A stretch of DNA of 64,000 bases from Elusimicrobiota bacterium (lineage in GTDB: Bacteria; Elusimicrobiota; Elusimicrobia; F11). Below are positions 1 through 64,000 of the stretch, piece after piece. The notes under the pieces were generated by a model that worked only from the letters and a program-made list of their open reading frames with translations, ran no database searches and was not told where the DNA came from. Made by a program: the position numbers and the translations under genes. Every line of letters begins with the position of its first letter. The stretch's first letter is position 1. The stretch lies in NCBI GenBank assembly GCA_044221725.1, contig JBGAON010000001.1:448001-512000 (forward strand). Reading direction: 5' to 3'.

Positions 1-388
1 CGGCGGCCGCGTCGACTCTGGAAACCAAGTGGTCACCATCCAAACCGCACGTCTCGGCTCGTATCAATTGCGTCAAGCGTCGCAGCTCGGTGATGTGTCG
101 CTCGTGCAAGTGTATCCGCGAATCATTACGCCGAACGGTGATGGTGCGAACGATGTGGTGATCTTCCAGTTCGGTGAAGCGAACATGACGGGCAAAACGA
201 TCACCGGCGAAATATTTGATTTGAGCAGCGCGAAAGTTGGCCATTTGTCGCCCGGTCCGGATCCGGCGAACACGCTTATGTGGGATGGCAAATCCGAAAG
301 TGGCGACGTTGTGCCGGCTGGAATTTATATTTATCAAATCACTGTTGACGGAACGACCATCAACGGTACGGTTGTCGTCGCGCGCTAA
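1..388 (+). CDS. 3' part of a secreted protein with a C-terminal FlgD-Ig / gliding-motility (T9SS-B-like) domain; the gene probably starts before the window
   Basis: ITPNGDGAND...WDGKSESGDVVPAGIYIYQI...GTVVVAR motif; stop at 386-388. Confidence 0.7.
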   Translation, partial: GGRVDSGNQVVTIQTARLGSYQLRQASQLGDVSLVQVYPRIITPNGDGANDVVIFQFGEANMTGKTITGEIFDLSSAKVGHLSPGPDPANTLMWDGKSESGDVVPAGIYIYQITVDGTTINGTVVVAR

Positions 389-399
389 TTTCCGTCGCT

Positions 400-1430
400 A
401 GAGTTCAATAATCCAGTGCACCAGTTTGACAGTAAGCTTCGGTAGGAGTTTTAAAGTTCAAACATCGGCGTGGACGAGTGTTGAGCCAATGCTGGAGACG
501 TGAAAGCGTCTTGGTGGGGATGGTATCCAAGTCTGTTTTCTTTGGCAAGAAACGACGGATGAGGCCGTTAGCATTTTCAACAGAGCCTTTCTCCCACGAG
601 TGATAGGGCAAGCAGAAATAAGACTGCATCTTAAAGCGCTCATTGAGATGAGAGTGGAGAGCGTTTTCTGGGCCGTTGTCATACGTGATGGTCTTGCGGT
701 GACGCTCATCAATTCCGGAAAAAATATCTGAGAGAGCTTCATAGGATGCTTGAGCAGTTTTATTTCGAATTTTCCGAATCTGTATGAAGCGGGATTTTCT
801 TTCAATCAGAACCTGAAGGGCCGAAGATCCTTTGCCCCAAACAGTGTCCGTTTCCCAATGGCCGACGGTTTGACGTTTATTGGCTTCTTCGGGACGCTCT
901 CCGATGAAAACACGATGAGAAATCAAGCGTTTTGGCCATGGGCGAAGATGTCGAGGGCGGCGTCGGGGCCGCGAGTGAAGCAAGTAGGGGATCAGATGCT
1001 TAGCTTGAGAATAGATCCACTGATAGATCGCTTCATGACTGATGTGAGCACGTCCAGTTTTGTGTCTGAGGCGTCCTGCAATAATTTCCGGTGACCACCC
1101 CTTCTTTAGTTGGCCAATGACTTTTTTTGCAGGGATAGGTTACAGTGAAGCTTCCTTACGTTGTGGTGTTCAAGGTGGAGTCGTTGATGCGCTTTTTGCT
1201 GGGCTGTTAACGGATAATACTTGTGTCGATGCGAGTTTCGTTTTAGCTCACGTGAAAGTGAGCTATGTGATCTTCCTAACCAAAATGCGATTTTCCTAAG
1301 CGACCACCCACGATTTCTGAAGGCTGCGATTTCTTCTCTCTCATTTCCGGTTAAACGACGATAAGTTTTCATGGCGCCTCATTTTAGCCTCCACTTACCG
1401 TCGATCTGGTGCATTAGACCCTTGAATTCA
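400..1430 (-). mobile_element. IS30-family insertion sequence (~1031 bp)
   Basis: Imperfect terminal inverted repeats at 401-436 and 1394-1429 (27/36 match); GCT direct repeat on both flanks (397-399, 1431-1433); IS30-type transposase inside. Confidence 0.9.
405..1372 (-). CDS. IS30-family DDE transposase in two frames, joined by a -1 shift at A-AAA-AAG (~1121-1128); either a programmed frameshift or a pseudogene
   Basis: N-terminal HTH (SLRKIAFWLGRSHSSLSRELKRN); the -1 frame continues with WSPEIIAG...SHEAIYQW, GHWETDTV, TYDNGPEN, PYHSWEKGSVENANGLIR. Confidence 0.85.
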
Positions 1431-1440
1431 GCTCGAAAAA

Positions 1441-1490
1441 GTTACAGCTTGTTTACGGATTCTTAATAAAATTTTAATCCTGCCTTTATA
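1441..1490 (+). promoter_or_regulatory. Phased TTA(C/A) direct repeats upstream of giant gene 1; candidate OmpR/PhoB-type operator
   Basis: TTAC 1442, TTAC 1453, TTAA 1463, TTAA 1474, TTTA 1485; identical spacing at 55073-55121. Confidence 0.55.
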
Positions 1491-1538
1491 ACGTGGTTTC
1501 CTCATTGCCTAGCCATTTCTCAGTGATCAGGGGGAAAC

Positions 1539-4500
1539 TTGACGCCACGACGCTTTAGAGTTGCTCGCCGCTCCATCGGTTTTCTCACAACGGTAGCCTA
1601 TTTCATTACGAACGTTTTTGTCGTCCCCGGCATGGCCGGGACGAATAGCGTCGATTTCTGGCGTGGCCGCGCCGCTCAGCAAAAAAATCTCGCCTTCACC
1701 GACCTTCGACTCAATTCCGATCCAAACGGCAATTCTTTAAGCCTTCCGTTTGCATCACGCTCGTTCCCGATTTTTGATTCGCTGTTGAAGCGCTTATCGT
1801 TGACGATGCGTGTCCAATCTGTTCGGGTCGGAGCGAAAAATGCCCCAACCGTTTTTTTAATCCAAGACATCCATCGAAATAACGAGGCGCAAAAAAACAT
1901 TGCGCAGGCGTTGTCGGTGATTGACTCTCAGTTGTCGCAGGCCGGCCCCATCCTGGTTGCCGCCGAAGCAGCGCATGGCCCGCTTAACTTTCAGCCGTAC
2001 CGAGCGGCGCCGACGATATCAACACGCAAGGCGATCGCCGACTACCTTCTTCGTGAAAAATATATTTCCGCCGTCGCTTGGTTTGGCCTCTGGCCCGACG
2101 CTTCGAGCAAAATTGTCGGCGTGGACGATGATGGCCTGTATGGTGCGAACGTTGCTGCGGTTCGGGCGGCCGTGAAACACCAGCCTGGCATGGTTGCGGA
2201 AATTCAAAAACTGTCCGCGGATCTTTCGAAACAGAGGGTGAGAGCTCTTTCAAAAAAGCTCGATGAATTGTCGGGCGCGTTAATCGCCTATCACCACGGG
2301 CAGATGCCCATTGTTCAATACGTGCGCCTTCTCGGAAATTACGCGGATCTAACGCATTATCCGATGGTTGAAAAATTGGTTCGTGCGACCAACATCGAAA
2401 CGAAAATCGACTCGGTTCAAGTAAAACAAGAGCGCGACACATTGTTTCGGAAAGTGGCCTCGCGCAAAAGAATTTCCGATTGGCTCGCTCAGGCGACGTA
2501 TGAGTTGAACGCCGGTGCCATCGATTCAAACACGTTCCATCTCGCGTTTAAAAAATTGTTGGCGACAGAGGGTGTCGATCTCTCTTCCACACCCCACTTC
2601 GAGAAATATCTTGAATACGTGGCGCTCGCCGACAGCATTCAGCACGAGGCGCTATTCAAAGAAATTTCCGATGTAACGAAAGAAGCGATTGGAAAAGCCG
2701 CCGCCACGCCAACCGAGCGCAAATTGCTCGAGCGCACGGTGCAGCTGTGTTTGGCGCAAAAACTTGTGAATTTCGAGCTGACGCCGGCGGAATGGGGGGA
2801 ATACAAAAAAGGACGCAGTCCCTTTTTGCCATTCGAAGACTTTTACCGCCTCGCCGAGGCGCGCAGCGAAAAGATGGCGGGAAACATTCTGAAAAGTACC
2901 CAACGGAACGCTGTCCTTGTTGCTGGCGGGTTCCATACGCCGGACATTGCACGAATCCTCGAAGCGCGCGGATTTTCCACGATTACGCTTGCTCCGATCA
3001 TTAGAGACGCGGCCAACATCAAAGGTTCGGACTATCTGAGCGCCTTCTTGCGCGAGCGTAGCCCTCTCGCGAAATTGTTTGAAGGGGAAAAACTCACGCT
3101 TGCGGATTCTGCGCAGTTGCTCGCTGTTCCATCCGCCGAGGCGGCCCAGAATGCCGCGCGCATTCTCAATGGTGTGGCTCAAGCGGCCGCCAAAAATGCC
3201 AAAAACCCGGTTGCCATCATTTCTCATAACGGCGCCACGGTGGAAGCCGGTCCCGGCGTCCGTGGCGATGAGAATCATCGCTTTGAAAACGTGCTCGGTT
3301 ATAAACGGATTGGATTTCGCGAAAAAGAACGGGATTTCAGATTTTCGCGCAAATCGCCCCGGTCTATTTTTCTCGCGAGCATTTTGTCGTTTTCCATCGC
3401 GCATTTTTCCGATGGTGAATTTGCGTTTCAGTTCTTTTTCGTCAGCGGTTTCGTGTTGCTCGCGTGGACCGTTTTTGAGGTGGCCCGTTTTGGCTGGGGC
3501 CTGTATCGCGGTGCGGAATTAAAAGCTCCCGATTTTTATCGCGCGCTGCGCGAAGCGGCCGAACACGGGCTGATACCGGAAAGCGCAGTTCCATTGGTTC
3601 GGCACGCCGATGGGACTTGGTTTGGTTCGTATCAATCGGGCGCGCACGTTTACGATTCGGTAACGAAATCGCATGTCATTTTTGTTCGCACAGAGTTTGC
3701 CTACAACACGAAAGAGTTGGCCCGGATTATCCGCCATGAACTTTTTCACAAGAACCATCAGTCTCAGGCGCCGCCGACAGGTTTTGACGGAAAGGCGGTT
3801 CGACCGCAAACCACGCGGGTCGCCCGGTTTGATTCGTTGATTCGCGCGGTCGCATTGAATCCATTCCTCGATTTCCTTTATGAGTTGGCCGCCCACGTTG
3901 TCGAATGGACGTTTGAACCGACAGAGGAAAAAGCCGTCAATCTTGAGACCCATTCGTTGGATTTTAATGCCGACCTTAATAATCCCGAATTCTTGCACCG
4001 GTTTCACGCCGAGCTGTTAAAAGAGATCGAGACCCTCGGTTCGGGCAAGCTGCGCAAGATTGTGGTGGTTTCCGATCAGCATGGCACGATCGATAAATTT
4101 GATGTGTTGCTGGTTGACGCGATACGTCAGGTCGAGAACCGAATCCCCGATGGATTTGTGCTCGATCCGGACAAAACAATGAACGAGCAATTTGCACCGT
4201 TCGGTTTTCAATTGGAAGACCTGAAGGATCGCATTTTCTTTCACAATCTCGGGGACTTGATGGATCGCGGGCCGTACGGCGTGAAAGTCTATTGGCGTTC
4301 GAAAGAATTGTTGGAAGCGGGAATCAGCGATTTCGTAATGGGCAACCACGATTTGTGGATGCTTATGAATCTGATGGCGTACCACCTACCGTGGGGCCCG
4401 CATTTTGACTTTAAAGCTGGGACCGACACGGAATATTCCGATAAATACGATGACGATTACGGTACCGTTCGCGAAGCGGTCGAACATCACAACCACGCTT

Positions 4501-7500
4501 GGCGCGACGGCGACGAATCGCTCATCGCGTGGTGGGCGGAGCGGCTCGCGGAATTTACGAACGAGCAACGCGATATTCAAAAAAAGAAATGGTCGGCGCT
4601 CGAGCAAAAGGTGAACGGAGCGTTTGAAGAGGATGGGAAAACGCGGCGCAAGGGCACGGGCCTGTATGACAAAGTGTCGGCGAGCATTGAGGCGAACGAG
4701 AAGCACAAAAAATTGTGGGATCAGTTTCGGGGATATTACCTGGTGGACATCTACCGCGGCGTGCGTGCGGTGGGGGAAATGTCGCTTCCCTGGTGGGAAA
4801 ATTTGCTGCAGTCGTTTCAGGAAGCGTACGAGTTGGAAGTAAAGTCGTCGGCCGAATACAATCCTTCCGAGCTCCGTCCGTCCGATGAAGCATGGGAAGA
4901 AGCAATCAAGATGATGCATTCGATCATCAAAGATTTAACCGCCGAACTCGATCAGCACATGGCGCAAAACAAATGGTGGGTCCGCGCGTTTCATGCGCTG
5001 AACCGTGGCAATTACACGACGATGGAATGGTGGGCGAAAGACTGGATTTTTCATGAAGGATGGGGACCTTCGGTCATCAAAGAGTTGAACGAAATTGCCA
5101 GAAAACGAGCCCCCGATTCCTTGGAATCGTTAATCCCAACGACGAACGCGAATTATTTGGGCAACCCCATCATGATGGAAGTGCGCGATTGGATGAAGCA
5201 GAACTTCAATCTGTTTGTTACCGACGAATATCTGACCACCGGCATGCACGCGTTTTTGCCGGTGGATAAAGCCGGACGGTTCTCGTTCCGTTACAATGGC
5301 AACGATTACATGGGAAAAGGTGGTATCGGCCAGCGATCGGTGTGGGAAGGCCTTTCCGCGATTTCAAACAGAGTGAAAACCGGAACCGACCTGCTCGGCA
5401 TGAAGCATGCATTCGATGTCATCAACAATATCTACGCCGATAACACAACCAAAGTGAAACCGCCGGATGTCGCTCACGCGATCAATACGATCGGCCCCCG
5501 TTTGCTGAGCCGAAACAACGGTTACAACCGTTTGTCAACCGGTCACATTCCGTTCCACGAGTTCTACAAGCTCATGAAAGACGATCGACTTGGATTGATA
5601 GATGGATTCCAAATTGATGACTCGGTGATGTTCTCGGATCATGGAATGGGAAAGCGGTTTGACGGACGTGGTGGTTACATTTTTATTTCGCCGGACGGTG
5701 TGCGCTTGCGTGGTTTCGAACACGATGGCGACAAAGAGATCAAATGGAATTCGCGCACCGTAAAAAAAGCTGGCACCGATGAGCAGGTGCTTTTCAAAAA
5801 CGCCGGCATTCCAAAAAGCCGTTTTCTTCCTCAGTTGGAGCGCGAGTACGGAAAACGCATCTCGCAGATTTCGGGTGCGGGCCGGCTCGGGCCGGCCATG
5901 ATCTTCTATTACCTTACGGAGTCGCGGTGGTGGGGAACAGTTTTGCTCGTGGGTTTTGAGATTCCGGTCATCGTAGCGCTTCGGTATTACGCGGGGCCCG
6001 TCGTAGCGGCTAATGTATTGCTTTTCTTTGCGGCGCTTCACGCTCCGCTTTCGGAATCACGCCCCGCGCTTTTTGGCGCACGTTATCAGGGACTGTCGTT
6101 CGCGCTGCGCGTGTTCGTTTTTTCGGCATATGTGTTGGCGCCCATCAATACGTTTGTGGGGTGGGCACTTTTGCCCGCCGCGCTTCAAATCCTCGTCGAC
6201 CTGTTGCTGGTGTTTCCCGGAGCAATCGAAAAACCGGAAACGAAAAGAGAAACCGAGAAACCTGCTGTTCCGGAAGTGATTGTTTCTGTTGTGCCGCGGT
6301 CGCTCACGACATTGGAGCTCGAAACGTATTTGACGACGGTGTTAAACCCCGACGGTATGCGGAAGACCGAACGCACCCGCGCGTTTCAAGAAATTATTGA
6401 TCATGCGGATAAGAACACGCTCGCCATTGTGCACGAGAAATTGCGTCAAACACCCAGCCACAAAGCGTTGGCCACAACGTACAACGGACACGGTTACACG
6501 GTGGTGACCGAGCGCGTTGAGAACCCCGAAGTAAAAGTGCTGGAGTTGTTGTTGGCTCGGCTGCGCGAGAAGTTGAGTGTGAAAATTAAAATGCCGGGCG
6601 CGCCGGCTTACACCAATATCGACGACATTCCCTATCTCTCGTTGCGACGGAGCGTGAGCAACGACAATGAATATCTGTATCCGGTCAAACCGATCGCGAC
6701 GCAACTTATCGATAAAGCGATTTCGTCGAACAAGATCGGTTTAACCGATGTCGCCGATGAACGTTTTCGAAATTTCTTGCTCGCCATTAAGAATCATGTT
6801 GCTGCGCACCCGGACTCGATGTTGCGTTATGTGGTCGTCATGGGCGGGGCGGCCGGCAAAGGAATCTTTTTCCAGGATTCGGTGAACGATCTGGATTTGA
6901 CCGTGCGCCTTGAACTCACCGAAGCGGAGTTTCGACTGTTGCAGGATTCTCATTCGGCCGGGGTGTTGAACTTCAATAAGCAAGAGAAGCGTTTGCTTGC
7001 GCGGAAAATACATGATCATGTTGACCGCGTGTTAACCGAGCTTGCACAATTTGTTGGGGCCGAAAAGGACAAATTGCTCGATCCAGCAAACCTTGTGCCG
7101 ATCCGTACGGCGGACGGGCTCGAGCTGCAATTTTTTGGTCCTATTTTGGGGCGGGATACGAACAATCTTGAGGTCCTCATGCTGCGCACCGCGGCAGCAA
7201 CGGTCACGCTCGACGGCGAAGAAAAAATCAACGGTATGATGAATTTCTATGTGACCGCCTCGTTGTTGCATCTCGCGATCGATGCCGAAGGAAGGATTTA
7301 TCCACGTCTTTTAACGGCCGCCGAGTCAGAAAAGCCGGCTGTTTCTTGGGATGCGTTGGAAAAATTAAGGAAAGGTGTTATCGAAATTGTGATCGATGCC
7401 TTTGAGTGGAATCCGGGGACTTTGCTGCGGGTCGCGGCGATCGAGCTTCGCTACGCGCTTCAAGTGGAAAGCCGACACTGGGATTTCAATACGCTTATCC

Positions 7501-9128
7501 GTCGTTCGATCGGTGATTTCATCTTAAGGCCGAAACCCGCGGGAGCGGTGCGAAAATGCGTCACATCGCTCAAGGTTTTGCTGCAGAGGGCCATCGATGG
7601 ATCGGTGGTTCCGAACGCGGCTCACACGCGGCTGCGCGAAGCGGGCATTTATCAATTCGTCGAAAAATTGATTTCTCCAAGAGAAAATCGTTGGCACCTG
7701 TTGCACGAAGGCGGCATTCGGTTCGGAAAACACGAGGTGCAAAGCATTCAGGTGAAGCTTCCGGCCGGTGAAAGCCGTGCCGATGCAAAAAAAATGGAGA
7801 TTGAAGTTGAGGTTCGGCTCGGTCAGGCCGTGGACATGCGCGTTCATGCGATGGGCCCGCAATTTGACGGAGATGTTGTGCATTTGCTGGGAATGCCACC
7901 CGAAAAGCTCGTGGCGCTTGATGTCACGGTGCTCGATGCCAGCGGAAACCTCGAAAACCGTTTCACAACGCCGGTAAGGTTAACCAATCCGACGGCGGAG
8001 CATTACGGGGGCTATGTGTTTCGGGTTCCGTTCGAATTCAAGAATGCCGGCCCGCACAGAATCGAATTCCGTGTTTTTAATCCGTTCGAGCCCGAGGTGT
8101 TCGCCGACAAAGTGGAGACGACTCTTTTGCCAGATTCGATGGGAATCCCGGTGGGGGCGGAGGAATATATTTTTCGTGTGTTCGGCTTAATGATTTTGCC
8201 GTTAATTCTTTTCTTATTGGTGCCCGTCTTCGCGCCCGGTGATTTCAGGTTCGGTTCCTGGCTCGGATTTTTTGTGTTGGTGGGAATTCCCGCCGCTGCG
8301 TTTACCTTTAGTGTGATTGGAAATGCGTTGGCCCATTTTCCCGTGGACGGATTGTCCGCTTTTGAGAACTTTCCGCTCCGCGTCGTTCGGGCGTTTCATT
8401 ACACGGCTTTGTTCTGCGAAATGTTCATTGCCGAAGGACCCTGGGTCGCAATTGTCGGTGTCATCGACGAGCACAAGCGATACAACGAAAAAATGGACGC
8501 GACCGGCGGAATTCCAGATTCGCTAACGAATGGCGCGAATGGCAGGTCGCTCACCCGAAGGCCCATTCACTTGCGATCTTCTATTCGAACGTATGGGTTG
8601 GCGGAATGGAAGAACTTTTCTCCATCGCAATTGGACTCCGAGGATGTCATTCATGTGAGCTTGGCCGAGTTTGAGCACACGAACGAGCTAATGCGGAAGT
8701 CCCGGGCGTTTCATGCGCTTCTGGAACGAATTTTCGATCATGCCGTGGCGTCTCGCCTGGTGGTTACGTATCCAAGCGCAATGACAATCGATGAAGCGAA
8801 AACGCGCTTTCAGGAATTGCTCTATGAGCATCACCTATCCATTCCAATGAGCGTGATTTCTCGCAATGTGATCTTTAATCAACGAGATCGAGCAAATCCT
8901 GTTTCTGTGACGCAGCAATACAAAGAAGTGTTTGGCGGTCGCGTGTTGCATGCGCTGTCACTGACCAGAAGCGGACAGTATTGGGATTTTAATGATGTTT
9001 CATTGAATTCTGATCTGCCATCGTTGGTGATTGAAGTTATCGATTTGCTCCGCGGGCGATCGATGTTCTTGTCGAAAGAGACGATCCAAGAAATCTTGGC
9101 GCACAAACACGCGAATCAAAGTGCCTAA
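1539..9128 (+). CDS. Giant multidomain membrane/exported protein (2529 aa): conserved N-terminal domain, HExxH module, metallophosphoesterase, nucleotidyltransferase-like domain, CPBP-like membrane modules
   Basis: Continuous ORF, TTG start after AGGGGG; motifs IQDIH, GGFH, HELFH, SDQHG/GDLMDRG/GNHD/GHIP, GG...DLDL, AEEYIFR; N-terminal ~520 aa paralogous to 55157..62077. Confidence 0.9.
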   Translation: MTPRRFRVARRSIGFLTTVAYFITNVFVVPGMAGTNSVDFWRGRAAQQKNLAFTDLRLNSDPNGNSLSLPFASRSFPIFDSLLKRLSLTMRVQSVRVGAKNAPTVFLIQDIHRNNEAQKNIAQALSVIDSQLSQAGPILVAAEAAHGPLNFQPYRAAPTISTRKAIADYLLREKYISAVAWFGLWPDASSKIVGVDDDGLYGANVAAVRAAVKHQPGMVAEIQKLSADLSKQRVRALSKKLDELSGALIAYHHGQMPIVQYVRLLGNYADLTHYPMVEKLVRATNIETKIDSVQVKQERDTLFRKVASRKRISDWLAQATYELNAGAIDSNTFHLAFKKLLATEGVDLSSTPHFEKYLEYVALADSIQHEALFKEISDVTKEAIGKAAATPTERKLLERTVQLCLAQKLVNFELTPAEWGEYKKGRSPFLPFEDFYRLAEARSEKMAGNILKSTQRNAVLVAGGFHTPDIARILEARGFSTITLAPIIRDAANIKGSDYLSAFLRERSPLAKLFEGEKLTLADSAQLLAVPSAEAAQNAARILNGVAQAAAKNAKNPVAIISHNGATVEAGPGVRGDENHRFENVLGYKRIGFREKERDFRFSRKSPRSIFLASILSFSIAHFSDGEFAFQFFFVSGFVLLAWTVFEVARFGWGLYRGAELKAPDFYRALREAAEHGLIPESAVPLVRHADGTWFGSYQSGAHVYDSVTKSHVIFVRTEFAYNTKELARIIRHELFHKNHQSQAPPTGFDGKAVRPQTTRVARFDSLIRAVALNPFLDFLYELAAHVVEWTFEPTEEKAVNLETHSLDFNADLNNPEFLHRFHAELLKEIETLGSGKLRKIVVVSDQHGTIDKFDVLLVDAIRQVENRIPDGFVLDPDKTMNEQFAPFGFQLEDLKDRIFFHNLGDLMDRGPYGVKVYWRSKELLEAGISDFVMGNHDLWMLMNLMAYHLPWGPHFDFKAGTDTEYSDKYDDDYGTVREAVEHHNHAWRDGDESLIAWWAERLAEFTNEQRDIQKKKWSALEQKVNGAFEEDGKTRRKGTGLYDKVSASIEANEKHKKLWDQFRGYYLVDIYRGVRAVGEMSLPWWENLLQSFQEAYELEVKSSAEYNPSELRPSDEAWEEAIKMMHSIIKDLTAELDQHMAQNKWWVRAFHALNRGNYTTMEWWAKDWIFHEGWGPSVIKELNEIARKRAPDSLESLIPTTNANYLGNPIMMEVRDWMKQNFNLFVTDEYLTTGMHAFLPVDKAGRFSFRYNGNDYMGKGGIGQRSVWEGLSAISNRVKTGTDLLGMKHAFDVINNIYADNTTKVKPPDVAHAINTIGPRLLSRNNGYNRLSTGHIPFHEFYKLMKDDRLGLIDGFQIDDSVMFSDHGMGKRFDGRGGYIFISPDGVRLRGFEHDGDKEIKWNSRTVKKAGTDEQVLFKNAGIPKSRFLPQLEREYGKRISQISGAGRLGPAMIFYYLTESRWWGTVLLVGFEIPVIVALRYYAGPVVAANVLLFFAALHAPLSESRPALFGARYQGLSFALRVFVFSAYVLAPINTFVGWALLPAALQILVDLLLVFPGAIEKPETKRETEKPAVPEVIVSVVPRSLTTLELETYLTTVLNPDGMRKTERTRAFQEIIDHADKNTLAIVHEKLRQTPSHKALATTYNGHGYTVVTERVENPEVKVLELLLARLREKLSVKIKMPGAPAYTNIDDIPYLSLRRSVSNDNEYLYPVKPIATQLIDKAISSNKIGLTDVADERFRNFLLAIKNHVAAHPDSMLRYVVVMGGAAGKGIFFQDSVNDLDLTVRLELTEAEFRLLQDSHSAGVLNFNKQEKRLLARKIHDHVDRVLTELAQFVGAEKDKLLDPANLVPIRTADGLELQFFGPILGRDTNNLEVLMLRTAAATVTLDGEEKINGMMNFYVTASLLHLAIDAEGRIYPRLLTAAESEKPAVSWDALEKLRKGVIEIVIDAFEWNPGTLLRVAAIELRYALQVESRHWDFNTLIRRSIGDFILRPKPAGAVRKCVTSLKVLLQRAIDGSVVPNAAHTRLREAGIYQFVEKLISPRENRWHLLHEGGIRFGKHEVQSIQVKLPAGESRADAKKMEIEVEVRLGQAVDMRVHAMGPQFDGDVVHLLGMPPEKLVALDVTVLDASGNLENRFTTPVRLTNPTAEHYGGYVFRVPFEFKNAGPHRIEFRVFNPFEPEVFADKVETTLLPDSMGIPVGAEEYIFRVFGLMILPLILFLLVPVFAPGDFRFGSWLGFFVLVGIPAAAFTFSVIGNALAHFPVDGLSAFENFPLRVVRAFHYTALFCEMFIAEGPWVAIVGVIDEHKRYNEKMDATGGIPDSLTNGANGRSLTRRPIHLRSSIRTYGLAEWKNFSPSQLDSEDVIHVSLAEFEHTNELMRKSRAFHALLERIFDHAVASRLVVTYPSAMTIDEAKTRFQELLYEHHLSIPMSVISRNVIFNQRDRANPVSVTQQYKEVFGGRVLHALSLTRSGQYWDFNDVSLNSDLPSLVIEVIDLLRGRSMFLSKETIQEILAHKHANQSA

Positions 9129-9164
9129 GCGAAAATTTTTGCGCTGAATTGATACACTCGGCGC

Positions 9165-9938
9165 GTGAAACGTTCGTTTCTTTCTTCGCAAAGCGTGGTT
9201 CTTTCGGATCGGCCGCTTGTCGTCGGTACGTTGACCAGCGCGTTGCCTGTTTCCTCGCAATTAAAAACAGCAAAATCGGCCGACGTTGATCTCATCGAAC
9301 TGCGTCTGGACGGGTTTCTAAAAAAGCAAGGACCGTTCCAGCGCATTCAAGATTCCGCGCGGAACATTCTTCGCGAAATAAAAACGAACACGCGATTTCC
9401 AATTCTTCTCACGCTGCGGGCCGCCGACGAATCCGGCGTGCCAAAAAAATCCGCGATGAACGATGCGAAGCGCGCCGAAATTCTTGCGCGGCTTCTGCCG
9501 GCGGTCCAAATGGTCGATGTGGAAATATCGCACGCCGAATTCGCGCGCCGTATGACGGTCATCGCCCACATCCACAACGTTGATGTGATCCATTCGGCTC
9601 ACGATTTCTCCGGCCGCTTGCCGCTCGATCGTTTTTCGAAATTTTCGAAACAATCGATAAAATTTAAAGGCGACGTTTTCAAAGTGGCGGTGACACCGAA
9701 AACAAACGATGATCTCGAAAAATTTTTGTGGTGGGGGAAAGACCTTCGGAATCGGAACAAGGTCTTGATTGGCATGGGGCCCGTTGGGTTAATTTCGCGC
9801 GTTGTTGCGTTCAGTTTCGGTTCGATCCTGACCTATGGCCATTTGGGTCGCTCCGCCGCGCCGGGTCAAATGCCGGTTAATGATCTCGTGAAATCAATTA
9901 GGAATTCGTATCCCCCTCTCCCTTTAGGGAGAGGGTAG
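9165..9938 (+). CDS. aroD: Type I 3-dehydroquinate dehydratase
   Basis: DLIELRLD, LLTLR..ESG, SAHDF, FKVAV, IGMG..G.ISR, APGQ motifs. Confidence 0.9.
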   Translation: MKRSFLSSQSVVLSDRPLVVGTLTSALPVSSQLKTAKSADVDLIELRLDGFLKKQGPFQRIQDSARNILREIKTNTRFPILLTLRAADESGVPKKSAMNDAKRAEILARLLPAVQMVDVEISHAEFARRMTVIAHIHNVDVIHSAHDFSGRLPLDRFSKFSKQSIKFKGDVFKVAVTPKTNDDLEKFLWWGKDLRNRNKVLIGMGPVGLISRVVAFSFGSILTYGHLGRSAAPGQMPVNDLVKSIRNSYPPLPLGRG

Positions 9939-9982
9939 CGTGAGGGAAGTCACGCGGGTAGCCCGTCCCCTAACCCCTTCCC
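9912..9982. repeat. Palindromic element, CCCTCTCCC family, forming the aroD/exonuclease junction
   Basis: CCTCTCCCTTTAGGGAGAGG is identical to the copy in ispE (35080-35099). Confidence 0.75.
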
Positions 9983-10581
9983 AGCTTGATTATGTTGTCG
10001 TCGACACCGAGACGACCGGTGGAAGTGCGCCGCACAACCGCATCATCGATATTGCTGCCTACCATGTTTCCGATGGCATTATCCTCGGTAAGTATCAAAC
10101 GCTGATCAATCCCGGTCGCCCGATTCCTCCGTGGATTACCGCGCTGACCGGCATTGATGACGACATGGTCAAGCACGCGCCGCGTTTCGGGGATATTGCG
10201 GCTGAACTCCGTAATTTCTTGAACAAAGGTGTGTTTGTTGCGCACAACGCGGCTTTTGATTATCGGTTTATTCAATGCGAGTTTGCTCGGCTCGAGCAAG
10301 AGTGGGAACGTTCAAAGCTTTGCACGGTGCGGCTCGCCCGCAAACTGTATCCCGAGCTGCCGTCGCGCAGTCTCGGTAATCTGTGCGCGTACTTAATGAT
10401 CGATATCACGGATCGTCACCGCGCCGCGGGCGATGCGGAGGCGACCGTGTATGTTCTCAAGCATTTGCTTAAGAAGCTTGCTATGGAACATCAGCTTGAA
10501 ACATTCGGGCACGTTGAGAAATTTCTGAAAGCAACAAAAAAGAAGAAGTCGAAAGAAAGGTCGCTGCCCGCTCCTCTCTAA
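9940..10581 (+). CDS. DEDDh 3'-5' exonuclease (DNA polymerase III epsilon-like)
   Basis: VVDTETTG, VAHNAAFD, HRAAGDA motifs. Confidence 0.9.
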   Translation: MREVTRVARPLTPSQLDYVVVDTETTGGSAPHNRIIDIAAYHVSDGIILGKYQTLINPGRPIPPWITALTGIDDDMVKHAPRFGDIAAELRNFLNKGVFVAHNAAFDYRFIQCEFARLEQEWERSKLCTVRLARKLYPELPSRSLGNLCAYLMIDITDRHRAAGDAEATVYVLKHLLKKLAMEHQLETFGHVEKFLKATKKKKSKERSLPAPL

Positions 10582-10601
10582 AAGGCGGATGAGGCCAATT
10601 A

Positions 10602-10723
10602 ATACCCCACCCTACCCTCCCCACTGAAACGACGTGGGGAGTCCTCCTCAAGATATAAGGCGTTCAGCGCCAGTTGGTGCTTCCTCCCCATGTCTCGTCA
10701 ATGGGGAGGGTAGGGTGGGGTAT
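10602..10723. repeat. 122-bp palindromic MITE/RPE-like element
   Basis: Terminal IR ATACCCCACCCTACCCTCCCCA / TGGGGAGGGTAGGGTGGGGTAT with two internal hairpins; second copy at 56411-56535. Confidence 0.85.
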
Positions 10724-10883
10724 AAAATCCCTTTCCATATATACGGTTGTATTGCCAAAGATCGTGAGCGTGGTGTCGGTGAACACGCGCTGCGCCGTTT
10801 GCGCGTAAGGATCGGTGAAGAGCAATGGAAAGCATTGCTGCGCCGGATTGAGAAACATCAATTTGTAAGGAATGCGAGCGAAA

Positions 10884-11145
10884 ATGAAAGCGTCTGAGGT
10901 GAAATCTTTTTTCGAAAGGGTGGACCAGGAAATAGATTTTCCGATGGACGTGTTGCTAATGGGCGGTGCGGCTGGCATTGCCATAGGCGCTCGGAAAGAG
11001 CCCGATCTCCCAAGCGCAACCAATATTTAAGCGACACGTCGAAGAGTTCTTTCGAAAAAACGCTCAAGTGCTCTGGGGAAAAAATACGCATCCGGAAAAA
11101 CTTATCGAGATTTTCTTGAGCAAAGCTCGAAAATACCGTTCGTGA
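10884..11145 (+). pseudogene. Remnant of a nucleotidyltransferase-like (DUF6036-like) gene, internally deleted and frameshifted
   Basis: MKASEVKSFFERVDQEIDFPMDVLLMGGAAG... stops at 11030; another frame continues ...IFKRHVEEFFRKNAQVLWG...RS* to 11145. Confidence 0.4.
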
Positions 11146-11148
11146 GAG

Positions 11149-11946
11149 TTACCACTCCAATTTCGTAAGCAGTCCTTTGTTGAGCGCGATCTTCATAACG
11201 CGATTAAAAATAAGAGCGCCCGCCGTCAGATAGACTCCGTTTAACACCAGCGAATAAACGAACGCGCGCCACGGATAAGTGTGGTTCGCGAGCACGGCGC
11301 GCATGCCTTCGAAAATCCAGGTGGCCGGGAAACATTTCGCGAGCGGTTGGGCCCACGTGGGCAGTGCCGACACCGGATAGAACACGCAGGCGAACGGTTG
11401 CAGCACGAAGACAATGATCCACGAGAGCGCTACAAGCCCACGTCCGAAATAAATGATCAGCGCGTTGACCACGAGTCCGATGGCCCATCCGGTCAGCAAC
11501 AGGCCCAGAGCGAAAGGAACAATCGAGAGGCCGAGCACGAGCACGTTAAAGTGGAAAAGGGCCGCGAGCAGAAAGCCCATGAGCGCTAGCTCAATAACGA
11601 GTTTCAGCATTCCGAACACAATGGACGCGGAGAAATACTCGGCCATTGTCACCGGCGTCATCAGTATGTTTTGAAGATTGCGGCTCCACGCTTCTTCCAT
11701 GAAGCTGAACGTGATTTCGTGTTGGCCGCGCCGCAGCACCGCAAACAAAACGACTCCACCTAAAAAGAACGACATGAGCGGAGCCATTTCGGCGCGCGCT
11801 GTGGAAAAGTAATGCGTGATGAAACCCCAGATTAGCACGTCCACCACCGGTTGCCAGAAAGTGTCGAAAAAATACTCGGGGTTGCGCGCCCACAGATAAA
11901 AATGCCGACGGAACACGCCGCGCATGCGTTGCAGTGAAGCGAACAT
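11149..11946 (-). CDS. ABC-2 type transporter permease
   Basis: Six hydrophobic segments, EEAWSRNLQNILMTP, FYPVSALP motifs; likely start MFASLQR, coupled to the ATPase stop. Confidence 0.85.
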   Translation of the reverse strand: MFASLQRMRGVFRRHFYLWARNPEYFFDTFWQPVVDVLIWGFITHYFSTARAEMAPLMSFFLGGVVLFAVLRRGQHEITFSFMEEAWSRNLQNILMTPVTMAEYFSASIVFGMLKLVIELALMGFLLAALFHFNVLVLGLSIVPFALGLLLTGWAIGLVVNALIIYFGRGLVALSWIIVFVLQPFACVFYPVSALPTWAQPLAKCFPATWIFEGMRAVLANHTYPWRAFVYSLVLNGVYLTAGALIFNRVMKIALNKGLLTKLEW

Positions 11947-12815
11947 TATTCGTCTCCGCTGGTTTGTCGCGCCGAACGCACAAAGAATTCTTCGAGTGTG
12001 GGTTCGTGCACCGATAGGGATTCGATGTCTGTGCCCGATCGGACAAGTTTTGTTACGTGCGGGCCCACGTCGTTCGAATCCATTTCGGAGGAAATTCCAT
12101 TGATTGTCACGCGCCATCGTCGCGCGCGCTGCGCCAATTCTTTTGGAGTTCCCTCGGCCTGAATCTTACCGTCGTTCAAAAACAAAACACGCGAACACAC
12201 CTTTTCCACTTCGAGCATGTTGTGCGACGTTAAAAATACGGTGGTGCCTTCTTCGCGCACGACGTTCAATAAAAATTCGCGCACGCGGTCCGCCACGTCG
12301 GGATCGAGCGATGCCGTCGGTTCATCCAAAAGCAGAAGTTTCGGTTGATTTAAAAATGCTTTGGCGAGAGCGACGCGGACTTGCTGACCGGTGGACAGCG
12401 AATACAACGATCTATTTTGGAGTTCGTTAAGATCAAATTTGCGCAGCAGCGCCTCAATACGGTCGGTCGGACGGGGAATTCCGTACATGTCGGCAAACAC
12501 GCGTAGATTTTCCGCCACCGTCAATTTGCCGGGCAGCGTCAATGATCCGCTGGAGGCGTTCATTTGGCTCAAGATTTTCACGCGGGTATGCTTATAATTG
12601 TGGCCGAACAAGGTGAGTTCTCCGCTCGTCGGGTTCAAAATGTTCATGAGCATTCGGATCGTCGTTGTTTTGCCGGCTCCATTCGGGCCCAGAAAACCCA
12701 CAATTTCGCCGGGCCAGATATCGAAGTCGATACGATCAACAGCGGTTTGGGAATCGAATTTTTTTGTGAGCGCGCGGGCGCGAACAAGAGGTGTTTGTGT
12801 TTCGTATCGTGTCAT
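11946..12815 (-). CDS. ABC transporter ATP-binding protein
   Basis: Walker A GPNGAGKT, LSTGQ signature, LLLDEPT, TSH. Confidence 0.92.
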   Translation of the reverse strand: MTRYETQTPLVRARALTKKFDSQTAVDRIDFDIWPGEIVGFLGPNGAGKTTTIRMLMNILNPTSGELTLFGHNYKHTRVKILSQMNASSGSLTLPGKLTVAENLRVFADMYGIPRPTDRIEALLRKFDLNELQNRSLYSLSTGQQVRVALAKAFLNQPKLLLLDEPTASLDPDVADRVREFLLNVVREEGTTVFLTSHNMLEVEKVCSRVLFLNDGKIQAEGTPKELAQRARRWRVTINGISSEMDSNDVGPHVTKLVRSGTDIESLSVHEPTLEEFFVRSARQTSGDE

Positions 12816-12892
12816 AACGTCGGATAAGTTACAATTTTCGTAATTTTTAGAATGAAAGCGTCCCACAATTTATCGAACGAGGAGTTCTGCGA

Positions 12893-13729
12893 ATGAAGAA
12901 AATGACGTTAATGATGGCAATGCTGTTGAGCGTATGGATGCCGGTTCACGCTTTTGACCCCGATGCGTTGGCGCTTCATTTGCGCAAAGCGCTCAGTTTG
13001 GACACGCGAACCGATATAAAAATTACCGGAACACCTCAGCCCTCGGGGATCGGCGACATGCTCGTCGTGAACGCCGTGGTGGGCGGCCAGCCGTATCCGG
13101 TTTATCTCACTCCCGATCAGAAAAAATACATTTGGGGTTTTGTCGTGGACGCCACCGTGGATCCCGACGAAGCGCACGTGAAAGGAATCGGACTCAAAAA
13201 CGTGCACGCGATGGGTTTGGCGTCGGCACCGATTACAATCGTGGAATATTCGGATTTGCAGTGCTCGCACTGCAAATTTGCGCACGAAACCATCAAGAAG
13301 GAACTTTATAAAACCTTTACAGAGGCGCAGGTTCGATTCGTTTCAAAATACTTTCCCTTGAACGGGCACGATTGGGCGGAGTCGGCCGCGGTCGCTGTGG
13401 AATGCGCGTCAAAGCAAAAAGAATCCAACTACTGGGACATGGTTAATTATTTCTTCGCAAACCAAGAAAAAATCACAAAAGAGACTGTTTCGCAGAAAAT
13501 CGATGAGGTCGCGGCGCAGCTGAAACTTAATTCGGCCAATCTTAAAGCGTGCATGAACGCCGGGCCGGCGCTCGAGCGTGTTCGTGCCGATAAGAAAGAA
13601 GGGATGGCCGTTGGCGTTAATTCAACGCCGGCTTTCTTCATTAACGGCCGGGCCCGGCGCGGATTTGGAAACTTCGACGATATTAAAGTGGTGGTTCAAG
13701 AAAAAATGCAGGCTTTGAAAAATAAATGA
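12893..13729 (+). CDS. DsbA/thioredoxin-fold exported protein
   Basis: Signal peptide, EYSDLQCSHC, GVNSTPAFFING. Confidence 0.88.
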   Translation: MKKMTLMMAMLLSVWMPVHAFDPDALALHLRKALSLDTRTDIKITGTPQPSGIGDMLVVNAVVGGQPYPVYLTPDQKKYIWGFVVDATVDPDEAHVKGIGLKNVHAMGLASAPITIVEYSDLQCSHCKFAHETIKKELYKTFTEAQVRFVSKYFPLNGHDWAESAAVAVECASKQKESNYWDMVNYFFANQEKITKETVSQKIDEVAAQLKLNSANLKACMNAGPALERVRADKKEGMAVGVNSTPAFFINGRARRGFGNFDDIKVVVQEKMQALKNK

Positions 13730-14982
13730 CGACGCCGCTGCCCGCGTTAAAAGCGGCCATCGAAGCCATTCAGATCGAACACGAAGGAAAACCGATGGTC
13801 GTTCTGCGCGATCAAGAAAGTCTTAATTTGCATCCCATCGCCGTTTCCCTGCCGGGTTTTCTCGTTGCGATGTTGTTGAACGGAGAAAATTCCGTGTCCG
13901 ATGTTCAGGCGGCTTTCTCGAAAAACACCGGCCAATTGATTCAGCCGGCCGAAATTGAATCGATGGTGGCACAGCTCGACAAAGCGTTTCTCTTAGAGAC
14001 GCCAGCGCTACGCGAAAAACGCAAAGAGGTGTTGACTGGGTTTTTAAACAACCCGGTTCGACCAATGACGCATGTGAAAGGCGTGTATCCGGATAACACG
14101 CTCGAACTCGCCACGATGCTCGGGAAATATTTTCAAGATCCGAAAGGTCCGGGCAAACAAATGGCGTCGAATTCGACGCGGCAAACGCCGCTCGCGCTGT
14201 TCGCGCCCCACATTGATTTTGCGCGCGGCGGGCCCGGCTATGCGTGGGCGTATCAGGCGCTCAGCGAGTGTGAACCGCCCGACCTCATTGTCGCACTGGG
14301 GGTCGCGCACATGTCGCCCAATTCTCCATGGGTGCTGACCAAAAAAAATTACGAAACGCCGTACGGCCCGGTCGCGCTCAGCGAAGAACTTTTCAACGAT
14401 TTTAAAGATTCGCTGTGGTACGACGTCACGGTCGACCAATGGACGCATCGTACCGAGCATTCGCTTGAATTTCAGGCGCTGTGGCTCAAATATTTGTGGC
14501 GCGACAAAACGCCGTCGTGGCTTCCGGTGTTGTGTTCGTCGTTCGATCGCTTTTGTTCCGATCGTGCTCCGTCAAGCATTGAGACGATGGAACACGGTAT
14601 TTTGAAGATTGCCGAGAAACTAAAAGCGCGGCAGAAGGCGGGTCAAAAAATAATGCTGCTCGCTGGGGTCGATTTGTCGCACGTGGGCCCGCGTTTTGGC
14701 GACGAAGAAAAACTGGGACCAGAACTCGAGAAAAAAGTTGAGCAGGCGGATCTAAAATCACTCGATCTCGCTCTGCAGGGGAAACCCGACGAGTTTTATC
14801 TTTCGGTCGTCGAAAACGGGCATTGGCGAAAATGGTGTGGACTGTCGGCGATATACACGACGTTGCGACTCGCCAAAGAACTTTCCGATAAGCCGCTCAG
14901 CGGGCGGCGGCTTGCCTACCAGCAGTCGCCGGATCCTATGGGTGGATTGGTTTCGTATACGAGCGTCATTTTCGACCGCTGA
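13726..14982 (+). CDS. MEMO1-family (AmmeMemoRadiSam system protein B) protein with an N-terminal extension
   Basis: APHID, LGVAH, EHSLEFQ, VDLSHVGPRFGD, CG motifs. Confidence 0.85.
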   Translation: MTTPLPALKAAIEAIQIEHEGKPMVVLRDQESLNLHPIAVSLPGFLVAMLLNGENSVSDVQAAFSKNTGQLIQPAEIESMVAQLDKAFLLETPALREKRKEVLTGFLNNPVRPMTHVKGVYPDNTLELATMLGKYFQDPKGPGKQMASNSTRQTPLALFAPHIDFARGGPGYAWAYQALSECEPPDLIVALGVAHMSPNSPWVLTKKNYETPYGPVALSEELFNDFKDSLWYDVTVDQWTHRTEHSLEFQALWLKYLWRDKTPSWLPVLCSSFDRFCSDRAPSSIETMEHGILKIAEKLKARQKAGQKIMLLAGVDLSHVGPRFGDEEKLGPELEKKVEQADLKSLDLALQGKPDEFYLSVVENGHWRKWCGLSAIYTTLRLAKELSDKPLSGRRLAYQQSPDPMGGLVSYTSVIFDR

Positions 14983-15839
14983 TGGAAACGCGAACGAACA
15001 CATCGTTGTTCCGTCAAGCCATTCAGTCGTGGCACAAAAATCGGCCGATCATGACGGCGGCCAGTCTTTCCTACTTCACGTTGTTTTCGCTTATTCCCAC
15101 GATGGTCATTGTTCTTAAGCTTGTAGGGGAAGTGTTTGAAACGATGGTTGCGAAAACAAAATTGCTCGAGGATATTGCGAGTTGGTTCAATCCGCAGGTG
15201 GCCACCACCGTTCAAACGCTTTTGTTTGCAGCCGAGAAGGCGTCTGCGAAAGCAACCACATTTACGCTGCTCCTATTATTATGGTCGGCGATACGGATGT
15301 TTACGCAGATTCAGGATGCACTGAACGTGATATGGAAAGCCAATTTGCCCAAGGGGCCGCGGCGCTGGCTTTGGAGTCGTTTTCGTGCTGTTTTGATGAT
15401 TGCGGTCTTCAGTATCGTTGTGTTTGCGTTCCTCGCGCTGGATATCACGTTCGCACTTTTAAAAAAGCAATTGGTAATTTTTTTCCCGGCGGTAATTATT
15501 AAGGGCGTGATTCCGATAACCGGATCGATTCTTGCGTTTGGATTATTTACCGTGTTGTTCGCGATGCTGTTCAAGCTGCTGCCCGACAAGCGCATACCAT
15601 GGAAAAATGTGTGGGTGGGCGCGATGGGAAGCTCCTTGTTGTTTGGGTTCGCACGATATGTTCTCACGTTTTATTTCTTGCACAGCCCCATCGTTTCGTT
15701 GTACGGGGCCGCGGGTTCGGTGATTGTGCTTTTAATTTGGATCTATTTTTCGATGCAGATATTTTTGCTTGGCGCTGAATTTACACACGCTTATGCCGAG
15801 ATCAGTATGTCGCGCCGACGTGGAGAGCCGCTGATTTAG
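14982..15839 (+). CDS. YihY/virulence factor BrkB family membrane protein
   Basis: AASLSYFTLFSLIP, ALNVIW, YGAAGSVIVLLIWIYFS..IFLLGAE. Confidence 0.9.
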   Translation: METRTNTSLFRQAIQSWHKNRPIMTAASLSYFTLFSLIPTMVIVLKLVGEVFETMVAKTKLLEDIASWFNPQVATTVQTLLFAAEKASAKATTFTLLLLLWSAIRMFTQIQDALNVIWKANLPKGPRRWLWSRFRAVLMIAVFSIVVFAFLALDITFALLKKQLVIFFPAVIIKGVIPITGSILAFGLFTVLFAMLFKLLPDKRIPWKNVWVGAMGSSLLFGFARYVLTFYFLHSPIVSLYGAAGSVIVLLIWIYFSMQIFLLGAEFTHAYAEISMSRRRGEPLI

Positions 15840-17860
15840 GCCGACGCCGTTGCCATTTCGATGGAAGCGGATTGCGTCTGCGGGAGGCGAATAAAAAAAG
15901 TCGCTCCCTTGTCCACCTCTGATTCCACCCAAATCTTACCGTGGTGTTTTTCGACAATCCTTTTGCAGATGGCCAGCCCAAGACCGGCGCCCGGAACTTG
16001 GCTTTGGGAGTGAAGGCGTTGAAACACTTGAAAAATCCGATCGCTGAATTCCTTAGCGATACCGATTCCGTTGTCTTTCACGCTGAGCACGACACAGCCG
16101 TCTTTTTCTTGGCTTGCGATATGAATTCGGGGCGGCTTGTTGCCGTTGTATTTCAGTGCGTTCACCAATAAATTTTGTAGCAATTGATTCATCTGAAGCC
16201 GGTTTGCCTGAATGGTGGGCAACGTATCGTGCGTGACCACAGCCAATTTTTCCTGAATCAGCGGTTCCAAATCCTGAAGAACTTGCGCAACGATCTGATT
16301 CAAATTCAGATTTTCGTATTCGAATTTGTGCTTTTTTAGTCCCGAGTAAACCAAAAGACCATCGACGAGCGTTCTCATTCGGTCCACGCCGTTCATAATG
16401 GCGCGCAAAAACCGATCGCCTTCTTGATCCAGTTTCCCTGCGTATTTCGAATGCAGCATTTCGCTGTAGATCGAAACCGTGCGCAATGGTTCCTTTAAAT
16501 CGTGAGAGCTTGCGTAGGCGAATTGTTCGAGCTCTTTGTTCGATTCCCAGAGCGCGGCCGCTTGTTCCGTTAGTTTGTGTTCGACATTTTTGCGCTGCGT
16601 AATGTCTGCTCCCATGCCGATCACGCGTTGAGCCATCCCGTTCTTGTCTTTTACCACATGACCGCGCTTCACGATCCAATGCGTGCTACCGTTGGGCCAA
16701 ATCACGCGGAAGTCCACTTCGTGATCCACGCCGCGCATTACCGCTTGCTCGATAACATGTTCGACATGCGCGCGATCTTCCGGATGAATAAGGTTTAAAA
16801 ACGCCTGGAAGGTTCCGCCAAACTCGTTCGGATTTAAACCAAATAACGCTTCGGCACCGCGGGACAAATAAAGGTAGCCGCTTCCGATTTCGTGATCCCA
16901 CATTCCCATGCGGCTCGTTTCCAACGCGAGATACAGTCGGTCCTTTTGATCTTGCAGCTCTTTTTCATTTAGTCGGCGTTCTTGTGTGCCACTCGCAATG
17001 ACAAGCGACATAATCGTGGTGACCGACACAAACGATTGCAAAAGAATGAACGACTTATTCCGGTCGGCTGACGAAAATGGCCCGAACCCAAAATAAGTGC
17101 CGTGAATCGCGAGCGCCAATAACAGCAGTGTTGCCAATGCGGAGCCGCGCGGACCAAAACGAAACGCGGCCCATAACAACGGAGGGATATACAGAAAAGC
17201 GAGAGGGTCGTTATTTATGCTTGATGGCGTCCATCCGCCAAAAATTAATTGGCCGACAACTAACGAGCCAGCCGCCACCAATGTTCCTTCAACAATGCGT
17301 TTGATATTCCACGGTGGTATGGAAACGTGGGACCACATTACAAGAAATGGCGTTAATACAATCATGCTCGCCAGATCGCCAAGCCACCAGGTCAGGAAAA
17401 AAAGTTTGAACTGAAAGACGTGCGCTGTTCCGGCAAGAGTTATTGAACTAACGCCAATAATCGCGCTGACAAACGACGCGAATGAGACAATAGAAAAGTA
17501 TTTGAAGATGTCCGGCGACTGATAGAAAACGCGGGATCCGTGGGCGTATTTTTTGATCAATGCATAGGCAATGAGGGCTTCAGCGGTGTTTCCAACGGCT
17601 ATAAATGGGGCAACGCCCGCGGATCCGGGCACCAACAAATTAACGGCAAGGGCTCCCAGAAAAATCGATGGGGTAACTTCGATGCCACCAAGCAGCAGCG
17701 CCGTCAGCGCAATTCCGCTCGGCGGCCAAACCGCTGTGGCATTGGAATTAAGGAACGCCAGCGACAGGCCCCATTTCCCGGACAACACATACAGCACGAA
17801 CGTAACAGCGTTGAACGCAAAAATTGGAAAAAGATTGCTCTGTTGACGGCGAAAACGCAT
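15836..17860 (-). CDS. MASE1-PAS sensor histidine kinase
   Basis: VWPPSGIA/WWLGD (MASE1), PAS IHPEDR, H-box FAYASSHDLKEPLR, N/G1/G2 boxes. Confidence 0.92.
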   Translation of the reverse strand: MRFRRQQSNLFPIFAFNAVTFVLYVLSGKWGLSLAFLNSNATAVWPPSGIALTALLLGGIEVTPSIFLGALAVNLLVPGSAGVAPFIAVGNTAEALIAYALIKKYAHGSRVFYQSPDIFKYFSIVSFASFVSAIIGVSSITLAGTAHVFQFKLFFLTWWLGDLASMIVLTPFLVMWSHVSIPPWNIKRIVEGTLVAAGSLVVGQLIFGGWTPSSINNDPLAFLYIPPLLWAAFRFGPRGSALATLLLLALAIHGTYFGFGPFSSADRNKSFILLQSFVSVTTIMSLVIASGTQERRLNEKELQDQKDRLYLALETSRMGMWDHEIGSGYLYLSRGAEALFGLNPNEFGGTFQAFLNLIHPEDRAHVEHVIEQAVMRGVDHEVDFRVIWPNGSTHWIVKRGHVVKDKNGMAQRVIGMGADITQRKNVEHKLTEQAAALWESNKELEQFAYASSHDLKEPLRTVSIYSEMLHSKYAGKLDQEGDRFLRAIMNGVDRMRTLVDGLLVYSGLKKHKFEYENLNLNQIVAQVLQDLEPLIQEKLAVVTHDTLPTIQANRLQMNQLLQNLLVNALKYNGNKPPRIHIASQEKDGCVVLSVKDNGIGIAKEFSDRIFQVFQRLHSQSQVPGAGLGLAICKRIVEKHHGKIWVESEVDKGATFFIRLPQTQSASIEMATASA

Positions 17861-17966
17861 GAGAAAAATATTTTATCGTTTCTTTGAAATTCGGGGAAAT
17901 TTTCTTTGCTGGCGGACCGGTCGCGTATTTCGACGGTGGGCGGAATTTGCTATAGCACGATTCCTC

Positions 17967-18050
17967 GGGTCGGTGGCAGAGCGGTCAAATGCACCAGACT
18001 GTAAATCTGGCGGGCTACGCCCTACGAAGGTTCGAATCCTTCCCGGCCCA
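17967..18050 (+). tRNA. tRNA-Tyr(GTA)
   Basis: Acceptor stem GGGTCGG/CCGGCCC, anticodon arm CCAGA-CTGTAAA-TCTGG, long variable arm, GGTTCGAATCC; CCA not encoded. Confidence 0.95.
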
Positions 18051-18180
18051 GCATCCTTAATTCTCATAATAAAAAGCTGTGGCAGTCCTCACGCGCCGTT
18101 GGCGTGAGTGCGGCCCAACCTTCCTCAAAATGTCCTCGGATTGTCACAAAATTGCCCTTAGAAACCCGTACGTTTTCTTC

Positions 18181-18636
18181 ATGGGTTATATCAGGCCAAC
18201 TCTTTTTTGCTTGCTGCTGGTCGCAGGGTTTCTTGAGGCCAACCAGTTCGTTGGCCAGCCAAAAATGGTTCTCACCAACAAAGTGAACGGTCTCGAACCG
18301 GTCGCCGAATTTTCGTGTTCCGAAAAGATCCATGGATATCTCACGTTGCCCGAAAAAGCCATTGGCTCGCACACATTGGAAGGGGTGTGGATTGCGCCTA
18401 GCGGAGCCGAACAGGAACATTCCACAAATCACCTTGATTTTGCGCCGCCGGGCCGACAAACTGCGTATGTTTGGCTTGAATTTCCGGATCTTTCGGGTGG
18501 TTCTCTTGGGGATTTTCGGGAACGCGATTCCGGCAGCCAAGAAAAAAATCAGTTCGCAGGATTGTGGCAGGTCAAAGTTTATTGGGATGGTCAGCCGCTG
18601 GTTGAATCAAAATTTCGAGTGAAGTGTTCCGGCTAG
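18181..18636 (+). CDS. Hypothetical exported protein, beta-rich / Ig-like
   Basis: Signal-like N-terminus; GLWQVKVYWDGQPL..F.V C-terminus. Confidence 0.6.
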   Translation: MGYIRPTLFCLLLVAGFLEANQFVGQPKMVLTNKVNGLEPVAEFSCSEKIHGYLTLPEKAIGSHTLEGVWIAPSGAEQEHSTNHLDFAPPGRQTAYVWLEFPDLSGGSLGDFRERDSGSQEKNQFAGLWQVKVYWDGQPLVESKFRVKCSG

Positions 18637-18649
18637 GAGGAGGTCAAAT

Positions 18650-18808
18650 ATGCAGAGAAAAGCCCGTTGGTTTTCCGGAGTCCTTTTGATGGCGTTGGTA
18701 GCAGCGGTAATGTCCGGCTGCAAGAAAAAGAAAGACGCTTCGTTGACGCAATCCGGAGGAGGCGTTTCTTCTCAGAGCGTCGTCACGCTCAAGGGAGCTG
18801 CGTCATGA
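18650..18808 (+). CDS. Small lipoprotein (52 aa), not in the ORF track
   Basis: GGAGGAGG RBS; MQRKARWFSGVLLMALVAAVMSG-CKKKKD...VVTLKGAAS; the stop overlaps the next ATG (ATGA). Confidence 0.75.
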   Translation: MQRKARWFSGVLLMALVAAVMSGCKKKKDASLTQSGGGVSSQSVVTLKGAAS

Positions 18809-19458
18809 GAATCGCTAATTTTTCTGGGGTTCGCGCTTTTGTCGCCGTTTCGATGGTTCTATTTGGCGCCACGTCTGGGTTCGCGACAAATGTCGGATCA
18901 CCGGAGTCTGTGAAGATCAAGTTTTACGAGTTCTGGGTTTCGCCGAACACCGATTGCACGGGCCTAACGCGCGTTTTTAACGACGCGAGTCCCTCGTATC
19001 AGGATGTGGTCGGGAGTATTTCGTTCGGTCAGATGACGATTCCGAATGGAACCTATCAGTGCGTCGCGTTCAAAATAAGCGACGTCGTGAAGTTGACTCC
19101 CAACTACAACTCCGATTTCGGGCATTGCGTTCAAGGCACCGAAATCACACGCGACCTTTTTCGAACCGGTGACACCTCGCAGTCTCCGGATGGAACGGTC
19201 ATCACTGGAAGTGGAACGAACCCCACTGGCCAAATAGAGAACGGTATGTATATCTATCTCTCGACGAACGGCGACACGGTTAACAATTCCGGAAATGTGC
19301 CATCGTCGCCAGCGAAGCTCGATAACGCGTACGTTGTCAGCGGCGACAACAATGCGATTGCGGTTTTTGATTTTACGAACGGAATCGAGGATACCGGTGC
19401 AGGTTCGGGAGGATCGTGTAGTCCGGAAGAAGTGACGTTTCGGTTCCGATATCAATAA
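18805..19458 (+). CDS. Hypothetical secreted beta-rich protein with 4 Cys
   Basis: ATG at 18805 after a GGGAG RBS; signal peptide MRIANFSGVRAFVAVSMVLFGATSGFA. Confidence 0.7.
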   Translation: MRIANFSGVRAFVAVSMVLFGATSGFATNVGSPESVKIKFYEFWVSPNTDCTGLTRVFNDASPSYQDVVGSISFGQMTIPNGTYQCVAFKISDVVKLTPNYNSDFGHCVQGTEITRDLFRTGDTSQSPDGTVITGSGTNPTGQIENGMYIYLSTNGDTVNNSGNVPSSPAKLDNAYVVSGDNNAIAVFDFTNGIEDTGAGSGGSCSPEEVTFRFRYQ

Positions 19459-19480
19459 TATTTTCTGAAGGGGGAATGTA

Positions 19481-20131
19481 ATGAAAACGCTCGGTAAGGT
19501 CGCTGGCTGTTTTGTCGGTCTTGTCGTCTGTGCCTTGAATCTTCGTGCTGCTGAAGTCGGATCCAATCAAATCAGTGTCCGGTTGGGTGCCGCGTTTCCT
19601 ACCTCCGCGAATAATTTCAGTGATTCCGCCAAAACTGGGTTTGCCGGCGGAGTCCAGTACTTGCGGCATCTTTCGCCGAAGATCGGCGTCGGCGTTCAAA
19701 CCGATTATTTTTCGTTTGCCGGAAAAGATCGGTCGATCGTTTTGCCAACCGGAACCTTGGACGCGAATTCAGATTCCGATTCGATGACCGCAGAATTGGT
19801 GGGGCGTTATAGTTTTCGGGCAGAGAAGAAGCTTTGTCCTTATCTGCTGGCGGGCGTCGGTGTCGCGCATTTTTCGCAGAAAACCATGGCGACTCCGAAG
19901 AATGGAACAACGTGGACGGACACTGGCACCCGCGAAGAACGCACGGTTGCCGATGATTCGTCTACGAGTTACGCGTTGTCGTTTGGTGCCGGTGTTGAAA
20001 CCAAGCTGACCGAAAGATTTACCGGAGCTCTCGAAACCAATTGGCACATTTTTGGCGTTGATAGCGACAAATTTGGGGCCGACGCCATCAACGTGCCCAG
20101 CCTGTTCGCTCGATTGGGTTGGTTGTTCTGA
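19481..20131 (+). CDS. Outer-membrane beta-barrel protein (8-stranded, OmpA/OmpW-like)
   Basis: Signal peptide, PYLLAGVG, FGAGVE, C-terminal aromatic LGWLF. Confidence 0.8.
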   Translation: MKTLGKVAGCFVGLVVCALNLRAAEVGSNQISVRLGAAFPTSANNFSDSAKTGFAGGVQYLRHLSPKIGVGVQTDYFSFAGKDRSIVLPTGTLDANSDSDSMTAELVGRYSFRAEKKLCPYLLAGVGVAHFSQKTMATPKNGTTWTDTGTREERTVADDSSTSYALSFGAGVETKLTERFTGALETNWHIFGVDSDKFGADAINVPSLFARLGWLF

Positions 20132-20195
20132 TCCAAAATCGCATGAGGCCAATTAATCGCTTGCATTCTTGGTTAACGACGCGCATCCTTACTGC

Positions 20196-20603
20196 ATGAG
20201 AGCTGCTTCGCCTCGTAAACTGACGCGTTTCTACATCATTAATCCTGTTGGTGATCGCCGGCTTGAACAGCGATTCGAATCCAAAGAAGATATCGTCCTG
20301 CGAATTCCTCAATCCGGGAAAATGGGTCCCGCTGTTGCGTACGACGTTGGTCGGCATGGAATGCGACTGGAATGCGAATGGAATATCCAGCCCGGAACGG
20401 ATATCGAAGCGGTATTTCCAAATACGTCGGACCACATGCGTTGCTTCGGGCATGTTGTTTGGGTCCGGGAACGCGCATTTGGAAAATTCTACGATTGCGG
20501 TGTTTCCATTGATGTGTGGCACGGCATCGTCAGTGGAGAGAGTTCCTGGACCGTCGTTAAAGGCAGTACCCCGAAATCCGAACGCCGTAAAAAATCCCGC
20601 TAG
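20196..20603 (+). CDS. PilZ-domain protein
   Basis: RRLEQR (RxxxR) and DVGRHG (DxxxxG), GHVVWV. Confidence 0.7.
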   Translation: MRAASPRKLTRFYIINPVGDRRLEQRFESKEDIVLRIPQSGKMGPAVAYDVGRHGMRLECEWNIQPGTDIEAVFPNTSDHMRCFGHVVWVRERAFGKFYDCGVSIDVWHGIVSGESSWTVVKGSTPKSERRKKSR

Positions 20604-20626
20604 TTTCGTTTATAATCTCCCTCTCA

Positions 20627-21298
20627 ATGGAAACAGAGAAGATACGTAGCTTTCTATCCAATGTCGACCCGTTTAAAGGCTTGCCGGCAGCCGAAATGGA
20701 CCGTCTTGTTTCATCAATGCAGGAAATTCGCAGCACAAAAGGGGAGATTGTTTTTACCGAAGGTGACGAAGCCGCCAGTGTTTGGGTGCTGTTCGATGGA
20801 CGTCTCGAAATCTTCAAGTACACGAGCGACGGAAAACCACGAGCGATCGAAATAATCCAACCCAGAGAATTGTATGGAACGCTCTGTCGACTCGGATCAA
20901 ACGGCCGTGCCTATCCATGCACCGCGGTCGCATCGGTCGATTCTTTGTCGTTCCGAATTCCAGATTCGATCTTCCTCGACGTGTTTCAGCGCAATCCTTC
21001 GATGGTTACCGGCGTTTGTGCGTTGTGCAGCAACCGGCTCAACATGATGCAAGAACTTACTTGTTCGACTCAGGAGCCGGTAGAAAAACGGATCCTTCGA
21101 ACGCTGTTTCAGCTGTCAATAAAACATGGGAACGTGCTGCCTTACACGAAAAAGCAGATTGGTGAGCTCTCCGCGACCACCGTCGAGACAGCAATTCGTA
21201 CATTGAGCAAATTCCAAAAGAAGAACTGGATTGCTTCGGCGCGCGGCAAAATAACGCTGAAAGACAGCACGAAGCTGGAAGCCCTCCTTCAAAGTTAA
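20627..21298 (+). CDS. Crp/Fnr-family transcriptional regulator
   Basis: cNMP-binding-like domain (VFTEGD...YPCTA), HTH with TTVETAIRTLS. Confidence 0.92.
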   Translation: METEKIRSFLSNVDPFKGLPAAEMDRLVSSMQEIRSTKGEIVFTEGDEAASVWVLFDGRLEIFKYTSDGKPRAIEIIQPRELYGTLCRLGSNGRAYPCTAVASVDSLSFRIPDSIFLDVFQRNPSMVTGVCALCSNRLNMMQELTCSTQEPVEKRILRTLFQLSIKHGNVLPYTKKQIGELSATTVETAIRTLSKFQKKNWIASARGKITLKDSTKLEALLQS

Positions 21299-21304
21299 AT
21301 TCTT

Positions 21305-21330
21305 CCTTTTATGATCCGAATCATAAAAGG
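21305..21330. promoter_or_regulatory. Perfect palindrome containing an FNR-like box ATGAT-N4-ATCAT; may double as a terminator
   Basis: CCTTTTATGAT-CCGA-ATCATAAAAGG followed by TTTTT, between the Crp/Fnr gene and the CBS gene. Confidence 0.65.
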
Positions 21331-21385
21331 TTTTTCCCAAATCCGGTAAATAAGACCAGTCCCAAGCGCTCAAAGGGAGGATCTC

Positions 21386-21862
21386 ATGAAAGGAAATTTA
21401 CCGCGGCAGGTGATGGCCTGCGAAATTATGACGAAGCCCGTGGAAACGGTTCAATTAAAAGATTCGTTGCGTGATGTTGCGCGTCTTTTTACGGAAAATC
21501 ATATCGGCGCGGCCGCCGTTGTTGACGCAGAAGGCAAGCCCGTCGGCGTTATTACGAAGACCGACATCGTCCGGTTTGAGGACGACCGCGTCAGCGCGAG
21601 TCTTATGGAAAAGAAAGAGCTCCAGGGGCTGCGGCGAGAACCGGCACGTTCCGGTTATCACCTGGTGGAAGACGATGCCGTGGTGTCCGAATGGATGACA
21701 CCGGTCATTTTTAGCGTCGGTCTTGAGACGCCGCTCAAAGAAATTGCGTTGCGCATGGTACGGTATGGCATTCATCACATCTTTGTACGCGCAAAGGATG
21801 ACGGTGTGATCGCCGGAATTGTGAGCAGTTTCGACGTGCTTCGACAGGTCGCTCATGAGTAG
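21386..21862 (+). CDS. CBS-domain pair protein
   Basis: IMTKPV...GVITKTDI and WMTPVI...GIVSSFDV. Confidence 0.9.
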   Translation: MKGNLPRQVMACEIMTKPVETVQLKDSLRDVARLFTENHIGAAAVVDAEGKPVGVITKTDIVRFEDDRVSASLMEKKELQGLRREPARSGYHLVEDDAVVSEWMTPVIFSVGLETPLKEIALRMVRYGIHHIFVRAKDDGVIAGIVSSFDVLRQVAHE

Positions 21863-22196
21863 TTCGCCTTCGGATTTGGCTGTGTTTGATCGGTTGGTCG
21901 GTCGCATCGCCGGCGCCATCTACAGCGACGTTAGTCACGTTTTTCCTCAGCCGCCCCTGTTGTTGGTTCCGGCGATTACGTTTAAAGTTCGACGTGTGCT
22001 TGAGAGCGTCACGGACCTCAAATATCTTACGTCCGCTCAGAAAAAGATATTGGCCAACGATTTGAGAGTTTCTATTGTGCCGATGCTTTTTTCGTACGAG
22101 ATTGAACCGGAAACAATTGAGGAACTTGCCCCGATTATTGAAACAGCCGCTTTTAAAGGGCTGTCCACCGAAGGAGATCATCATGAAAAGGTCTAG
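21855..22196 (+). CDS. Hypothetical protein
   Basis: Overlaps the flanking genes in operon fashion. Confidence 0.55.
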   Translation: MSSSPSDLAVFDRLVGRIAGAIYSDVSHVFPQPPLLLVPAITFKVRRVLESVTDLKYLTSAQKKILANDLRVSIVPMLFSYEIEPETIEELAPIIETAAFKGLSTEGDHHEKV

Positions 22197-22800
22197 AGGA
22201 ATACTTGCAGCGACTCTCGTCTTTCTTAGTTTGCACCAAGGAACCCTTCGTTCCGAAATCGCGACGGGTGCGGTGGCGCCGCGGTTGGCGGTTGGCAGCA
22301 AAGTGTGGCTGGTTGGCGATTCCACGCTGCATGAATTTACGAGCACCACTGAGAAATTCGATGTTGATATGGCTTTGCGCCCGGCCGCCGGGGCCACGTT
22401 GTTCGAAAAACTCGCCAACGGGGGAATTGAAAAATTGGAAGTAAAGATTCCGATTGTGGAATTAAAATCTCACAAAAGCGGGCTTGATAAAAACATGCAG
22501 AAGTCGTTAAAAGCCGAAGAGTTCCCCGTGATTCTGTTCCACGGAAACAACTGCTCTATCGTTTCCAAGGACCTTGAGAAAAAAATTCTAAAGATTTCCG
22601 CCTCTGGTAACCTCGAAGTTGCCGGCGTAAAAAAAGAGGAAGTGTTGGACGCAACGGTGACGGCGGCGGATGGTGGAATACGAATTGAGGGAACGAAAGA
22701 TTTATTGATGACAGATTTCGGAATTAAACCACCAAAGATGATGATGATCAAAACTGAAAACCGCGTCGTTATTCACTTCGATTTGTCGTACGCCAATTAA
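22183..22800 (+). CDS. YceI-family protein
   Basis: GDSTLHEF, LKS.KSGLDKNM..SLKAEEFP.I.F, MTDFGIKPP; AAGGAG RBS. Confidence 0.85.
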   Translation: MKRSRGILAATLVFLSLHQGTLRSEIATGAVAPRLAVGSKVWLVGDSTLHEFTSTTEKFDVDMALRPAAGATLFEKLANGGIEKLEVKIPIVELKSHKSGLDKNMQKSLKAEEFPVILFHGNNCSIVSKDLEKKILKISASGNLEVAGVKKEEVLDATVTAADGGIRIEGTKDLLMTDFGIKPPKMMMIKTENRVVIHFDLSYAN

Positions 22801-23345
22801 AGGTTGGCGGCGTCGAGAGCGAGAATGTCGTTTATGTGAAACGAACGGCTGCCATCGGATTTCATGCGCAGCCGTTTCACGTTGTACTCCTCAAATTGCC
22901 CGGTGAATTGCTGTCCGGTTTTTAAGTACACCGTTATTTTCATTCCTTTCGTTAAGTGATTCAGAGCATTGTCGAGCTTGTCCCCGCTATAAACGGTGGG
23001 TCCCGTCGGTAGAACAACGGTTTCTCGAATTGCCTCCTCGGCACGCACGTCATTTCGGAGTTTGAGAACCGCGTCGGCGAAATCCATGATGTTGGGAAAT
23101 TTCTTCGCCAGTACTTTGATGTCGTCCAATGCCTTCTTCGTGTCGTCGGCGCCGATGTTCAATAGATCCATCAGCGTGCGCACATACGGTCCTTCCGTCG
23201 AGCGTAGCTCCATTTGAAGACCTTGATAACCCATTACGAGAAACTCTTTTGTCCGCAAATCGTCAGCAGCCCAGGTGGCTGACGTCAGTGTTGATACAAT
23301 TAGAGTGAGGAATAGAAGTGTTCGTTTGTGATTTAATTTGTTCAT
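22797..23345 (-). CDS. Hypothetical exported protein
   Basis: Signal peptide ending TWA-A; helical domain plus a small C-terminal beta domain. Confidence 0.6.
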   Translation of the reverse strand: MNKLNHKRTLLFLTLIVSTLTSATWAADDLRTKEFLVMGYQGLQMELRSTEGPYVRTLMDLLNIGADDTKKALDDIKVLAKKFPNIMDFADAVLKLRNDVRAEEAIRETVVLPTGPTVYSGDKLDNALNHLTKGMKITVYLKTGQQFTGQFEEYNVKRLRMKSDGSRSFHINDILALDAANL

Positions 23346-23379
23346 TGATGTTTTTTGATATTACAAATTCACTTCGTTA

Positions 23380-23422
23380 TATGAGCCAAATCATAGTGCT
23401 ATTCGGTCTGGCGTGTTATTTT
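23380..23422 (+). promoter_or_regulatory. FNR-like box and extended -10 upstream of the porin gene
   Basis: TATGAG-CCAA-ATCATA (23380-23395); TGnTATTTT at 23414-23422, spacing typical of a class II activated promoter. Confidence 0.55.
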
Positions 23423-23453
23423 TAGATCAATCAAATTCTAATAAGGAGCTTAT

Positions 23454-24746
23454 ATGAAGAGCATAAAAACCATGTGGATGTCGGGGATGCTGACACTGGG
23501 TATAGCGGCATCGGCTTTTGCAATGGGTCATGAGATTGCAAACACCGATAACTTCACAATGAACATTGGAGGCCGTATCCAAGAAGTAGCCTATGGTCAG
23601 CTTGTGCACGATCCGGTGCCAAGCAAAGACAATGCGCGGGTGTACCTGTTTCTTAAGCAGGCACGCTTGAACATCAATGGCCAAGTGGAAGGCATAAAGT
23701 ACAACACAGAATGGGTCGGTGCAGCGGAAGATATCAACGGATCGAACAATGGTCTGACGTTGCTCGACTTTTGGTTTGATGTGCCGGTGTATAAAACCCA
23801 ATCCACATGGTTTCGAGTGGGACAATTCAAAGTGCCTTACGGCCGTGAAAGCTTGAACGATGAAGCGCAGTTTCAAATGGTCGACACCTCCATTGATTAC
23901 AAATCGTTCAATTTGGGCCGCGACGTGGGTGCTGCTCTCCATTCTTACTTTGGGAAATTCGGTGGAACCGCGGGCGTGTTCACGGGCGGTGCGCGCGACG
24001 TGCCTCTGCGCTTCTTGCCCGAGCATTTGGGTGTGCCCATGTTCGTTGGCCGTGTCGGTTACAACGACGGCTTGGATAAAGATGTGTACACGGTTGCGCA
24101 GAACGATCTTCATCCGGTCCGTTTTGTAAAAGCGACCCACATCAACGGCATGTACATGAAAGACACGCGCATTGGTCATTCGACGGTTCTAAACACGAGA
24201 ACTTCTGAGAAAACATTCATGTTGAACACGAACTGGAATCCTTATCTGGCGCGCACGCCGTACGATCGCGGTTCTTTCTGGCAGGGCGGTTGGGACGGTG
24301 CAATGCGTGGGCCGATTGGAAAAGATTCCGCGTGGACGGCCGAAGCGCAAGCCGATTATTCTTCTTACTCGAACAAATACGGCGCGCTGCGCACCTGGGG
24401 TCTGCGCACACAAGCGGGCGTGTTAAAAGGAAAATTCGAAGCGGCGCTCAGATACGCGTTGCTGATTCCCGACAACAACTTCACGAACGGTGGCGTGAAA
24501 ATTACTGGCACCGAGAAAATGCAAGAAGTAACGCCCGCGTTCAGCTATTACATGCGCGGTCACGATCACAAGGTCGTGCTGGACTTCCCAATCCTGATCA
24601 ATGTCCCGGTCTTTATTGAGAACGCGGCGGGATTGTACGTGTCCACCGAGCAACCCGATCAGGCATCTGTCATTAAGCCGGCGACCGGAGGTGTCGCACG
24701 CCAAACGGTACCCGAAGCACGAATCATGTACCAATTGGCTTTCTGA
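23454..24746 (+). CDS. Outer-membrane porin (OprO/OprP-like)
   Basis: Signal peptide, ARLNING, RVGQFKVPYGRE, GRDVG, C-terminal YQLAF. Confidence 0.8.
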   Translation: MKSIKTMWMSGMLTLGIAASAFAMGHEIANTDNFTMNIGGRIQEVAYGQLVHDPVPSKDNARVYLFLKQARLNINGQVEGIKYNTEWVGAAEDINGSNNGLTLLDFWFDVPVYKTQSTWFRVGQFKVPYGRESLNDEAQFQMVDTSIDYKSFNLGRDVGAALHSYFGKFGGTAGVFTGGARDVPLRFLPEHLGVPMFVGRVGYNDGLDKDVYTVAQNDLHPVRFVKATHINGMYMKDTRIGHSTVLNTRTSEKTFMLNTNWNPYLARTPYDRGSFWQGGWDGAMRGPIGKDSAWTAEAQADYSSYSNKYGALRTWGLRTQAGVLKGKFEAALRYALLIPDNNFTNGGVKITGTEKMQEVTPAFSYYMRGHDHKVVLDFPILINVPVFIENAAGLYVSTEQPDQASVIKPATGGVARQTVPEARIMYQLAF

Positions 24747-25342
24747 TGCCGAAAAAGGTCAAACGGGCGATTAGGTTAGGAATGCTCTCCATCGCTCTTG
24801 CAGGGAGACTGGGGGCCGAACAGGCCTCCGTCTCCTTGCAAGAGAAAGACGGAGGGTACACGTTGGAAGGTACGTTCTTCTTGCAAGCGCCCCGTGTTGT
24901 GGTATGGAACGTGTTAACGGACTATGATCACATCGCCAACTTTGTCTCGTCGATGAAGCACAGCAAGATCCGGGAACAAACGCTCGATGGTTATGTCGTG
25001 GACCAGAAGATGCGCGGGGAATTTCTGTTTTTTAAGCGCACGGTGCACGTGGCGCTCGAGACGAAGGAACAAGAGGATGGCGTGATTACGTTCAAGGACA
25101 TCTCGCACGAAGATTTTGATCGGTACGAGGGATCGTGGAAAGTGGAGCCAACGGTCGCTGGAACAGTTGTGATTTACAAACTGGATGTGAAAAGTAATTT
25201 CCCCGCACCAGGATTTGTCAAACGAAACGTCGTCAAAAACAATGTGTCTGCGTTGCTCGAGGAGTTGAAAGCAGAAATGTTGCAGCGCAGCGAAAAAGAA
25301 AATCTCACCGCAAAACCGGCCGCTTCGCGATCAGGATCGTAA
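24746..25342 (+). CDS. SRPBCC / polyketide cyclase-like protein with a signal peptide
   Basis: VWNVLTDYDHIANFV, FDRYEGSW. Confidence 0.8.
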   Translation: MPKKVKRAIRLGMLSIALAGRLGAEQASVSLQEKDGGYTLEGTFFLQAPRVVVWNVLTDYDHIANFVSSMKHSKIREQTLDGYVVDQKMRGEFLFFKRTVHVALETKEQEDGVITFKDISHEDFDRYEGSWKVEPTVAGTVVIYKLDVKSNFPAPGFVKRNVVKNNVSALLEELKAEMLQRSEKENLTAKPAASRSGS

Positions 25343-26164
25343 CGCTTCGGTCAGTCTTACCGCTTCGCGCGTTGCGCGAACGTCGTGAGTTCGAATAATT
25401 GCAGCACCATTCAAAACCGCTGCCGCCGTCGCCGCCAACGAACCCGCCAGCCTGTCTTCCGGCTTTTTAATCTTAAGAAATTCTCCTATGAAGGATTTTC
25501 GGGATACTCCGACGAGAATGGGTTTCTTCAAATCGCACAGATTGCCGAGGTGCTTCAAAACCGCGAGATCCCATTGCCACCATTTCATCGGTTGATCGCG
25601 AAAAAATCCAATGCCCGGATCAATAGCCACGCGGGATTCGCTAACGCCGCTCTTCAAAGCAATCTTTACCGAATTCGATAAAAGGTTCTTAACGCTGCTT
25701 ATGGGATTGCCGCTTCTCTGTCTTAGTCCCGCTGGGTTCGCCATCACAATCACACCACGAAACTTTTTCGCTAGGGCCAGAATTTTTGGATCCGCTCGGA
25801 GCCCCGAGATGTCATTTAGGACGTCCGCGCCCGCGTCCAACGCGGCTCGGGCCGGCGCGTAGCGACTCGTATCCGCGCAGACGGGCACGCGGCACATTTT
25901 CTTAATCGAACGAATCGCAATTTTTAATCGGTAGGCTTCTTCCTCTTCGGTGATCCTCGTGTTTAAGTAGGGCGCAGTCGACATCGCGCCAACGTCAATG
26001 AAGTCGGCGCCTTCCACTTCCATCTTTCGCGCCGCGAGGCCAATCGACGCTTCATCCTTGTATATGGAGTCCTTATAAAAGGATTCGGGGCTTACGTTGA
26101 TCACGCCCATAACGCGAACCGGTTGCGACGGGCCGACGCACACGCCCGCAAGATTATTTTGCAT
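25331..26164 (-). CDS. folP: Dihydropteroate synthase
   Basis: MGVINVSPESF, IDVGAMST, IDPGIGF, GVSRKSF, IRTHDV. Confidence 0.93.
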   Translation of the reverse strand: MQNNLAGVCVGPSQPVRVMGVINVSPESFYKDSIYKDEASIGLAARKMEVEGADFIDVGAMSTAPYLNTRITEEEEAYRLKIAIRSIKKMCRVPVCADTSRYAPARAALDAGADVLNDISGLRADPKILALAKKFRGVIVMANPAGLRQRSGNPISSVKNLLSNSVKIALKSGVSESRVAIDPGIGFFRDQPMKWWQWDLAVLKHLGNLCDLKKPILVGVSRKSFIGEFLKIKKPEDRLAGSLAATAAAVLNGAAIIRTHDVRATREAVRLTEALRS

Positions 26165-26199
26165 GGAGCAAGATTACACGTTTGTGTTACCATCGGGCC

Positions 26200-26628
26200 A
26201 TGAAAACGACTCTGAAAACGGCGAAGGATTTTTCGACGGGCGGGCTCGTGTGGGATCCAAAAAAGAAGAAGCTGCTTTTGATTCGCGTGGAGAATTTGTC
26301 CGGAGAAAAAGTATGGACCTTTCCCAAGGGCCACCCCGAGAAAGAAGAAACTCCAGAGGAAGCGGCCGTGCGCGAAGTGGTGGAAGAGACGGGTTGGCAG
26401 TGCAGTGTCCTAGCACCGGTCACCGAGGTTCGGTACTTTTATGTGCACAATCGCACGCGTTTCGACAAGACCGTTCGATGGTTTCTTATGGAGCCCATTT
26501 CCCAGGTCGGAGAGTTTGATCCGGAAGAAGTGCTCGAAGTGCGTTGGGTTTCCCGCGCCGACGCCGAGAAACTAATTTCCTACAAGTCCGATAAAGATCT
26601 GTTAAAGCAAACCGCGCTTCTCCTATAA
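26200..26628 (+). CDS. NUDIX hydrolase
   Basis: WTFPKGHPEKEETPEEAAVREVVEETG Nudix box. Confidence 0.9.
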   Translation: MKTTLKTAKDFSTGGLVWDPKKKKLLLIRVENLSGEKVWTFPKGHPEKEETPEEAAVREVVEETGWQCSVLAPVTEVRYFYVHNRTRFDKTVRWFLMEPISQVGEFDPEEVLEVRWVSRADAEKLISYKSDKDLLKQTALLL

Positions 26629-26636
26629 TTCCGTCC

Positions 26637-28118
26637 ATGTCCACGATTACAACCTCGTCTACAACTTACGAACCGGTCATTGGTCTCGAAGTTCATGTTC
26701 AGATCAAAACAAACTCAAAACTGTTTTGCTCGTGCGAAACAAATTTTGGTGCGGCACCCAATTCCCACGTTTGCCCGGTGTGCACGGGCCAGCCCGGCGT
26801 TCTTCCGGTGTTGAACAGAAAAGCCGTTGAAGGAATCGTTAAAGTCGGCCTTGCGTTCGACTGCACGATCAATGAAGATTCCTTTTTTGCGCGCAAACAA
26901 TATTTTTATCCGGATTTGCCGAAGGCGTATCAAATCTCGCAGTCGGATAAACCGGTTTGCAGCGATGGGAAAATCGTGATCACCGTTGATGGAAAATCGA
27001 AAGTGATCCGTATCCAACGAATTCATTTGGAAGAAGATGCCGGCAAGCTCGTCCATTCGATTGGTTCGATGGAGCTTCCTTATTCGCTGGTTGACTTGAA
27101 CCGCTCGAGCATTCCGCTCATGGAAATTGTTTCTCATCCGGATCTTCGCAGCGCCGACGAGGCCCACGATTATCTTTCGGCGCTCAAAGCAGCGGTGCAA
27201 TACGTGGGCGTGTCCGATTGCGATATGGAGAAAGGATCTCTGCGCTGCGACGCGAACATTTCGGTGCGGCCGGTCGGCGAGACGAAATTCGGTACGCGCG
27301 TCGAAGTAAAGAACATGAACAGTTTCCGCGCTGTAAAAGACGCCATCTTGCACGAGATTGATCGGCAGGTGCGGTTAATCGAGGGTGGCGAGAAAGTCGT
27401 TCAGGAAACACGGCTTTGGAATGAATCCAAAGCGGCAACGTTCTCGATGCGCTCGAAAGAAGAAGCGCACGATTACCGCTATTTCCCCGAGCCGGATTTG
27501 TTGCCGCTCAAACTCACTTCCGATTGGATTGAATCCATTCGAAAGGCACTTCCCGAGCTGCCGGGCGCGCGGAAAGCGCGTCTCATAAAAAATTTAAATC
27601 TCAGCGATTACGACGCCGGTGTGCTCGTGGCCGATCAAGCGCTTGTGAATTATTTTGAAGAGGGCCTCAATCATTTGCCCGAAGGAATTCGTTCGAACGC
27701 GGCGAAACCGCTTGTGAACTGGACGACCACCGAGCTTCTCGGTCGGCTGAATCAAGATAAGAAGACGATCGAAGAGTCGCCGGTGTCAGCGAAATCGCTC
27801 GCGGAGCTCGTTGAGCTGATCAGCGGCGGAACGTTGTCGGGGAAAATGGCGAAGGATGTTTTTGGCGAGGTGTATGCGTCGGGTGGATCGCCGAAAGAAA
27901 TCGTCGCGAAAAAAGGTTTGGCGCAAGTGAGCAACGAAGGCGAGTTGCTGAAATTTATTGAAGAAGTGATCGCCGAAAATCCAAAAGTGGTGGACGACGT
28001 GAAGTCCGGGAAAGAGCGCGCGCTGGGTTCCCTCGTGGGCGCGCTTATGAAAAAGACGAAAGGCCGCGCCAACCCCCAGCTCGCCAACGAACTTTTGAAA
28101 AAGAAAATTCTTTCGTGA
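26637..28118 (+). CDS. gatB: Asp/Glu-tRNA amidotransferase subunit B
   Basis: VIGLEVHVQ, YFYPDLPKAYQISQ, HLEEDAGK, RSKEEAHDYRYFPEPDL. Confidence 0.97.
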   Translation: MSTITTSSTTYEPVIGLEVHVQIKTNSKLFCSCETNFGAAPNSHVCPVCTGQPGVLPVLNRKAVEGIVKVGLAFDCTINEDSFFARKQYFYPDLPKAYQISQSDKPVCSDGKIVITVDGKSKVIRIQRIHLEEDAGKLVHSIGSMELPYSLVDLNRSSIPLMEIVSHPDLRSADEAHDYLSALKAAVQYVGVSDCDMEKGSLRCDANISVRPVGETKFGTRVEVKNMNSFRAVKDAILHEIDRQVRLIEGGEKVVQETRLWNESKAATFSMRSKEEAHDYRYFPEPDLLPLKLTSDWIESIRKALPELPGARKARLIKNLNLSDYDAGVLVADQALVNYFEEGLNHLPEGIRSNAAKPLVNWTTTELLGRLNQDKKTIEESPVSAKSLAELVELISGGTLSGKMAKDVFGEVYASGGSPKEIVAKKGLAQVSNEGELLKFIEEVIAENPKVVDDVKSGKERALGSLVGALMKKTKGRANPQLANELLKKKILS

Positions 28119-28138
28119 GGACGATATTATTTAGATCT

Positions 28139-28209
28139 CGTCATCCCGGAATGTCTCTCTCCAGGATCCAAGTTAAATGGGCCCTGGATTGAGAATTCCC
28201 AGGGCGACG
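28139..28209. repeat. Palindromic element, GTCATCC family (intergenic)
   Basis: CGTCATCCCGG...CCAGGGCGACG; one arm matches 38617-38690. Confidence 0.8.
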
Positions 28210-28217
28210 CGCTCGCA

Positions 28218-28583
28218 ATGACACCTTCCATTGGGATCGATATCGAAGAGGTCAGCCGCTTCCGGCGGCTCGTTCGCAACGATCGGTTCATGGCGCGCGT
28301 CTACACGGCGCGCGAAATCGCTTACTGCAAAGAAAAGAAGAACAAGCTCGAACACTTCGCGGTGCGATTTGCGGCGAAGGAAGCGGTCTGGAAAGCGCTC
28401 AGCACGAGTTTAAAGCAACGGAAAACTTCGCTGGCGCATCACGACATTGGTGTTCGCAACGATTCCGAGGGGAAACCTCACGTGATGTTGCCGCGCGCTT
28501 TGGCATCGCTGGAAAAAAATATTTCGTTGTCTCTTTCGCACACGCGATCGACCGTGGTGGCGGTCGCCATCGTTCAACGCTGA
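28218..28583 (+). CDS. acpS: Holo-ACP synthase
   Basis: IGIDIEE, RFAAKEAVWKAL, LSLSH. Confidence 0.95.
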   Translation: MTPSIGIDIEEVSRFRRLVRNDRFMARVYTAREIAYCKEKKNKLEHFAVRFAAKEAVWKALSTSLKQRKTSLAHHDIGVRNDSEGKPHVMLPRALASLEKNISLSLSHTRSTVVAVAIVQR

Positions 28584-28584
28584 T

Positions 28585-29469
28585 ATGCCCGAGCGCGTGA
28601 CTTTTGCCAAAGCACGCGCGTGGCTAAAGCGTCGTCCCAAAAACGCCCACAAAGGAACCAGCGGTCGCGTTCTTATCCTTGCGGGCTCGCGCGGCATGGT
28701 GGGCGCCGGCATTTTAAGTGCGTACGGCGCCGTTCGTTCGGGTGCCGGACTTGTAAAACTCGCGACCGTGAAAAGCCAGCAGATGGTTGCCGCTAAACGC
28801 GGACCGCTCGAAGCCACCACGTTCGCGCTGCCTGAAGACACCAACGGCCGGATCAATGCGAAGGCAATTGCGGTCGTAAAAAGATTGATTCGCGATTGGC
28901 GGCCCGACGTGATCGCGTGCGGTCCAGGCTTGGGTCAAGGCCCGGGTGTTCGCGCATTGATTTCCGCGCTTCTTCAAACGAAAAATGGTCGGCTTGTGTT
29001 TGATGCCGATGCGTTGAACGTCTTCTCCAAACTCGGGACCGGTAAAAACAGAAGTACGCTCGTAATAACGCCGCACGTGGGCGAATTGGCGCGGTTGCTA
29101 CACGTTTCGCCGCATCACGTGGGCGCCCATCGCGAAGAATCCGCAAAGAAGGCGGCGACCAAATTTCACGCGATTTGTTTGCTAAAAGGTCCGGGAACCA
29201 TCGTGACAGACGGTAAGAAAGTGCTCGTGAACACGACCGGCAACCCAGCGATGGCGACGGGTGGAATGGGCGACGTTTTGACGGGAATTGTTGCGGCGAC
29301 GTGGGCGCAAGGAATTGCGTCGCCTCTCGAAGCCACAGCGCTCGCCGCTTACGTGCATGGACTCGCCGCGGATCTTGCAGCAAAGAAATTTCCCGAGCGG
29401 TCGATGATCGCCTCGGACGTTGCTAACTGTTTGCCGTTCGCATTTCGAAAACTTTGGAGGAACATATGA
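28585..29469 (+). CDS. nnrD: Stand-alone NAD(P)H-hydrate dehydratase
   Basis: HKGTSG, GPGLG, DADALN, ITPHVGE, MATGGMGDVLTG. Confidence 0.92.
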   Translation: MPERVTFAKARAWLKRRPKNAHKGTSGRVLILAGSRGMVGAGILSAYGAVRSGAGLVKLATVKSQQMVAAKRGPLEATTFALPEDTNGRINAKAIAVVKRLIRDWRPDVIACGPGLGQGPGVRALISALLQTKNGRLVFDADALNVFSKLGTGKNRSTLVITPHVGELARLLHVSPHHVGAHREESAKKAATKFHAICLLKGPGTIVTDGKKVLVNTTGNPAMATGGMGDVLTGIVAATWAQGIASPLEATALAAYVHGLAADLAAKKFPERSMIASDVANCLPFAFRKLWRNI

Positions 29470-29654
29470 CAGCGGTACTGTTGGGTATTGTTTTTGTTAT
29501 TTTGGGCGCGTTGGGGCTTATGCATTGGTTCCATTATTTTTGCGTTGTTGTGTGCGGAATTTTTCCGATTTCTATCCTGATCGGTGGCGTCGTCGCCATC
29601 ATGAGCGGGGTGACATCGTTACGGTCCGCTCGTCCGCATGACCGTAAGCAATAA
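29466..29654 (+). CDS. Small two-TM membrane protein
   Basis: GGAGG RBS, ATGA overlap with nnrD, two hydrophobic helices. Confidence 0.65.
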   Translation: MTAVLLGIVFVILGALGLMHWFHYFCVVVCGIFPISILIGGVVAIMSGVTSLRSARPHDRKQ

Positions 29655-30678
29655 ATCGAAACTCAAATCGGTTCGCCTCGGACATCTGGGGGAGCGCGGT
29701 TTCCTTCGAACTCTTCTTCCGCGCCTTTCAAAAAATGTCGGCGCTCCTTTCCTTGTTGCACCCGGCGACGACGCGGTGGTATTAAAAACAAAATCCCGCC
29801 CGGTGCTTTCGATTGATGGACTAACGGACGGTACGCATTTTCTCTCGCGTTGGGAAAAGAATTGCAAACAGATTGCCGGGTTTCCGTTGGCGCGCGGTCT
29901 CGGCTGGAAACTCATGGGCGCCAGCTTGTCCGATTTGGCTGCGATGGGCAAAACAAAAAACCGCTGGGCGATGATTTATTTGGGCGCGCCCGCCTCCATT
30001 TCGCTTGCGACGTTGCACGAGATTCAACGCGGTGTGAACGAGGCCGCTAAAAAATTCGATTGCGCGTTGGCCGGTGGTGACACCGTGCGCGCGAATGAGC
30101 TTTCGCTCGTGGCCGCGGTTGGCGGCGAACTCGTCGGTGCGCGTGCGCTTCAGCGCTCGGGCGCAAGGCCCGGAGAATTGATTTGCATCGCTGGGACCGT
30201 GGGCGACGCAGCGAGAGGCTTGGAAGTTCTTCAGAATAAAGCGCGCCGCGTGAAAGAAGCGGCCGCCGGCTATTTTGTGCGACGTTTTTTCGAGCATCGC
30301 CCGATGTTTGATGCCGGCGCCATCCTTTCCGACACGCCGGCGGTAACGTCTCTTATCGATTTGTCCGATGCCGTTAAAGACACCGTTGAAATTGTTTGTG
30401 AGGCATCGCGCGTGGGAGCGGCGATCAATGTGAACAAAATCCCGGTCTCGGCACCGTACCGCATAAATTTTTCGATCGATGAACAATTGTTGTTGGGCGG
30501 CGAGGATTACGCGCTCATGTTCACGCTAAAACCGAACGCGTTGCGATGGCTGCGGCGCCGATTGACCTTCTCGGTGATCGGCTGGACGCGGCCCGCTTCC
30601 AAATCAATTTCTTATTTTCTTAACGGCCGAGAATCTCAGCCGCGGACCTCGTTCCAACATTTCCATGGCCGCCCATAA
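29638..30678 (+). CDS. thiL: Thiamine-monophosphate kinase
   Basis: GDDA, SDLAAMG, GGDT, IDLSD, GGEDY. Confidence 0.93.
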   Translation: MTVSNKSKLKSVRLGHLGERGFLRTLLPRLSKNVGAPFLVAPGDDAVVLKTKSRPVLSIDGLTDGTHFLSRWEKNCKQIAGFPLARGLGWKLMGASLSDLAAMGKTKNRWAMIYLGAPASISLATLHEIQRGVNEAAKKFDCALAGGDTVRANELSLVAAVGGELVGARALQRSGARPGELICIAGTVGDAARGLEVLQNKARRVKEAAAGYFVRRFFEHRPMFDAGAILSDTPAVTSLIDLSDAVKDTVEIVCEASRVGAAINVNKIPVSAPYRINFSIDEQLLLGGEDYALMFTLKPNALRWLRRRLTFSVIGWTRPASKSISYFLNGRESQPRTSFQHFHGRP

Positions 30679-31141
30679 ATCCTTCGTGTTTGTGACCCGT
30701 TCCGCCGATGAAACGCGTGCGATTGGTGCGACGGTGGCCAATGCTGTCGAAGCGGGAGACGTTATTTTGTTTCTCGCCGATCTCGGTGCTGGAAAGACCA
30801 CATTTGTGCAGGGCCTCGTGAAAGCGCTCGGCGTGAATATGGCCGCGCTCAGCCCAACGTTTGTGATCGCGCAGACATACGACGGGCGAATCCCCATTCA
30901 CCACTTGGATTTTTATCGGCTTTCAGCGAAAGAGATTTTGGAAATGGGCGCGCAAGATTATCTCGTCGGTGGCGGCGAGATTGCGCGCGGGCTCGTGCTC
31001 ATTGAGTGGGCCGAGCGCTGCCGCGAGTTGTGGCCGAAAGAGCGGTTAGAAATTTCAATCCGAATCATTCCAAAAACAAATCACCGCGAGATTAAAATTC
31101 GCGGTATGGGAAAAAAGTTTGCGAATTTGTCTATCAATTGA
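30665..31141 (+). CDS. tsaE: t6A biosynthesis ATPase
   Basis: DLGAGKTTF, SPTF, HLDFYRL, LIEW. Confidence 0.95.
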   Translation: MAAHKSFVFVTRSADETRAIGATVANAVEAGDVILFLADLGAGKTTFVQGLVKALGVNMAALSPTFVIAQTYDGRIPIHHLDFYRLSAKEILEMGAQDYLVGGGEIARGLVLIEWAERCRELWPKERLEISIRIIPKTNHREIKIRGMGKKFANLSIN

Positions 31142-31760
31142 AACGAGCGGAAAAATGTTGGGCTTGGGCCTTCACGCGTTCGACGTGGGAGCACGTTTGA
31201 TAACGCTTGGCCGAACGCGCGATGAAGCGCCGGCCAAACAATCGGATCTTGTTATTCCGACGCTGGACCGCATGATGAAGAACGCGAAGATCCGTTTTGC
31301 CGATGTCGCACTTATCGCCGTGGACATCGGCCCCGGAAGTTTCACCGGTGTGCGTGTCGGCCTGGCGGTGGCGCGCACGCTGGCCCAAGCGTTGAATGTG
31401 CCGCTTGTCGGCGTGAGCAGCCTTGAGGCGATGGCGTTCAGCGAACGAAGAAAATTTCCGAGTCGTACGATTGTGCCGATCATCCCGGCTCTTTCGGGCG
31501 AAGTTTACTTTGCGGCGTATCGCGGCGACAAAACAGTTCTCTCTCCGCGCTGGCGTCCGGAGGCCGAACTCCAAAAAGCAATTGGGCGCGAAAAAGCGGC
31601 CGTGCAAGTAACGACGCTTGCCGATGAAGACGCGCTGGCCAAAGCGGCCGTGCAGCGGTTTCTTGCAAAGCCAGCGTCTTCCGAATTTCATTTTGAGAAT
31701 GTGAATCCACTTTATCTGCAGCCTTCATGGGCCGAGCGAACGAAACGTCAGAAGCGCTAA
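31119..31760 (+). CDS. tsaB: t6A biosynthesis protein
   Basis: LSIETS, GPGSFTGVRVG, PLY. Confidence 0.93.
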   Translation: MRICLSIETSGKMLGLGLHAFDVGARLITLGRTRDEAPAKQSDLVIPTLDRMMKNAKIRFADVALIAVDIGPGSFTGVRVGLAVARTLAQALNVPLVGVSSLEAMAFSERRKFPSRTIVPIIPALSGEVYFAAYRGDKTVLSPRWRPEAELQKAIGREKAAVQVTTLADEDALAKAAVQRFLAKPASSEFHFENVNPLYLQPSWAERTKRQKR

Positions 31761-32185
31761 GACCAATTAAAGAAGGCGAAGCGCTTTTGTTTGCTGCGTG
31801 GGAAGCAGCGGAGCGGTCGTATCCGTGGAGCACCGCGCAATTTGAGGAAACGCGGCAGCTTGGCGCCGTGTCACGGACGTTCGTTTTCGAGAGCGAAGAG
31901 GAAGTTCTCGGTTACGCGGTGATGAGCGTGGCGGAAGACGAAGTGTATTTGTCAAACATCATGGTGACGCCGCGTCGGCGGCGGGCGGGCATCGGAGCGA
32001 AAATTCTCCAAAAAGTTATCATGTGGGCCGCCGAAAAACGCGCACGCGTTATCGCGCTTGATGTGGACACTGCGAACGAAGCGGCCGTGCGGCTTTACAC
32101 GAAATTAGGGTTTGAAATTGTGCAGCGCCGAAAATCGTCGTATCCCAAAGGAGAAGACGCGTTTGTGATGAGGAAAAAAATATGA
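31727..32185 (+). CDS. rimI: RimI-like GNAT acetyltransferase
   Basis: PWS, RRRAGIG, N..AV.LY.KLGF, EDAFVM; follows tsaB. Confidence 0.85.
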   Translation: MGRANETSEALRPIKEGEALLFAAWEAAERSYPWSTAQFEETRQLGAVSRTFVFESEEEVLGYAVMSVAEDEVYLSNIMVTPRRRRAGIGAKILQKVIMWAAEKRARVIALDVDTANEAAVRLYTKLGFEIVQRRKSSYPKGEDAFVMRKKI

Positions 32186-34455
32186 GGTCGTTCAAGGAAA
32201 CGTCATTCCCGCGAAAGCGGGAATCCAGTTTTCAAAGCTTTTTCAAAAGATTGTTTACGGCCTGGATTCCCACTTTCGCGGGAATGACGTTCGTTACACT
32301 TTGCGCTATTCACTGCAGTTCGGCAACGGTTTTTGGGGCGCAGACGGGCCAGTCGGGTGCCGCGTACCAATCTTATTTGAAAGCGTTGTTGCTCGAGAGC
32401 CAGGGGAATTTTGCGGCGGCGAATTCTGAAATTGAAAAAGCTCTGACCGTCGCGCCCGAAAGCGCGTTCTTGCACCGAACGGCGGCCGAACTCGCATTGC
32501 GGCTTGGCCAAGTGAACCGCGCGAGCGACGAAATTGAGCGAGCGATCGAACTGGATCCGAAAGACGTTCGTGCGCTGATTGTTGCGGGTCAAATTCAATG
32601 GGCGCTTGGAGATTCCGAAAAGGCCGAGGCACGCCTGCGCCGTGCGCTGGCGATCAACCCCGATGAGTCCGAGGCGCTGATCAGCTTGGCCGGCACCATC
32701 ACACCGAAAAATCCGAAAGAAGCGATTAAGCTTTACAAAGATTTCCTTGTGCGTCATCCGAACGAAGCCGAAATTCAAGAACGGCTCGCGCAGCTTTACC
32801 AGGCCACGAACGATTTCAGCAACGCGAAGAAAACATGGGAAGAGGTGCTCGAGAACAATCCGAGTTCGGTGCGCGCGCATTTGGCGTTGGCACAGCTCGC
32901 TGAAATAAATTTCGATACCGCCACCGCCATTTCTCATTACGAAGGGGTGTTGGTTCAAGATCCGACGAACTTGCCATTGTTGTTGCGTGTCGGAGAATTG
33001 CGTTACCGGAACAACGATATGGCAAAGGCAAGCGAGGCGTTCACGAAAGCGCAAACGGTTTCGCCGTCGAGTCCCGCCGCCAATTTCTGGCTCGCGCTTC
33101 TTGCTGAAAATCGTGGTGATTGGCCCGAAGCCATTCGGTTATTAAAGAATGTTCCGGAAGGCACGCGCGAGACCGGCGTGATGCTGCGGCTGTCTTATTA
33201 TTATTCGCAAAACGGCCAATACAAAGAAGCGGTGAACGTTCTCAAGCGTTTGTCCGATAGCGATCCGTCCAATATCGATTTCCTAAATTATTTGGCGATT
33301 GCGTACGAGCAAGACAAACAGTTATCGAACGCCGAGGTTACGCTTAAAAAAATCATCGCTCTCGACCCGAACGATCCCGAAGCGCACTTTCATTTGGGTA
33401 CGTTGTACGACCGCACAAACCGTTTCTCGAAAGCCGAGGAAGAATTGAAGACCGCAATTCGACTGAAGCCCGATTTTCATATGGCGCTTAATTACCTTGG
33501 TTACAGCTACGGGGATCGCAATGTTCATTTGGACGAGGCCGAGAAACTTGTGAATGACGCGATTGCATTCGATCCACACAACCCCGCGTATCTGGATTCG
33601 ATGGGATGGATTTATTTCCGACAAGGCAAGTTGGACAAAGCGAAAGATTTCCTTCACGAAGCGTCGAGCCAAGTGAACGACTCGGTGATATGGGACCACT
33701 TCGGCGATTTGCAGATGGCGAGCGGTCAGCCCGTGGATGCCGTAATGTCGTGGGACGAGGCGCTGAGACTCAATCCCAAAGAAAAGGCGATTCAAGCGAA
33801 GATGGAAAAAGCAATGGCCCGAATCTCGAAAGCGGACAAGGTGGATTTGTTCGTTCGTCGCTCGCTCGCGAACTACGGAGATTTGGAGTCGATTCAGGGG
33901 CTATCGGAAATAACGGTTTGCCAGTCGAAGCCATGCTTTCGATCGAAAGCACAATTCGGCTACGAGCGCGGTGCCGATATCAAACTCGAAATTCCGGGTC
34001 CGCTGTCGGGTCCCGTGCTGTTGCTCACGAAAAAACACGGTCAAGCCGCAAAATACGGAGCGCTTCATCCGCAATTCCAAACGGTCGAGAAGGATGTGGT
34101 GCGCGCGTTTGACCGCCTCGAAAGTTTGCTTTCGGCCGAAGTGTTTAAGCAATACGATTTGAAAGAACTCGAACAGAATTCCGTTTTGAAGGGCAACGAG
34201 CTGTCGGCGTCGGCGAAAAATTTTCGTATCACATTCAATGCAAAAACCGGTGTCGTAAAAACGCTGGAATGGAACGACGATGATGGCCAGGAAACGCTTT
34301 CGATCGGAGCGGGCACAACGCCGCAATCGGCCTCGCTCGCAAAGACGATGGAATGGAAACGTGCGGCCACAAATTTTTTGATTCGAATTGAATTCCTGAA
34401 TCCCGTTGTTGCGACGAGCACCGCTTCCGACGAAACCGCCTCTTCGCGTCCTTGA
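32182..34455 (+). CDS. Exported TPR protein with a C-terminal beta-rich (possibly LolB-like) domain
   Basis: Many TPRs including ALNYLGYSY...AYLDSMGWIYF; directly upstream of ispE. Confidence 0.85.
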   Translation: MRSFKETSFPRKRESSFQSFFKRLFTAWIPTFAGMTFVTLCAIHCSSATVFGAQTGQSGAAYQSYLKALLLESQGNFAAANSEIEKALTVAPESAFLHRTAAELALRLGQVNRASDEIERAIELDPKDVRALIVAGQIQWALGDSEKAEARLRRALAINPDESEALISLAGTITPKNPKEAIKLYKDFLVRHPNEAEIQERLAQLYQATNDFSNAKKTWEEVLENNPSSVRAHLALAQLAEINFDTATAISHYEGVLVQDPTNLPLLLRVGELRYRNNDMAKASEAFTKAQTVSPSSPAANFWLALLAENRGDWPEAIRLLKNVPEGTRETGVMLRLSYYYSQNGQYKEAVNVLKRLSDSDPSNIDFLNYLAIAYEQDKQLSNAEVTLKKIIALDPNDPEAHFHLGTLYDRTNRFSKAEEELKTAIRLKPDFHMALNYLGYSYGDRNVHLDEAEKLVNDAIAFDPHNPAYLDSMGWIYFRQGKLDKAKDFLHEASSQVNDSVIWDHFGDLQMASGQPVDAVMSWDEALRLNPKEKAIQAKMEKAMARISKADKVDLFVRRSLANYGDLESIQGLSEITVCQSKPCFRSKAQFGYERGADIKLEIPGPLSGPVLLLTKKHGQAAKYGALHPQFQTVEKDVVRAFDRLESLLSAEVFKQYDLKELEQNSVLKGNELSASAKNFRITFNAKTGVVKTLEWNDDDGQETLSIGAGTTPQSASLAKTMEWKRAATNFLIRIEFLNPVVATSTASDETASSRP
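32199..32291. repeat. 93-bp palindromic element (GTCATTCCCGCGAAAGCGGGAATCCAG type), in frame in the TPR gene
   Basis: 30-bp near-perfect inverted arms; contains ATTCCC-N8-GGGAAT. Confidence 0.88.
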
Positions 34456-35333
34456 TTCTTCGCGCGCACGCCAAAGTTAACCTTCATTTGGATATCGGCC
34501 CGCGCCGTACGGACGGATATCACGACTTGGAAACCGTTTTCCAGGAAATATCGCTGCACGACACGCTGCGGTTTTCCGCTCATCCAAGCGAAATAATTTT
34601 GAGTTTGTCTCGAAACGCATCCGCACTTCCCACCACTTCCGATAATCTTGTTGTCCGCGCGCTCGAGATGCTCCGCAGAAAGCTCCGCGTGAAACGCGGC
34701 ATACGCGTGCATCTCACGAAGGAAATTCCAATGGGCGCCGGTTTGGGAGGGGGTTCGTCGGACGCGGCCGCCGCTTTGTGGGGCGGTTGGCTGCTTTGGA
34801 ACGCGCGCTCGGCAAAACGGCCGAGCAAAGTCCCCGCGGTTCTATTGTCGTGCGCTAAAAAACTGGGCGCCGATGTTCCATTCTTTTTGCAGGGCGGACT
34901 CGCTTACGCCACCGGCATTGGAGAAAAGCTGACGCCGCTCGCACCGCAGCCGAAGCGGTGGATGGTCCTCGTCTACCCGCGGGTGCACGTGGCCACGCCA
35001 CTCGCCTACAAGTTACTGGATGAATCCCGGGCGGGCCCTCGCCCTAACCCTCTCCCTAAAGGGAGAGGGAATAAGATCACCTCTCCCTTTAGGGAGAGGT
35101 CGGCCGAAGGCCGGGTGAGGGAATTCAACTCCTTCGAACCCACCATCCTCAAAAAATTCCCCGAAATCGCGCGCGCCAAGAACGCATTGCTCAATGCCGG
35201 CTGCACCGGCGTGATGATGTCCGGCTCCGGATCCACGGTCTTCGGGTTTGCGAAATCCAAATCCGCCGCGCAAAAGGTTGTTGCACGACTCCGTCGTAAA
35301 CCGTGGGATTCGTTCGTGGTTCATACTCGTTAG
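34452..35333 (+). CDS. ispE: 4-diphosphocytidyl-2C-methyl-D-erythritol kinase
   Basis: AKVNL.L, DGYHDL, PMGAGLGGGSSDAA, GADVPFF, MSGSGSTV. Confidence 0.96.
   Translation: MILRAHAKVNLHLDIGPRRTDGYHDLETVFQEISLHDTLRFSAHPSEIILSLSRNASALPTTSDNLVVRALEMLRRKLRVKRGIRVHLTKEIPMGAGLGGGSSDAAAALWGGWLLWNARSAKRPSKVPAVLLSCAKKLGADVPFFLQGGLAYATGIGEKLTPLAPQPKRWMVLVYPRVHVATPLAYKLLDESRAGPRPNPLPKGRGNKITSPFRERSAEGRVREFNSFEPTILKKFPEIARAKNALLNAGCTGVMMSGSGSTVFGFAKSKSAAQKVVARLRRKPWDSFVVHTR
35036..35121. repeat. Palindromic element, CCCTCTCCC family, in frame inside ispE
   Basis: CCCTCGCCC...GGGTGAGGG with two CCTCTCCC/GGGAGAGG hairpins and CGGCCGAAGGCCG. Confidence 0.88.
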
Positions 35334-35356
35334 TTTTTGTAGGATCCGTCCCTCAT

Positions 35357-35428
35357 TGGGGCGTCGCCAAGCGGTAAGGCACGGGCCTTTGGAGCCCGCA
35401 TTCGAAGGTTCGAATCCTTCCGCCCCAG
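35357..35428 (+). tRNA. tRNA-Gln(TTG)
   Basis: Acceptor stem TGGGGCG/CGCCCCA, anticodon arm CGGGC-CTTTGGA-GCCCG, GGTTCGAATCC; usual position after ispE. Confidence 0.95.
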
Positions 35429-35532
35429 TTTCGTGGTTTATATCTGGCAGATGCTTTACGGTTCATACCGCGCGAGCGCAGTTTTTGTGAATTAATGTAA
35501 GATCGCAACTCGATTTGTTTAATCCTGCTCTT

Positions 35533-36921
35533 ATGAAATCCATTTCCGTCCTCATTCTCGCCGCTGGCAAAGGCACGCGTATGAAATCGGACCTTCCCAA
35601 AGTTTTGCACAAAGTGGGAGGCGTGCCGATGGTGGAACGCGTGGTTCGCACCGTTCAGGCGTTTCGTCCCAGCAGTGTCTGCGTTGTGGTGGGACACGGC
35701 GGCGAGCGCGTAAAAGAGTCGCTTTTAAAAAATTTCCCGAACGTGAAGTTTGCTCAGCAGAAGGTGCAAGACGGCTCGGGCGGTGCGGTTCGTCAGGCTC
35801 TGGCGTGGCTTCGCTCGCAAAACGGACACGTCATTGTCGCCTGCGGAGACGCGCCACTCATCACCGCGCAAAGTTTCAAAGAGCTGATTGCCACGCACTC
35901 GAAGGAAAAAAACCTCGCCACGGTGCTCACCACAAAAATGCTCAATCCCTACGGATACGGGCGCATCGTGCGGGCTCGCGACGGTTCCGTCATGAAGATT
36001 GTCGAGCATTTGGACGCAACGCCGCAGGAGCTTGAGATTAACGAGATTAATACCGGAACCTATTGCTTCGATGCGAAGGCGTTAGCGAATGTTCTTCCGA
36101 AACTCACGAATGCGAATTCCAAAAAAGAATATTACCTGACCGACACTCTGGAGCTTTTGCGAATCCGCGGCGGTCGTATCGGCGGACTCATTTGCGTGGA
36201 TCCGGACGAAACGATGGGCATTAATAGTCGCGTCGAGCTCTCGAAAGCGAACGCGGCGCTTTACCGTCAGAAAGCGGAGTCGCTCATGGCCTCGGGTGTG
36301 ACCATTATTGATCCGGCCACCACCTATATCGCGGATTCGGTCAAAATCGGGGCGGACACCGTGATCTGGCCGCAAACCTTTTTGCTGGGAGACACGAAGA
36401 TCGGGTCTCGTTGCAAGATCGGTCCATGGGCGTATCTGCAAGATACAGTCATTGAAAATGACGTGATTTTTCAAGCCAGTTTTTCCGAGAAGTCGGTTAT
36501 CCGCTCGGGCGCGCGCGTCGGGCCGTACTCGCGCGTTCGGCCGAACAGCGAAATCGGCAAAAATGCTCATCTCGGCAATTTTTCCGAGGTCAAGAACACC
36601 AAAATGGGCGAGGGGGCGAAGGCCAACCACCTCAGTTATTTGGGGGATGCCAAAATTGGAAAAAATGTTAATATCGGCGCCGGTTCAATTACCTGCAACT
36701 ACGACGGCGTCCACAAGCATCCCACCCTGATTCAGGATAACGCCTTCATCGGTTCCAATGTGAATTTAATTGCTCCCGTGCGCGTTGGTGCGCACGCGGT
36801 TATCGGAGCGGGCTCGAGCATCTCACAAGATGTTCCGGCTTGGTCATTGGCGGTGGAACGTTCGGCGCGCGTGGTAAAGAAAGATTGGGCCAAAAGCCGG
36901 ATGAAGAAAGGAAAGAAATAA
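35533..36921 (+). CDS. glmU: Bifunctional UDP-GlcNAc pyrophosphorylase / glucosamine-1-P acetyltransferase
   Basis: LAAGKGTRMKS..PKVLH, EYYLTD, HLSYLGDA, CNYDG, hexapeptide repeats. Confidence 0.97.
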   Translation: MKSISVLILAAGKGTRMKSDLPKVLHKVGGVPMVERVVRTVQAFRPSSVCVVVGHGGERVKESLLKNFPNVKFAQQKVQDGSGGAVRQALAWLRSQNGHVIVACGDAPLITAQSFKELIATHSKEKNLATVLTTKMLNPYGYGRIVRARDGSVMKIVEHLDATPQELEINEINTGTYCFDAKALANVLPKLTNANSKKEYYLTDTLELLRIRGGRIGGLICVDPDETMGINSRVELSKANAALYRQKAESLMASGVTIIDPATTYIADSVKIGADTVIWPQTFLLGDTKIGSRCKIGPWAYLQDTVIENDVIFQASFSEKSVIRSGARVGPYSRVRPNSEIGKNAHLGNFSEVKNTKMGEGAKANHLSYLGDAKIGKNVNIGAGSITCNYDGVHKHPTLIQDNAFIGSNVNLIAPVRVGAHAVIGAGSSISQDVPAWSLAVERSARVVKKDWAKSRMKKGKK

Positions 36922-37854
36922 GTGACACCAATGAAACTTTTTGCGGGGAACGCAAACCCCGCGCTGGCCCGGGCCGTAGCGAAACAGTTGAAGATTCCAT
37001 TGGGAAAAGCGCACGTGGGGCGTTTCCCGGATGCGGAAATTGAAATAAAGATTTTGGAAAACGTTCGTGGTACCGATTGCTTCATTTTGCAGCCCACGAG
37101 CGAGCCGGCCAACGACAATTTGATGGAGCTCCTCCTTATTATGGATGCGCTCAAGCGTGCCAGTGCGAACCGTATCACGCCGGTCATTCCGTATTTTGGA
37201 TACGGTCGGCAGGACAGAAAGGCGCAGCCGCGCGTACCGATTTCGTCGAAGCTCGTTTCCAATTTGATTGTAACGGCCGGTGCCGACCGCGTTTTGACCA
37301 TGGATTTGCACGCGGGGCAGATTCAAGGGTTTTTCGATATTCCGGTGGATCACATTTACACGAACCCGGTGTTCATTAATTACTTTAAGCACAAAAGAAT
37401 GAAGGACGTGGTTGTTGTTTCACCCGATGCTGGTGGTGTGGAACGCGCAAGAGCGTTTGCGAAACGGCTGGAATACGATTTGGCGATCATCGACAAACGT
37501 CGCACCTCGCCCACCGATGCCGACATATTACATGTGGTCGGTGACGTGCGCGGCAAAGTGGCGCTCATCGTCGACGATTTGGTGGACACGGCCGGCACGT
37601 TGGCCAAAGCAGCAAAGGCGCTTATTAGTTCGGGTGCCACAAAAGTTTACGCGGCGTGTGCGCATGGCGTGCTCGCTGGTCCGGCGCTTGAGCGTTTGGA
37701 AAATGCGCCGCTCGAAGAATTGGTGATCACGGACACGATCGCGCTGAACGGAAAGAAGCTTAGCAAGATCAAAGTTTTAACGGTGGCTCCGCTGTTGGCG
37801 GAAGCGATCAAAAGAATACACGAAGAGCGCACGGTCAGTGCGTTGTTTGTCTAG
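36922..37854 (+). CDS. prs: Ribose-phosphate pyrophosphokinase
   Basis: PYFGYGRQDRK, DLHAGQIQGFF, VSPDAGG, DDLVDTAGT. Confidence 0.97.
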   Translation: MTPMKLFAGNANPALARAVAKQLKIPLGKAHVGRFPDAEIEIKILENVRGTDCFILQPTSEPANDNLMELLLIMDALKRASANRITPVIPYFGYGRQDRKAQPRVPISSKLVSNLIVTAGADRVLTMDLHAGQIQGFFDIPVDHIYTNPVFINYFKHKRMKDVVVVSPDAGGVERARAFAKRLEYDLAIIDKRRTSPTDADILHVVGDVRGKVALIVDDLVDTAGTLAKAAKALISSGATKVYAACAHGVLAGPALERLENAPLEELVITDTIALNGKKLSKIKVLTVAPLLAEAIKRIHEERTVSALFV

Positions 37855-37868
37855 AGAGGGAGAATGTC

Positions 37869-38609
37869 ATGCAGAGAGTTGAATTAGAAGTAAAGCCCCG
37901 CAATTTGGGCGATAACAAGAAACGGAACTTGAACCAACTTCGGGCCGAAGGCTGGGTGCCGGGGACCCTCTATGGAAACGGAAAGCCGGAGGAAATTGCG
38001 GTGGACAGCCGCATTTTCTCGAAAGCCATTCATACGAAAGCCGGAATGAACGCGCTCTTTAACGTGAAGTTTGGTTCGGAAACAAGCTTGGCCGTCGTGA
38101 AAGAAGTTCAGCGCCACATCTTGAAACACAATCCGATTCATGTGGACTTCAAGCGCATCAACATGAAGGAAAAATTGTCGGTGAACGTTCCGACGCACAC
38201 GGTCGGCGAAGCCCCCGGCGTTAAGAATTCCGGCGGTATTCTCGAACACATCACGCGCGAAATTCGCGTTAAGTGCTTGCCGGACGATATTCCGGTGTCA
38301 ATCGATATCGATGTGACGAAGCTCGAACTTGGCCATGGCGTGAAAGTGAAAGACTTGCCGGTCTTGAACGGTGTTGAATTTTTGACGAACGCGGAAACGA
38401 TTATCGTGAACGTTGTTGCTCCGAAGGTTGAAGAAGAGAAGGCGCCGGCGGCGGACGCAGCGGCAGCAGCGGGAGCGCAGCCCGAAGTTATCGCGAAGGG
38501 CAAGAAAGAGGAAGAAGGTGCGGCTCCGGCAGCGGGTGCGGCGAAACCGGCGGCGGGTGCTCCAGCAGCGAAAGCAGCGGCTCCAGCGAAAGAGGAAAAG
38601 AAAAAATAA
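37869..38609 (+). CDS. rplY: 50S ribosomal protein L25/Ctc
   Basis: LRAEGWVPGTLYG, KEVQRH, HVDF, GVKNSGG; Ala-rich tail. Confidence 0.95.
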   Translation: MQRVELEVKPRNLGDNKKRNLNQLRAEGWVPGTLYGNGKPEEIAVDSRIFSKAIHTKAGMNALFNVKFGSETSLAVVKEVQRHILKHNPIHVDFKRINMKEKLSVNVPTHTVGEAPGVKNSGGILEHITREIRVKCLPDDIPVSIDIDVTKLELGHGVKVKDLPVLNGVEFLTNAETIIVNVVAPKVEEEKAPAADAAAAAGAQPEVIAKGKKEEEGAAPAAGAAKPAAGAPAAKAAAPAKEEKKK

Positions 38610-38616
38610 TGTTTTG

Positions 38617-38690
38617 TCGTCATCCTGGAATGTCTCAATCCAGGGCCCATTTGAAAATGGATCCTGGCTTAAAGCATGCCAGGATGACGA
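38617..38690. repeat. Palindromic element, GTCATCC family (intergenic)
   Basis: Perfect 12-bp IR TCGTCATCCTGG / CCAGGATGACGA. Confidence 0.85.
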
Positions 38691-38705
38691 ATTAGACGAA
38701 TTGAA

Positions 38706-39263
38706 ATGCTTCGCCTTGTCGTTGGGCTCGGGAATCCAACTCCAGCCTACAACCACACGCGGCACAATGTGGGTCGGGAGTTCATAGAGTTTCTCGCGGA
38801 AGAAGCCAAAGAAAGTTTCAAAAAAAGTCGGCAGGCGGAAACATTCCGTCTGCCGATTTTTGTTGGTGCGAAGCTTTTGTGCTTCATGAACGAATCCGGC
38901 GGGCCGATCAAGAAACTCATGGAAACCGAACAAGCAAAGCCCGACGAGATCCTCGTGGTCGTGGACGATTTCATGATTCCGTTCGGAACGTTGCGGTTGC
39001 GGCCCGGTGGTTCCTCGGGCGGTCACAACGGGCTCAATTCGACGATTGATCATTTGGGTACGGACCAATTTCCGCGGTTGCGCGTTGGCGTGGGCCCGGT
39101 CCCCGCGGGACAAGACCCGGCCGATTTTGTTTTAAGGAAGTTCACACGCGATGAGCAAACACAATTGCCCAAAATCTACGCGGCCGCCAAACAGGGAATC
39201 GATGTGCTCGTGACGGACGGCGTTCAAAAAGCTATGAACGCAATGAACAAATCTTACGTATGA
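38706..39263 (+). CDS. pth: Peptidyl-tRNA hydrolase
   Basis: VGLGNP, TRHNVG, FMNESG, GGHNGL, RLRVGVG. Confidence 0.96.
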   Translation: MLRLVVGLGNPTPAYNHTRHNVGREFIEFLAEEAKESFKKSRQAETFRLPIFVGAKLLCFMNESGGPIKKLMETEQAKPDEILVVVDDFMIPFGTLRLRPGGSSGGHNGLNSTIDHLGTDQFPRLRVGVGPVPAGQDPADFVLRKFTRDEQTQLPKIYAAAKQGIDVLVTDGVQKAMNAMNKSYV

Positions 39264-42200
39264 CGACGAAAACAGCGCCCTTTGTCCATTTGCACAACCA
39301 CTCCGAGTACAGTTTGCTCGATGGCGCCGCGCGTCTCACCGACGACAAAGGAAAACCTTCCGAATTTATTCAAACGATGGCCAAGATGGGCTACACGGCG
39401 CTCGCGCTCACCGATCATGGCAATCTTTTCGGTGCAATTGAGTTCTACAAGGTCTGCAAAGAAGTTGGCATCAAACCGATCATCGGGATGGAAGCCTATT
39501 TGGCTCCGAGTTCGCGGTTCGACAAAGAAGCGCGTCTTGGCGAGGCGGCGTATCATTTGACGTTGCTCGCGTACACGCGCGAAGGCTACGAGAATCTCAT
39601 GAAGCTTTCGTCGACGGCCTATCTCGAGGGATTCCACTACAAGCCGCGCGTCGACAAAGACATCTTGGCCAAGCACGCGAAAGGCATTATGGGTTTCTCC
39701 GGTTGTTTGAAAGGCGAAATTCCCGTCGCGCTTCGCGCTGGAAACTTTGAAGCCGCCAAAAGTTTGGTGGAGCAATACAAAGGGATTTTTGGTCCGGCGC
39801 ATTTCTATTTGGAAGTCATGGATCACGGACTCGAGATGCAGAAAGAACTTCTGCCGAAACTCATGGAGCTCAGCAAGGCCACCGGTACGCCGCTCGTGGC
39901 CACGAACGATTGTCATTATTTCAAACGCGATGACCATGTCGCGCACGACGTTGTGCTTTGTATTGGCACCGGGAAGAAAATCACCGACGAGAAACGCATG
40001 AAGTACGGCGCGCCCGAGTTTTATTACAAGCCGCCCGAGGACATGATGAAGAAGTTTAAAGATCTTCCGGACGCTCTCTCCGCCACGCTCGCCATTGCCG
40101 AGCAGTGCGAAATGAAAATTGATTTCGATCAGCTGCTTCTTCCGCGTTACGAGGTTCCGGTCGGTGACACGCCCGAATCTTATTTGAAGCGGCTCTGCTT
40201 GGAAGGGCTCACCCGTCGCAAGGGTCATATTCCGGACAATTATCGTCAGCGGCTCGAAATGGAACTCGGTGTCATTAACAAGATGGGTTTCGCGCCGTAC
40301 TTTTTAATTGTGTGGGATTTCATTCACTTCGCGCGCCAAAACGGTATCCCGGTTGGTCCAGGCCGTGGCAGCGGCGCCGGAAGTCTGGTGGCCTACAGCC
40401 TGGCGATCACGTCGATTGATCCGATTGAAAATGGACTTCTTTTCGAACGGTTCTTGAACCCGGACCGTCGCTCGATGCCCGACCTTGATATCGATTTCTC
40501 CGACGATGGTCGCGACCAAGTGATTCAGTACGTGCGCAAAAAATACGGTGAAAATTGCGTGGCGCAAATTATTACGTTCGGTTCCATGCTCGCGCGCGGT
40601 GTTGTGCGTGATGTGGGTCGCGTGCTCGAGATGCCGCTTCCAGAGGTGGACAAAATCGCCGGGCTCATTCCGCGCGAGCTCGGTATCACCATTGACGCAG
40701 CGATGCAAAGCGTCCCCGAGCTGAAACAGCTTTACAAAACGAACGCCGAGGTGACGCGGCTCATCGATCTCGCAAAAAAACTTGAAGGGCTGAAGCGCCA
40801 TACCGGCGTGCACGCGGCCGGCACCGTGATATCACCGACGGACATCACGGCCTTCACTCCGCTCTCGAAAAACAACAAAGACATCGTGACGACGCAATTC
40901 GACGGTGAAACGCTCGGTAAGCTTGGTCTTCTTAAAGTTGACTTTCTCGGTTTGCGCACGCTGACCGTCATTCGCGATGCGCTGAACTTGATTCACAAAC
41001 GCCACGGGCCGGCGTTTGATCTTGACAAAATTCCTGTTGATGACAAGGCAACCTACAGTTTGTTGTGCCGGGCCGACGTGTCGGGTGTGTTCCAGTTGGA
41101 ATCGGGCGGAATGCGGGATTTGTTGCGGAAACTAAAGCCCGCGAGCTTGTCGGATATCACGGCGCTCATCTCGCTCTTCCGACCGGGCCCGATGGGTTCT
41201 GGTATGTTGGACGAATTCGTTGCGCGCAAAAACGATCCGTCGAAAATCAAATTCGACCATCCGCTCATGAAGCCGATCTTGGAAGAAACGTACGGTATCA
41301 TGGTTTATCAGGAGCAAGTCATGCGCATATCGCAAGCGCTCGCCGGTTTCACGCCCGGCGAAGCTGACGGTTTGCGCAAAGCGATGGGAAAAAAGATCAA
41401 AGAAGAACTCGAGAAGCAGCGCGGCAAATTTATTGATGGTGCGGCGAAGAACAACATCAAAGAGAAACTCGCGAACGATATTTTTGACCTGATGGTGCAC
41501 TTCGGAGGTTACGGCTTCAACAAAAGCCACGCGTCCGCCTACGGCCTCATTTCGTATCAGACCGCGTACTTGAAAGCGAATTTCCCAGTCGAATACATGG
41601 CGGCGTTGTGCACGAACGAAATTGGGCGTTCCACAATGGCGTCCAAGGAAGAAGAGTCCAAGCTGGTTGGATATTTAAGCGATTGCCGCGATATGAACAT
41701 CGAAGTGTTGCCGCCCGATGTGCAAATTTCCGAAGCCACATTCACCGTTGAAAGTGCTGTGAACGCAACAAAGCCGCTGCTTCGATTTGGTTTGCTTGCG
41801 ATTAAAAACGTCGGCACGGGCGCTGTTGAATCGATTGTGAAAGCGCGCGGCGACGGGCGTTTCGAATCGCTGCAAGATTTTTGTTCGCGCATCGACACGC
41901 GGCTCGCGAACAAGCGCGTTGTGGAATCGCTGATCAAAGCCGGCGCGGTCGACCATATGTTGAATCTTCCGCCACGCCAAGCGAGGCCACGTCTCATCGA
42001 AGGGGTCGATGCCGCTCTTTCCGCAAGCGCGAAGCTGAAACAAGATGCTGACTTTGCCGAGCAATCGTTGTTCGGCGAAATCGAAATTAAATCGATGACA
42101 AAAGTGCCATCGATTCAAATGAACTCCACGGCCGAATGGACCCAGGAAGCGCTGCTGCAAAATGAGAAAGAAGTGTTGGGGCTTTATTTGTCGGGGCATC

Positions 42201-42850
42201 CTCTCACTCGTTTTCGTGATGAAATGGCCAGTTACACGACCTGTACCATGGGCAAATTGCCGGATTCGGGAACCGTTCGCGTCGCCGGCCACGTTCTCTC
42301 CGTGCGCCGCATGACGACCAAAAAAGGGCACTTGATGGCGCGCTTTGTGCTTGAGGACTTGGAGGGCGAGTTGGAAATAACGATTTTCCCGAAAGGACTT
42401 ACGCCAGAGGTAAACGCGCTGTTGGCGCCAGGCGCCATGCTCGTCGTGAAAGGACAGGTGGAGACGCGCGAGGGGGGTGACACCGGTGGCGGTCGTCAGC
42501 TGTTGGCCGAGGAAGTAATTTCGTTTTTGTCGGCACGCGACCGGTTCGTTCGATTGCTAAACGTCACGGTGAAAGAAGATGCCGACGACGCGTTGTTTAA
42601 CCAGCTGAAAGAACTTTTTGGTAAATATCCGGGACTTTGCCGCGTGAACATTGTTATGCCGTCATCGGAAGGCGACACGGTCATCGAAACACGCACCGGC
42701 ATCAAACCGTCCGATGCGTTTATTGCGGAATTGGAAAAGATCGTTGGGCCCGATTGCTGGTCCTTCGGGAAAAAGGTAGGAAGCGCTCCGGCGCCCGATA
42801 AAAGATCATCCTCGCGGAACGTCAAAGAACTTTCTGGTGCTTCCGCCTAA
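39260..42850 (+). CDS. dnaE: DNA polymerase III alpha subunit
   Basis: HLHNHSEYSLLDG, GPGRGSGAGS, FERFLNP.R.SMPDLDIDF, YGFNKSH. Confidence 0.97.
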   Translation: MTTKTAPFVHLHNHSEYSLLDGAARLTDDKGKPSEFIQTMAKMGYTALALTDHGNLFGAIEFYKVCKEVGIKPIIGMEAYLAPSSRFDKEARLGEAAYHLTLLAYTREGYENLMKLSSTAYLEGFHYKPRVDKDILAKHAKGIMGFSGCLKGEIPVALRAGNFEAAKSLVEQYKGIFGPAHFYLEVMDHGLEMQKELLPKLMELSKATGTPLVATNDCHYFKRDDHVAHDVVLCIGTGKKITDEKRMKYGAPEFYYKPPEDMMKKFKDLPDALSATLAIAEQCEMKIDFDQLLLPRYEVPVGDTPESYLKRLCLEGLTRRKGHIPDNYRQRLEMELGVINKMGFAPYFLIVWDFIHFARQNGIPVGPGRGSGAGSLVAYSLAITSIDPIENGLLFERFLNPDRRSMPDLDIDFSDDGRDQVIQYVRKKYGENCVAQIITFGSMLARGVVRDVGRVLEMPLPEVDKIAGLIPRELGITIDAAMQSVPELKQLYKTNAEVTRLIDLAKKLEGLKRHTGVHAAGTVISPTDITAFTPLSKNNKDIVTTQFDGETLGKLGLLKVDFLGLRTLTVIRDALNLIHKRHGPAFDLDKIPVDDKATYSLLCRADVSGVFQLESGGMRDLLRKLKPASLSDITALISLFRPGPMGSGMLDEFVARKNDPSKIKFDHPLMKPILEETYGIMVYQEQVMRISQALAGFTPGEADGLRKAMGKKIKEELEKQRGKFIDGAAKNNIKEKLANDIFDLMVHFGGYGFNKSHASAYGLISYQTAYLKANFPVEYMAALCTNEIGRSTMASKEEESKLVGYLSDCRDMNIEVLPPDVQISEATFTVESAVNATKPLLRFGLLAIKNVGTGAVESIVKARGDGRFESLQDFCSRIDTRLANKRVVESLIKAGAVDHMLNLPPRQARPRLIEGVDAALSASAKLKQDADFAEQSLFGEIEIKSMTKVPSIQMNSTAEWTQEALLQNEKEVLGLYLSGHPLTRFRDEMASYTTCTMGKLPDSGTVRVAGHVLSVRRMTTKKGHLMARFVLEDLEGELEITIFPKGLTPEVNALLAPGAMLVVKGQVETREGGDTGGGRQLLAEEVISFLSARDRFVRLLNVTVKEDADDALFNQLKELFGKYPGLCRVNIVMPSSEGDTVIETRTGIKPSDAFIAELEKIVGPDCWSFGKKVGSAPAPDKRSSSRNVKELSGASA

Positions 42851-42863
42851 AAAAGGAGAATTC

Positions 42864-43223
42864 GTGGCCGATATTTTGGTTGCTGACGACGAAGAAGTGC
42901 TTCTCGAGTTGATCCGTTTTAGTTTGGCTTCGGCTGGACACAGCGTGACCGCCGTGAAGAACGGGAAAATGGCAGTGGATGAATCGCGCAAGAAGAAGTT
43001 CGATCTTATTGTGATGGATGTGATGATGCCGGTGTTGGACGGATATCATGCGGCGTCCGAAATAAATCAAGATCCGAAGGCACCGCCGATTTTGCTTTTA
43101 ACGTCGCGCGACTACGATCAAGACCAAGCTGCTATCAAAGGCTCCGGCGTATCGGCGTTTCTGTCGAAGCCGTTCGAGGTCAATGAACTTTTGGAGACGA
43201 TCGCTACACTGGTAAAAAAATGA
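42864..43223 (+). CDS. Single-domain response regulator
   Basis: ILVADD, MDVMMP, LT, KPF; AAGGAG RBS before GTG. Confidence 0.9.
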   Translation: MADILVADDEEVLLELIRFSLASAGHSVTAVKNGKMAVDESRKKKFDLIVMDVMMPVLDGYHAASEINQDPKAPPILLLTSRDYDQDQAAIKGSGVSAFLSKPFEVNELLETIATLVKK

Positions 43224-43954
43224 AGTTTTTAAAGCAATTTTCATTTGTCGCTGCACTTTCCCTCGGTGGTTCGATTATCCATGGCCGCGAAGCGGTAAAG
43301 ACGAGCGAGAGCACATCGGTCGAGTTGATTGATACACCGACGCCCGATGCGGTTGACCATTACGGATATTATGTGTCGTTTCGTTTCGGGAAGGACGGTA
43401 ATCTCCAGAACAAAACGATTTTTGGCGTTTTCCCGCGCCTGAATCTCGGTTTTGGTTTGGATGGTGAGCGCATTTTGGGCACCGGCGACGCGCGTTTGAA
43501 CAAGCCCACGATCAATTTGAAATTGCGCGCGTTCGATGGAAAAGGCCTCCTCCCCGCGGTGGCATTGGGGTACGATGGCCAGGGCTATCATTACAACAAG
43601 ACCGAAGACGAATATGAGCAGCGCCAAAAAGGTTTTTATTTGGTCGGCGGCTGGCATCCGTTTACACCCGATTTGAGCTGGACGCTCGGCATGGACGTGT
43701 TTGATTTCGACACCGGAAATTCGGTCCGCGGTTTTACCGGATTGACCTACACGTACCAGAAATTAGTTGGTTTTATGTTTGAATACGACAACTTTGATGA
43801 TTATAAGGATCGACGCTTAAATTTTGGAGCAAAGGTATACATAACGCCGGTATTTACGGTAGATTTGGTCGGTCGCGACGTTCCTAAGACATTTCGAAGC
43901 GACGAACGCGAAACCGAGCGCGTTATTCGACTGACCTATACCGGATCGTTTTAA
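43220..43954 (+). CDS. Probable outer-membrane beta-barrel (YjbH-like)
   Basis: Signal peptide, LIDTPT, PAVALG, C-terminal YTGSF. Confidence 0.6.
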   Translation: MKFLKQFSFVAALSLGGSIIHGREAVKTSESTSVELIDTPTPDAVDHYGYYVSFRFGKDGNLQNKTIFGVFPRLNLGFGLDGERILGTGDARLNKPTINLKLRAFDGKGLLPAVALGYDGQGYHYNKTEDEYEQRQKGFYLVGGWHPFTPDLSWTLGMDVFDFDTGNSVRGFTGLTYTYQKLVGFMFEYDNFDDYKDRRLNFGAKVYITPVFTVDLVGRDVPKTFRSDERETERVIRLTYTGSF

Positions 43955-43957
43955 ATT

Positions 43958-44869
43958 GTGACAATGGCCCTCTTAATGGAAGAAAAGCCTCAAACATCTC
44001 AAACCTCTCCACTGCTCACGCCGTGGCAACGGGTTCAGCTCGCGCGCAACCCAAAGCGTCCCTATTTTGGCGACTACATCCCACGGCTGTTTGACGATTT
44101 TATGGAGCTTCATGGCGACCGCGCGTTTGCGGACGACGCTGCGCTCATGGGCGGTCTCGCGAAAATCGATGGGCAGTCCGTTGTGGTTATTGGCCATAAG
44201 AAAGGCCGCACGCTGCAAGAATCGCTCGAACAAAATTTCGGAATGCCGCACCCCGAAGGGTATCGAAAGGCGTTGCGGCTCATGAAACTTGCCGAGCAAT
44301 TTCATTTGCCGGTTTTGGCGTTCGTCGACACGTCGGGTGCTTATCCCGGAATTGGCGCCGAGGAGCGCGGACAAGCCGAAGCAATTGCCCGCAACTTGCG
44401 GGAAATGGCGGCGCTTAAAGTGCCGATCATCGTGACAGTGATTGGAGAAGGCGGATCGGGCGGGGCGCTCGCTATTGCTGTTGGCGACACGATTTTGATG
44501 CTCGAGAACGCGTGGTATTCGGTGATCTCTCCCGAAGGCTGTGCGGCCATTCTTTTTCATGACGCGTCCAAAGCCGAAGTGGCGGCCAAGGCGCTTAAAA
44601 TTACCGCCGAAGACTTGAAGAAGCTCGGCGTCATCGACGAGATTATTACCGAGCCGGCCGGTGGCGCGCACAACGATCCCGATGGCACCGCCGCGAACCT
44701 TAAACAAGCAATTCTTAAGTCGTTGAAGTCACTTTGTAATGTTCCTACCGAAAAACTTCTGAAAGACAGATTCGAAAAATTTCGTAAGATCGGCGCCTGG
44801 CAAGAGAGCAAAGCCGCTTCAACCGCGGTACCTTCCTCACCCCGCCAAACAAAAAAGAAAAAAACCTGA
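43958..44869 (+). CDS. accA: Acetyl-CoA carboxylase carboxyltransferase alpha
   Basis: [42 protein letters not shown]. Confidence 0.97.
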
Positions 44870-44881
44870 AGTAATTCAGAA

Positions 44882-44910
44882 TCGTCTCCCCCGCGTAGGC
44901 GAGGGTCCAG
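44882..44910. repeat. Single-arm remnant of the palindromic element family
   Basis: TCGTCTCCCCCGCGTAGGCGAGGGTCCAG resembles the arm at 49564. Confidence 0.6.
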
Positions 44911-44948
44911 ACACACAAATACTTCATTACATATTAAGGAGAAAGATA

Positions 44949-45998
44949 ATGTCGTTAGATATTGAAGCGCTATTGGGAAAAGAAGCCAAATCGCTGTTGG
45001 AACACAAAGCGAAGATCCCAAAAGAATCCTTGCACCTGCCGACGCCCGATTACGTAAGCCAGATGTATGGCTTGTCCGACCGTCCGACGCCGGTTCTAAA
45101 GAACCTCCAAGCGCTTTTTGATAATGGGCGCCTTCGTGGCACCGGATATCTTTCGATCTTGCCTGTCGATCAAGGCATCGAACACTCTGCGGCCGCGTCG
45201 TTTGCTCCAAATCCGATGTACTTCGATCCAGAAAATATCGTGAAGCTCGCCATCGAAGGCGGTGCGAACGCGGTGGCATCGACGCTGGGCGTGCTTGGTT
45301 CCGTTGCCCGCAAATACGCGCACAAAATTCCGTTTATCTTAAAAATCAATCACAACGAAATCCTGTCGTATCCGAACACATTCGACCAAACAATGTACGG
45401 TAGCGTGAAGCAGGCGTACGATATGGGCGCGGTTGCGATTGGCGCCACGATTTATTTTGGTTCCGCCGAATCCCGTCGTCAAATTTGGGAAGTGAGCCAA
45501 GCGTTTCAACACGCGCACGAGCTCGGTATGACAACAATCCTTTGGTGCTACACGCGCAACAACGCGTTCAAAACCAAAGAGAAAGACTATCACGTGTCGG
45601 CGGATTTGACGGGCCAAGCGAATCATCTCGGTGTCACCATCGAAGCCGATATCATCAAGCAGAAACTTCCGGAGAACAACGGCGGCTACACAGCGCTCAA
45701 CTTCGGAAAAACGCACAAAAAAGTTTACACCGATCTCACAACCGATCACCCGATCGATCTTACGCGTTATCAGGTGCTCAATTGCTATTCGGGCCGAGCG
45801 GGTCTTATTAACTCGGGCGGTGCTTCGGGCGACAACGATTTCGCCGAAGCCGTGAAAACCGCGATCATCAACAAGCGTGCGGGCGGCATGGGTCTCATCT
45901 CGGGCCGCAAAGCGTTCCAGCGTCCGATGGCCGAAGGTGTGAAGCTCTTGAACACGATCCAGGACGTTTATCTGTCGAAGCAAGTTACCATCGCTTAA
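44949..45998 (+). CDS. fbaB: Class I fructose-bisphosphate aldolase
   Basis: [36 protein letters not shown]. Confidence 0.96.
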
Positions 45999-45999
45999 C

Positions 46000-47031
46000 A
46001 TGGCACAGAAAATCGGAATTCTCACAGGCGGCGGAGACTGCCCGGGTTTAAACCCAGCAATTCGCGGTGCCGTGATGCGTGGTTTGGATCACGGTTTTGA
46101 GTTCGTTGGTCTTCTTGAAGGTTGGAGAGGCTTGGTCGAAGGAAATTCGCGGCCATTGTCACTCGAAGACGTTCAAGATATTGCGAAGTTGGGCGGAACC
46201 ATTCTTAAAACATCGCGCACAAACCCGTTCAAGAAAGAAGGCGCCGTTGAAAAGTGCCTCGCGAATTTCAAGAAATTGAAGTTGGATGCGCTGATCGCGA
46301 TGGGGGGCGAAGACACGCTCGGTGTGGCCACAAAACTTTTCGAACAGCACAAGGTAAATGTCGTCGGTGTTCCAAAAACGATGGACAATGATTTGTCGTC
46401 GACCGACTTTACGTTTGGTTTTGATACGGCCACCGCGATTGCCGTTGATGCGGCCGAGCGACTGAAGGACACCGGAGCGAGCCACTCGCGCATTATGGTC
46501 CTTGAAGTGATGGGGCGTCACGCCGGTTGGGTGGCGCTTTACACGGGTCTTGCATCCGCTGCCGATTGGATTTTGTTACCCGAAGAAGAACCGCAGATCG
46601 ACAGGATGTGCGAGCATTTGAAGAAAGCGCACGCGCGCAAAGGCGTGGCGCTCGTGGTCGCTTCCGAAGGAACCGAACTTCCGCAGTACAAGAATGTAAA
46701 ACAACAGCTCGATCAGTTCGGTCACATGTTGCTTAAAGATCGTGGCGTGGGAGACGACCTCGCGAAATTGATTGAAGAGAAAACAAAGATTGAAACTCGT
46801 TCGGCGACCATTGGTCACATTCAACGGGGAGGAGCGCCGTCGCTCTTCGATCGAATTCTTGGTCTTCGCGTCGGAGCGGCCGCCGCTGACCTGATTGCGA
46901 AGAAAGATTTTGGAAAGATGGTGGCGTTGCGCGGCACCGACGTTGTACCCGTTCCGCTTAAAGAAGCCACGGGCACGCTGAAAGTTGTGACATCCGAGTG
47001 GCTCAAGCTTGCTGAGGTCTTTTGGAAATAG
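46000..47031 (+). CDS. PfkA-family phosphofructokinase, probably PPi-dependent
   Basis: GGDCPG, GGEDT, PKTMDND, EVMGR, GHIQRGG. Confidence 0.9.
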   Translation: MAQKIGILTGGGDCPGLNPAIRGAVMRGLDHGFEFVGLLEGWRGLVEGNSRPLSLEDVQDIAKLGGTILKTSRTNPFKKEGAVEKCLANFKKLKLDALIAMGGEDTLGVATKLFEQHKVNVVGVPKTMDNDLSSTDFTFGFDTATAIAVDAAERLKDTGASHSRIMVLEVMGRHAGWVALYTGLASAADWILLPEEEPQIDRMCEHLKKAHARKGVALVVASEGTELPQYKNVKQQLDQFGHMLLKDRGVGDDLAKLIEEKTKIETRSATIGHIQRGGAPSLFDRILGLRVGAAAADLIAKKDFGKMVALRGTDVVPVPLKEATGTLKVVTSEWLKLAEVFWK

Positions 47032-47043
47032 GAGTATCTTTGC

Positions 47044-47334
47044 ATGGGTGAACCCATTCGCCATCCCGATCAAGAGAGAGTTAAAAACCTCGTAGAAAAA
47101 ATTCTTAAGAATCGAAGGAAAACGGCCGATTGGAGCGTGCAGATGATGGAGTACGAATTCTTGCGCGGCATGTATCGTGTTCGCCTTTCGCTTGAAGAGA
47201 ATACCGTTGTTGCGAATCTTCCCGCCGAACTTATCGATGAAACCGTTCATGGGGACAATCAATCGCGGCGTCGAATCCAGCACGCGCTGCGTGATGCGGT
47301 GAAAAGTTTCTATGACCTCCAAGACGAGGATTAA
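47044..47334 (+). CDS. Hypothetical protein
   Basis: AGGAG RBS; fills the operon gap. Confidence 0.65.
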   Translation: MGEPIRHPDQERVKNLVEKILKNRRKTADWSVQMMEYEFLRGMYRVRLSLEENTVVANLPAELIDETVHGDNQSRRRIQHALRDAVKSFYDLQDED

Positions 47335-47745
47335 GTGGCTGTTTCCCATGAATTTGAATTCCGCATTGCTTACGCCGATACCGATCGGATGGGCGTCGTT
47401 TATTACGCGAATTATCTGACGCTGTTTGAGCGCGGTCGAACCGAACTCATGCGCAACATGGGATTTCGCTACCGTGACCTCGAAGACAAATTGAAAGTGT
47501 TCCTGCCGGTCTCCGAAGCCAATTGCCGCTATCTTCACCCCGCGAAATACGATGATCTCATTCGTGTGATTACGCGCGTGGAAAAAATGGGTGGCGCATC
47601 GATTGATTTCACGTACGAAATCATCGATGTTGAAACGAAAACAAAAATTGCCGAAGGATTTACGCGGCACCCGTTTGTGAATGAAAAATGGAAACCGGTG
47701 CGCGTTCCAGCCGATATAAGGTCCAAGTTCTCGCCAGTCAATTAA
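47335..47745 (+). CDS. Acyl-CoA thioesterase (YbgC/4HBT family)
   Basis: YADTDRMGVVYYANYL..FE.GR. Confidence 0.92.
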   Translation: MAVSHEFEFRIAYADTDRMGVVYYANYLTLFERGRTELMRNMGFRYRDLEDKLKVFLPVSEANCRYLHPAKYDDLIRVITRVEKMGGASIDFTYEIIDVETKTKIAEGFTRHPFVNEKWKPVRVPADIRSKFSPVN

Positions 47746-47755
47746 CGGCGTCTTT

Positions 47756-49546
47756 GTGAGCCCGCAGAAAGCCAAATCCGTCTCGGAAGGTTCTCCATCT
47801 TTTAACGCCTGGGACGTTGCGATCGGTCTTATCGCGTGTGCAATTGTTTTTGTTTTTCCTCTGTTCCCCGATGAAAAGTTGGTTCGATTAAAACTCGAGG
47901 CGCTTGAAATCGGTATTTTTATTTTTGCGCTCGTCGTTGGACTCAGGACGATCGTTGAATCTCTTCCCTCGATCAAAACATGGCCCGCTACGATTTACGC
48001 CATCCTCTCGTGGGTTCTCGTGACGGCGATTTTCGTGAGCACCGCAAAAGAAAAATCACAAGCGATCGTCGAGTGGCGTCGCGTGTTGTTGGCCGCCACC
48101 GCGTTTATAAGTTTTTCGTTCGCCGCGCTTTCCGCTGATTGGAAGAGACGATTTCTGCTCACGTGGATTTTTTCCGGAACGCTCGCCGCCGTTTACGGGT
48201 TGCTGCAATTTACTGGCGGTGTTGGACCCATCGGTGTTCCTCAAATGGCACGAATTATGAGCACGTTTGGAAATTCGATTTTCTTCGCGGCTTTCTTGTC
48301 GCTCACTATTTTCGTTGTGTTCGCGGCAATATCGAGCGAGCGTGTCGACGAGGTTCGCTGGCTTCTGTGCGGGACCGTGATGATTCTCGTTGTGGCTTTT
48401 TATCACGCTCAGTCGCGGGCCGGCTGGCTTGCTTTCGGTGTTGCATTTCTCGTTGGAATTCTCGCGAAGTTCGGGCGGCGAAAAATACCACCGGCTGTTT
48501 GGCTTGTGGTTTTTTTTACGATGGGCGTGTTTTATTTTAAAACGGAAAAAATTTGGAAGCGGGATCAAGCGCATTTGCTGATTTGGCGGGACACGGTGCG
48601 GATGTGGAAAGATCATCCGGTGGCCGGCGTGGGGCTGGGCGCGTTTCACACCAATTTCCCGAAATACGCGCAGTCGGATCTGGTATCAAAATGGCCGCCC
48701 GGTCAATTTATCGTAAACGAAGCGCACAACGAATACCTGCAAACATTAGCGGAGGCCGGAATTATCGGACTTTGTGCGTTTCTTATTATTCCGATTTTGT
48801 TTTTTATTTCTGAGCGGCCGTGGAATTGGCTCACCATTGGCGTGCTCGGATCTTTCTTACAGAACTTCTTTTCGGTTGACATGCGGTTCGGCGTGTCGCT
48901 TGCAAACACATTTATGTTGATGGGGTTGGTGTCCTCGCAAGAACCGGAACAGCGAGCGGCGTCGAAGAAATTAAATTTATCAATCCCGCGCGTCCTGCTC
49001 GCCGCGGCTTGGATAGTTTTCCTGGTCGGGGTTGTCTGGCCGCGCCTTATGCGTCCGTATCGCGCGCAGAAAGAAGTCGCTGCCTCATCGGATTTTTTCG
49101 ATCAGCGGTTGCTCGATCCAACAAAAACCGTGGAGGATTTGGAACGTCTCGCGGAAACGTACCCGAACGAACCGGCGGTGTTCGAACGTTTGGCGTATGT
49201 GTATGCGAAGCAAATAAAAATGCCCGACAATCGAATCGATTTACCGATGACCACAAAAGCGATCGCAACATACGAGCGACTCATCGAACTCGATCCGCGT
49301 CGTATGGGGGCGTACAACAACCTCGCAAACATTTATTACACAATCGGTCGCGTTCCGAACGCGATCCAAACGTGGCAACGCGCGCTCGCAGTGAATCCGG
49401 ATTTCACGGATATTCATTTGAATTTGGGGAAGGTTTTGTTCGTGCAGGGAAAACTCAAAGAGGCGGCGGAGCATTTCGAGAGCGTGCTTAAGAAGGATCC
49501 CTCCAATGCGGAGGCAATCGTATATATGAAGAGGATGGTCGAGTGA
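47756..49546 (+). CDS. O-antigen ligase-like membrane protein with C-terminal TPRs
   Basis: STFGN, SRAGW, HP..GVG.G.F, AHNEYLQ..AE.G. Confidence 0.85.
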   Translation: MSPQKAKSVSEGSPSFNAWDVAIGLIACAIVFVFPLFPDEKLVRLKLEALEIGIFIFALVVGLRTIVESLPSIKTWPATIYAILSWVLVTAIFVSTAKEKSQAIVEWRRVLLAATAFISFSFAALSADWKRRFLLTWIFSGTLAAVYGLLQFTGGVGPIGVPQMARIMSTFGNSIFFAAFLSLTIFVVFAAISSERVDEVRWLLCGTVMILVVAFYHAQSRAGWLAFGVAFLVGILAKFGRRKIPPAVWLVVFFTMGVFYFKTEKIWKRDQAHLLIWRDTVRMWKDHPVAGVGLGAFHTNFPKYAQSDLVSKWPPGQFIVNEAHNEYLQTLAEAGIIGLCAFLIIPILFFISERPWNWLTIGVLGSFLQNFFSVDMRFGVSLANTFMLMGLVSSQEPEQRAASKKLNLSIPRVLLAAAWIVFLVGVVWPRLMRPYRAQKEVAASSDFFDQRLLDPTKTVEDLERLAETYPNEPAVFERLAYVYAKQIKMPDNRIDLPMTTKAIATYERLIELDPRRMGAYNNLANIYYTIGRVPNAIQTWQRALAVNPDFTDIHLNLGKVLFVQGKLKEAAEHFESVLKKDPSNAEAIVYMKRMVE

Positions 49547-49563
49547 GTGTTTTGACTTTGAAA

Positions 49564-49650
49564 TCGTCGCTCCCGCGCAGGCGGGAACCCGGGTACAGTT
49601 AGACGATGCAATTCACGGTGTCTGGGCCCGCGCCTGCGCGGGAACGACGA
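49564..49650. repeat. 87-bp palindromic element across the rlmD 5' end
   Basis: TCGTCGCTCCCGCGCAGGCG / CGCCTGCGCGGGAACGACGA. Confidence 0.85.
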
Positions 49651-50904
49651 TTGCCCTTGTGTCCCCACTTCGGGTTTTGCGGTGGGTGTTCGAAGCAAAA
49701 TCTTCCGTATGAGGAGCAACTGCAAGCGAAGGAGCAGTCCGTTCGGAAATTGCTCGCGGGACTGGCCGTGCAGAATTTTCATTCGATTCTTGCTTCTCCG
49801 GATATTTATTTTTATCGGAACAAGATGGAATTCTCGTTTGGGAATGAGAAGGATCTCGCGATTCTCGGACGGGACCCTCACCCTGAGAGCCGCGTGCATC
49901 TTGGTCTCCATCCCAAAGGGCGGTTTGCGCTTGTGACGCCGACGCCGGAGTGTCAGTTGTTATCGGAGAGAAGTCAGCTGATATGCCGTGCGGTTGAAGA
50001 ATGGGCGAGCGATCATCAAGTTTCTGTTTATGTTCGAAAGAATGGAAAGGGCGATTTGCGGCATCTCGTGATCCGAGAAGGAAAAAATACCGGCGATTGT
50101 TTGGTGAACCTCGTATCGAAATCCACCACGCCGCATGTCGATGCCCTTGCCGAAAGATTGCGAGCCCTTCCTATTTCCACTTTCATTTGGACCGCTTACG
50201 ATGGATTGTCGGACGTCGCGGGTGGTGAAGGCGGCAAGGTTTATTGGGGCAACGGTGTCATCCACGAAAAGATTGGTGGGACGTTGTTTCGTGTCAACGC
50301 AAACTCGTTCATGCAAACGAACACGCGTGCCGCTGAGATATTGGTTCAATTGTTGAGGTTGTGGGTTTCGTCATCCCGGCACGCTTTTGGCCGGGATCCA
50401 GGTGTTTCTGAGGAAAACCTGGGCCCCGTACCGTTGAATCGGGACGGCCAAAAGATTGCCGGGGCGACACTATTGGATCTCTACTGCGGCGCCGGAACGA
50501 TTGGTTTGAGCTTGGCGAATTTGTTTGAGCGCGTAATAGGGATTGAAATAAATCGCCAGGCTATTCACGACGCGAACGAAAACCTGCGCGCCAACAATGT
50601 TGGAGACGTGAAGTTTCTAGAGGGGAAAGCGGAGGACGCGGCTGCCTTTTTGTCTGCCGACGAGATTCGCTCGGCGACCATTGTGGTGGATCCGCCGCGG
50701 CCGGGTCTCCATCCGAAACTTGTCGACACGTTGCTTCTGTGGAAAGCGCAGCGACTCTTTTATGTGTCGTGCAATCCGGAATCGTTGGCACGCGATTTGC
50801 AGCGGTTGAGCGCGGCTTATGAGGTTGCGCACGTGCAGCCGCTCGATTTTTTTCCGCATACCGATCACGTTGAAACGGCCGTTCAGCTTCGTTTAAAGGC
50901 CTGA
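49606..50904 (+). CDS. rlmD: 23S rRNA m5U methyltransferase, RlmD-like, lacking the TRAM domain
   Basis: CPHFGFCGGC, YRNKMEF, FMQTN, DLYCGAG, DPPRPG, YVSCNP, FPHT.HVE. Confidence 0.9.
   Translation: MQFTVSGPAPARERRLPLCPHFGFCGGCSKQNLPYEEQLQAKEQSVRKLLAGLAVQNFHSILASPDIYFYRNKMEFSFGNEKDLAILGRDPHPESRVHLGLHPKGRFALVTPTPECQLLSERSQLICRAVEEWASDHQVSVYVRKNGKGDLRHLVIREGKNTGDCLVNLVSKSTTPHVDALAERLRALPISTFIWTAYDGLSDVAGGEGGKVYWGNGVIHEKIGGTLFRVNANSFMQTNTRAAEILVQLLRLWVSSSRHAFGRDPGVSEENLGPVPLNRDGQKIAGATLLDLYCGAGTIGLSLANLFERVIGIEINRQAIHDANENLRANNVGDVKFLEGKAEDAAAFLSADEIRSATIVVDPPRPGLHPKLVDTLLLWKAQRLFYVSCNPESLARDLQRLSAAYEVAHVQPLDFFPHTDHVETAVQLRLKA
50370..50468. repeat. 99-bp palindromic element in frame inside rlmD
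   Basis: GTCATCCCGGCA...TGCCGGGGCGAC with CCCGGCACGCTTTTGGCCGGGATCCAGG arm. Confidence 0.85.
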
Positions 50905-50939
50905 ACCGGAGATATGTTATTCTCGACGAAAATTCCTCT

Positions 50940-53237
50940 ATGACACTGCCCGTTCTCGACACTCTCAACCAACCGCAACGCGAAGCCGCCGAACATATTG
51001 ATGGTCCGCTGTTAATTCTCGCGGGCGCCGGTTCTGGCAAAACGCGCGTGATTGTGTGCCGCGTCGCCAATCTCATTTATCACGGTGTTGCGCCCTGGAA
51101 TATTCTCGCGGTGACGTTCACAAACAAAGCCGCGGCCGAGATGCGCCAACGCGTTAACACAATTGTTCCGGGTCAAGGCGCTGCTGTGTGGGTTTCGACC
51201 TTTCATGCGTTTTGTGCGAAATTTTTGCGCATTGAAGCGAAACATATCGGACTCGACCCGAATTTCGTTATTTACGACGACAACGATCAAATGGCGATCA
51301 TCAAAGAGATTCTTAAAGAGATGATGCTCACCGAAAAAGAATGCGCCCCCCGCCAAGTCTTGTCGGCCATCTCGCGCGCGAAAGACGACATGTTGGATGC
51401 TGGTTCTTACATGATCCACGCGCAAACGCACGGGGATCCGTTCCGCGAACGCGTCGCGCGCATCTATGAGGTTTATTCCCGCAAACTGAAAGAGTCGATG
51501 GCGCTCGACTTCGGTGATCTGGTCATGAAAACCGTCGAAGCGTTTCGCGATGTGGAAGTCATTCGAGCGAAATACCAGACGCGGTTTCGCTACATTATGG
51601 TGGACGAATACCAAGACACAAATCACGCGCAGTACTTGCTCACGAAATATCTGGCCGGGTCCACGAAAAATATTTGCGTCGTGGGCGACGATGATCAATC
51701 CATTTATTCGTGGCGCGGCGCTACGATTCGGAACATTTTGGAGTTTGAACGCGATTATCCCGGAGCGAAAGTCGTCAAGCTTGAGCAGAACTATCGTTCA
51801 TCGTCGAAGATTATCGATGTGGCCACGCGGCTCATTCAGAACAACAAACGCCGGAAATCGAAAACCATGTGGACCGACAACGAGCCCGGCGAGGATGTGA
51901 GCTTTGTTGAAATGGCGAACGAGCAGGAAGAAGCGCGTTACGTGATGGATGAAGTGTCACTGTTGCGCGCGAAAGGGATGGAGCTTAAAGACATGGCTGT
52001 GTTCTATCGCACGAACGCACAGTCGCGTGTGTTTGAAGATGCGTTGCGGCGTCTCGCGGTGCCGTACACGATTGTCGGTGCGCTGCGGTTCTATGAACGC
52101 GCCGAAATCAAAGACGCGCTCGCGTATTTGCGCGTCGTTGTGAATCCGAAAGATTCGTTGAGCGCCAAGCGCGTTGTGAATCTGCCGGCGCGCGGCCTCG
52201 GGAAGAATTCGCTGGGTCTTTTGGAACAATACGCGGCATCGCAAGGAATTTCGCTGTGGGAATCTTTCCAGCGGTCCCACGCGGTGTCTGGTATTTCGCC
52301 GTCGGCGCGCAACGGCGTCAAAAGTTTTGTGGAGCTAATTGAAAAGTTTCAAGCAATGGCCAAGGACGCGTCAGCATCGACGATTGTGCGGCGTATGCTA
52401 GAGGAATCCGGCTATTGGGACAAATGGGCCAGCGAATCGGATGACGACCCCGAAGCCGCCGAGCGCCTCGATAACTTGCAGGAACTCATCAACGCCGCCA
52501 AAGATTTCGAAGAACGCGTGAAGGGCGGAGCGGGGGAGAATGAGTCCGAGTTTGCGAAAGATAACGGTACCTCCCCCAGCGAGGAGGGGAATGTCGCTTT
52601 GGATCTTTCGCTGGCGCGCTTCCTCCAAGAAGTTTCCTTGATGACCGATTTGGACGACTGGCAGCAGCAGGGCGGTTCGCTGACGCTAATGACGGTTCAC
52701 TTGGCAAAAGGTCTCGAATTCCCGGCGGTGTTTGTGACGGGACTCGAAGAAGGTTTGTTTCCCATCGGCGACGCCGCGTTTGACCAAGACGAGCTCGAGG
52801 AAGAGCGGCGGCTCGCTTACGTCGCGATGACACGCGCGCGCAAAAAACTTTTTCTCACATCGGCGGCGAGCCGGAGAATTTTTGGAACACCACGGATGAA
52901 TATTCCTTCACGCTTCATTGAGGAAGCCGGGGTGGCGTCTGTTCGGCCGAAGCGCCAAAGCTTCTCGTTTGAATCGCAAGCGCCGTCGATGAGCGATGAG
53001 GATTACAATCAATCGCATCCGTCGTCGGACGATATGAATCAAGAGGTTCCCGTCACGACGCCACCGACCCCCGTTCGGCGTATGCCAAAGATCGGGCAGC
53101 GCGTCGGGCATCCGGATTTTGGACAAGGGAAAGTTGTGGACGTAGAGGGTTCCGGTGATCATGCGAAAGCCACCATTTTGTTCAACAGCGGGATGAAGAA
53201 AAAACTTTTGTTAAAGTACGCACCGCTCAACTATTGA
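50940..53237 (+). CDS. pcrA: PcrA/UvrD ATP-dependent DNA helicase
   Basis: AGAGSGKT, VDEYQDTN, VGDDDQSIY, QNYRS, EERRLAYVAMTRA, C-terminal Tudor-like domain. Confidence 0.95.
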   Translation: MTLPVLDTLNQPQREAAEHIDGPLLILAGAGSGKTRVIVCRVANLIYHGVAPWNILAVTFTNKAAAEMRQRVNTIVPGQGAAVWVSTFHAFCAKFLRIEAKHIGLDPNFVIYDDNDQMAIIKEILKEMMLTEKECAPRQVLSAISRAKDDMLDAGSYMIHAQTHGDPFRERVARIYEVYSRKLKESMALDFGDLVMKTVEAFRDVEVIRAKYQTRFRYIMVDEYQDTNHAQYLLTKYLAGSTKNICVVGDDDQSIYSWRGATIRNILEFERDYPGAKVVKLEQNYRSSSKIIDVATRLIQNNKRRKSKTMWTDNEPGEDVSFVEMANEQEEARYVMDEVSLLRAKGMELKDMAVFYRTNAQSRVFEDALRRLAVPYTIVGALRFYERAEIKDALAYLRVVVNPKDSLSAKRVVNLPARGLGKNSLGLLEQYAASQGISLWESFQRSHAVSGISPSARNGVKSFVELIEKFQAMAKDASASTIVRRMLEESGYWDKWASESDDDPEAAERLDNLQELINAAKDFEERVKGGAGENESEFAKDNGTSPSEEGNVALDLSLARFLQEVSLMTDLDDWQQQGGSLTLMTVHLAKGLEFPAVFVTGLEEGLFPIGDAAFDQDELEEERRLAYVAMTRARKKLFLTSAASRRIFGTPRMNIPSRFIEEAGVASVRPKRQSFSFESQAPSMSDEDYNQSHPSSDDMNQEVPVTTPPTPVRRMPKIGQRVGHPDFGQGKVVDVEGSGDHAKATILFNSGMKKKLLLKYAPLNY

Positions 53238-53310
53238 TATCAAAACATAATGAATCTGGGCGCGCCGCTCGAATTTTAACGTCGCCCTGCCAGGATGACG
53301 ACGAATAACT

Positions 53311-53607
53311 ATGACCGATTCCAACATTACCATCAAAGACGTTCAACACGTGGCCACGCTGGCGCGGCTCGCGATGTCCGAAGAGGAGCTCGCGAAATAT
53401 CAGAGCCAGCTCGAGCGCATTCTTGGGCATATTGCGCAATTGAAAGGTATTAACACCGATGGCGTTCCACCGACCGCGCATCCCTATGAAACCACAACCG
53501 TGTGGCGCGAGGATATCGCGAAACCGTTTGCCGATTTGGAAGCGCTGTTCAAAAACGCGCCCGAGATGGAAGAGACGTTCTACCGAGTGAAGAAGGTCAT
53601 TGAGTAA
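53311..53607 (+). CDS. gatC: Asp/Glu-tRNA amidotransferase subunit C
   Basis: VQHVATLARL, T.GVPPT, WRED, NAP; precedes gatA. Confidence 0.93.
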   Translation: MTDSNITIKDVQHVATLARLAMSEEELAKYQSQLERILGHIAQLKGINTDGVPPTAHPYETTTVWREDIAKPFADLEALFKNAPEMEETFYRVKKVIE

Positions 53608-55068
53608 ATGGAACTCCAAGCACTTTCCGCAACAGAAATTTCTGCCGGCGTCTCGTCAAAAAAGTTTTCCGCCACCGATGTGGTTAATGCCTCGTTGGCG
53701 GCTATCAAAAAGTCCAACGGTGAATTGAACGCGTATTTGAGCGTCGCGGAGTCCGCCGCGCTTGAAGCCGCCAACGCCGTCGACGAGAAAGTGAAATCCG
53801 GGAAGCCCGCCGGCCGTTTGGCGGGCGTGCCGATCGCCATCAAAGACAACATGATGGTGAAAGGCCAGCCAGTTACCTGCGCATCAAAAATTCTTGGAAA
53901 TTACGTGGCACCGTACAACGCGCACGTGATCGAGCGTTTGGTTGCCGAAGGCGCGATCATGATTGGCAAAACAAATTTGGACGAGTTCGCGATGGGATCA
54001 TCAACCGAAAACTCGGCGTTTGGTCCATCGCGCAATCCGTGGGACACCTCCCGCATTCCCGGCGGTTCCTCCGGCGGAAGTGCGGTGGCCGTGGCGACGC
54101 GGACCGTGCCGATCGCGCTTGGAAGTGACACCGGAGGATCGATTCGTCAGCCCGCGTCCTTGTGTGGAATTCTTGGAATGAAACCCACGTACGGCCGGGT
54201 GTCGCGTTACGGCGTGGTTGCATTTGCGTCGTCGCTCGATCAGATTGGACCTTTCACGCATACGCCCGACGATATGGCGCTCACGATGTCAATCATCAGC
54301 GGCAAGGACGAGCGAGATTCAACGTCGGTGGACAAAGCCGTGCCCGATTTTTCTGCAGAGATGAAAAAACCGATTCATGGTTTGCGCGTTGGAATCCCAA
54401 GAGAATATTTCGTCGAAGGAATGGACGCCGACGTAAAGAAAGCCGTTCTCGAAGCGGCCCAAGTTTTAAGGAAGCTCGGCGCCGACGTAAAAGATATTTC
54501 GCTGCCAAACTCCGACCACGCGCTCGCGGTCTATTACATTCTTGCGCCGAGCGAAGCGAGCTCGAACCTCGCGCGCTTCGACGGTATGCGTTACGGATTC
54601 CGAAACCCAAACGCGGCGAATCTTATCGAGCAATACGGGCTTAATCGGCACGATGGTTTTGGTGCGGAGGTGAAGCGCCGCATCATGATCGGAACCTACG
54701 CACTCTCCTCTGGATACTACGATGCGTTCTACGCAAAGGCACAAAAAGTGCGCACGCTCATCAAACGCGATTTCGATCAAGCGTTCGCGAACGTCGACGT
54801 GATTCTTACTCCCGTTTCGCCAACCCCGGCCTTTAAGATTGGCGAGAAATCCGACGATCCGCTCACCATGTATTTGTCGGACATTTGCACAATCCCGTGC
54901 AACCTGGCCGGCATTCCCGGTATCTCAGTTCCGTGCGGTTTTACGAGCGGAAATCTACCGATCGGCGTACAGTTCTACGCAAATCTTTTCCAAGACAGTC
55001 TGCTGCTACAAGTTACGAACGCCTACCTCTGCGAAACCCTCTGGCATAAAAAAGCCCCAAAAAATTAA
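53608..55068 (+). CDS. gatA: Asp/Glu-tRNA amidotransferase subunit A
   Basis: GKTNLDEFAMGSSTE, PGGSSGGS, GSDTGGSIRQP, EVKRRIMIG. Confidence 0.97.
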   Translation: MELQALSATEISAGVSSKKFSATDVVNASLAAIKKSNGELNAYLSVAESAALEAANAVDEKVKSGKPAGRLAGVPIAIKDNMMVKGQPVTCASKILGNYVAPYNAHVIERLVAEGAIMIGKTNLDEFAMGSSTENSAFGPSRNPWDTSRIPGGSSGGSAVAVATRTVPIALGSDTGGSIRQPASLCGILGMKPTYGRVSRYGVVAFASSLDQIGPFTHTPDDMALTMSIISGKDERDSTSVDKAVPDFSAEMKKPIHGLRVGIPREYFVEGMDADVKKAVLEAAQVLRKLGADVKDISLPNSDHALAVYYILAPSEASSNLARFDGMRYGFRNPNAANLIEQYGLNRHDGFGAEVKRRIMIGTYALSSGYYDAFYAKAQKVRTLIKRDFDQAFANVDVILTPVSPTPAFKIGEKSDDPLTMYLSDICTIPCNLAGIPGISVPCGFTSGNLPIGVQFYANLFQDSLLLQVTNAYLCETLWHKKAPKN

Positions 55069-55072
55069 TCCG

Positions 55073-55121
55073 TTCACAACTCCGTTACGTAATTTTAACG
55101 GGAGCTTAATGCCGATTTGAT
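55073..55121 (+). promoter_or_regulatory. Phased TTA(C/A) direct repeats upstream of giant gene 2
   Basis: TCAC 55074, TTAC 55085, TTAA 55095, TTAA 55106, TTGA 55117; aligns without gaps to 1441-1489. Confidence 0.55.
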
Positions 55122-55156
55122 TGAATCTTCGACGATAAACGTCGTCAGGAATTCGA

Positions 55157-58100
55157 TTGAAAAACCGGCTAGCCCCTCAGAAAATCATCGCGCTATTTTT
55201 GTGTACCGTGCTGTTTGCGACGCACGTGGCGTTCGCCCACTTGCCCGAGACGTCTTTGTGGTCCGAACGACGCACCGGGTCGTCGCCCTGGAATGCCGCT
55301 ATTGAGGGCCCACGTTCCGTTGGGACCCTATGTCCTGACGTGAGCCGTTCCCGAATGAATGGTTTGTTCGTGGGCGCGATGGATTTATCGTCGCTCAATC
55401 CCTTTGTTACGGTTCGCAAAGTACTCAAACCCGCCGGCCACTCGAAATCGGTTGTGTTGCACATTCAAGATATTCACGGGAACCAAGAAGCCCAACTCAA
55501 TATCAGCAGAGCGCTCCAGAAACTAAACGAACAGAAAAAGATTGATATGGTCGCGCTCGAAGGTGCCTACCGAATATTTGATTTGTCGGTATTCCGTCAG
55601 TTCCCACGTCCGAACACCATTCGGGCGGTGGCAAATTACCTTTTGCGCGAAAAAAGAATATCCGGGCCCATTCACGCGATGATGACGTCTCCGGTCGTCG
55701 GCGTTTCTGTTATTGGCGTCGATGACGCAAACCACTACGCCGCCAATGTTCAAGCCGTGCGCGATGCGAGTTCACAGAAAGACAATGTTCAGCACGTTCA
55801 ATCCGTGCAACGCATCAAACTTGATTCCGAGAAGCGCAAATTGTTCAACGCGGCACTTTTGGATTTCGATCGCGCCGTCGAAGCGTATCGTTCGGAAAAA
55901 CTGCCGTTCGCCTCGTATGTGAAGTTGTTGGCCACGGGCCGATCGGACGTGTCGCCGGCGGTTCGTGATTATCTTGAGGTTCTGCGCATCGAAGCGAATA
56001 TCAATTTTTCACAAGTCGAAATAGAAAGAGATCTTTTGGTTGCGCAGATTGTTTCTCGGAATCGCGTGATCGCGGAACAGCTTCACAAAATGGCGTTCGC
56101 GTTTCGTGCGCAACAGATCGATCACGAGGCTTTTTATCTTTGGTTGAGAGACGCGGCCCGAAAATCCCACGTTCCAATCGAGAACTTTTTGGTCTTTAAA
56201 GAATATCTGCGCTACGTTCTATTGTCCGATCGCATTGACGTGGAAGCGGTTTTAGCGGAGGCGCGTCAACTCGAGCAACAGAGATTCCGCTGGCTCGTAA
56301 AAACAGCGGATGAACGAAGGTTGGTCGACGCGTCGAAAAGATTGTACTTGGAGTCTAAGCTCGTCGATTTTTCTTTAACCAAAAGAGAGTGGGAAGAGTA
56401 CGAGGAATTAATACCCCACCCTGCCCTCCCCACTGATAAGGCGTGGGGAGGAAAACTTTTTTTCACTAACCCTAAAACCTCGGGGGGGGTGCTCCCTCTC
56501 CATGTCTCCTCAATGGGGAGGGTAGGGTGGGGTATAGACGCTGTAAACCTTTCCCCTTTCGAACAGTTTTATCGGCAAGCGGAGCTCCGTGATGGGGCGA
56601 TGGCGAATAATTTTTTGAACGCCCAACGTTCAATAAACAATCTTCCACGAACAACGAGCGTTCTTATCACTGGCGGTTTTCATTCCTCCGGTATCGATGA
56701 CGCGCTTACAAAGGCAGGTTGCACCGTTGTCTCGATCGTTCCTCGCGTCACAAGCGCGGATGCGTCAAAAGCCTCGGCCTACTTAAGCGTTTTTGCTCAA
56801 GAAAAATCTCCGCTTGAAAAACTTTTTGAGGGACAAAAATTATTTCTCGCCAACGATCCGATGGCGCCTCTGATCCAATTTGTAGAAGCGCCGGTCGAGG
56901 TTGCCCTTTTTGAGGCGGCCAATGCGTTGTCAGCCGGGACCGAGACGATGTTGCCTTTGCCCGCTGATGCAACATTGAAAATTGATCGCGCCGGTGTGGG
57001 CTCGGCTCAGGGGGTGCTGACGCGTGGCGTAAGTGTGGTTCCGGTTGAGCTACGCGCCAACCCAAATGAAATTCTCGAAATGACCGACCGGTCCGTTAGC
57101 CCTTCGGTCGCGCGGCGGGCGATTGGTGGCGTGCGACGATTTTTTCACTGGTTGTTACGGAAATGCGGATTCGTTTATGCCGATGAAAACGCCGAGTGGA
57201 CCTCGAATCTCCATCTCTACGAGGCGGGTCAATTGCTGCTTCAAAGGGGTGCCGTCGGCGATGTAAGAGGTTCTTCAAACAATGTCGGTTTTGTTGGAAT
57301 GATGCCATTCAATCCGTTTGCGGTGTGGTACGAGGAGGCCTCGGAGCGTGCGGAGCAGGGCCATAGAGTGTGGCTTCCGTACGTAATCGCCGCGATGGGC
57401 GGCGTGTTCGAAGAATTGGTGATCCGAAATCTTCTTCAATTCGGAATTCTTGAAGCGTGTTTCGGCATGAGTGCGTGGTGGTCTGCGTTCGTTTACGCAT
57501 CGCTCTTTGCGACGGTTCTGCATTCGAAAATATACACAGCGGAAAGCCCCACGGCCGTTGGTGTAAATTATCTTCTCGGGTGGCAGCGTTGGATTTTGTT
57601 CGCGCTCGCGGTCGGATTGGGTTCGACCGGAGACCTTGAGGTCATCACCTTGGGTCACGCATTTTTTAATCCTCTCATGAGGTACATCGGTGGTCCGCTC
57701 GGCATGATGACAGAGCCGAACAATAAGAAAAGAGCAAAACCGTTTGATCCAGATGCATCAATTCTTTACACGATGCATCTGTTCAACCATTTGGACTCCG
57801 AATATCGAAAGCTCTGGAACGCGCCGGAGCCGGAGATGAAAAATCCGATGTACGCCCGTCCGGGCCAAAGACTTTTTGTGAAAGAAAATCTTTCCGTGGC
57901 CGAACGAACACAAATCGACGATCTTGTCGACACGCTAATGAAAGGTCAGCGCGGAGTGCCGGGTGCGAAACCTTTCCGCTACATGACGACGGCCGAGCAC
58001 CTTTTGATTGGCAAAGCTTTGCGCTCGAATTTGCGGGGGGAAGGCGCTGCAAGCAACAACCTCACCGAACCGCAACGGGAATTTTTGAGAAATTTGCTGG

Positions 58101-61100
58101 TGATGTGGAATATGGCGAATTTCTGGACGTTAACCCGGAAAATTCCCGCGAGGTCACGCAACGAAGTATTTCAAAACGTGCTCCTCTATGTGTTGAGACG
58201 CATTATTTACAAATACGACTATCACAAGGGCCTCAATTTCAATACGTTGGCGGGCTGGGCGGCGACGCAAGAAGTGTCGGTCCATTACCGCGAGAAGCAC
58301 AAACTGGCGGTTACAAAGCGTGTCACCGCCAAAGACCCCGACGCATTTTGGGAAATGCAGCCTGAAAGGGAAAAACGCAGCGATGATGGTCTTATCGAAA
58401 AGTTGCTCAAGGTTTTGGGCCGCCTCTCTCCCAAAGAAGAGAAAGCTCTGCGGTTGCGTTACGGGTTGATGAACACCAAGAAGGGTAAAAGTTTCGCTGA
58501 GCTCGCCGCCACGCTGAACATGACCGTGTGGGCCGTTCAAGATTTCGTTGATGTGGCCTACGCGCATTTGGAACGCGAATTTGCGCGTTTGGAAGATTTC
58601 CGTTTTCGACACACGGATGAAAATATTGTGCGCGATTTATCGCCGCTCGAGCACCGTGTGCTGAAATTGGCCTATCAAAGCCATGCTGTCTTTGACGATG
58701 CGGATATCGCCACTCTCCTCAATTCAAAAATCAGATCCAATCGGCCGAAGCTCACGCCCCTGCAAGTCAAAAAAATTCGAAAACGGGTGGAGTATCGTAT
58801 TCTGCACGGAAGGTTTCCTCCAAATCCTTTCGGCCCACCGCATTCGGTGTTTCACAACATGATGATGTTGCTTGGGGTGCCGTCGTCGCATATGTTGAAG
58901 ATTGTTGCGTTGTTTTCAATTCCACTGGAATCCGGGATCATTTTTCTGGGTTTGTTCGCGTTCGAGCATTCCTTTTGGTTGCAGCTGTTGTACATGATCG
59001 GCGCGGGTGTGCTTGATTTTTGCATCGGATATCTTGGATACAAAACCAGTGGTTCTTCTCTGCCAATAACGAGGCTGTTAATTGCGCATCATTTTTTTGT
59101 GATCGCGATGTATCTCTGTGGTTGGCGATTGTTGGCAAGGTCGGAACACGACGTTCTCATTTTTACCGTGATTGCGTCGATTCACATGCTGATTGATGCG
59201 GTAATTCTTTGGTGGCAGAACATCAGAAACTGGTTTTCGAGCGAGCCACGGCTTACGGATGATCCGGGTACCGCTGAGTTTCATATGGACGCGATGCGCG
59301 ACCGGGATCGCGTCGTCATCAATGGTCTGCCCGACAACCATCCGGTTGTAAGGAACCAGAGGAACTACGAAGGCAAGGAATTCATTTCCGAGCATAGAAT
59401 GAATCAGAACGTGGAATCGTTGCCGGAAGGGGACCTGGAGAAGCAAGAATGGTTGACCGCCAAAATTCCGCTGCAGAAACAAGCGGCAGCACAGTTTAAA
59501 AAGGTAGTGGATGCGATTCCCTCGGTTGTACCGATTGTCTATTCCGAATTGGCTCGAAATTTCAGTGAAGCGCGCGCGACGGAAGCGTTTGCCCGGAAGG
59601 CCGCGGAAATCCAAAAGCGGTTGTTGGAAGATGTGGCGGTCGTGGGTGTTTTCACGGAGCGGCGGCTGATGATTCCGCAGCTTTATCCATCGCGCTACCG
59701 GTTTGGGCGGTTGCGCATGAGCCGTGATCAGAGCGTGCTGTATGTTCCCATGCAGCTGTTTGCGGAAATGCGCTCGCCCGTTGAGATCGAACATTTTGCG
59801 TTTAGTTTTATTTTCGGACTCGAATGGCTGGACAAATACAAACGTGTCAAAGCGGAGGGCAAGGACAGTCGGCGGATCCATCTCGCGATGCACAAGCTCG
59901 AGGAAAGATGGAACGCCAAAGAAAAGAATTTCGTGAACATCCGTTTTCGGCTTCGGCATTTCGTGGACTATCTGAATTATCAATTCGATTATGTCCGTTC
60001 CTATTTCAAGATTGGAGCCGAATTCCGGCAACTCGAAGCGAAATACGCCGATATCACAAAAGAGCTCGAACAGGTGGTGTCGAGGAAAAAATTCCGTACG
60101 GTTGCTCATGGGGGAATGGACATCAATCGTGATTTAACAGCGGTTCGATTCTTCGAAAATCGGTCCACGATCTCCCGGGCTCAAAGTGACGTCGAACGGC
60201 TTGTTGATAAAGCCGAGCTGGTGGGCCTATTCGAAATTGCGCGTAAGATGATCTTGTTCGGCAACTATCTGTACATTTGTGAGACCGGAATTAATCCCGC
60301 TTTGCGAACTGTCCCGAACATTCGTTTGCTCGCACGAACACGAGGATACCGGCAGCTTATTCGCCTGCTGCGCGCTCTGAAGGACCGGCATATTCCGTTC
60401 GAATTGGGACATCGCGGTTGGCTTTCTTTTGTTTTGCCGGGCCCTCGTGACATAACGTACGTGCCAATCGGCTGGGGTGAAGTTGAAATGCTTTTGGCAA
60501 GCACCGAGAAACTTTTGAAATCCATTTTCGAACGTCAAATGGAAATTATTCACAAGCGCAGCAACTACGACATTATTGCGGCGAACTGGGAAATTGTTCA
60601 AGCGGCGCTCAAAGAGGTCCGTGAGATGTGCAAACAAGCCATCGAGGCGCACGATGCGCTTGAGGCGAATTTGCACCGCGTTGCGAATGCGCTTCTATGG
60701 ATCGCGGGTCAACTTAAGCCCAACGAGACGCCGCGAATCAGCGATCTGAAACGTCTTCGGCTGAGCGTGGACAACGTTGCGTTGGATATTCCGCTGAAAG
60801 ATTGGTTTCCGTTTCTTACGGAAAAGGAGTTTGTTTCGGTATTAAGGGACGAAAAAGCGCGCACAAATTTTCGGTTGCCTTCCGAAAAACAGGTCAAAGA
60901 ACTGATCCGCCTGTTTCGCTTTCTTGGTACGCCCAATCTCGAGCTTAAGAACCTGATCGGAGACGTGGTGCTGGTGGTGAAAGACGAGCGCGACGTGCAG
61001 ACCGTGATCGACAACTTCGATGATCTGAACAGCGCACAACTGGATTCTCTGACGATCATTGCACGGAACAAGAAAGTTAAAAATTTATTGGAGCGGCGTT

Positions 61101-62077
61101 TTCTTGAAACCGGGATTCGTGATCAAGAAATTATTCAAGCGGATCCATCTCTTTTCTCAATCCAGAGTCCGAGCCCCGAAGAACGGATTAATATTGCGCT
61201 GGTTCCGAAATATTTTGAAGGCACGCCGGTGAACATTAATCGTATGACGCTCGTGTTTTTCTCCAGTACAAAAATGCGCTTCGCCGAAATTTCCGATAAG
61301 GACGAATTGAACTTCGCACGCATGGCCATGTTTTTTCCTGCTGCCGATTCTGAGCGTTTGGGGCAACGGGATCACGGGCCGTTTTTTAAGGTGATGGAAA
61401 TTTCGCAAGAAAGAGCGCTGCAACAAGTGGTGCAAATCATCAGCAAGCCAAAAACGAAGGAACACCCGCGACTGGGTCTCATGTGGTTCATGCCGTCGAC
61501 GTGGGGGTATGCGATCGCATCGCACGAAGCGAGAGCCGGAAGAATGCCCGTGGCGATTTCCTACGCTTTTGCCGCGTTCGGTGGTCTCATGGAAGAAATT
61601 TTAATTCGGCGAACCGTTCAGACGCTCGTTTTTCATGTTCCTTTTGGAACGCCGGATGTTTTTGTGTTCGCTGTTGTCTACGCGCTTCTTTTTGCGGTTG
61701 TTTTTCATCAATGGGTTGTTGATGAACAAACCGGCCAATTTCGGCGCGCCACCTTCGAGGAAAAGTCTTACTTTTTTCTCTTGGCGCTTACGATTGGGCT
61801 CTTCGGCGGGGCTGCCAGCAGTTTTGAAGCAATGGGATGGCTGCACGCGTTGATTAACGCGCTGATTGCCTCTTCGTCCCCGTCACGCAACACCGAATTA
61901 ACCGGTACGCCACTCAACCTTGGTGTCAAATATATTGACGCACGTCATCCGACGCCGCAGCCGCCGTTCGATCGCGCGCAGCGCGAGAGGGAAATTGCGC
62001 GCCGTGCGTTTGTCCCTGAATCACGCCGATATTTTCAGAATTATCGTCCGCGGCTCGCAGCCCTGCGCTCAAGCTAA
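55157..62077 (+). CDS. Giant multidomain membrane/exported protein (2306 aa): conserved N-terminal domain, CPBP-like modules, embedded sigma-70-like domain
   Basis: TTG start, signal peptide; IQDIH...GGFH domain shared with 1539..9128; FEELVIR and MEEILIRR modules; KYDYHKGLNFNTLAGW and LSPKEEKALRLRYGL. Confidence 0.9.
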   Translation: MKNRLAPQKIIALFLCTVLFATHVAFAHLPETSLWSERRTGSSPWNAAIEGPRSVGTLCPDVSRSRMNGLFVGAMDLSSLNPFVTVRKVLKPAGHSKSVVLHIQDIHGNQEAQLNISRALQKLNEQKKIDMVALEGAYRIFDLSVFRQFPRPNTIRAVANYLLREKRISGPIHAMMTSPVVGVSVIGVDDANHYAANVQAVRDASSQKDNVQHVQSVQRIKLDSEKRKLFNAALLDFDRAVEAYRSEKLPFASYVKLLATGRSDVSPAVRDYLEVLRIEANINFSQVEIERDLLVAQIVSRNRVIAEQLHKMAFAFRAQQIDHEAFYLWLRDAARKSHVPIENFLVFKEYLRYVLLSDRIDVEAVLAEARQLEQQRFRWLVKTADERRLVDASKRLYLESKLVDFSLTKREWEEYEELIPHPALPTDKAWGGKLFFTNPKTSGGVLPLHVSSMGRVGWGIDAVNLSPFEQFYRQAELRDGAMANNFLNAQRSINNLPRTTSVLITGGFHSSGIDDALTKAGCTVVSIVPRVTSADASKASAYLSVFAQEKSPLEKLFEGQKLFLANDPMAPLIQFVEAPVEVALFEAANALSAGTETMLPLPADATLKIDRAGVGSAQGVLTRGVSVVPVELRANPNEILEMTDRSVSPSVARRAIGGVRRFFHWLLRKCGFVYADENAEWTSNLHLYEAGQLLLQRGAVGDVRGSSNNVGFVGMMPFNPFAVWYEEASERAEQGHRVWLPYVIAAMGGVFEELVIRNLLQFGILEACFGMSAWWSAFVYASLFATVLHSKIYTAESPTAVGVNYLLGWQRWILFALAVGLGSTGDLEVITLGHAFFNPLMRYIGGPLGMMTEPNNKKRAKPFDPDASILYTMHLFNHLDSEYRKLWNAPEPEMKNPMYARPGQRLFVKENLSVAERTQIDDLVDTLMKGQRGVPGAKPFRYMTTAEHLLIGKALRSNLRGEGAASNNLTEPQREFLRNLLVMWNMANFWTLTRKIPARSRNEVFQNVLLYVLRRIIYKYDYHKGLNFNTLAGWAATQEVSVHYREKHKLAVTKRVTAKDPDAFWEMQPEREKRSDDGLIEKLLKVLGRLSPKEEKALRLRYGLMNTKKGKSFAELAATLNMTVWAVQDFVDVAYAHLEREFARLEDFRFRHTDENIVRDLSPLEHRVLKLAYQSHAVFDDADIATLLNSKIRSNRPKLTPLQVKKIRKRVEYRILHGRFPPNPFGPPHSVFHNMMMLLGVPSSHMLKIVALFSIPLESGIIFLGLFAFEHSFWLQLLYMIGAGVLDFCIGYLGYKTSGSSLPITRLLIAHHFFVIAMYLCGWRLLARSEHDVLIFTVIASIHMLIDAVILWWQNIRNWFSSEPRLTDDPGTAEFHMDAMRDRDRVVINGLPDNHPVVRNQRNYEGKEFISEHRMNQNVESLPEGDLEKQEWLTAKIPLQKQAAAQFKKVVDAIPSVVPIVYSELARNFSEARATEAFARKAAEIQKRLLEDVAVVGVFTERRLMIPQLYPSRYRFGRLRMSRDQSVLYVPMQLFAEMRSPVEIEHFAFSFIFGLEWLDKYKRVKAEGKDSRRIHLAMHKLEERWNAKEKNFVNIRFRLRHFVDYLNYQFDYVRSYFKIGAEFRQLEAKYADITKELEQVVSRKKFRTVAHGGMDINRDLTAVRFFENRSTISRAQSDVERLVDKAELVGLFEIARKMILFGNYLYICETGINPALRTVPNIRLLARTRGYRQLIRLLRALKDRHIPFELGHRGWLSFVLPGPRDITYVPIGWGEVEMLLASTEKLLKSIFERQMEIIHKRSNYDIIAANWEIVQAALKEVREMCKQAIEAHDALEANLHRVANALLWIAGQLKPNETPRISDLKRLRLSVDNVALDIPLKDWFPFLTEKEFVSVLRDEKARTNFRLPSEKQVKELIRLFRFLGTPNLELKNLIGDVVLVVKDERDVQTVIDNFDDLNSAQLDSLTIIARNKKVKNLLERRFLETGIRDQEIIQADPSLFSIQSPSPEERINIALVPKYFEGTPVNINRMTLVFFSSTKMRFAEISDKDELNFARMAMFFPAADSERLGQRDHGPFFKVMEISQERALQQVVQIISKPKTKEHPRLGLMWFMPSTWGYAIASHEARAGRMPVAISYAFAAFGGLMEEILIRRTVQTLVFHVPFGTPDVFVFAVVYALLFAVVFHQWVVDEQTGQFRRATFEEKSYFFLLALTIGLFGGAASSFEAMGWLHALINALIASSSPSRNTELTGTPLNLGVKYIDARHPTPQPPFDRAQREREIARRAFVPESRRYFQNYRPRLAALRSS
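56411..56535. repeat. 125-bp palindromic element in frame inside giant gene 2
   Basis: Same terminal IRs as 10602-10723; the encoded peptide is absent from the paralog. Confidence 0.9.
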
Positions 62078-62136
62078 ATCGGGCCAATTTTCATCCGCCT
62101 CTGGCGATCGTGTGCAATTCAGCGCATCATTGATTC

Positions 62137-63171
62137 ATGAATTGCCCGTCCTGTCAGTTCAACAACGTCGACGACGTCCGCTATTGTGGCCATTGCCGCA
62201 TGAGTTTCTCGTCACTCAATATTGCGTTCTCCCATGTGAAAGGTCATCTCGCTTGGATTTTTCGCCGCGCGAACGCCGGTTTTCTTTCGGGGATGGTGGC
62301 CTGGTTTTTTATTCCGGCGCTCAGTCGTGTGATCTCAAAGGAGGCAACGACCGCACTTCACTTCGGGATACAAGGTCTGCTCGGCGGTGCGTTTTTTGGA
62401 ACCGTGGACGGAATGGTGGAGGAATCCTCGCCAAAAACATTTCGGGGGGGACTTTTGGGCGCGGTTGGGGGCGCCATCGGTGGAATTGTGTTTGGTTACT
62501 ACAGTCCGCGCATGACGCCCGAACAAACCGGCTGGGGACTTTTTGCGTTCTGGGCCACGGCGGGCCTGGCCATTGGAATGGTAAGCGCTTTGTGGGAACG
62601 AAGTTTCAAAAAGATTTCCGCGGGCGCTTTGAGCGGGCTCGTGGGCGGTGGCGTGGGCGGTGCGCTCGGATACGCCGTGTACGCGTATCTGATTCAAGAA
62701 TTTAATCCGGAAGGCTGGCTGATTCGCCGACTTTGTGAAGGTTTTTCGGGCGGAATCATCGGCGTCACCATGTGGTTCTCGATTGCTGTGGCCGAGCGTT
62801 TTGTGATTTTCAAACGGCGCATTATCGAAGGAAAAAGCCACAAGCATTGCGATCACTGCGAGGCGCAGAACCCGCTCAATACGTGGTACTGCGGAAAATG
62901 TGGCAGCGTGCTGCAGCAATCGGCGCCGCCCGCGGCGCTCAACCTTTCACCGTTTCAAACGTTGGACCGCCTGCGTGGATTTTTCCGTTTCATGACCCGG
63001 CTTGCCGCAACGACAAGCGTCATCGCGGGGCTGGTCGTGTTCGTGGTCTTCCTGCCGGTCAACAAGATGCTCGCGTTTGTGGCGCTTGTTTTGGTCGTAA
63101 TGGCTTGCTTCTCGCTGTTGTTAACCTTCTCAGCGATCGCGGAAGGGATTCAGATATACATTAAGAAATAG
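62137..63171 (+). CDS. Membrane protein with two zinc-ribbon motifs and Gly-rich TM helices
   Basis: CPSC..CGHC at the N-terminus; CDHC..CGKC internal. Confidence 0.8.
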   Translation: MNCPSCQFNNVDDVRYCGHCRMSFSSLNIAFSHVKGHLAWIFRRANAGFLSGMVAWFFIPALSRVISKEATTALHFGIQGLLGGAFFGTVDGMVEESSPKTFRGGLLGAVGGAIGGIVFGYYSPRMTPEQTGWGLFAFWATAGLAIGMVSALWERSFKKISAGALSGLVGGGVGGALGYAVYAYLIQEFNPEGWLIRRLCEGFSGGIIGVTMWFSIAVAERFVIFKRRIIEGKSHKHCDHCEAQNPLNTWYCGKCGSVLQQSAPPAALNLSPFQTLDRLRGFFRFMTRLAATTSVIAGLVVFVVFLPVNKMLAFVALVLVVMACFSLLLTFSAIAEGIQIYIKK

Positions 63172-63192
63172 CCCGGCCGTCATGGCGACGAA

Positions 63193-64000
63193 TTAGAGCT
63201 TGAGTTTCTTCAGGTTTTCTTCGGTCGGTTCGAACGGTTTGTTGAGGCACTTCTTCGCGGAATCCCACGATCCCCAGCGGCGCAGCTGCTTCAAGACGCT
63301 GTTGTAGTTCTTCACGGCATCGTCGCGTTTACCGAGCGCATCGTAACAATAGCCGCGATACAAATGCGACCACGTGAAGAACGGATCTTTCACCGTGCCG
63401 GCCGCGATTCCCGTATCAAATTGTTTAATGGCCGCATCCCAATTTTTTGATTTGAATTCCGTGACGCCGAGCGCAAAGCGGGACTGAACCGCAAATTCCT
63501 TTTTGTACGTCCCGTTGTCCACCTTCGCCTGCAAATCCGTGGCTTCGGCGCGAATTTTTCCCACGTCTTGGTGGTTGTACAGCGCAATGAAATGCATCAT
63601 GTGGATAAACGGACTCAGCGGGAATTCATTGCGAAGTTCGAGCAGAATCTCGAGCGCTTTATCCGGTTTGTTCTCTGGATTCGAATATATTTCCGCCAAA
63701 AAAAGTTTCGATGGAGTGCGTGAATAGGTGCCTTCGTACGCCGCCGTGGTGAGTTCTTTGAGGCCCACTTGCTTGTCGTTATTGGAACCGAGAAACGCCA
63801 GCACACGAACGACCGCCGGCAACGTTGCAACATAGTAGTCGAATATTCCGAGTCCCATGTTCGCGTCGGTCATTTGTGGATTTATCTTCAGCGCTTTGCG
63901 CAAATACTTGATCGCCTTTTTCCCGGTGAAATAGGCAGACATCCATTCCTGATTTGTCGCCTGCCAGCGTCCGAGCAAACCGCTCACGCCGCCCAATGTC
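63193..64000 (-). CDS. TPR-like protein, 5' end beyond the window
   Basis: Helical repeats (A...NP...DA.MGLG; RGYCYDALGKRDDA). Confidence 0.7.
   Translation of the reverse strand, partial: TLGGVSGLLGRWQATNQEWMSAYFTGKKAIKYLRKALKINPQMTDANMGLGIFDYYVATLPAVVRVLAFLGSNNDKQVGLKELTTAAYEGTYSRTPSKLFLAEIYSNPENKPDKALEILLELRNEFPLSPFIHMMHFIALYNHQDVGKIRAEATDLQAKVDNGTYKKEFAVQSRFALGVTEFKSKNWDAAIKQFDTGIAAGTVKDPFFTWSHLYRGYCYDALGKRDDAVKNYNSVLKQLRRWGSWDSAKKCLNKPFEPTEENLKKLKL

Follow-up and report, generated by a model that had tools for sequence, protein, structure and literature searches.

The closest described relatives of the proteins reported here are the giant proteins of Omnitrophota ('Archaeovorins', West-Roberts et al. 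2023, 10.1101/2023.11.21.568195; class 1, Nielsen and Lui 2026, 10.64898/2026.06.07.730766), which measure at least 10,000 aa, occur as one or a few per genome, and combine a signal peptide and membrane helices with strings of sugar-metabolism and signalling enzymes. They carry C39 or S8 peptidases and SecA-like domains, and both studies favour extracellular action; the main text of neither mentions Tiki, ChaN-protein or CPBP. In their Conclusions, West-Roberts et al. name as an open question whether the giants in these phyla act intact or after cutting. Polyvalent proteins, as passages of Iyer et al. (2017, PMC5512222) describe them, also string unrelated enzyme domains along one chain as a mosaic, with peptidase-like domains in between, and the HExxH peptidases among these were proposed there to free the domains inside the host cell. 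MARTX and polymorphic toxins, according to parts of PMC6254334 and PMC3482391, are single secreted chains with several swappable effector domains and proteolytic release. Part of a further report (10.64898/2026.03.19.712371) provides a precedent for the transfer of giant proteins between bacteria.

The window analysed here is the whole 64,000-nt stretch at positions 448,001–512,000 (forward strand) of contig JBGAON010000001.1 from Elusimicrobiota bacterium GCA_044221725.1. It contains two genes that computation places in a multicopy family of putatively co-regulated, polyprotein-like chains, in which a fixed chassis carries shuffled, unrelated enzyme and regulator modules and the cargo is punctuated by boundary elements. 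The chassis consists of a common promoter, a putative signal peptide, a TIKI-type hydrolase-like head and an Ala-ended tail. In the following list the signal segments were read from the sequence.

1539..9128, + strand: gene 1 (P0001), 2,529 aa, TTG start, stop-free; an identical protein is already recorded as a called gene
55157..62077, + strand: gene 2 (P0002), 2,306 aa, TTG start, stop-free
1441..1476, + strand: four-repeat promoter/operator element of gene 1, 36 nt, 36.6 bits
55073..55108, + strand: four-repeat promoter/operator element of gene 2, 36 nt, 28.5 bits
1539..1637, + strand: signal-peptide-like N-terminus of gene 1
55157..55237, + strand: signal-peptide-like N-terminus of gene 2, ending A-F-A
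1776..3128, + strand: head of gene 1, TIKI/EreA/ChaN fold with a long helical insert (AlphaFold2), residues D110, H112, E143, R442 and H466
55385..56881, + strand: head of gene 2; contains a palindromic repeat, in frame, at ~56406–56536
9081..9128, + strand: C-terminal tail of gene 1, ending QSA
62033..62077, + strand: C-terminal tail of gene 2, ending RSS, a variant without the final Ala

A first-pass annotation of this DNA had described two open reading frames with TTG starts, alike over about 500 aa at the N-terminus, without a common soluble domain thereafter, preceded by the same repeat and set among housekeeping genes. All of this was recovered. Both frames lie where they had been placed and lack internal stops; every motif quoted for them occurs in the translations; BLASTP aligns residues 83–574 of gene 1 with 77–620 of gene 2 (31% identity, E 1e-56), and the next-best alignment of the pair has an E of 0.17. 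The 36-nt four-repeat element was found ahead of each gene, and the neighbours are aroD, a dnaQ-like gene, gatA and a gene for a zinc-ribbon protein (Pfam). The N-terminal domain common to the pair spans about 450 aa, and beyond the features listed earlier the two genes also have in common their type of membrane module and their C-terminal tail.

Genes 1 and 2 are two of 26 paralogues of 775–8,881 aa, which make up 6.4% of the genome and all carry the head at the N-terminus. The head profile matches 9,871 clusters (50% identity) and 50 of the 151 genomes of the phylum, though none of 45 in family f2, with heads on frames of 10,285–11,603 aa in other genomes. The family reaches Omnitrophota, to which 23 of the 26 relatives with an organism label belong as named proteins, and no family relative was found among 52 pattern matches in viral contigs. 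The proposal of a large family with a constant N-terminus, whose variable cargo consists of enzymes and regulators that normally work in the cytoplasm, is supported (26 copies, 9,871 clusters and a 190-protein cargo comparison), and the picture is not one of a few members with fixed C-terminal architecture; thousands of unannotated proteins belong to the family. The head is present in named Omnitrophota proteins; the 26 copies found here differ from the described giants in their number, their range of lengths and their common promoter, head and tail. Genes 1 and 2 themselves fall short of the 10,000–30,000 aa or more of Archaeovorins and lack C39/S8 and SecA_DEAD domains; one family member (P0174) carries SecA_DEAD.

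The four-repeat element precedes 25 of the 26 family genes and has 32 genome matches of at least 20 bits, against 0, 0 and 1 in three shuffled genomes, with a matrix that was trained on the same family genes and gives leave-one-out scores of 5.8–44 bits. A signal-peptide-like segment begins all 26 proteins. At the other end, the final residue is Ala in 21 of 26 paralogues and in 159 of 1,693 other genes (p 4e-17), and it is A, S, G or V in every paralogue as opposed to 458 of those 1,693. A C-terminal domain common to the whole family was not found among 222 ends, which form only clusters of 6–8. During transfer or turnover, an unfoldase or protease that binds C-termini would probably recognise the tail. 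Beside genes 1 and 2 there are no orphan toxin cassettes; a headless 1,616-aa open reading frame with the family tail adjoins another paralogue.

The constant N-terminus had been interpreted as a trafficking region; its constancy stands, but it is more than a trafficking device: its model has a TIKI-superfamily hydrolase fold with the catalytic residues kept, which makes it a putative hydrolase. The AlphaFold2 model of the gene 1 head (pLDDT 88, pTM 0.85) has its best structural match in ChaN 2g5g (Z 11.1, rmsd 4.9, 179 aligned), and five more TIKI-superfamily structures follow at Z 6.5–8.1, 2rad, 2qgm, 5t09 and 6xcq among the matches at Z 7.9–8.1. Foldseek gave weak results, with no match at E < 0.001, and a search of PDB sequences with the head profile found no credible match. 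The five residues D110, H112, E143, R442 and H466 are invariant in 98 of 98 alignment rows; in 120 of 120 distant heads the His, Glu, Arg and His are kept, and the first acid varies in about 30%. As in the TIKI/TraB/EreA/ChaN superfamily (ChaN 2G5G, EreC, Bcr135, RRSP), a parallel beta-sheet core bears an acid-x-His, Glu, Arg and His in order. By order and spacing, without residue-level superposition, this set mirrors the catalytic set of RRSP as given in part of PMC6254334, where some TIKI folds are also described as non-catalytic. The family head differs from the superfamily in its helical insert of about 230 residues and in being always fused ahead of cargo, and most family heads score below the Pfam cut-off.

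Behind the head, cargo is uncoupled from it. Among 190 proteins, pairs with 50–65% head identity have more than half of their cargo in common in only 2–8% of cases. The gene 1 slot is filled in four of six same-family genomes and the gene 2 slot in two of six, never with the same architecture; these counts leave out four more distant genomes in which gene order around the slots differs. The family cargo includes sigma factors, protein kinases, PP2C, FHA, response regulators and adenylate/uridine kinases. The cargo of gene 2 is arranged around three membrane modules.

57329..57715, + strand: CPBP/Rce1-like module 1, EExxxR + FxxxH + HxxxN (PF02517 E 0.0012, under the cut-off; model pLDDT 75)
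57719..58846, + strand: sigma-70-family factor between two membrane modules, regions 2–4 at ~58124–58567
58856..59233, + strand: degenerate CPBP-like module 2, E + H + HxxxD, which failed the motif anchor filter
59234..61486, + strand: cargo without an assigned fold, 29% identity to L064 and L124
61508..61894, + strand: CPBP/Rce1-like module 3, EExxxR + FxxxH + HxxxN (PF02517 E 0.0018, under the cut-off)

The sigma factor matches TIGR02937 at 44.2 bits (NCBIfam cut-off 42.9; E 1.5e-11). The cargo of gene 2 at 59234..61486 is common to a few relatives, at other positions, and had no Pfam match and no significant NCBIfam match. Gene 1 has a different set, whose HExxH segment and four-helix module are sequence-level assignments.

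3366..3503, + strand: one or two membrane helices after the head (one clear hydropathy peak, a second segment by eye)
3516..3938, + strand: zincin-like segment with HExxH at residues 733–737 (weak Pfam eCIS_core match, E 0.04)
3981..5888, + strand: large metallophosphoesterase (PF00149 23.4 bits, cut-off 21.5, isolated region; Atlas 0.91)
5931..6248, + strand: degenerate CPBP-like four-helix module with the last His replaced (family profile E 5e-5)
6786..7808, + strand: cargo bearing a G..G..DxD motif (residue 1770) like that of nucleotidyltransferases
8178..8468, + strand: last membrane cluster (hydropathy)

Of the folds proposed earlier for the cargo, those that could be tested, metallophosphoesterase and sigma-70, held up; the nucleotidyltransferase reading found no match in Pfam, NCBIfam or PDB. 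The metallophosphoesterase is mobile, recurring at 39–46% identity and at other positions in 12 other giants; its identification as a class III fructose bisphosphatase found no Pfam, NCBIfam or PDB support. HExxH motifs occur 1.4 times per 10,000 aa in family cargo and 0.42 times in other genes.

The cargo units of this genome are punctuated by the four-helix modules, whose membership of the Rce1/CPBP-like intramembrane glutamic endopeptidases (PF02517, MmRce1 4CAD, myxosortase MrtX, PMC11980579) is weakly indicated. The four-helix core is shared with those enzymes, and gene 2 has EExxxR, FxxxH and HxxxN in full in its modules 1 and 3, module 3 being the best PF02517 match of the genome. Here, in contrast to the known enzymes, there is only the four-helix core, repeated between cargo in a giant chain, and the family modules are usually degenerate, most lacking the full EExxxR; 6 of 41 match PF02517, all under the cut-off (19.6–19.8 bits against 22.4), and one distant family member (P0246) has a precomputed PF02517 match. 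Structural comparison of module 1 of gene 2 ranked the TM4–TM7 core of MmRce1 (4cad residues 125–243) third among 48,161 (Z 5.2, rmsd 4.3), a score within the Z 5.0–5.5 at which unrelated chains tie. Foldseek found no match for the module, no homologue turned up among 8,000 candidates when the module alignment served as query (weak evidence), a profile seeded on four modules of the window did not grow, and the iterated profile did not recover the gene 2 modules. The pattern E..FxxxH..HxxxN is present in 118 of 370 membrane clusters, compared with 11 (at most 21) in shuffles. A Gly-Met-Met-like cut site noticed by eye beside the modules carried motif information equal to or barely above that of shuffles, and no cut-site motif was found flanking them.

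In Omnitrophota relatives the boundaries take another form. RSELR occurs 130 times where 1.0 is expected, and R-[SA]-E-x-R lies inside Pfam stretches in 1 of 139 cases (14.5 expected); 30 of 567 such motifs fall in the cores of shared modules (128 expected) and 104 at module edges (35 expected). The motif is absent from the family in this genome, with two loose matches in the 26 proteins and five in 244 Elusimicrobiota proteins, so that the linker evidence stems from the relatives; no k-mer delimiter was found in the 26 proteins. On the head tree, like linkers group together (11 changes, compared with 49 when shuffled), which is not proof that heads cut linkers, since kin share labels.

We consider it probable that the chain is cut at these boundaries by the head, by the embedded Rce1/CPBP-like and HExxH modules, or by both, freeing single proteins. 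The head would cut short linkers such as R-[SA]-E-x-R in Omnitrophota, the embedded modules would cut in this genome, and the sigma factor of gene 2 would be one of the proteins set free. Our main reading, at a probability of roughly 0.45, is that the exported polyproteins are processed to cytoplasm-type enzymes and regulators that act in the cytoplasm of a partner, host or prey, and not in that of the producer. There, freed kinases, phosphatases, sigma factors and sugar enzymes would divert both signalling and carbon flow. The earlier idea of an exported polyprotein family carrying cytoplasmic enzymes is partly supported, and delivery into a host or prey cell we infer. Pfam found no delivery machine among the neighbours of gene 1 or gene 2, and only one canonical SecA was found in the genome. 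More tentatively, the family may represent chromosome-encoded, virus-like polyprotein delivery in Elusimicrobiota and Omnitrophota, with a built-in TIKI/CPBP-type protease and a takeover of host transcription and sugar flow rather than outright killing. Dozens of co-regulated genes per genome, and secreted chains with coded cut boundaries, belong to that picture. Polyvalent proteins, as parts of PMC5512222 present them, differ in residing on phages and conjugative elements and travelling with DNA, whereas this family is chromosomal, sits in housekeeping context, joins a signal peptide to a TIKI head, and yielded no relative among the pattern matches in viral contigs.

A Sec signal normally leads only to the periplasm, and membrane helices normally stop in the inner membrane of the producer, which makes delivery to a partner cell less likely. 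The main rival, which we regard as rather unlikely, is that the proteins stay in that membrane, with a periplasmic head acting as sensor or hydrolase and with cargo on the cytoplasmic side of the producer itself, where multi-enzyme chains would remain tethered or be released by the embedded intramembrane modules; the latter would be regulated intramembrane proteolysis with a built-in protease, for example for the sigma factor. Nielsen and Lui list this reading (10.64898/2026.06.07.730766, section 21). The module flanks obey the positive-inside rule, with 0.13–0.15 Lys/Arg per residue and 0.02–0.025 at the opposite turns (69 modules), a contrast partly due to short loops and to be set against a cargo background of 0.116; this Lys/Arg richness implies that the flanks face a cytoplasm. 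Retention also fits the helix that follows the head in 8 of 13 paralogues examined in this genome (for gene 1, ordinary topology fits if one helix does so) and the 8 of 17 cargo domains for which a single-sequence search found no stand-alone homologue in the genome, the other nine having one. However, in the remaining five of the 13, gene 2 included, the head leads into the first cargo or module without an intervening helix; 58 of 120 Omnitrophota-type members lack any hydrophobic helix behind the signal, although PPDK, GAPDH and hexokinase are among the enzymes they carry; and the cargo turns over within a genus, which is unusual for housekeeping. Helix-free members would also suit export to the surface or periplasm as a coat of many enzymes for digesting or processing prey material, the printed reading for Omnitrophota giants and one argued by West-Roberts et al. 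(10.1101/2023.11.21.568195), as would the putative signal peptide on every paralogue and the GH18 domain among the cargo. We hold such a coat to be improbable, because sigma factors, kinases, PP2C, FHA and response regulators need RNA polymerase, ATP or cytoplasmic partners, and because the module flanks read as cytoplasm-facing.

A classical polymorphic toxin for kin competition, pairing a C-terminal toxin with an immunity gene, would explain a constant N-terminus with a Sec-type signal and a variable remainder, the part of the original polymorphic-system proposal that survives. It is otherwise largely refuted. Variation runs along the whole chain rather than at a toxin tip, the cargo being internal and multiple, and Pfam scans of the 26 paralogues detected no toxin family. 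Directly downstream there is no immunity gene, the next genes being aroD and the conserved zinc-ribbon gene, both of which persist in relatives without the giant gene. Unlike MARTX and polymorphic toxins, moreover, neither RTX repeats nor a cysteine protease domain nor an immunity gene was found in the family, its cargo is metabolic and regulatory rather than lytic, and proteolytic release would be a presumed likeness. As the head is not just for trafficking, the variation spans the chain and an immunity gene is lacking, the terms 'polyprotein' and 'polyvalent protein' suit the system more than 'polymorphic toxin'. We give very little credence to the remaining explanation, that these are domain-collecting, largely non-functional or selfish reading frames with mostly dead cargo. 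Slots are gained and lost, an integrase fragment lies at 405–983 ahead of gene 1, and many modules are degenerate; against this stand 26 long stop-free frames, a promoter, signal, catalytic residues and tail conserved across two phyla, and metal-binding motifs of the metallophosphoesterase that are invariant in six of six aligned relatives.

The question of cutting can be tested in vitro, since the family offers a candidate protease domain (about 450 aa) together with putative cut sites and a putative recognition tail. If the cargo is delivered to partner cells, the family would exemplify a bacterial parasitism that reprograms metabolism and transcription, and it would be a new source of sequence-specific proteases. 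Two RNA-library runs from one study contain contigs that match gene 2 and its flanks equally, a pattern that does not point to transcription of the gene. One read contig links positions 55062 and 62254 (side 29, depth 2.6), support too thin for calling a strain with an empty gene 2 site.

The two giant genes belong to a real, large and undescribed family of polyprotein-like chains. As first annotated, both are ORFs with TTG starts, encoding 2,529 aa (P0001, gene 1) and 2,306 aa (P0002, gene 2). Their common N-terminus, here called the head, aligns between residues 83-574 of gene 1 and 77-620 of gene 2 (31 % identity, E 1e-56), and past it no alignment is better than E 0.17. The repeat noted upstream of both genes spans 36 nt and is built from four short repeats, and Pfam classes the flanking genes of both giants as housekeeping, as had been suggested.

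1539-9128, plus strand, gene 1
55157-62077, plus strand, gene 2
405-983, minus strand, integrase core fragment (Pfam rve), a short way upstream of gene 1
2-388, C-terminus of another ORF, 13,703 aa long and without the head
17967-18050 and 35356-35429, tRNA-Tyr and tRNA-Gln, neither adjoining the giant genes

Relatives carry other genes at the position of the integrase fragment. The end of the 13,703-aa ORF is a beta-rich sorting-like domain that recurs in several more of the genome's large ORFs.

A profile of the head recovered 26 ORFs in the 2.82-Mb genome, bearing out the proposed family; the domain is N-terminal in every one, and the ORFs span 775-8,881 aa and together take up 6.4 % of the genome DNA. 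The species-genome matches (best 80 of 278) comprised 78 loci, all titled Elusimicrobia or Elusimicrobiota, one of them through a Candidatus species name that belongs there, which points to this phylum for the source genome. Across the phylum the profile matched 50 of 151 genomes, mostly with several copies each, and none of the 45 genomes of one Elusimicrobiota family; it also matched 9,871 clusters at 50 % identity. A search with a distant head returned 261 proteins, and all 120 of those listed also match the original profile, Omnitrophota accounting for 23 of the 26 organism-labelled proteins among them. Several family genes of other genomes (L043, L051, L052 and L091) are split within the head into two frames, through either assembly error or decay.

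Promoter and tail are further common features. A matrix of the upstream element, trained on family genes, found 32 genome sites of at least 20 bits, compared with 0-1 in three shuffles, and 25 of the 32 precede family genes. The element also stands before four non-family genes (G000:C2:130413, C3:384572, C3:793566 and C5:215636), one encoding an 8,776-aa surface-type protein and two directly following family genes. Terminal Ala occurs in 21 of the 26 paralogues versus 159 of 1,693 other long ORFs, and the last residue is A, S, G or V in all 26. The same kind of ending is found in 81 of 140 further family representatives (for those of at least 1,500 aa, 71 of 93) and in 95 of the 120 distant members listed of 261. 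We take this tail to resemble ssrA-type degrons and Tsp substrates. An 8,370-aa ORF (G000:C5:256702-281814) has two family promoters, a signal like that of the family and a tail ending in SQA but no head domain, so the chassis can occur headless. Another headless ORF (L017, G000:C4:162856-167706; 1,616 aa), with KAA as its last residues, immediately precedes a family gene and is possibly an orphan cargo string; six large headless ORFs of 8,005-18,016 aa have other N-termini.

Beyond the head, cargo varies widely. In gene 1 it comprises a metallophosphoesterase, a segment with HExxH and further domains without assignment; in gene 2, one domain without assignment and a sigma-70 factor that scores above the cut-off of its NCBIfam model. 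Paralogue cargo includes hexokinase, glycogen synthase, phosphorylase domains, kinases, PP2C, FHA, GGDEF, WD40 and dehydroquinate synthase, among others, and in 11 of the 24 other paralogues the sequence beyond the head gave no match to Pfam at E 0.001. Cargo similarity among the 26 amounts to only six alignments, and in a set of 190 proteins, head pairs with 50-65 % identity had more than half of their cargo in common in 2-8 % of cases. The gene 1 phosphoesterase recurs, at 39-46 % identity and in differing places along the chain, in 12 other giants, 11 of which have the head. Among six genomes of the same taxonomic family, the slot before aroD, the site of gene 1, holds a family gene in four and is empty in two; three of these four genes have only the head in common with gene 1, and one also the phosphoesterase. 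The slot after gatA, the site of gene 2, is occupied in two genomes and empty in four: one occupant shares only the head with gene 2, and the other, on an incomplete contig, the head, one cargo and one of the CPBP/Rce1-like membrane modules that lie between cargo units, in changed order.

By its defining features the family does not fit the polymorphic toxin systems (PMC3482391) to which the first-pass annotation had likened it; the closest likeness in way of working is to the multi-cargo chains of polyvalent proteins (PMC5512222) and MARTX. A precedent exists in giant-protein transfer between bacteria (10.64898/2026.03.19.712371), and the comparison with published work also took in PMC11573180, 10.1101/765248 and PMC10066038. 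The Omnitrophota giants of West-Roberts et al. (10.1101/2023.11.21.568195) and of Nielsen and Lui (10.64898/2026.06.07.730766) are larger, and the passages of these preprints that concern them leave cleavage and function open. A literature search, covering mainly openly accessible papers, returned no description of the multicopy family or of its head, tail, linker or repeated module, although the supplements of those two preprints may list such domains.

The boundaries between cargo units suggest that the chains are processed, to which we give a probability of roughly 0.7. Among the 370 membrane clusters of Elusimicrobiota members, 118 fit E..FxxxH..HxxxN/D, where shuffled sequences gave 11 on average. 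In gene 2, EExxxR and HxxxN, motifs described for CPBP proteases (PMC11980579), are complete in modules 1 and 3. Nothing else in the genome matches PF02517, and these two modules do so below the cut-off; the family was matched by 6 of 41 modules, the majority of modules are degenerate, and an iterated module profile failed to recover those of gene 2. The module 1 model (pLDDT 75) matched seven chains at Z of at least 5, among them MmRce1 and what we take to be the CPBP-related chains 6u0o_A and 8oqz_C, tied with unrelated chains. In Omnitrophota-type members the linker R-[SA]-E-x-R occurs in 703 copies, with at least two per protein in 82 of 124. It avoids domains (1 of 139 within Pfam stretches versus 14.5 expected, in 18 proteins picked for having both) and gathers at shared-module edges (104 of 567 versus 35 expected); it is essentially absent from the source genome. 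Other repeated short words take its place in distant family proteins of some lineages, x-S-L-G in P0174, P0177, P0181, P0188 and P0238, and R-T-S-P/T in P0243, P0246 and P0265.

A signal-like segment, read by eye, starts all 26 paralogues, and exported chains dependent on ATP, NAD or a polymerase would make most sense in the cytoplasm of another cell. Across 69 modules the flanks and middle loop, and not the other turns, are rich in Lys and Arg, and from such flanks the cargo beside modules reads as facing a cytoplasm. Of the 13 paralogues examined, 5 (gene 2 is one) have no helix separating the head from the first cargo or module, and in 58 of the 120 distant members listed of 261 none follows the signal. 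However, a helix does follow the head in 8 of the 13, gene 1 is compatible with ordinary topology, no delivery machine adjoins either gene, and none of the genome's 11 secretion/pilus ATPases over the cut-off was tied to the family in this analysis. Action of the cargo in a partner cell is a tentative proposal, to which we give slightly less than even odds.

An AlphaFold2 model of the head, built on 98 rows (pLDDT 88, pTM 0.85), matched ChaN best among 48,161 chains (Z 11.1, rmsd 4.9, 179 aligned). EreA-like proteins, EreC, HopBA1, PMT and RRSP followed at Z 6.5-8.1, where unrelated alpha/beta folds score similarly; Foldseek matches were weak, and PF04187 matched four of the 24 remaining paralogues, in one case above the cut-off. 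Residues D110, H112, E143, R442 and H466 are invariant (98 of 98 rows), a set paralleled by the catalytic residues of the TIKI peptidase RRSP (PMC6254334). The H, E, R and H are kept in all 120 distant heads listed of 261, and the first acid differs in about 30 %. Together, the TIKI-type fold matches and the invariant catalytic-type residues make the head a probable hydrolase, and we infer peptidase activity. A palindromic repeat lies in frame within the gene 2 head (56406-56536), where it lengthens a variable loop by about 40 residues; it also occurs in intergenic DNA at 10597-10724, and four contigs have pieces related to it, in 18 bins of 300 nt.

Follow-up and report, generated by a model that had tools for sequence, protein, structure and literature searches.

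In Bacillus subtilis, pro-sigmaE and pro-sigmaK (with SpoIVFB; 8vjl) are sigma factors kept at the membrane until an intramembrane protease releases them. An uncultured Elusimicrobiota bacterium encodes a protein, here P0001, that likewise keeps a sigma unit at the membrane and, in the reading proposed below, would release it in a similar way; the structural model of this unit matched 8vjl_B with Z 10.2. However, the B. subtilis protease is a distinct protein from another family and the pro-sigma there has its own gene and a short pro-peptide, whereas the candidate protease of P0001 is of the CPBP type and lies in cis, and release would take two cuts. The unit shares with sigma-70 factors of groups 1 and 2 (RpoD/SigA and RpoS; 5h6x, 8h3v) the ordered regions 1.2, 2.1-2.4, and 4, the sigma2 and sigma4 folds, and several residues on the -10 side. 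It differs from them by the absence of regions 1.1 and 3, an acidic -35 helix, an extra helix-turn-helix (HTH), and its placement inside a 2306-aa chain with membrane modules on either side. The T4 late sigma factor gp55 consists of sigma2 only and reads the -10 element alone, and the P0001 model gave Z 10.0 with 7d7d chain F, which we take to be gp55. Like gp55 and PhyR, P0001 carries a sigma-derived unit that does not read the standard -35 box, although gp55 depends on partner proteins and has no sigma4, PhyR resembles ECF factors and carries a receiver domain, and neither is embedded in a membrane protein.

The membrane modules of P0001 resemble the CPBP/Rce1 proteins (PF02517; MmRce1 4CAD, the myxosortase MrtX, SpdC 6U0O, and APH-1, with PrsW as a remote relative) in their four-helix core and, in modules A1 and A2, in the EExxxR, H, and HxxxN residues; unlike those proteins, they consist of the four core helices only and are repeated within a polyprotein. 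The overall architecture, with a signal peptide, many membrane helices, and strings of cytoplasmic-type enzymes, recalls the Omnitrophota giants ('Archaeovorins', West-Roberts 2023; class 1, Nielsen and Lui 2026). In the portions of the literature available to us, such giant membrane proteins with several enzymes are described from both Omnitrophota and Elusimicrobiota but left unexplained, their cleavage into pieces and the sidedness of their enzymes are stated as open questions, and self-cleavage of the Omnitrophota giants is proposed to proceed via C39/S8 peptidases. The present proteins differ in belonging to Elusimicrobiota, in being mostly 1,000-4,000 aa long, and in their common, putatively Tiki/ChaN-like head, CPBP-like spacers, and sigma cargo; the term sigma does not occur in the main texts of West-Roberts 2023 and Nielsen and Lui 2026. 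Of the Archaeovorin features, neither a SecA DEAD-like domain nor an N-terminal C39/S8 peptidase was found in P0001 by Pfam, and its 2306 aa contrast with a length of at least 30,000 aa.

A sigma-70-derived unit within a membrane protein

The gene occupies 55157..62077 (+) of the window, that is, the whole 64,000-nucleotide stretch of DNA analyzed (JBGAON010000001.1:448001-512000), and starts with TTG; all features below lie on this strand. The 2306-aa signal-peptide protein reported in a first-pass annotation of the sequence is thus present, and its translation begins with a signal peptide and a head, which are followed by module A1, the sigma cargo, module B, cargo 2, module A2, and a tail. 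The N-terminus (aa 1-27, 55157..55237) resembles a signal peptide, with a basic start, a hydrophobic core (hydropathy 2.06), and an A-x-A end, as judged by sequence reading and hydropathy. The gene downstream encodes a double-zinc-ribbon membrane protein.

Residues 942-1142 of P0001 are a sigma-70-derived unit with regions 1.2, 2, and 4 and without region 3. Its motifs follow the order given in the first-pass annotation: a region 1.2-like motif at 57980, 2.1 at 58097, 2.2 at 58160, and 2.3-2.4 at 58211-58273 within a sigma2 domain (57980..58306), then 4.1-4.2 at 58424-58579 within region 4 (58388..58582), and a second unit at 58637-58810. The annotation had also begun the cargo at 57980, which is 270 bases late; the cargo starts at about aa 851 (57707) with an N-terminal extension (aa 851-941, 57707..57979), of which the last 30 residues align with the sister protein L090 and the remainder was delimited by eye. 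The alignment with L090 spans aa 912-1057 (E 8e-7).

The proposed sigma-70 identity, including the sigma2 fold, was borne out by sequence search, profile HMM, and fold match. All 17 phmmer matches in the PDB were SigA, RpoD, or SigB (best E 6.2e-5, two colinear stretches). Pfam Sigma70_r4 matched with E 5.8e-5 and 23.0 bits, 1.1 below the cut-off of 24.1, and Sigma70_r2 had no Pfam match in the sigma cargo. An HMM built from 41 free sigma factors, whose set contained a single ORF in the wrong frame and four proteins that the query itself had retrieved, matched aa 978-1142 with E 1.3e-11 (reversed controls, 0.083), and a cleaned model of 29 group 1/2 sigma factors gave two colinear matches with a whole-sequence E of 2.9e-9 in a single comparison. 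An ECF-only model of seven sequences reached 1e-3 against this 2.9e-9, the two sets being of unequal size. The first matches in the ESM Atlas (0.95-0.96) were mostly to Sigma70_r2/r4 clusters. In the AlphaFold2 model of the cargo (pLDDT 77, pTM 0.39), both domains were predicted with block pLDDT values mostly of 80-96; its 16-row alignment contains sigma relatives, so that the fold is not independent of the sequence evidence. A sigma2 fold, whose absence the first-pass annotation would have counted against a sigma factor, was predicted: the model matched regions 1.2 and 2 of RpoS (5h6x_B) with Z 12.0 and rmsd 2.3 over 94 aligned residues, and its region 4 matched 4cxf_A with Z 9.7 and rmsd 1.9 over 67.

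The sigma3 domain is absent, since the distance from the equivalent of W433 (E. coli numbering, as for K418, Y430, and R584 below) to region 4.1 is 56 residues compared with 118 in the RpoD of this genome, which encodes eight other free sigma factors besides. Region 3 is also missing in seven of the 11 other embedded sigma copies. In a tree of 32 sequences and 133 columns, from which L021, L022, and L023, not cleanly alignable in region 2, were omitted, the P0001 sigma fell on a long branch (1.53) outside the clade of the genome's seven ECF sigma factors (support 100), and ECF descent was not indicated. The embedded copies formed no common clade and P0001 stood apart from L027, L042, and L090; the tree does not settle their origin, and we make no claim of a single one.

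Contig pieces from DNA runs of two other studies and from two RNA runs were identical to the window over 58111-58423, 58162-58368, 58430-58645, and 57866-58164. Because the same letters recur in these runs, the unusual sigma residues in the covered parts are not assembly errors; an assembly artefact was rejected for these pieces by the identical contigs, and also by the sister architectures. Pieces along the P0001 gene, no single one of which spans it, occur in runs of the other studies, with few variants among them. The contigs of the RNA runs cover 18/30 and 25/30 bins of the gene but may originate from DNA, and we do not take them as a sign of expression.

Paralogue family and membrane modules

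P0001 is one of 26 paralogues with a common, probably exported and putatively Tiki/ChaN-like head and shuffled cargo between four-helix modules, and a signal-peptide-type hydrophobic core is found in 25 of them. The head (aa 86-570, 55412..56866 in P0001) has QD-H, E, and GGFH invariant across paralogues. ChaN/Tiki (PF04187) matched in 6 of 16 scanned paralogues (E 2e-4 to 0.01, all below the cut-off) and not in the head of P0001 itself, and the head profile gave only chance matches among PDB sequences. A weakly hydrophobic helix behind the head (56867..56956, maximum hydropathy 1.17) is the sole candidate crossing between the exported head and the cargo side of P0001. Across the family, the post-head helix has a median hydropathy of 1.0 and reaches at least 1.6 in 14/111, and the head-cargo boundary of most members has no canonical membrane helix. 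The family also has a conserved C-terminal helix ending in Ala; the short tail of P0001 (61892..62077), with small residues at its end, carries this family signature.

Other cargoes in the family include hexokinase, adenylate kinase, DHQ synthase, kinases, and phosphatases; because the cargoes are varied and interchangeable, P0001 is not a dedicated sigma-signaling protein. Cargo 2 of P0001 (aa 1363-2100, 59243..61456) had no Pfam match and a best ESM Atlas score of only 0.79, and counterparts of its first 460 residues are present in L042, a family member from the same genus. While P0001 has the order head-A-sigma-B-cargo2-A, L042 has head-B-cargo2-A-sigma, and their module B and cargo 2 are 29% identical over 631 columns (E 9e-79). 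Thus, a module together with the cargo behind it is the unit of shuffling, and sigma travels with module type A, which is followed by sigma in three of its four internal uses among 124 family frames; L025 contains three module-sigma repeats. The sigma cargoes of the sisters L027 and L090 are much better preserved than that of P0001. With the P0001 sigma stretch as query, no match was found in 11 other family genomes, and a word-index search against proteins of 1268-4036 aa returned only itself; a search with the L027 sigma gave 29 long proteins, the head being present only in L027's own record. The two sigma cargoes of this genome are not recent duplicates, because BLASTP between them was not significant.

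The modules flanking the sigma cargo are predicted to be CPBP/Rce1-like intramembrane-protease cores. Module A1 (57296..57706), directly upstream of sigma, has every CPBP catalytic residue (E752, E753, R757, H789, H834, and N838), and module A2 (61475..61891; E2146, E2147, R2151, H2184, H2230, and N2234) also shows EExxxR, a His in the next helix, and HxxxN in the fourth, following the available parts of the published motif definition (PMC11980579, PMC6588880). Their Rce1-like (PF02517) scores were 18.7 and 19.5 bits against a cut-off of 22.4, which two of five sister modules tested pass. Module B (58841..59230), which was delimited by hydropathy and whose homologue in L042 is the first module there, lacks EExxxR and HxxxN, having a single Glu (E1258) and H1343-x3-D1347, and had no Pfam match. 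The AlphaFold2 model of A1 had pLDDT 78 and pTM 0.70, and in a VIA fold comparison with 48,161 chains only SpdC, Rce1, and APH-1B reached Z of at least 5; on the tool's own scale, their values of 5.9-6.8 are of a size often seen between helical bundles. Foldseek with the module gave nothing at E <= 0.001, and a PDB sequence search no significant match. APH-1 and SpdC are CPBP-fold proteins without catalysis, and CflP is described, in the part of the source available to us, as another non-catalytic member.

Among 74 family modules, full E[ED]xxxR occurs in just seven, most having one Glu, while E, H, H, and N occur together in 55 that share about 11-20% identity; HxxxN, though not the first His and the Glu, had served as the seed for their collection. 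Lys and Arg make up 10-16% of the residues ahead of helix 1 and behind helices 2 and 4, compared with 0.3-4% in the other two loops. This charge bias would place the cargo on the cytoplasmic side. Such a positive-inside bias is expected from insertion into the producer's own membrane. A cleavage motif at the junction was not established, as the strict pattern, present in 10/74 modules, was no commoner than the background maximum of 10 (cross-validated z 1.2-3.5).

Promoter-contact residues and possible roles of the sigma cargo

The first-pass annotation called the DNA-contact residues divergent, which holds for the strong loss in region 4.2, whereas in region 2.3-2.4 the loss is merely partial. 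On the -10 side, where the melting and reading residues considered included K414, K418, Y430, W433, W434, and Q437, 7/10 positions are similar; equivalents of K418, T429, W433, and Q437 are retained, and Y430 and W434 are changed to L and A. Position 403 is acidic in all 12 embedded copies and the aromatic at 430 is lost in P0001 alone, while W433 and Q437, which P0001 keeps, are identical in just 4/12 and 2/12. At the -35 positions only 1/8 is similar, the lowest of 11 compared copies: R584, E585, R588, and Q589 have become V, W, Q, and D, and the recognition helix, instead of being basic, has a net charge of -2 (+5 in the genome's RpoD). The core-facing positions (5/10 similar; E407 to N, G408 to V) are conserved no better than the -10 positions, and for this reason a sigma that purely blocks RNA polymerase as a decoy, also put forward in the annotation, is not favored. 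The sequence of the annotation's second region-4-like unit (58628..58810) did not match region 4 better than chance (E 0.36; 0.35 for the reversed control), and we rejected this assignment at the sequence level. What the model predicts there is no more than an HTH of three helices, the recognition helix being basic (4xvn_A, Z 7.3).

Our leading reading, which we hold tentatively, is that P0001 is a membrane polyprotein freeing a -35-blind sigma factor in its own cytoplasm. The head would be exported by Sec and the chain would re-enter the inner membrane of the producer, where the four-helix modules would hold each cargo on the cytoplasmic side. A1 may then cut at or near the junction, with a second cut releasing a sigma cargo of about 380 residues, a step for and against which we see the chances as evenly balanced. 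The freed unit would bind core RNA polymerase by way of its sigma2 and sigma4 domains and, unable to read a standard -35 box, could still engage -10-type DNA in the manner of sigma2-only factors such as T4 gp55, while the second, basic HTH may provide an upstream DNA contact; it would thus be a pro-sigma-like factor with its own processing protease and altered promoter reading. The sigma identity, the varied cargo, the module-cargo shuffling with the L025 repeats, the catalytic motifs and fold of A1/A2, the charge sidedness, and the kept K418, T429, W433, Q437, and acidic 403 equivalents all speak for it. Against it stand the weak junction motif, the degenerate module B, which leaves the second cut without an obvious agent, the rarity of the full E[ED]xxxR in a fold that may be non-catalytic, the module Z values common to helical bundles with nothing from Foldseek, and the missing canonical helix between head and cargo. 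The eroded core-facing positions, the unique loss at 430, the long branch, and the failure of the P0001 sigma stretch to match in 11 other family genomes count against it as well.

The last three of these features, together with the single similar -35 residue and the better-preserved L027 and L090, would also be expected if an intact sigma cassette had been captured and the P0001 copy were drifting as a decaying passenger, its fold alone surviving. We consider such decay slightly less likely than the leading reading: the frame is intact, the regions are ordered, both domains are predicted with high block pLDDT, W433 and Q437 persist where most copies differ, and the loss of region 3 is common in other copies. 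The same letters in other studies' runs also oppose it, though they indicate persistence over short times only.

Should no cut take place, the modules might simply staple the chain to the membrane, where the attached sigma would recruit or sequester RNA polymerase or DNA. The weak junction motif, the degenerate module B, the single Glu of most modules, and the existence of non-catalytic CPBP members (again from sources available in part) agree with such a tether, but E, H, H, and N are jointly kept in 55/74 highly divergent modules and a holoenzyme fixed at both ends of sigma would probably be sterically awkward, and we regard it as unlikely.

Export of P0001 into the membrane of another cell, be it prey or host, where the freed sigma would redirect or block RNA polymerase and the paralogues would form a polymorphic arsenal of reprogramming enzymes, was the second idea of the first-pass annotation and appears improbable. 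A set of 26 paralogues whose cargoes are shuffled and little shared, a cell already supplied with RpoD and eight other free sigma factors, the lack of a firm anchor behind the exported head, the C-terminal Ala-ending helix as a possible export signal, and the linking of similar Omnitrophota giants to predation, in the portion of the literature available, would fit such an effector; conversely, the positive-inside bias is the pattern of insertion into the producer's own membrane, neither a translocation domain nor an immunity gene was identified at this locus, and this bacterium is not known to be predatory. The fuller version, that the family is a self-processing polymorphic delivery system whose members lodge in a partner's membrane and whose CPBP modules excise cytoplasmic cargo, P0001 freeing into the partner a sigma blind to the -35 but able to read the -10 element, which would compete there for RNA polymerase, is more improbable still; if true, it would parallel in bacteria the sigma take-over known from phages, and the paralogues would deliver sugar, nucleotide, and signaling enzymes. 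Least probable is a mimic of the PhyR type (described in the available part of PMC4598750) that binds an anti-sigma factor or activator instead of polymerase and DNA, which would suit a retained fold with lost -35 reading but not the absence of an anti-sigma or receiver partner among the neighboring ORFs read, nor the position of P0001 outside the ECF clade when PhyR is ECF-like.

Returning to release in the producer's own cytoplasm, the first-pass idea of proteolytic liberation gains a predicted in-cis candidate, the CPBP/Rce1-like module directly upstream. We found no description, in the literature searched, of a sigma factor made in a self-cleaving polyprotein; if the processing is real, P0001 would be one. 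P0001 is of clonable size and gives several points of entry: the catalytic residues of the candidate protease are defined, the junction can be looked for, and the cargo lends itself to a simple assay. The reversed order of the two module-cargo units in L042, from the same genus, gives a view of how the family diversifies.

A sigma-70-derived domain inside a giant membrane protein

The ORF at 55157-62077 (+) encodes P0001, a 2306-aa protein in which a signal-peptide-like N-terminus and a Tiki/ChaN-like head precede four-helix membrane modules (A1, B, and A2) and their cargoes, and a unit between modules A1 and B (aa 942-1142) is a genuine sigma-70-derived domain. The first-pass annotation had quoted RpoD-type motifs from this region, and the whole set was recovered from the ORF in the correct order. 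In a Pfam search of aa 926-1228, Sigma70_r4 was matched with an E value of 5.8e-5 and 23.0 bits against a cut-off of 24.1, and no match to Sigma70_r2 was obtained. By phmmer, all 17 PDB matches to the sigma stretch up to E 1 were SigA, RpoD, or SigB, the top one in two colinear stretches covering regions 2.2-2.4 and 4. A search of 1.84 billion representatives gave eight relatives besides the query at E ≤ 0.001, whose motifs were those of sigma-70-type proteins or fragments. A profile built from 41 free sigmas, among them an ORF in the wrong frame and four proteins that the query itself had recovered, aligned over positions 7-193 of its 201 to aa 978-1142, with an E value of 1.3e-11, compared with 0.083 for the best reversed family protein as a control. 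With a profile of 29 group 1/2 sigmas from which those five were absent, two colinear matches remained (E 2.9e-9 as a single comparison).

We also constructed an AlphaFold2 model of the sigma unit (pLDDT 77, pTM 0.39) from a 16-row alignment that contained sigma relatives. Foldseek gave 62 matches at E ≤ 0.001 and, among the matches listed, all were sigma chains of initiation complexes. A generic helix-turn-helix (HTH) lacking a sigma region 2 fold had been named as the outcome that would speak against a sigma factor; the best of 48,161 chains in an unbiased structure search with the model was instead region 1.2+2 of RpoS (5h6x_B; Z 12.0, rmsd 2.3, 94 aligned), and sigma4 was matched with a Z of 9.7. 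As for the second region-4-like unit claimed at the same time (58628-58810), a three-helix HTH was indeed predicted, while its origin from region 4 found no sequence support. Parts of the sigma stretch were matched without difference by pieces from DNA runs of two other studies and from two RNA runs, and a family homologue is annotated at NCBI as 'sigma-70 family RNA polymerase sigma factor [Elusimicrobiota bacterium]'.

The head family and its exchangeable cargoes

Twenty-six proteins of the genome (2.82 Mb, 94% complete) share the head (aa 86-570 of P0001), 25 of them with a signal-peptide-like core, and weak ChaN/Tiki matches to the head were found in six of the 16 paralogues of one Pfam batch. 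All 80 examined of the 294 head-bearing loci have record titles of Elusimicrobia/Elusimicrobiota or of Ca. Obscuribacterium magneticum, a member of the phylum Elusimicrobiota. Among the cargoes identified by a Pfam scan covering 18 of the 26 paralogues were hexokinase and GH18, PP2C and FHA, GT5, phosphorylase, a Ser/Thr kinase, 2-hydroxyacid dehydrogenase, DHQ synthase, adenylate kinase, beta-CASP nuclease, and WD40. A second family member in the window (1539-9128, 2529 aa) has a weak calcineurin-like metallophosphoesterase match (E 8.7e-4) and, by eye, a nucleotidyltransferase-looking stretch. In genome G000, ORFs of 18,006 and 13,689 aa (C2:219210-273230 and C3:407319-448388) lack the family head.

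Other features of the gene and its surroundings were also observed. Ala is the last residue in 21 of the 26 paralogues, and A/S/G/V in all 26, usually after an amphipathic-looking helix (61892-62077 in P0001); Ala ends 28 of 38 complete relatives and 83 of 726 long ORFs (11%) as background, and this C-terminal signature may serve in export, in processing, or in degradation. Within the head, an in-frame inverted repeat at 56411-56535 (41-nt arms, 83% complementary) coincides with an insertion of about 35 residues, absent or shorter in paralogues, and looks like a REP-type element. TTAC-type short repeats, including one pair with a spacing of about 11 bases, precede the P0001 start (55010-55100), and at least one such word lies upstream of most paralogues. 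The genes directly upstream (53311-55068) are, by eye, gatC- and gatA-like, and the only GatB_N match lies about 25 kb upstream (about 26637-28118), so the usual gatCAB order is broken. A gene for a double-zinc-ribbon membrane protein (62137-63171; DZR over the cut-off) follows on the same strand 59 bases past the P0001 stop.

Besides its own RpoD and eight more free sigmas above the Sigma70_r2 cut-off, the genome encodes two sigma-bearing paralogues, P0001 and L006 (1963 aa), the latter with a sigma above both Pfam cut-offs and, behind it, a membrane module and then a kinase. In a head-selected sample of 93 frames (68 of at least 1000 aa, many cut by contig ends), sigma occurred in four, two of which duplicate the DNA of previously collected loci. 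Order-wide, sigma2 lay within a long frame in five of 12 genomes; most of these five had contributed to the search query, and the new one, G009, has head and modules. With P0001 as the query, the sigma stretch had no match in any of the 11 other family genomes, and module A was matched in three. Other loci carry module plus sigma repeated three times (L025), two sigmas (L024), or a single sigma that includes region 3 and is extended by five additional region-4 repeats (L027). Such HTH repeats follow the embedded sigmas in L027 (4302-9788, -) and L042 (1-5919, -), possibly as an extended DNA-reading array.

P0001 has the order head, A, sigma, B, cargo 2, and A, whereas L042, from a genome of the same genus, has the reverse order of units (head, B, cargo 2, A, and sigma, up to the contig end). 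Moreover, sigma stands behind module A in three of its four internal uses (P0001, L027, and L042), the fourth and more distant one being followed by a kinase-like domain. Shuffling thus moves each module together with the cargo that follows it. Cargo 2 (59243-61456), largely helical-looking and unrecognised, is shared with L042 (aa 681-1145, E 2.4e-58) and travels with module B. L090 and P0001 have an extension and region 1.2-2.1 in common (E 8e-7); because L090 retains region 3 and an RpoD-like region 2.4 and P0001 does not, the P0001 sigma looks like a derived form, and a tree of sigma sequences did not confirm their grouping.

Protease-like modules and the side of the cargo

Only two matches to Rce1-like PF02517 were found genome-wide at E ≤ 1, both inside P0001: module A1 directly upstream of the sigma cargo (18.7 bits) and A2 near the protein end (19.5 bits), against a cut-off of 22.4 that two of five sister modules exceed. 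Both contain EExxxR, a His closing the next helix, and HxxxN, which are described as CPBP protease motifs in PMC11980579 and PMC6588880. The model of A1 has four long helices (pLDDT 78, pTM 0.70, 56-row alignment), and Foldseek matched nothing with it at E ≤ 0.001. In the structure comparison, modest scores at Z ≥ 5 were obtained only for SpdC (6.8; a CPBP-superfamily member), Rce1 (6.3), and APH-1B (5.9), the next best being 4.7. Rce1 and APH-1 are placed in this superfamily in PMC6588880. When an iterated profile was run, 51 of 124 family frames yielded a total of 74 modules, and no module was found among the other ORFs of the genome. E, H, H, and N were jointly present in 55 of the 74, HxxxN having served as the seed, and complete E[ED]xxxR in only seven; module B, downstream of sigma, has degenerate motifs. 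In L026 (frame 3-7271, -), a stretch at about aa 1725-1745 preceding a membrane module resembles, by eye, the site at which type IV prepilins are cleaved (Gly, hydrophobic residues after it, and Glu at +5), a single case.

Lys and Arg make up 10-16% of the residues preceding helix 1, in the loop that joins helix 2 to helix 3, and past helix 4, and 0.3-4% in the other loops, and this bias places the cargo on the positive, presumably cytoplasmic, side. Since a four-helix module would keep its side, a single crossing would be needed between the putatively exported head and the first module. The helix at this position is weakly hydrophobic (family median hydropathy 1.0; ≥ 1.6 in 14 of 111), so either it crosses by itself or the insertion route is unusual.

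DNA-contact residues and the possible fate of the sigma

We compared contact residues among 12 embedded copies, leaving out L021-L023 and including L026, on which the head was not seen. Positions are given in E. coli numbering, mapped via P0020. Region roles follow PMC4598750. P0001 is similar at five of ten core-facing positions (range among embedded copies 4-8), seven of ten -10-side positions (range 5-8), and one of eight -35 positions (2-8 in the other ten copies). Equivalents of K418, T429, W433, and Q437 are retained, that of W434 is missing, and P0001 alone among the 12 lacks an aromatic at 430. Region 3 is absent, as in seven of the 11 other copies. The region-4.2 helix has a net charge of -2, compared with +5 in RpoD, and the second HTH one of +5. 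Therefore, -35 reading has very probably been lost and -10 engagement is possible; the divergence of DNA-contact residues claimed in the first-pass annotation is strong on the -35 side and only partial on the -10 side.

We tentatively propose that a membrane polyprotein would process itself and free a -35-blind sigma, which may bind polymerase, into the producer's cytoplasm. The domain might instead be a decaying relic, which we consider only slightly less likely. A motif expected at the junctions, where cutting would occur, is weak, and a sigma that stays tethered and uncut is a somewhat less likely reading. Delivery to another cell, to be set against a cargo predicted on the cytoplasmic side, seems still less probable, and a literature search for delivered sigma effectors found none. 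An anti-sigma mimic is improbable.

Multi-enzyme membrane giants have been described (West-Roberts et al., 2023, 10.1101/2023.11.21.568195; Nielsen & Lui, 2026, 10.64898/2026.06.07.730766). The word 'sigma' does not occur in either main text, nor 'CAAX' in the former or 'CPBP' in the latter, and the supplements may list such domains. The available text of Seymour et al. (2023; PMC10066038), PMC11573180, and PMC12057145 holds nothing on sigma, and a literature search for sigma cargo in such giants found none among the papers listed. The sigma of P0001 is thus a diverged one that serves as an exchangeable cargo in a family of giant Elusimicrobiota proteins, located behind an intact-looking module of the intramembrane-protease type.
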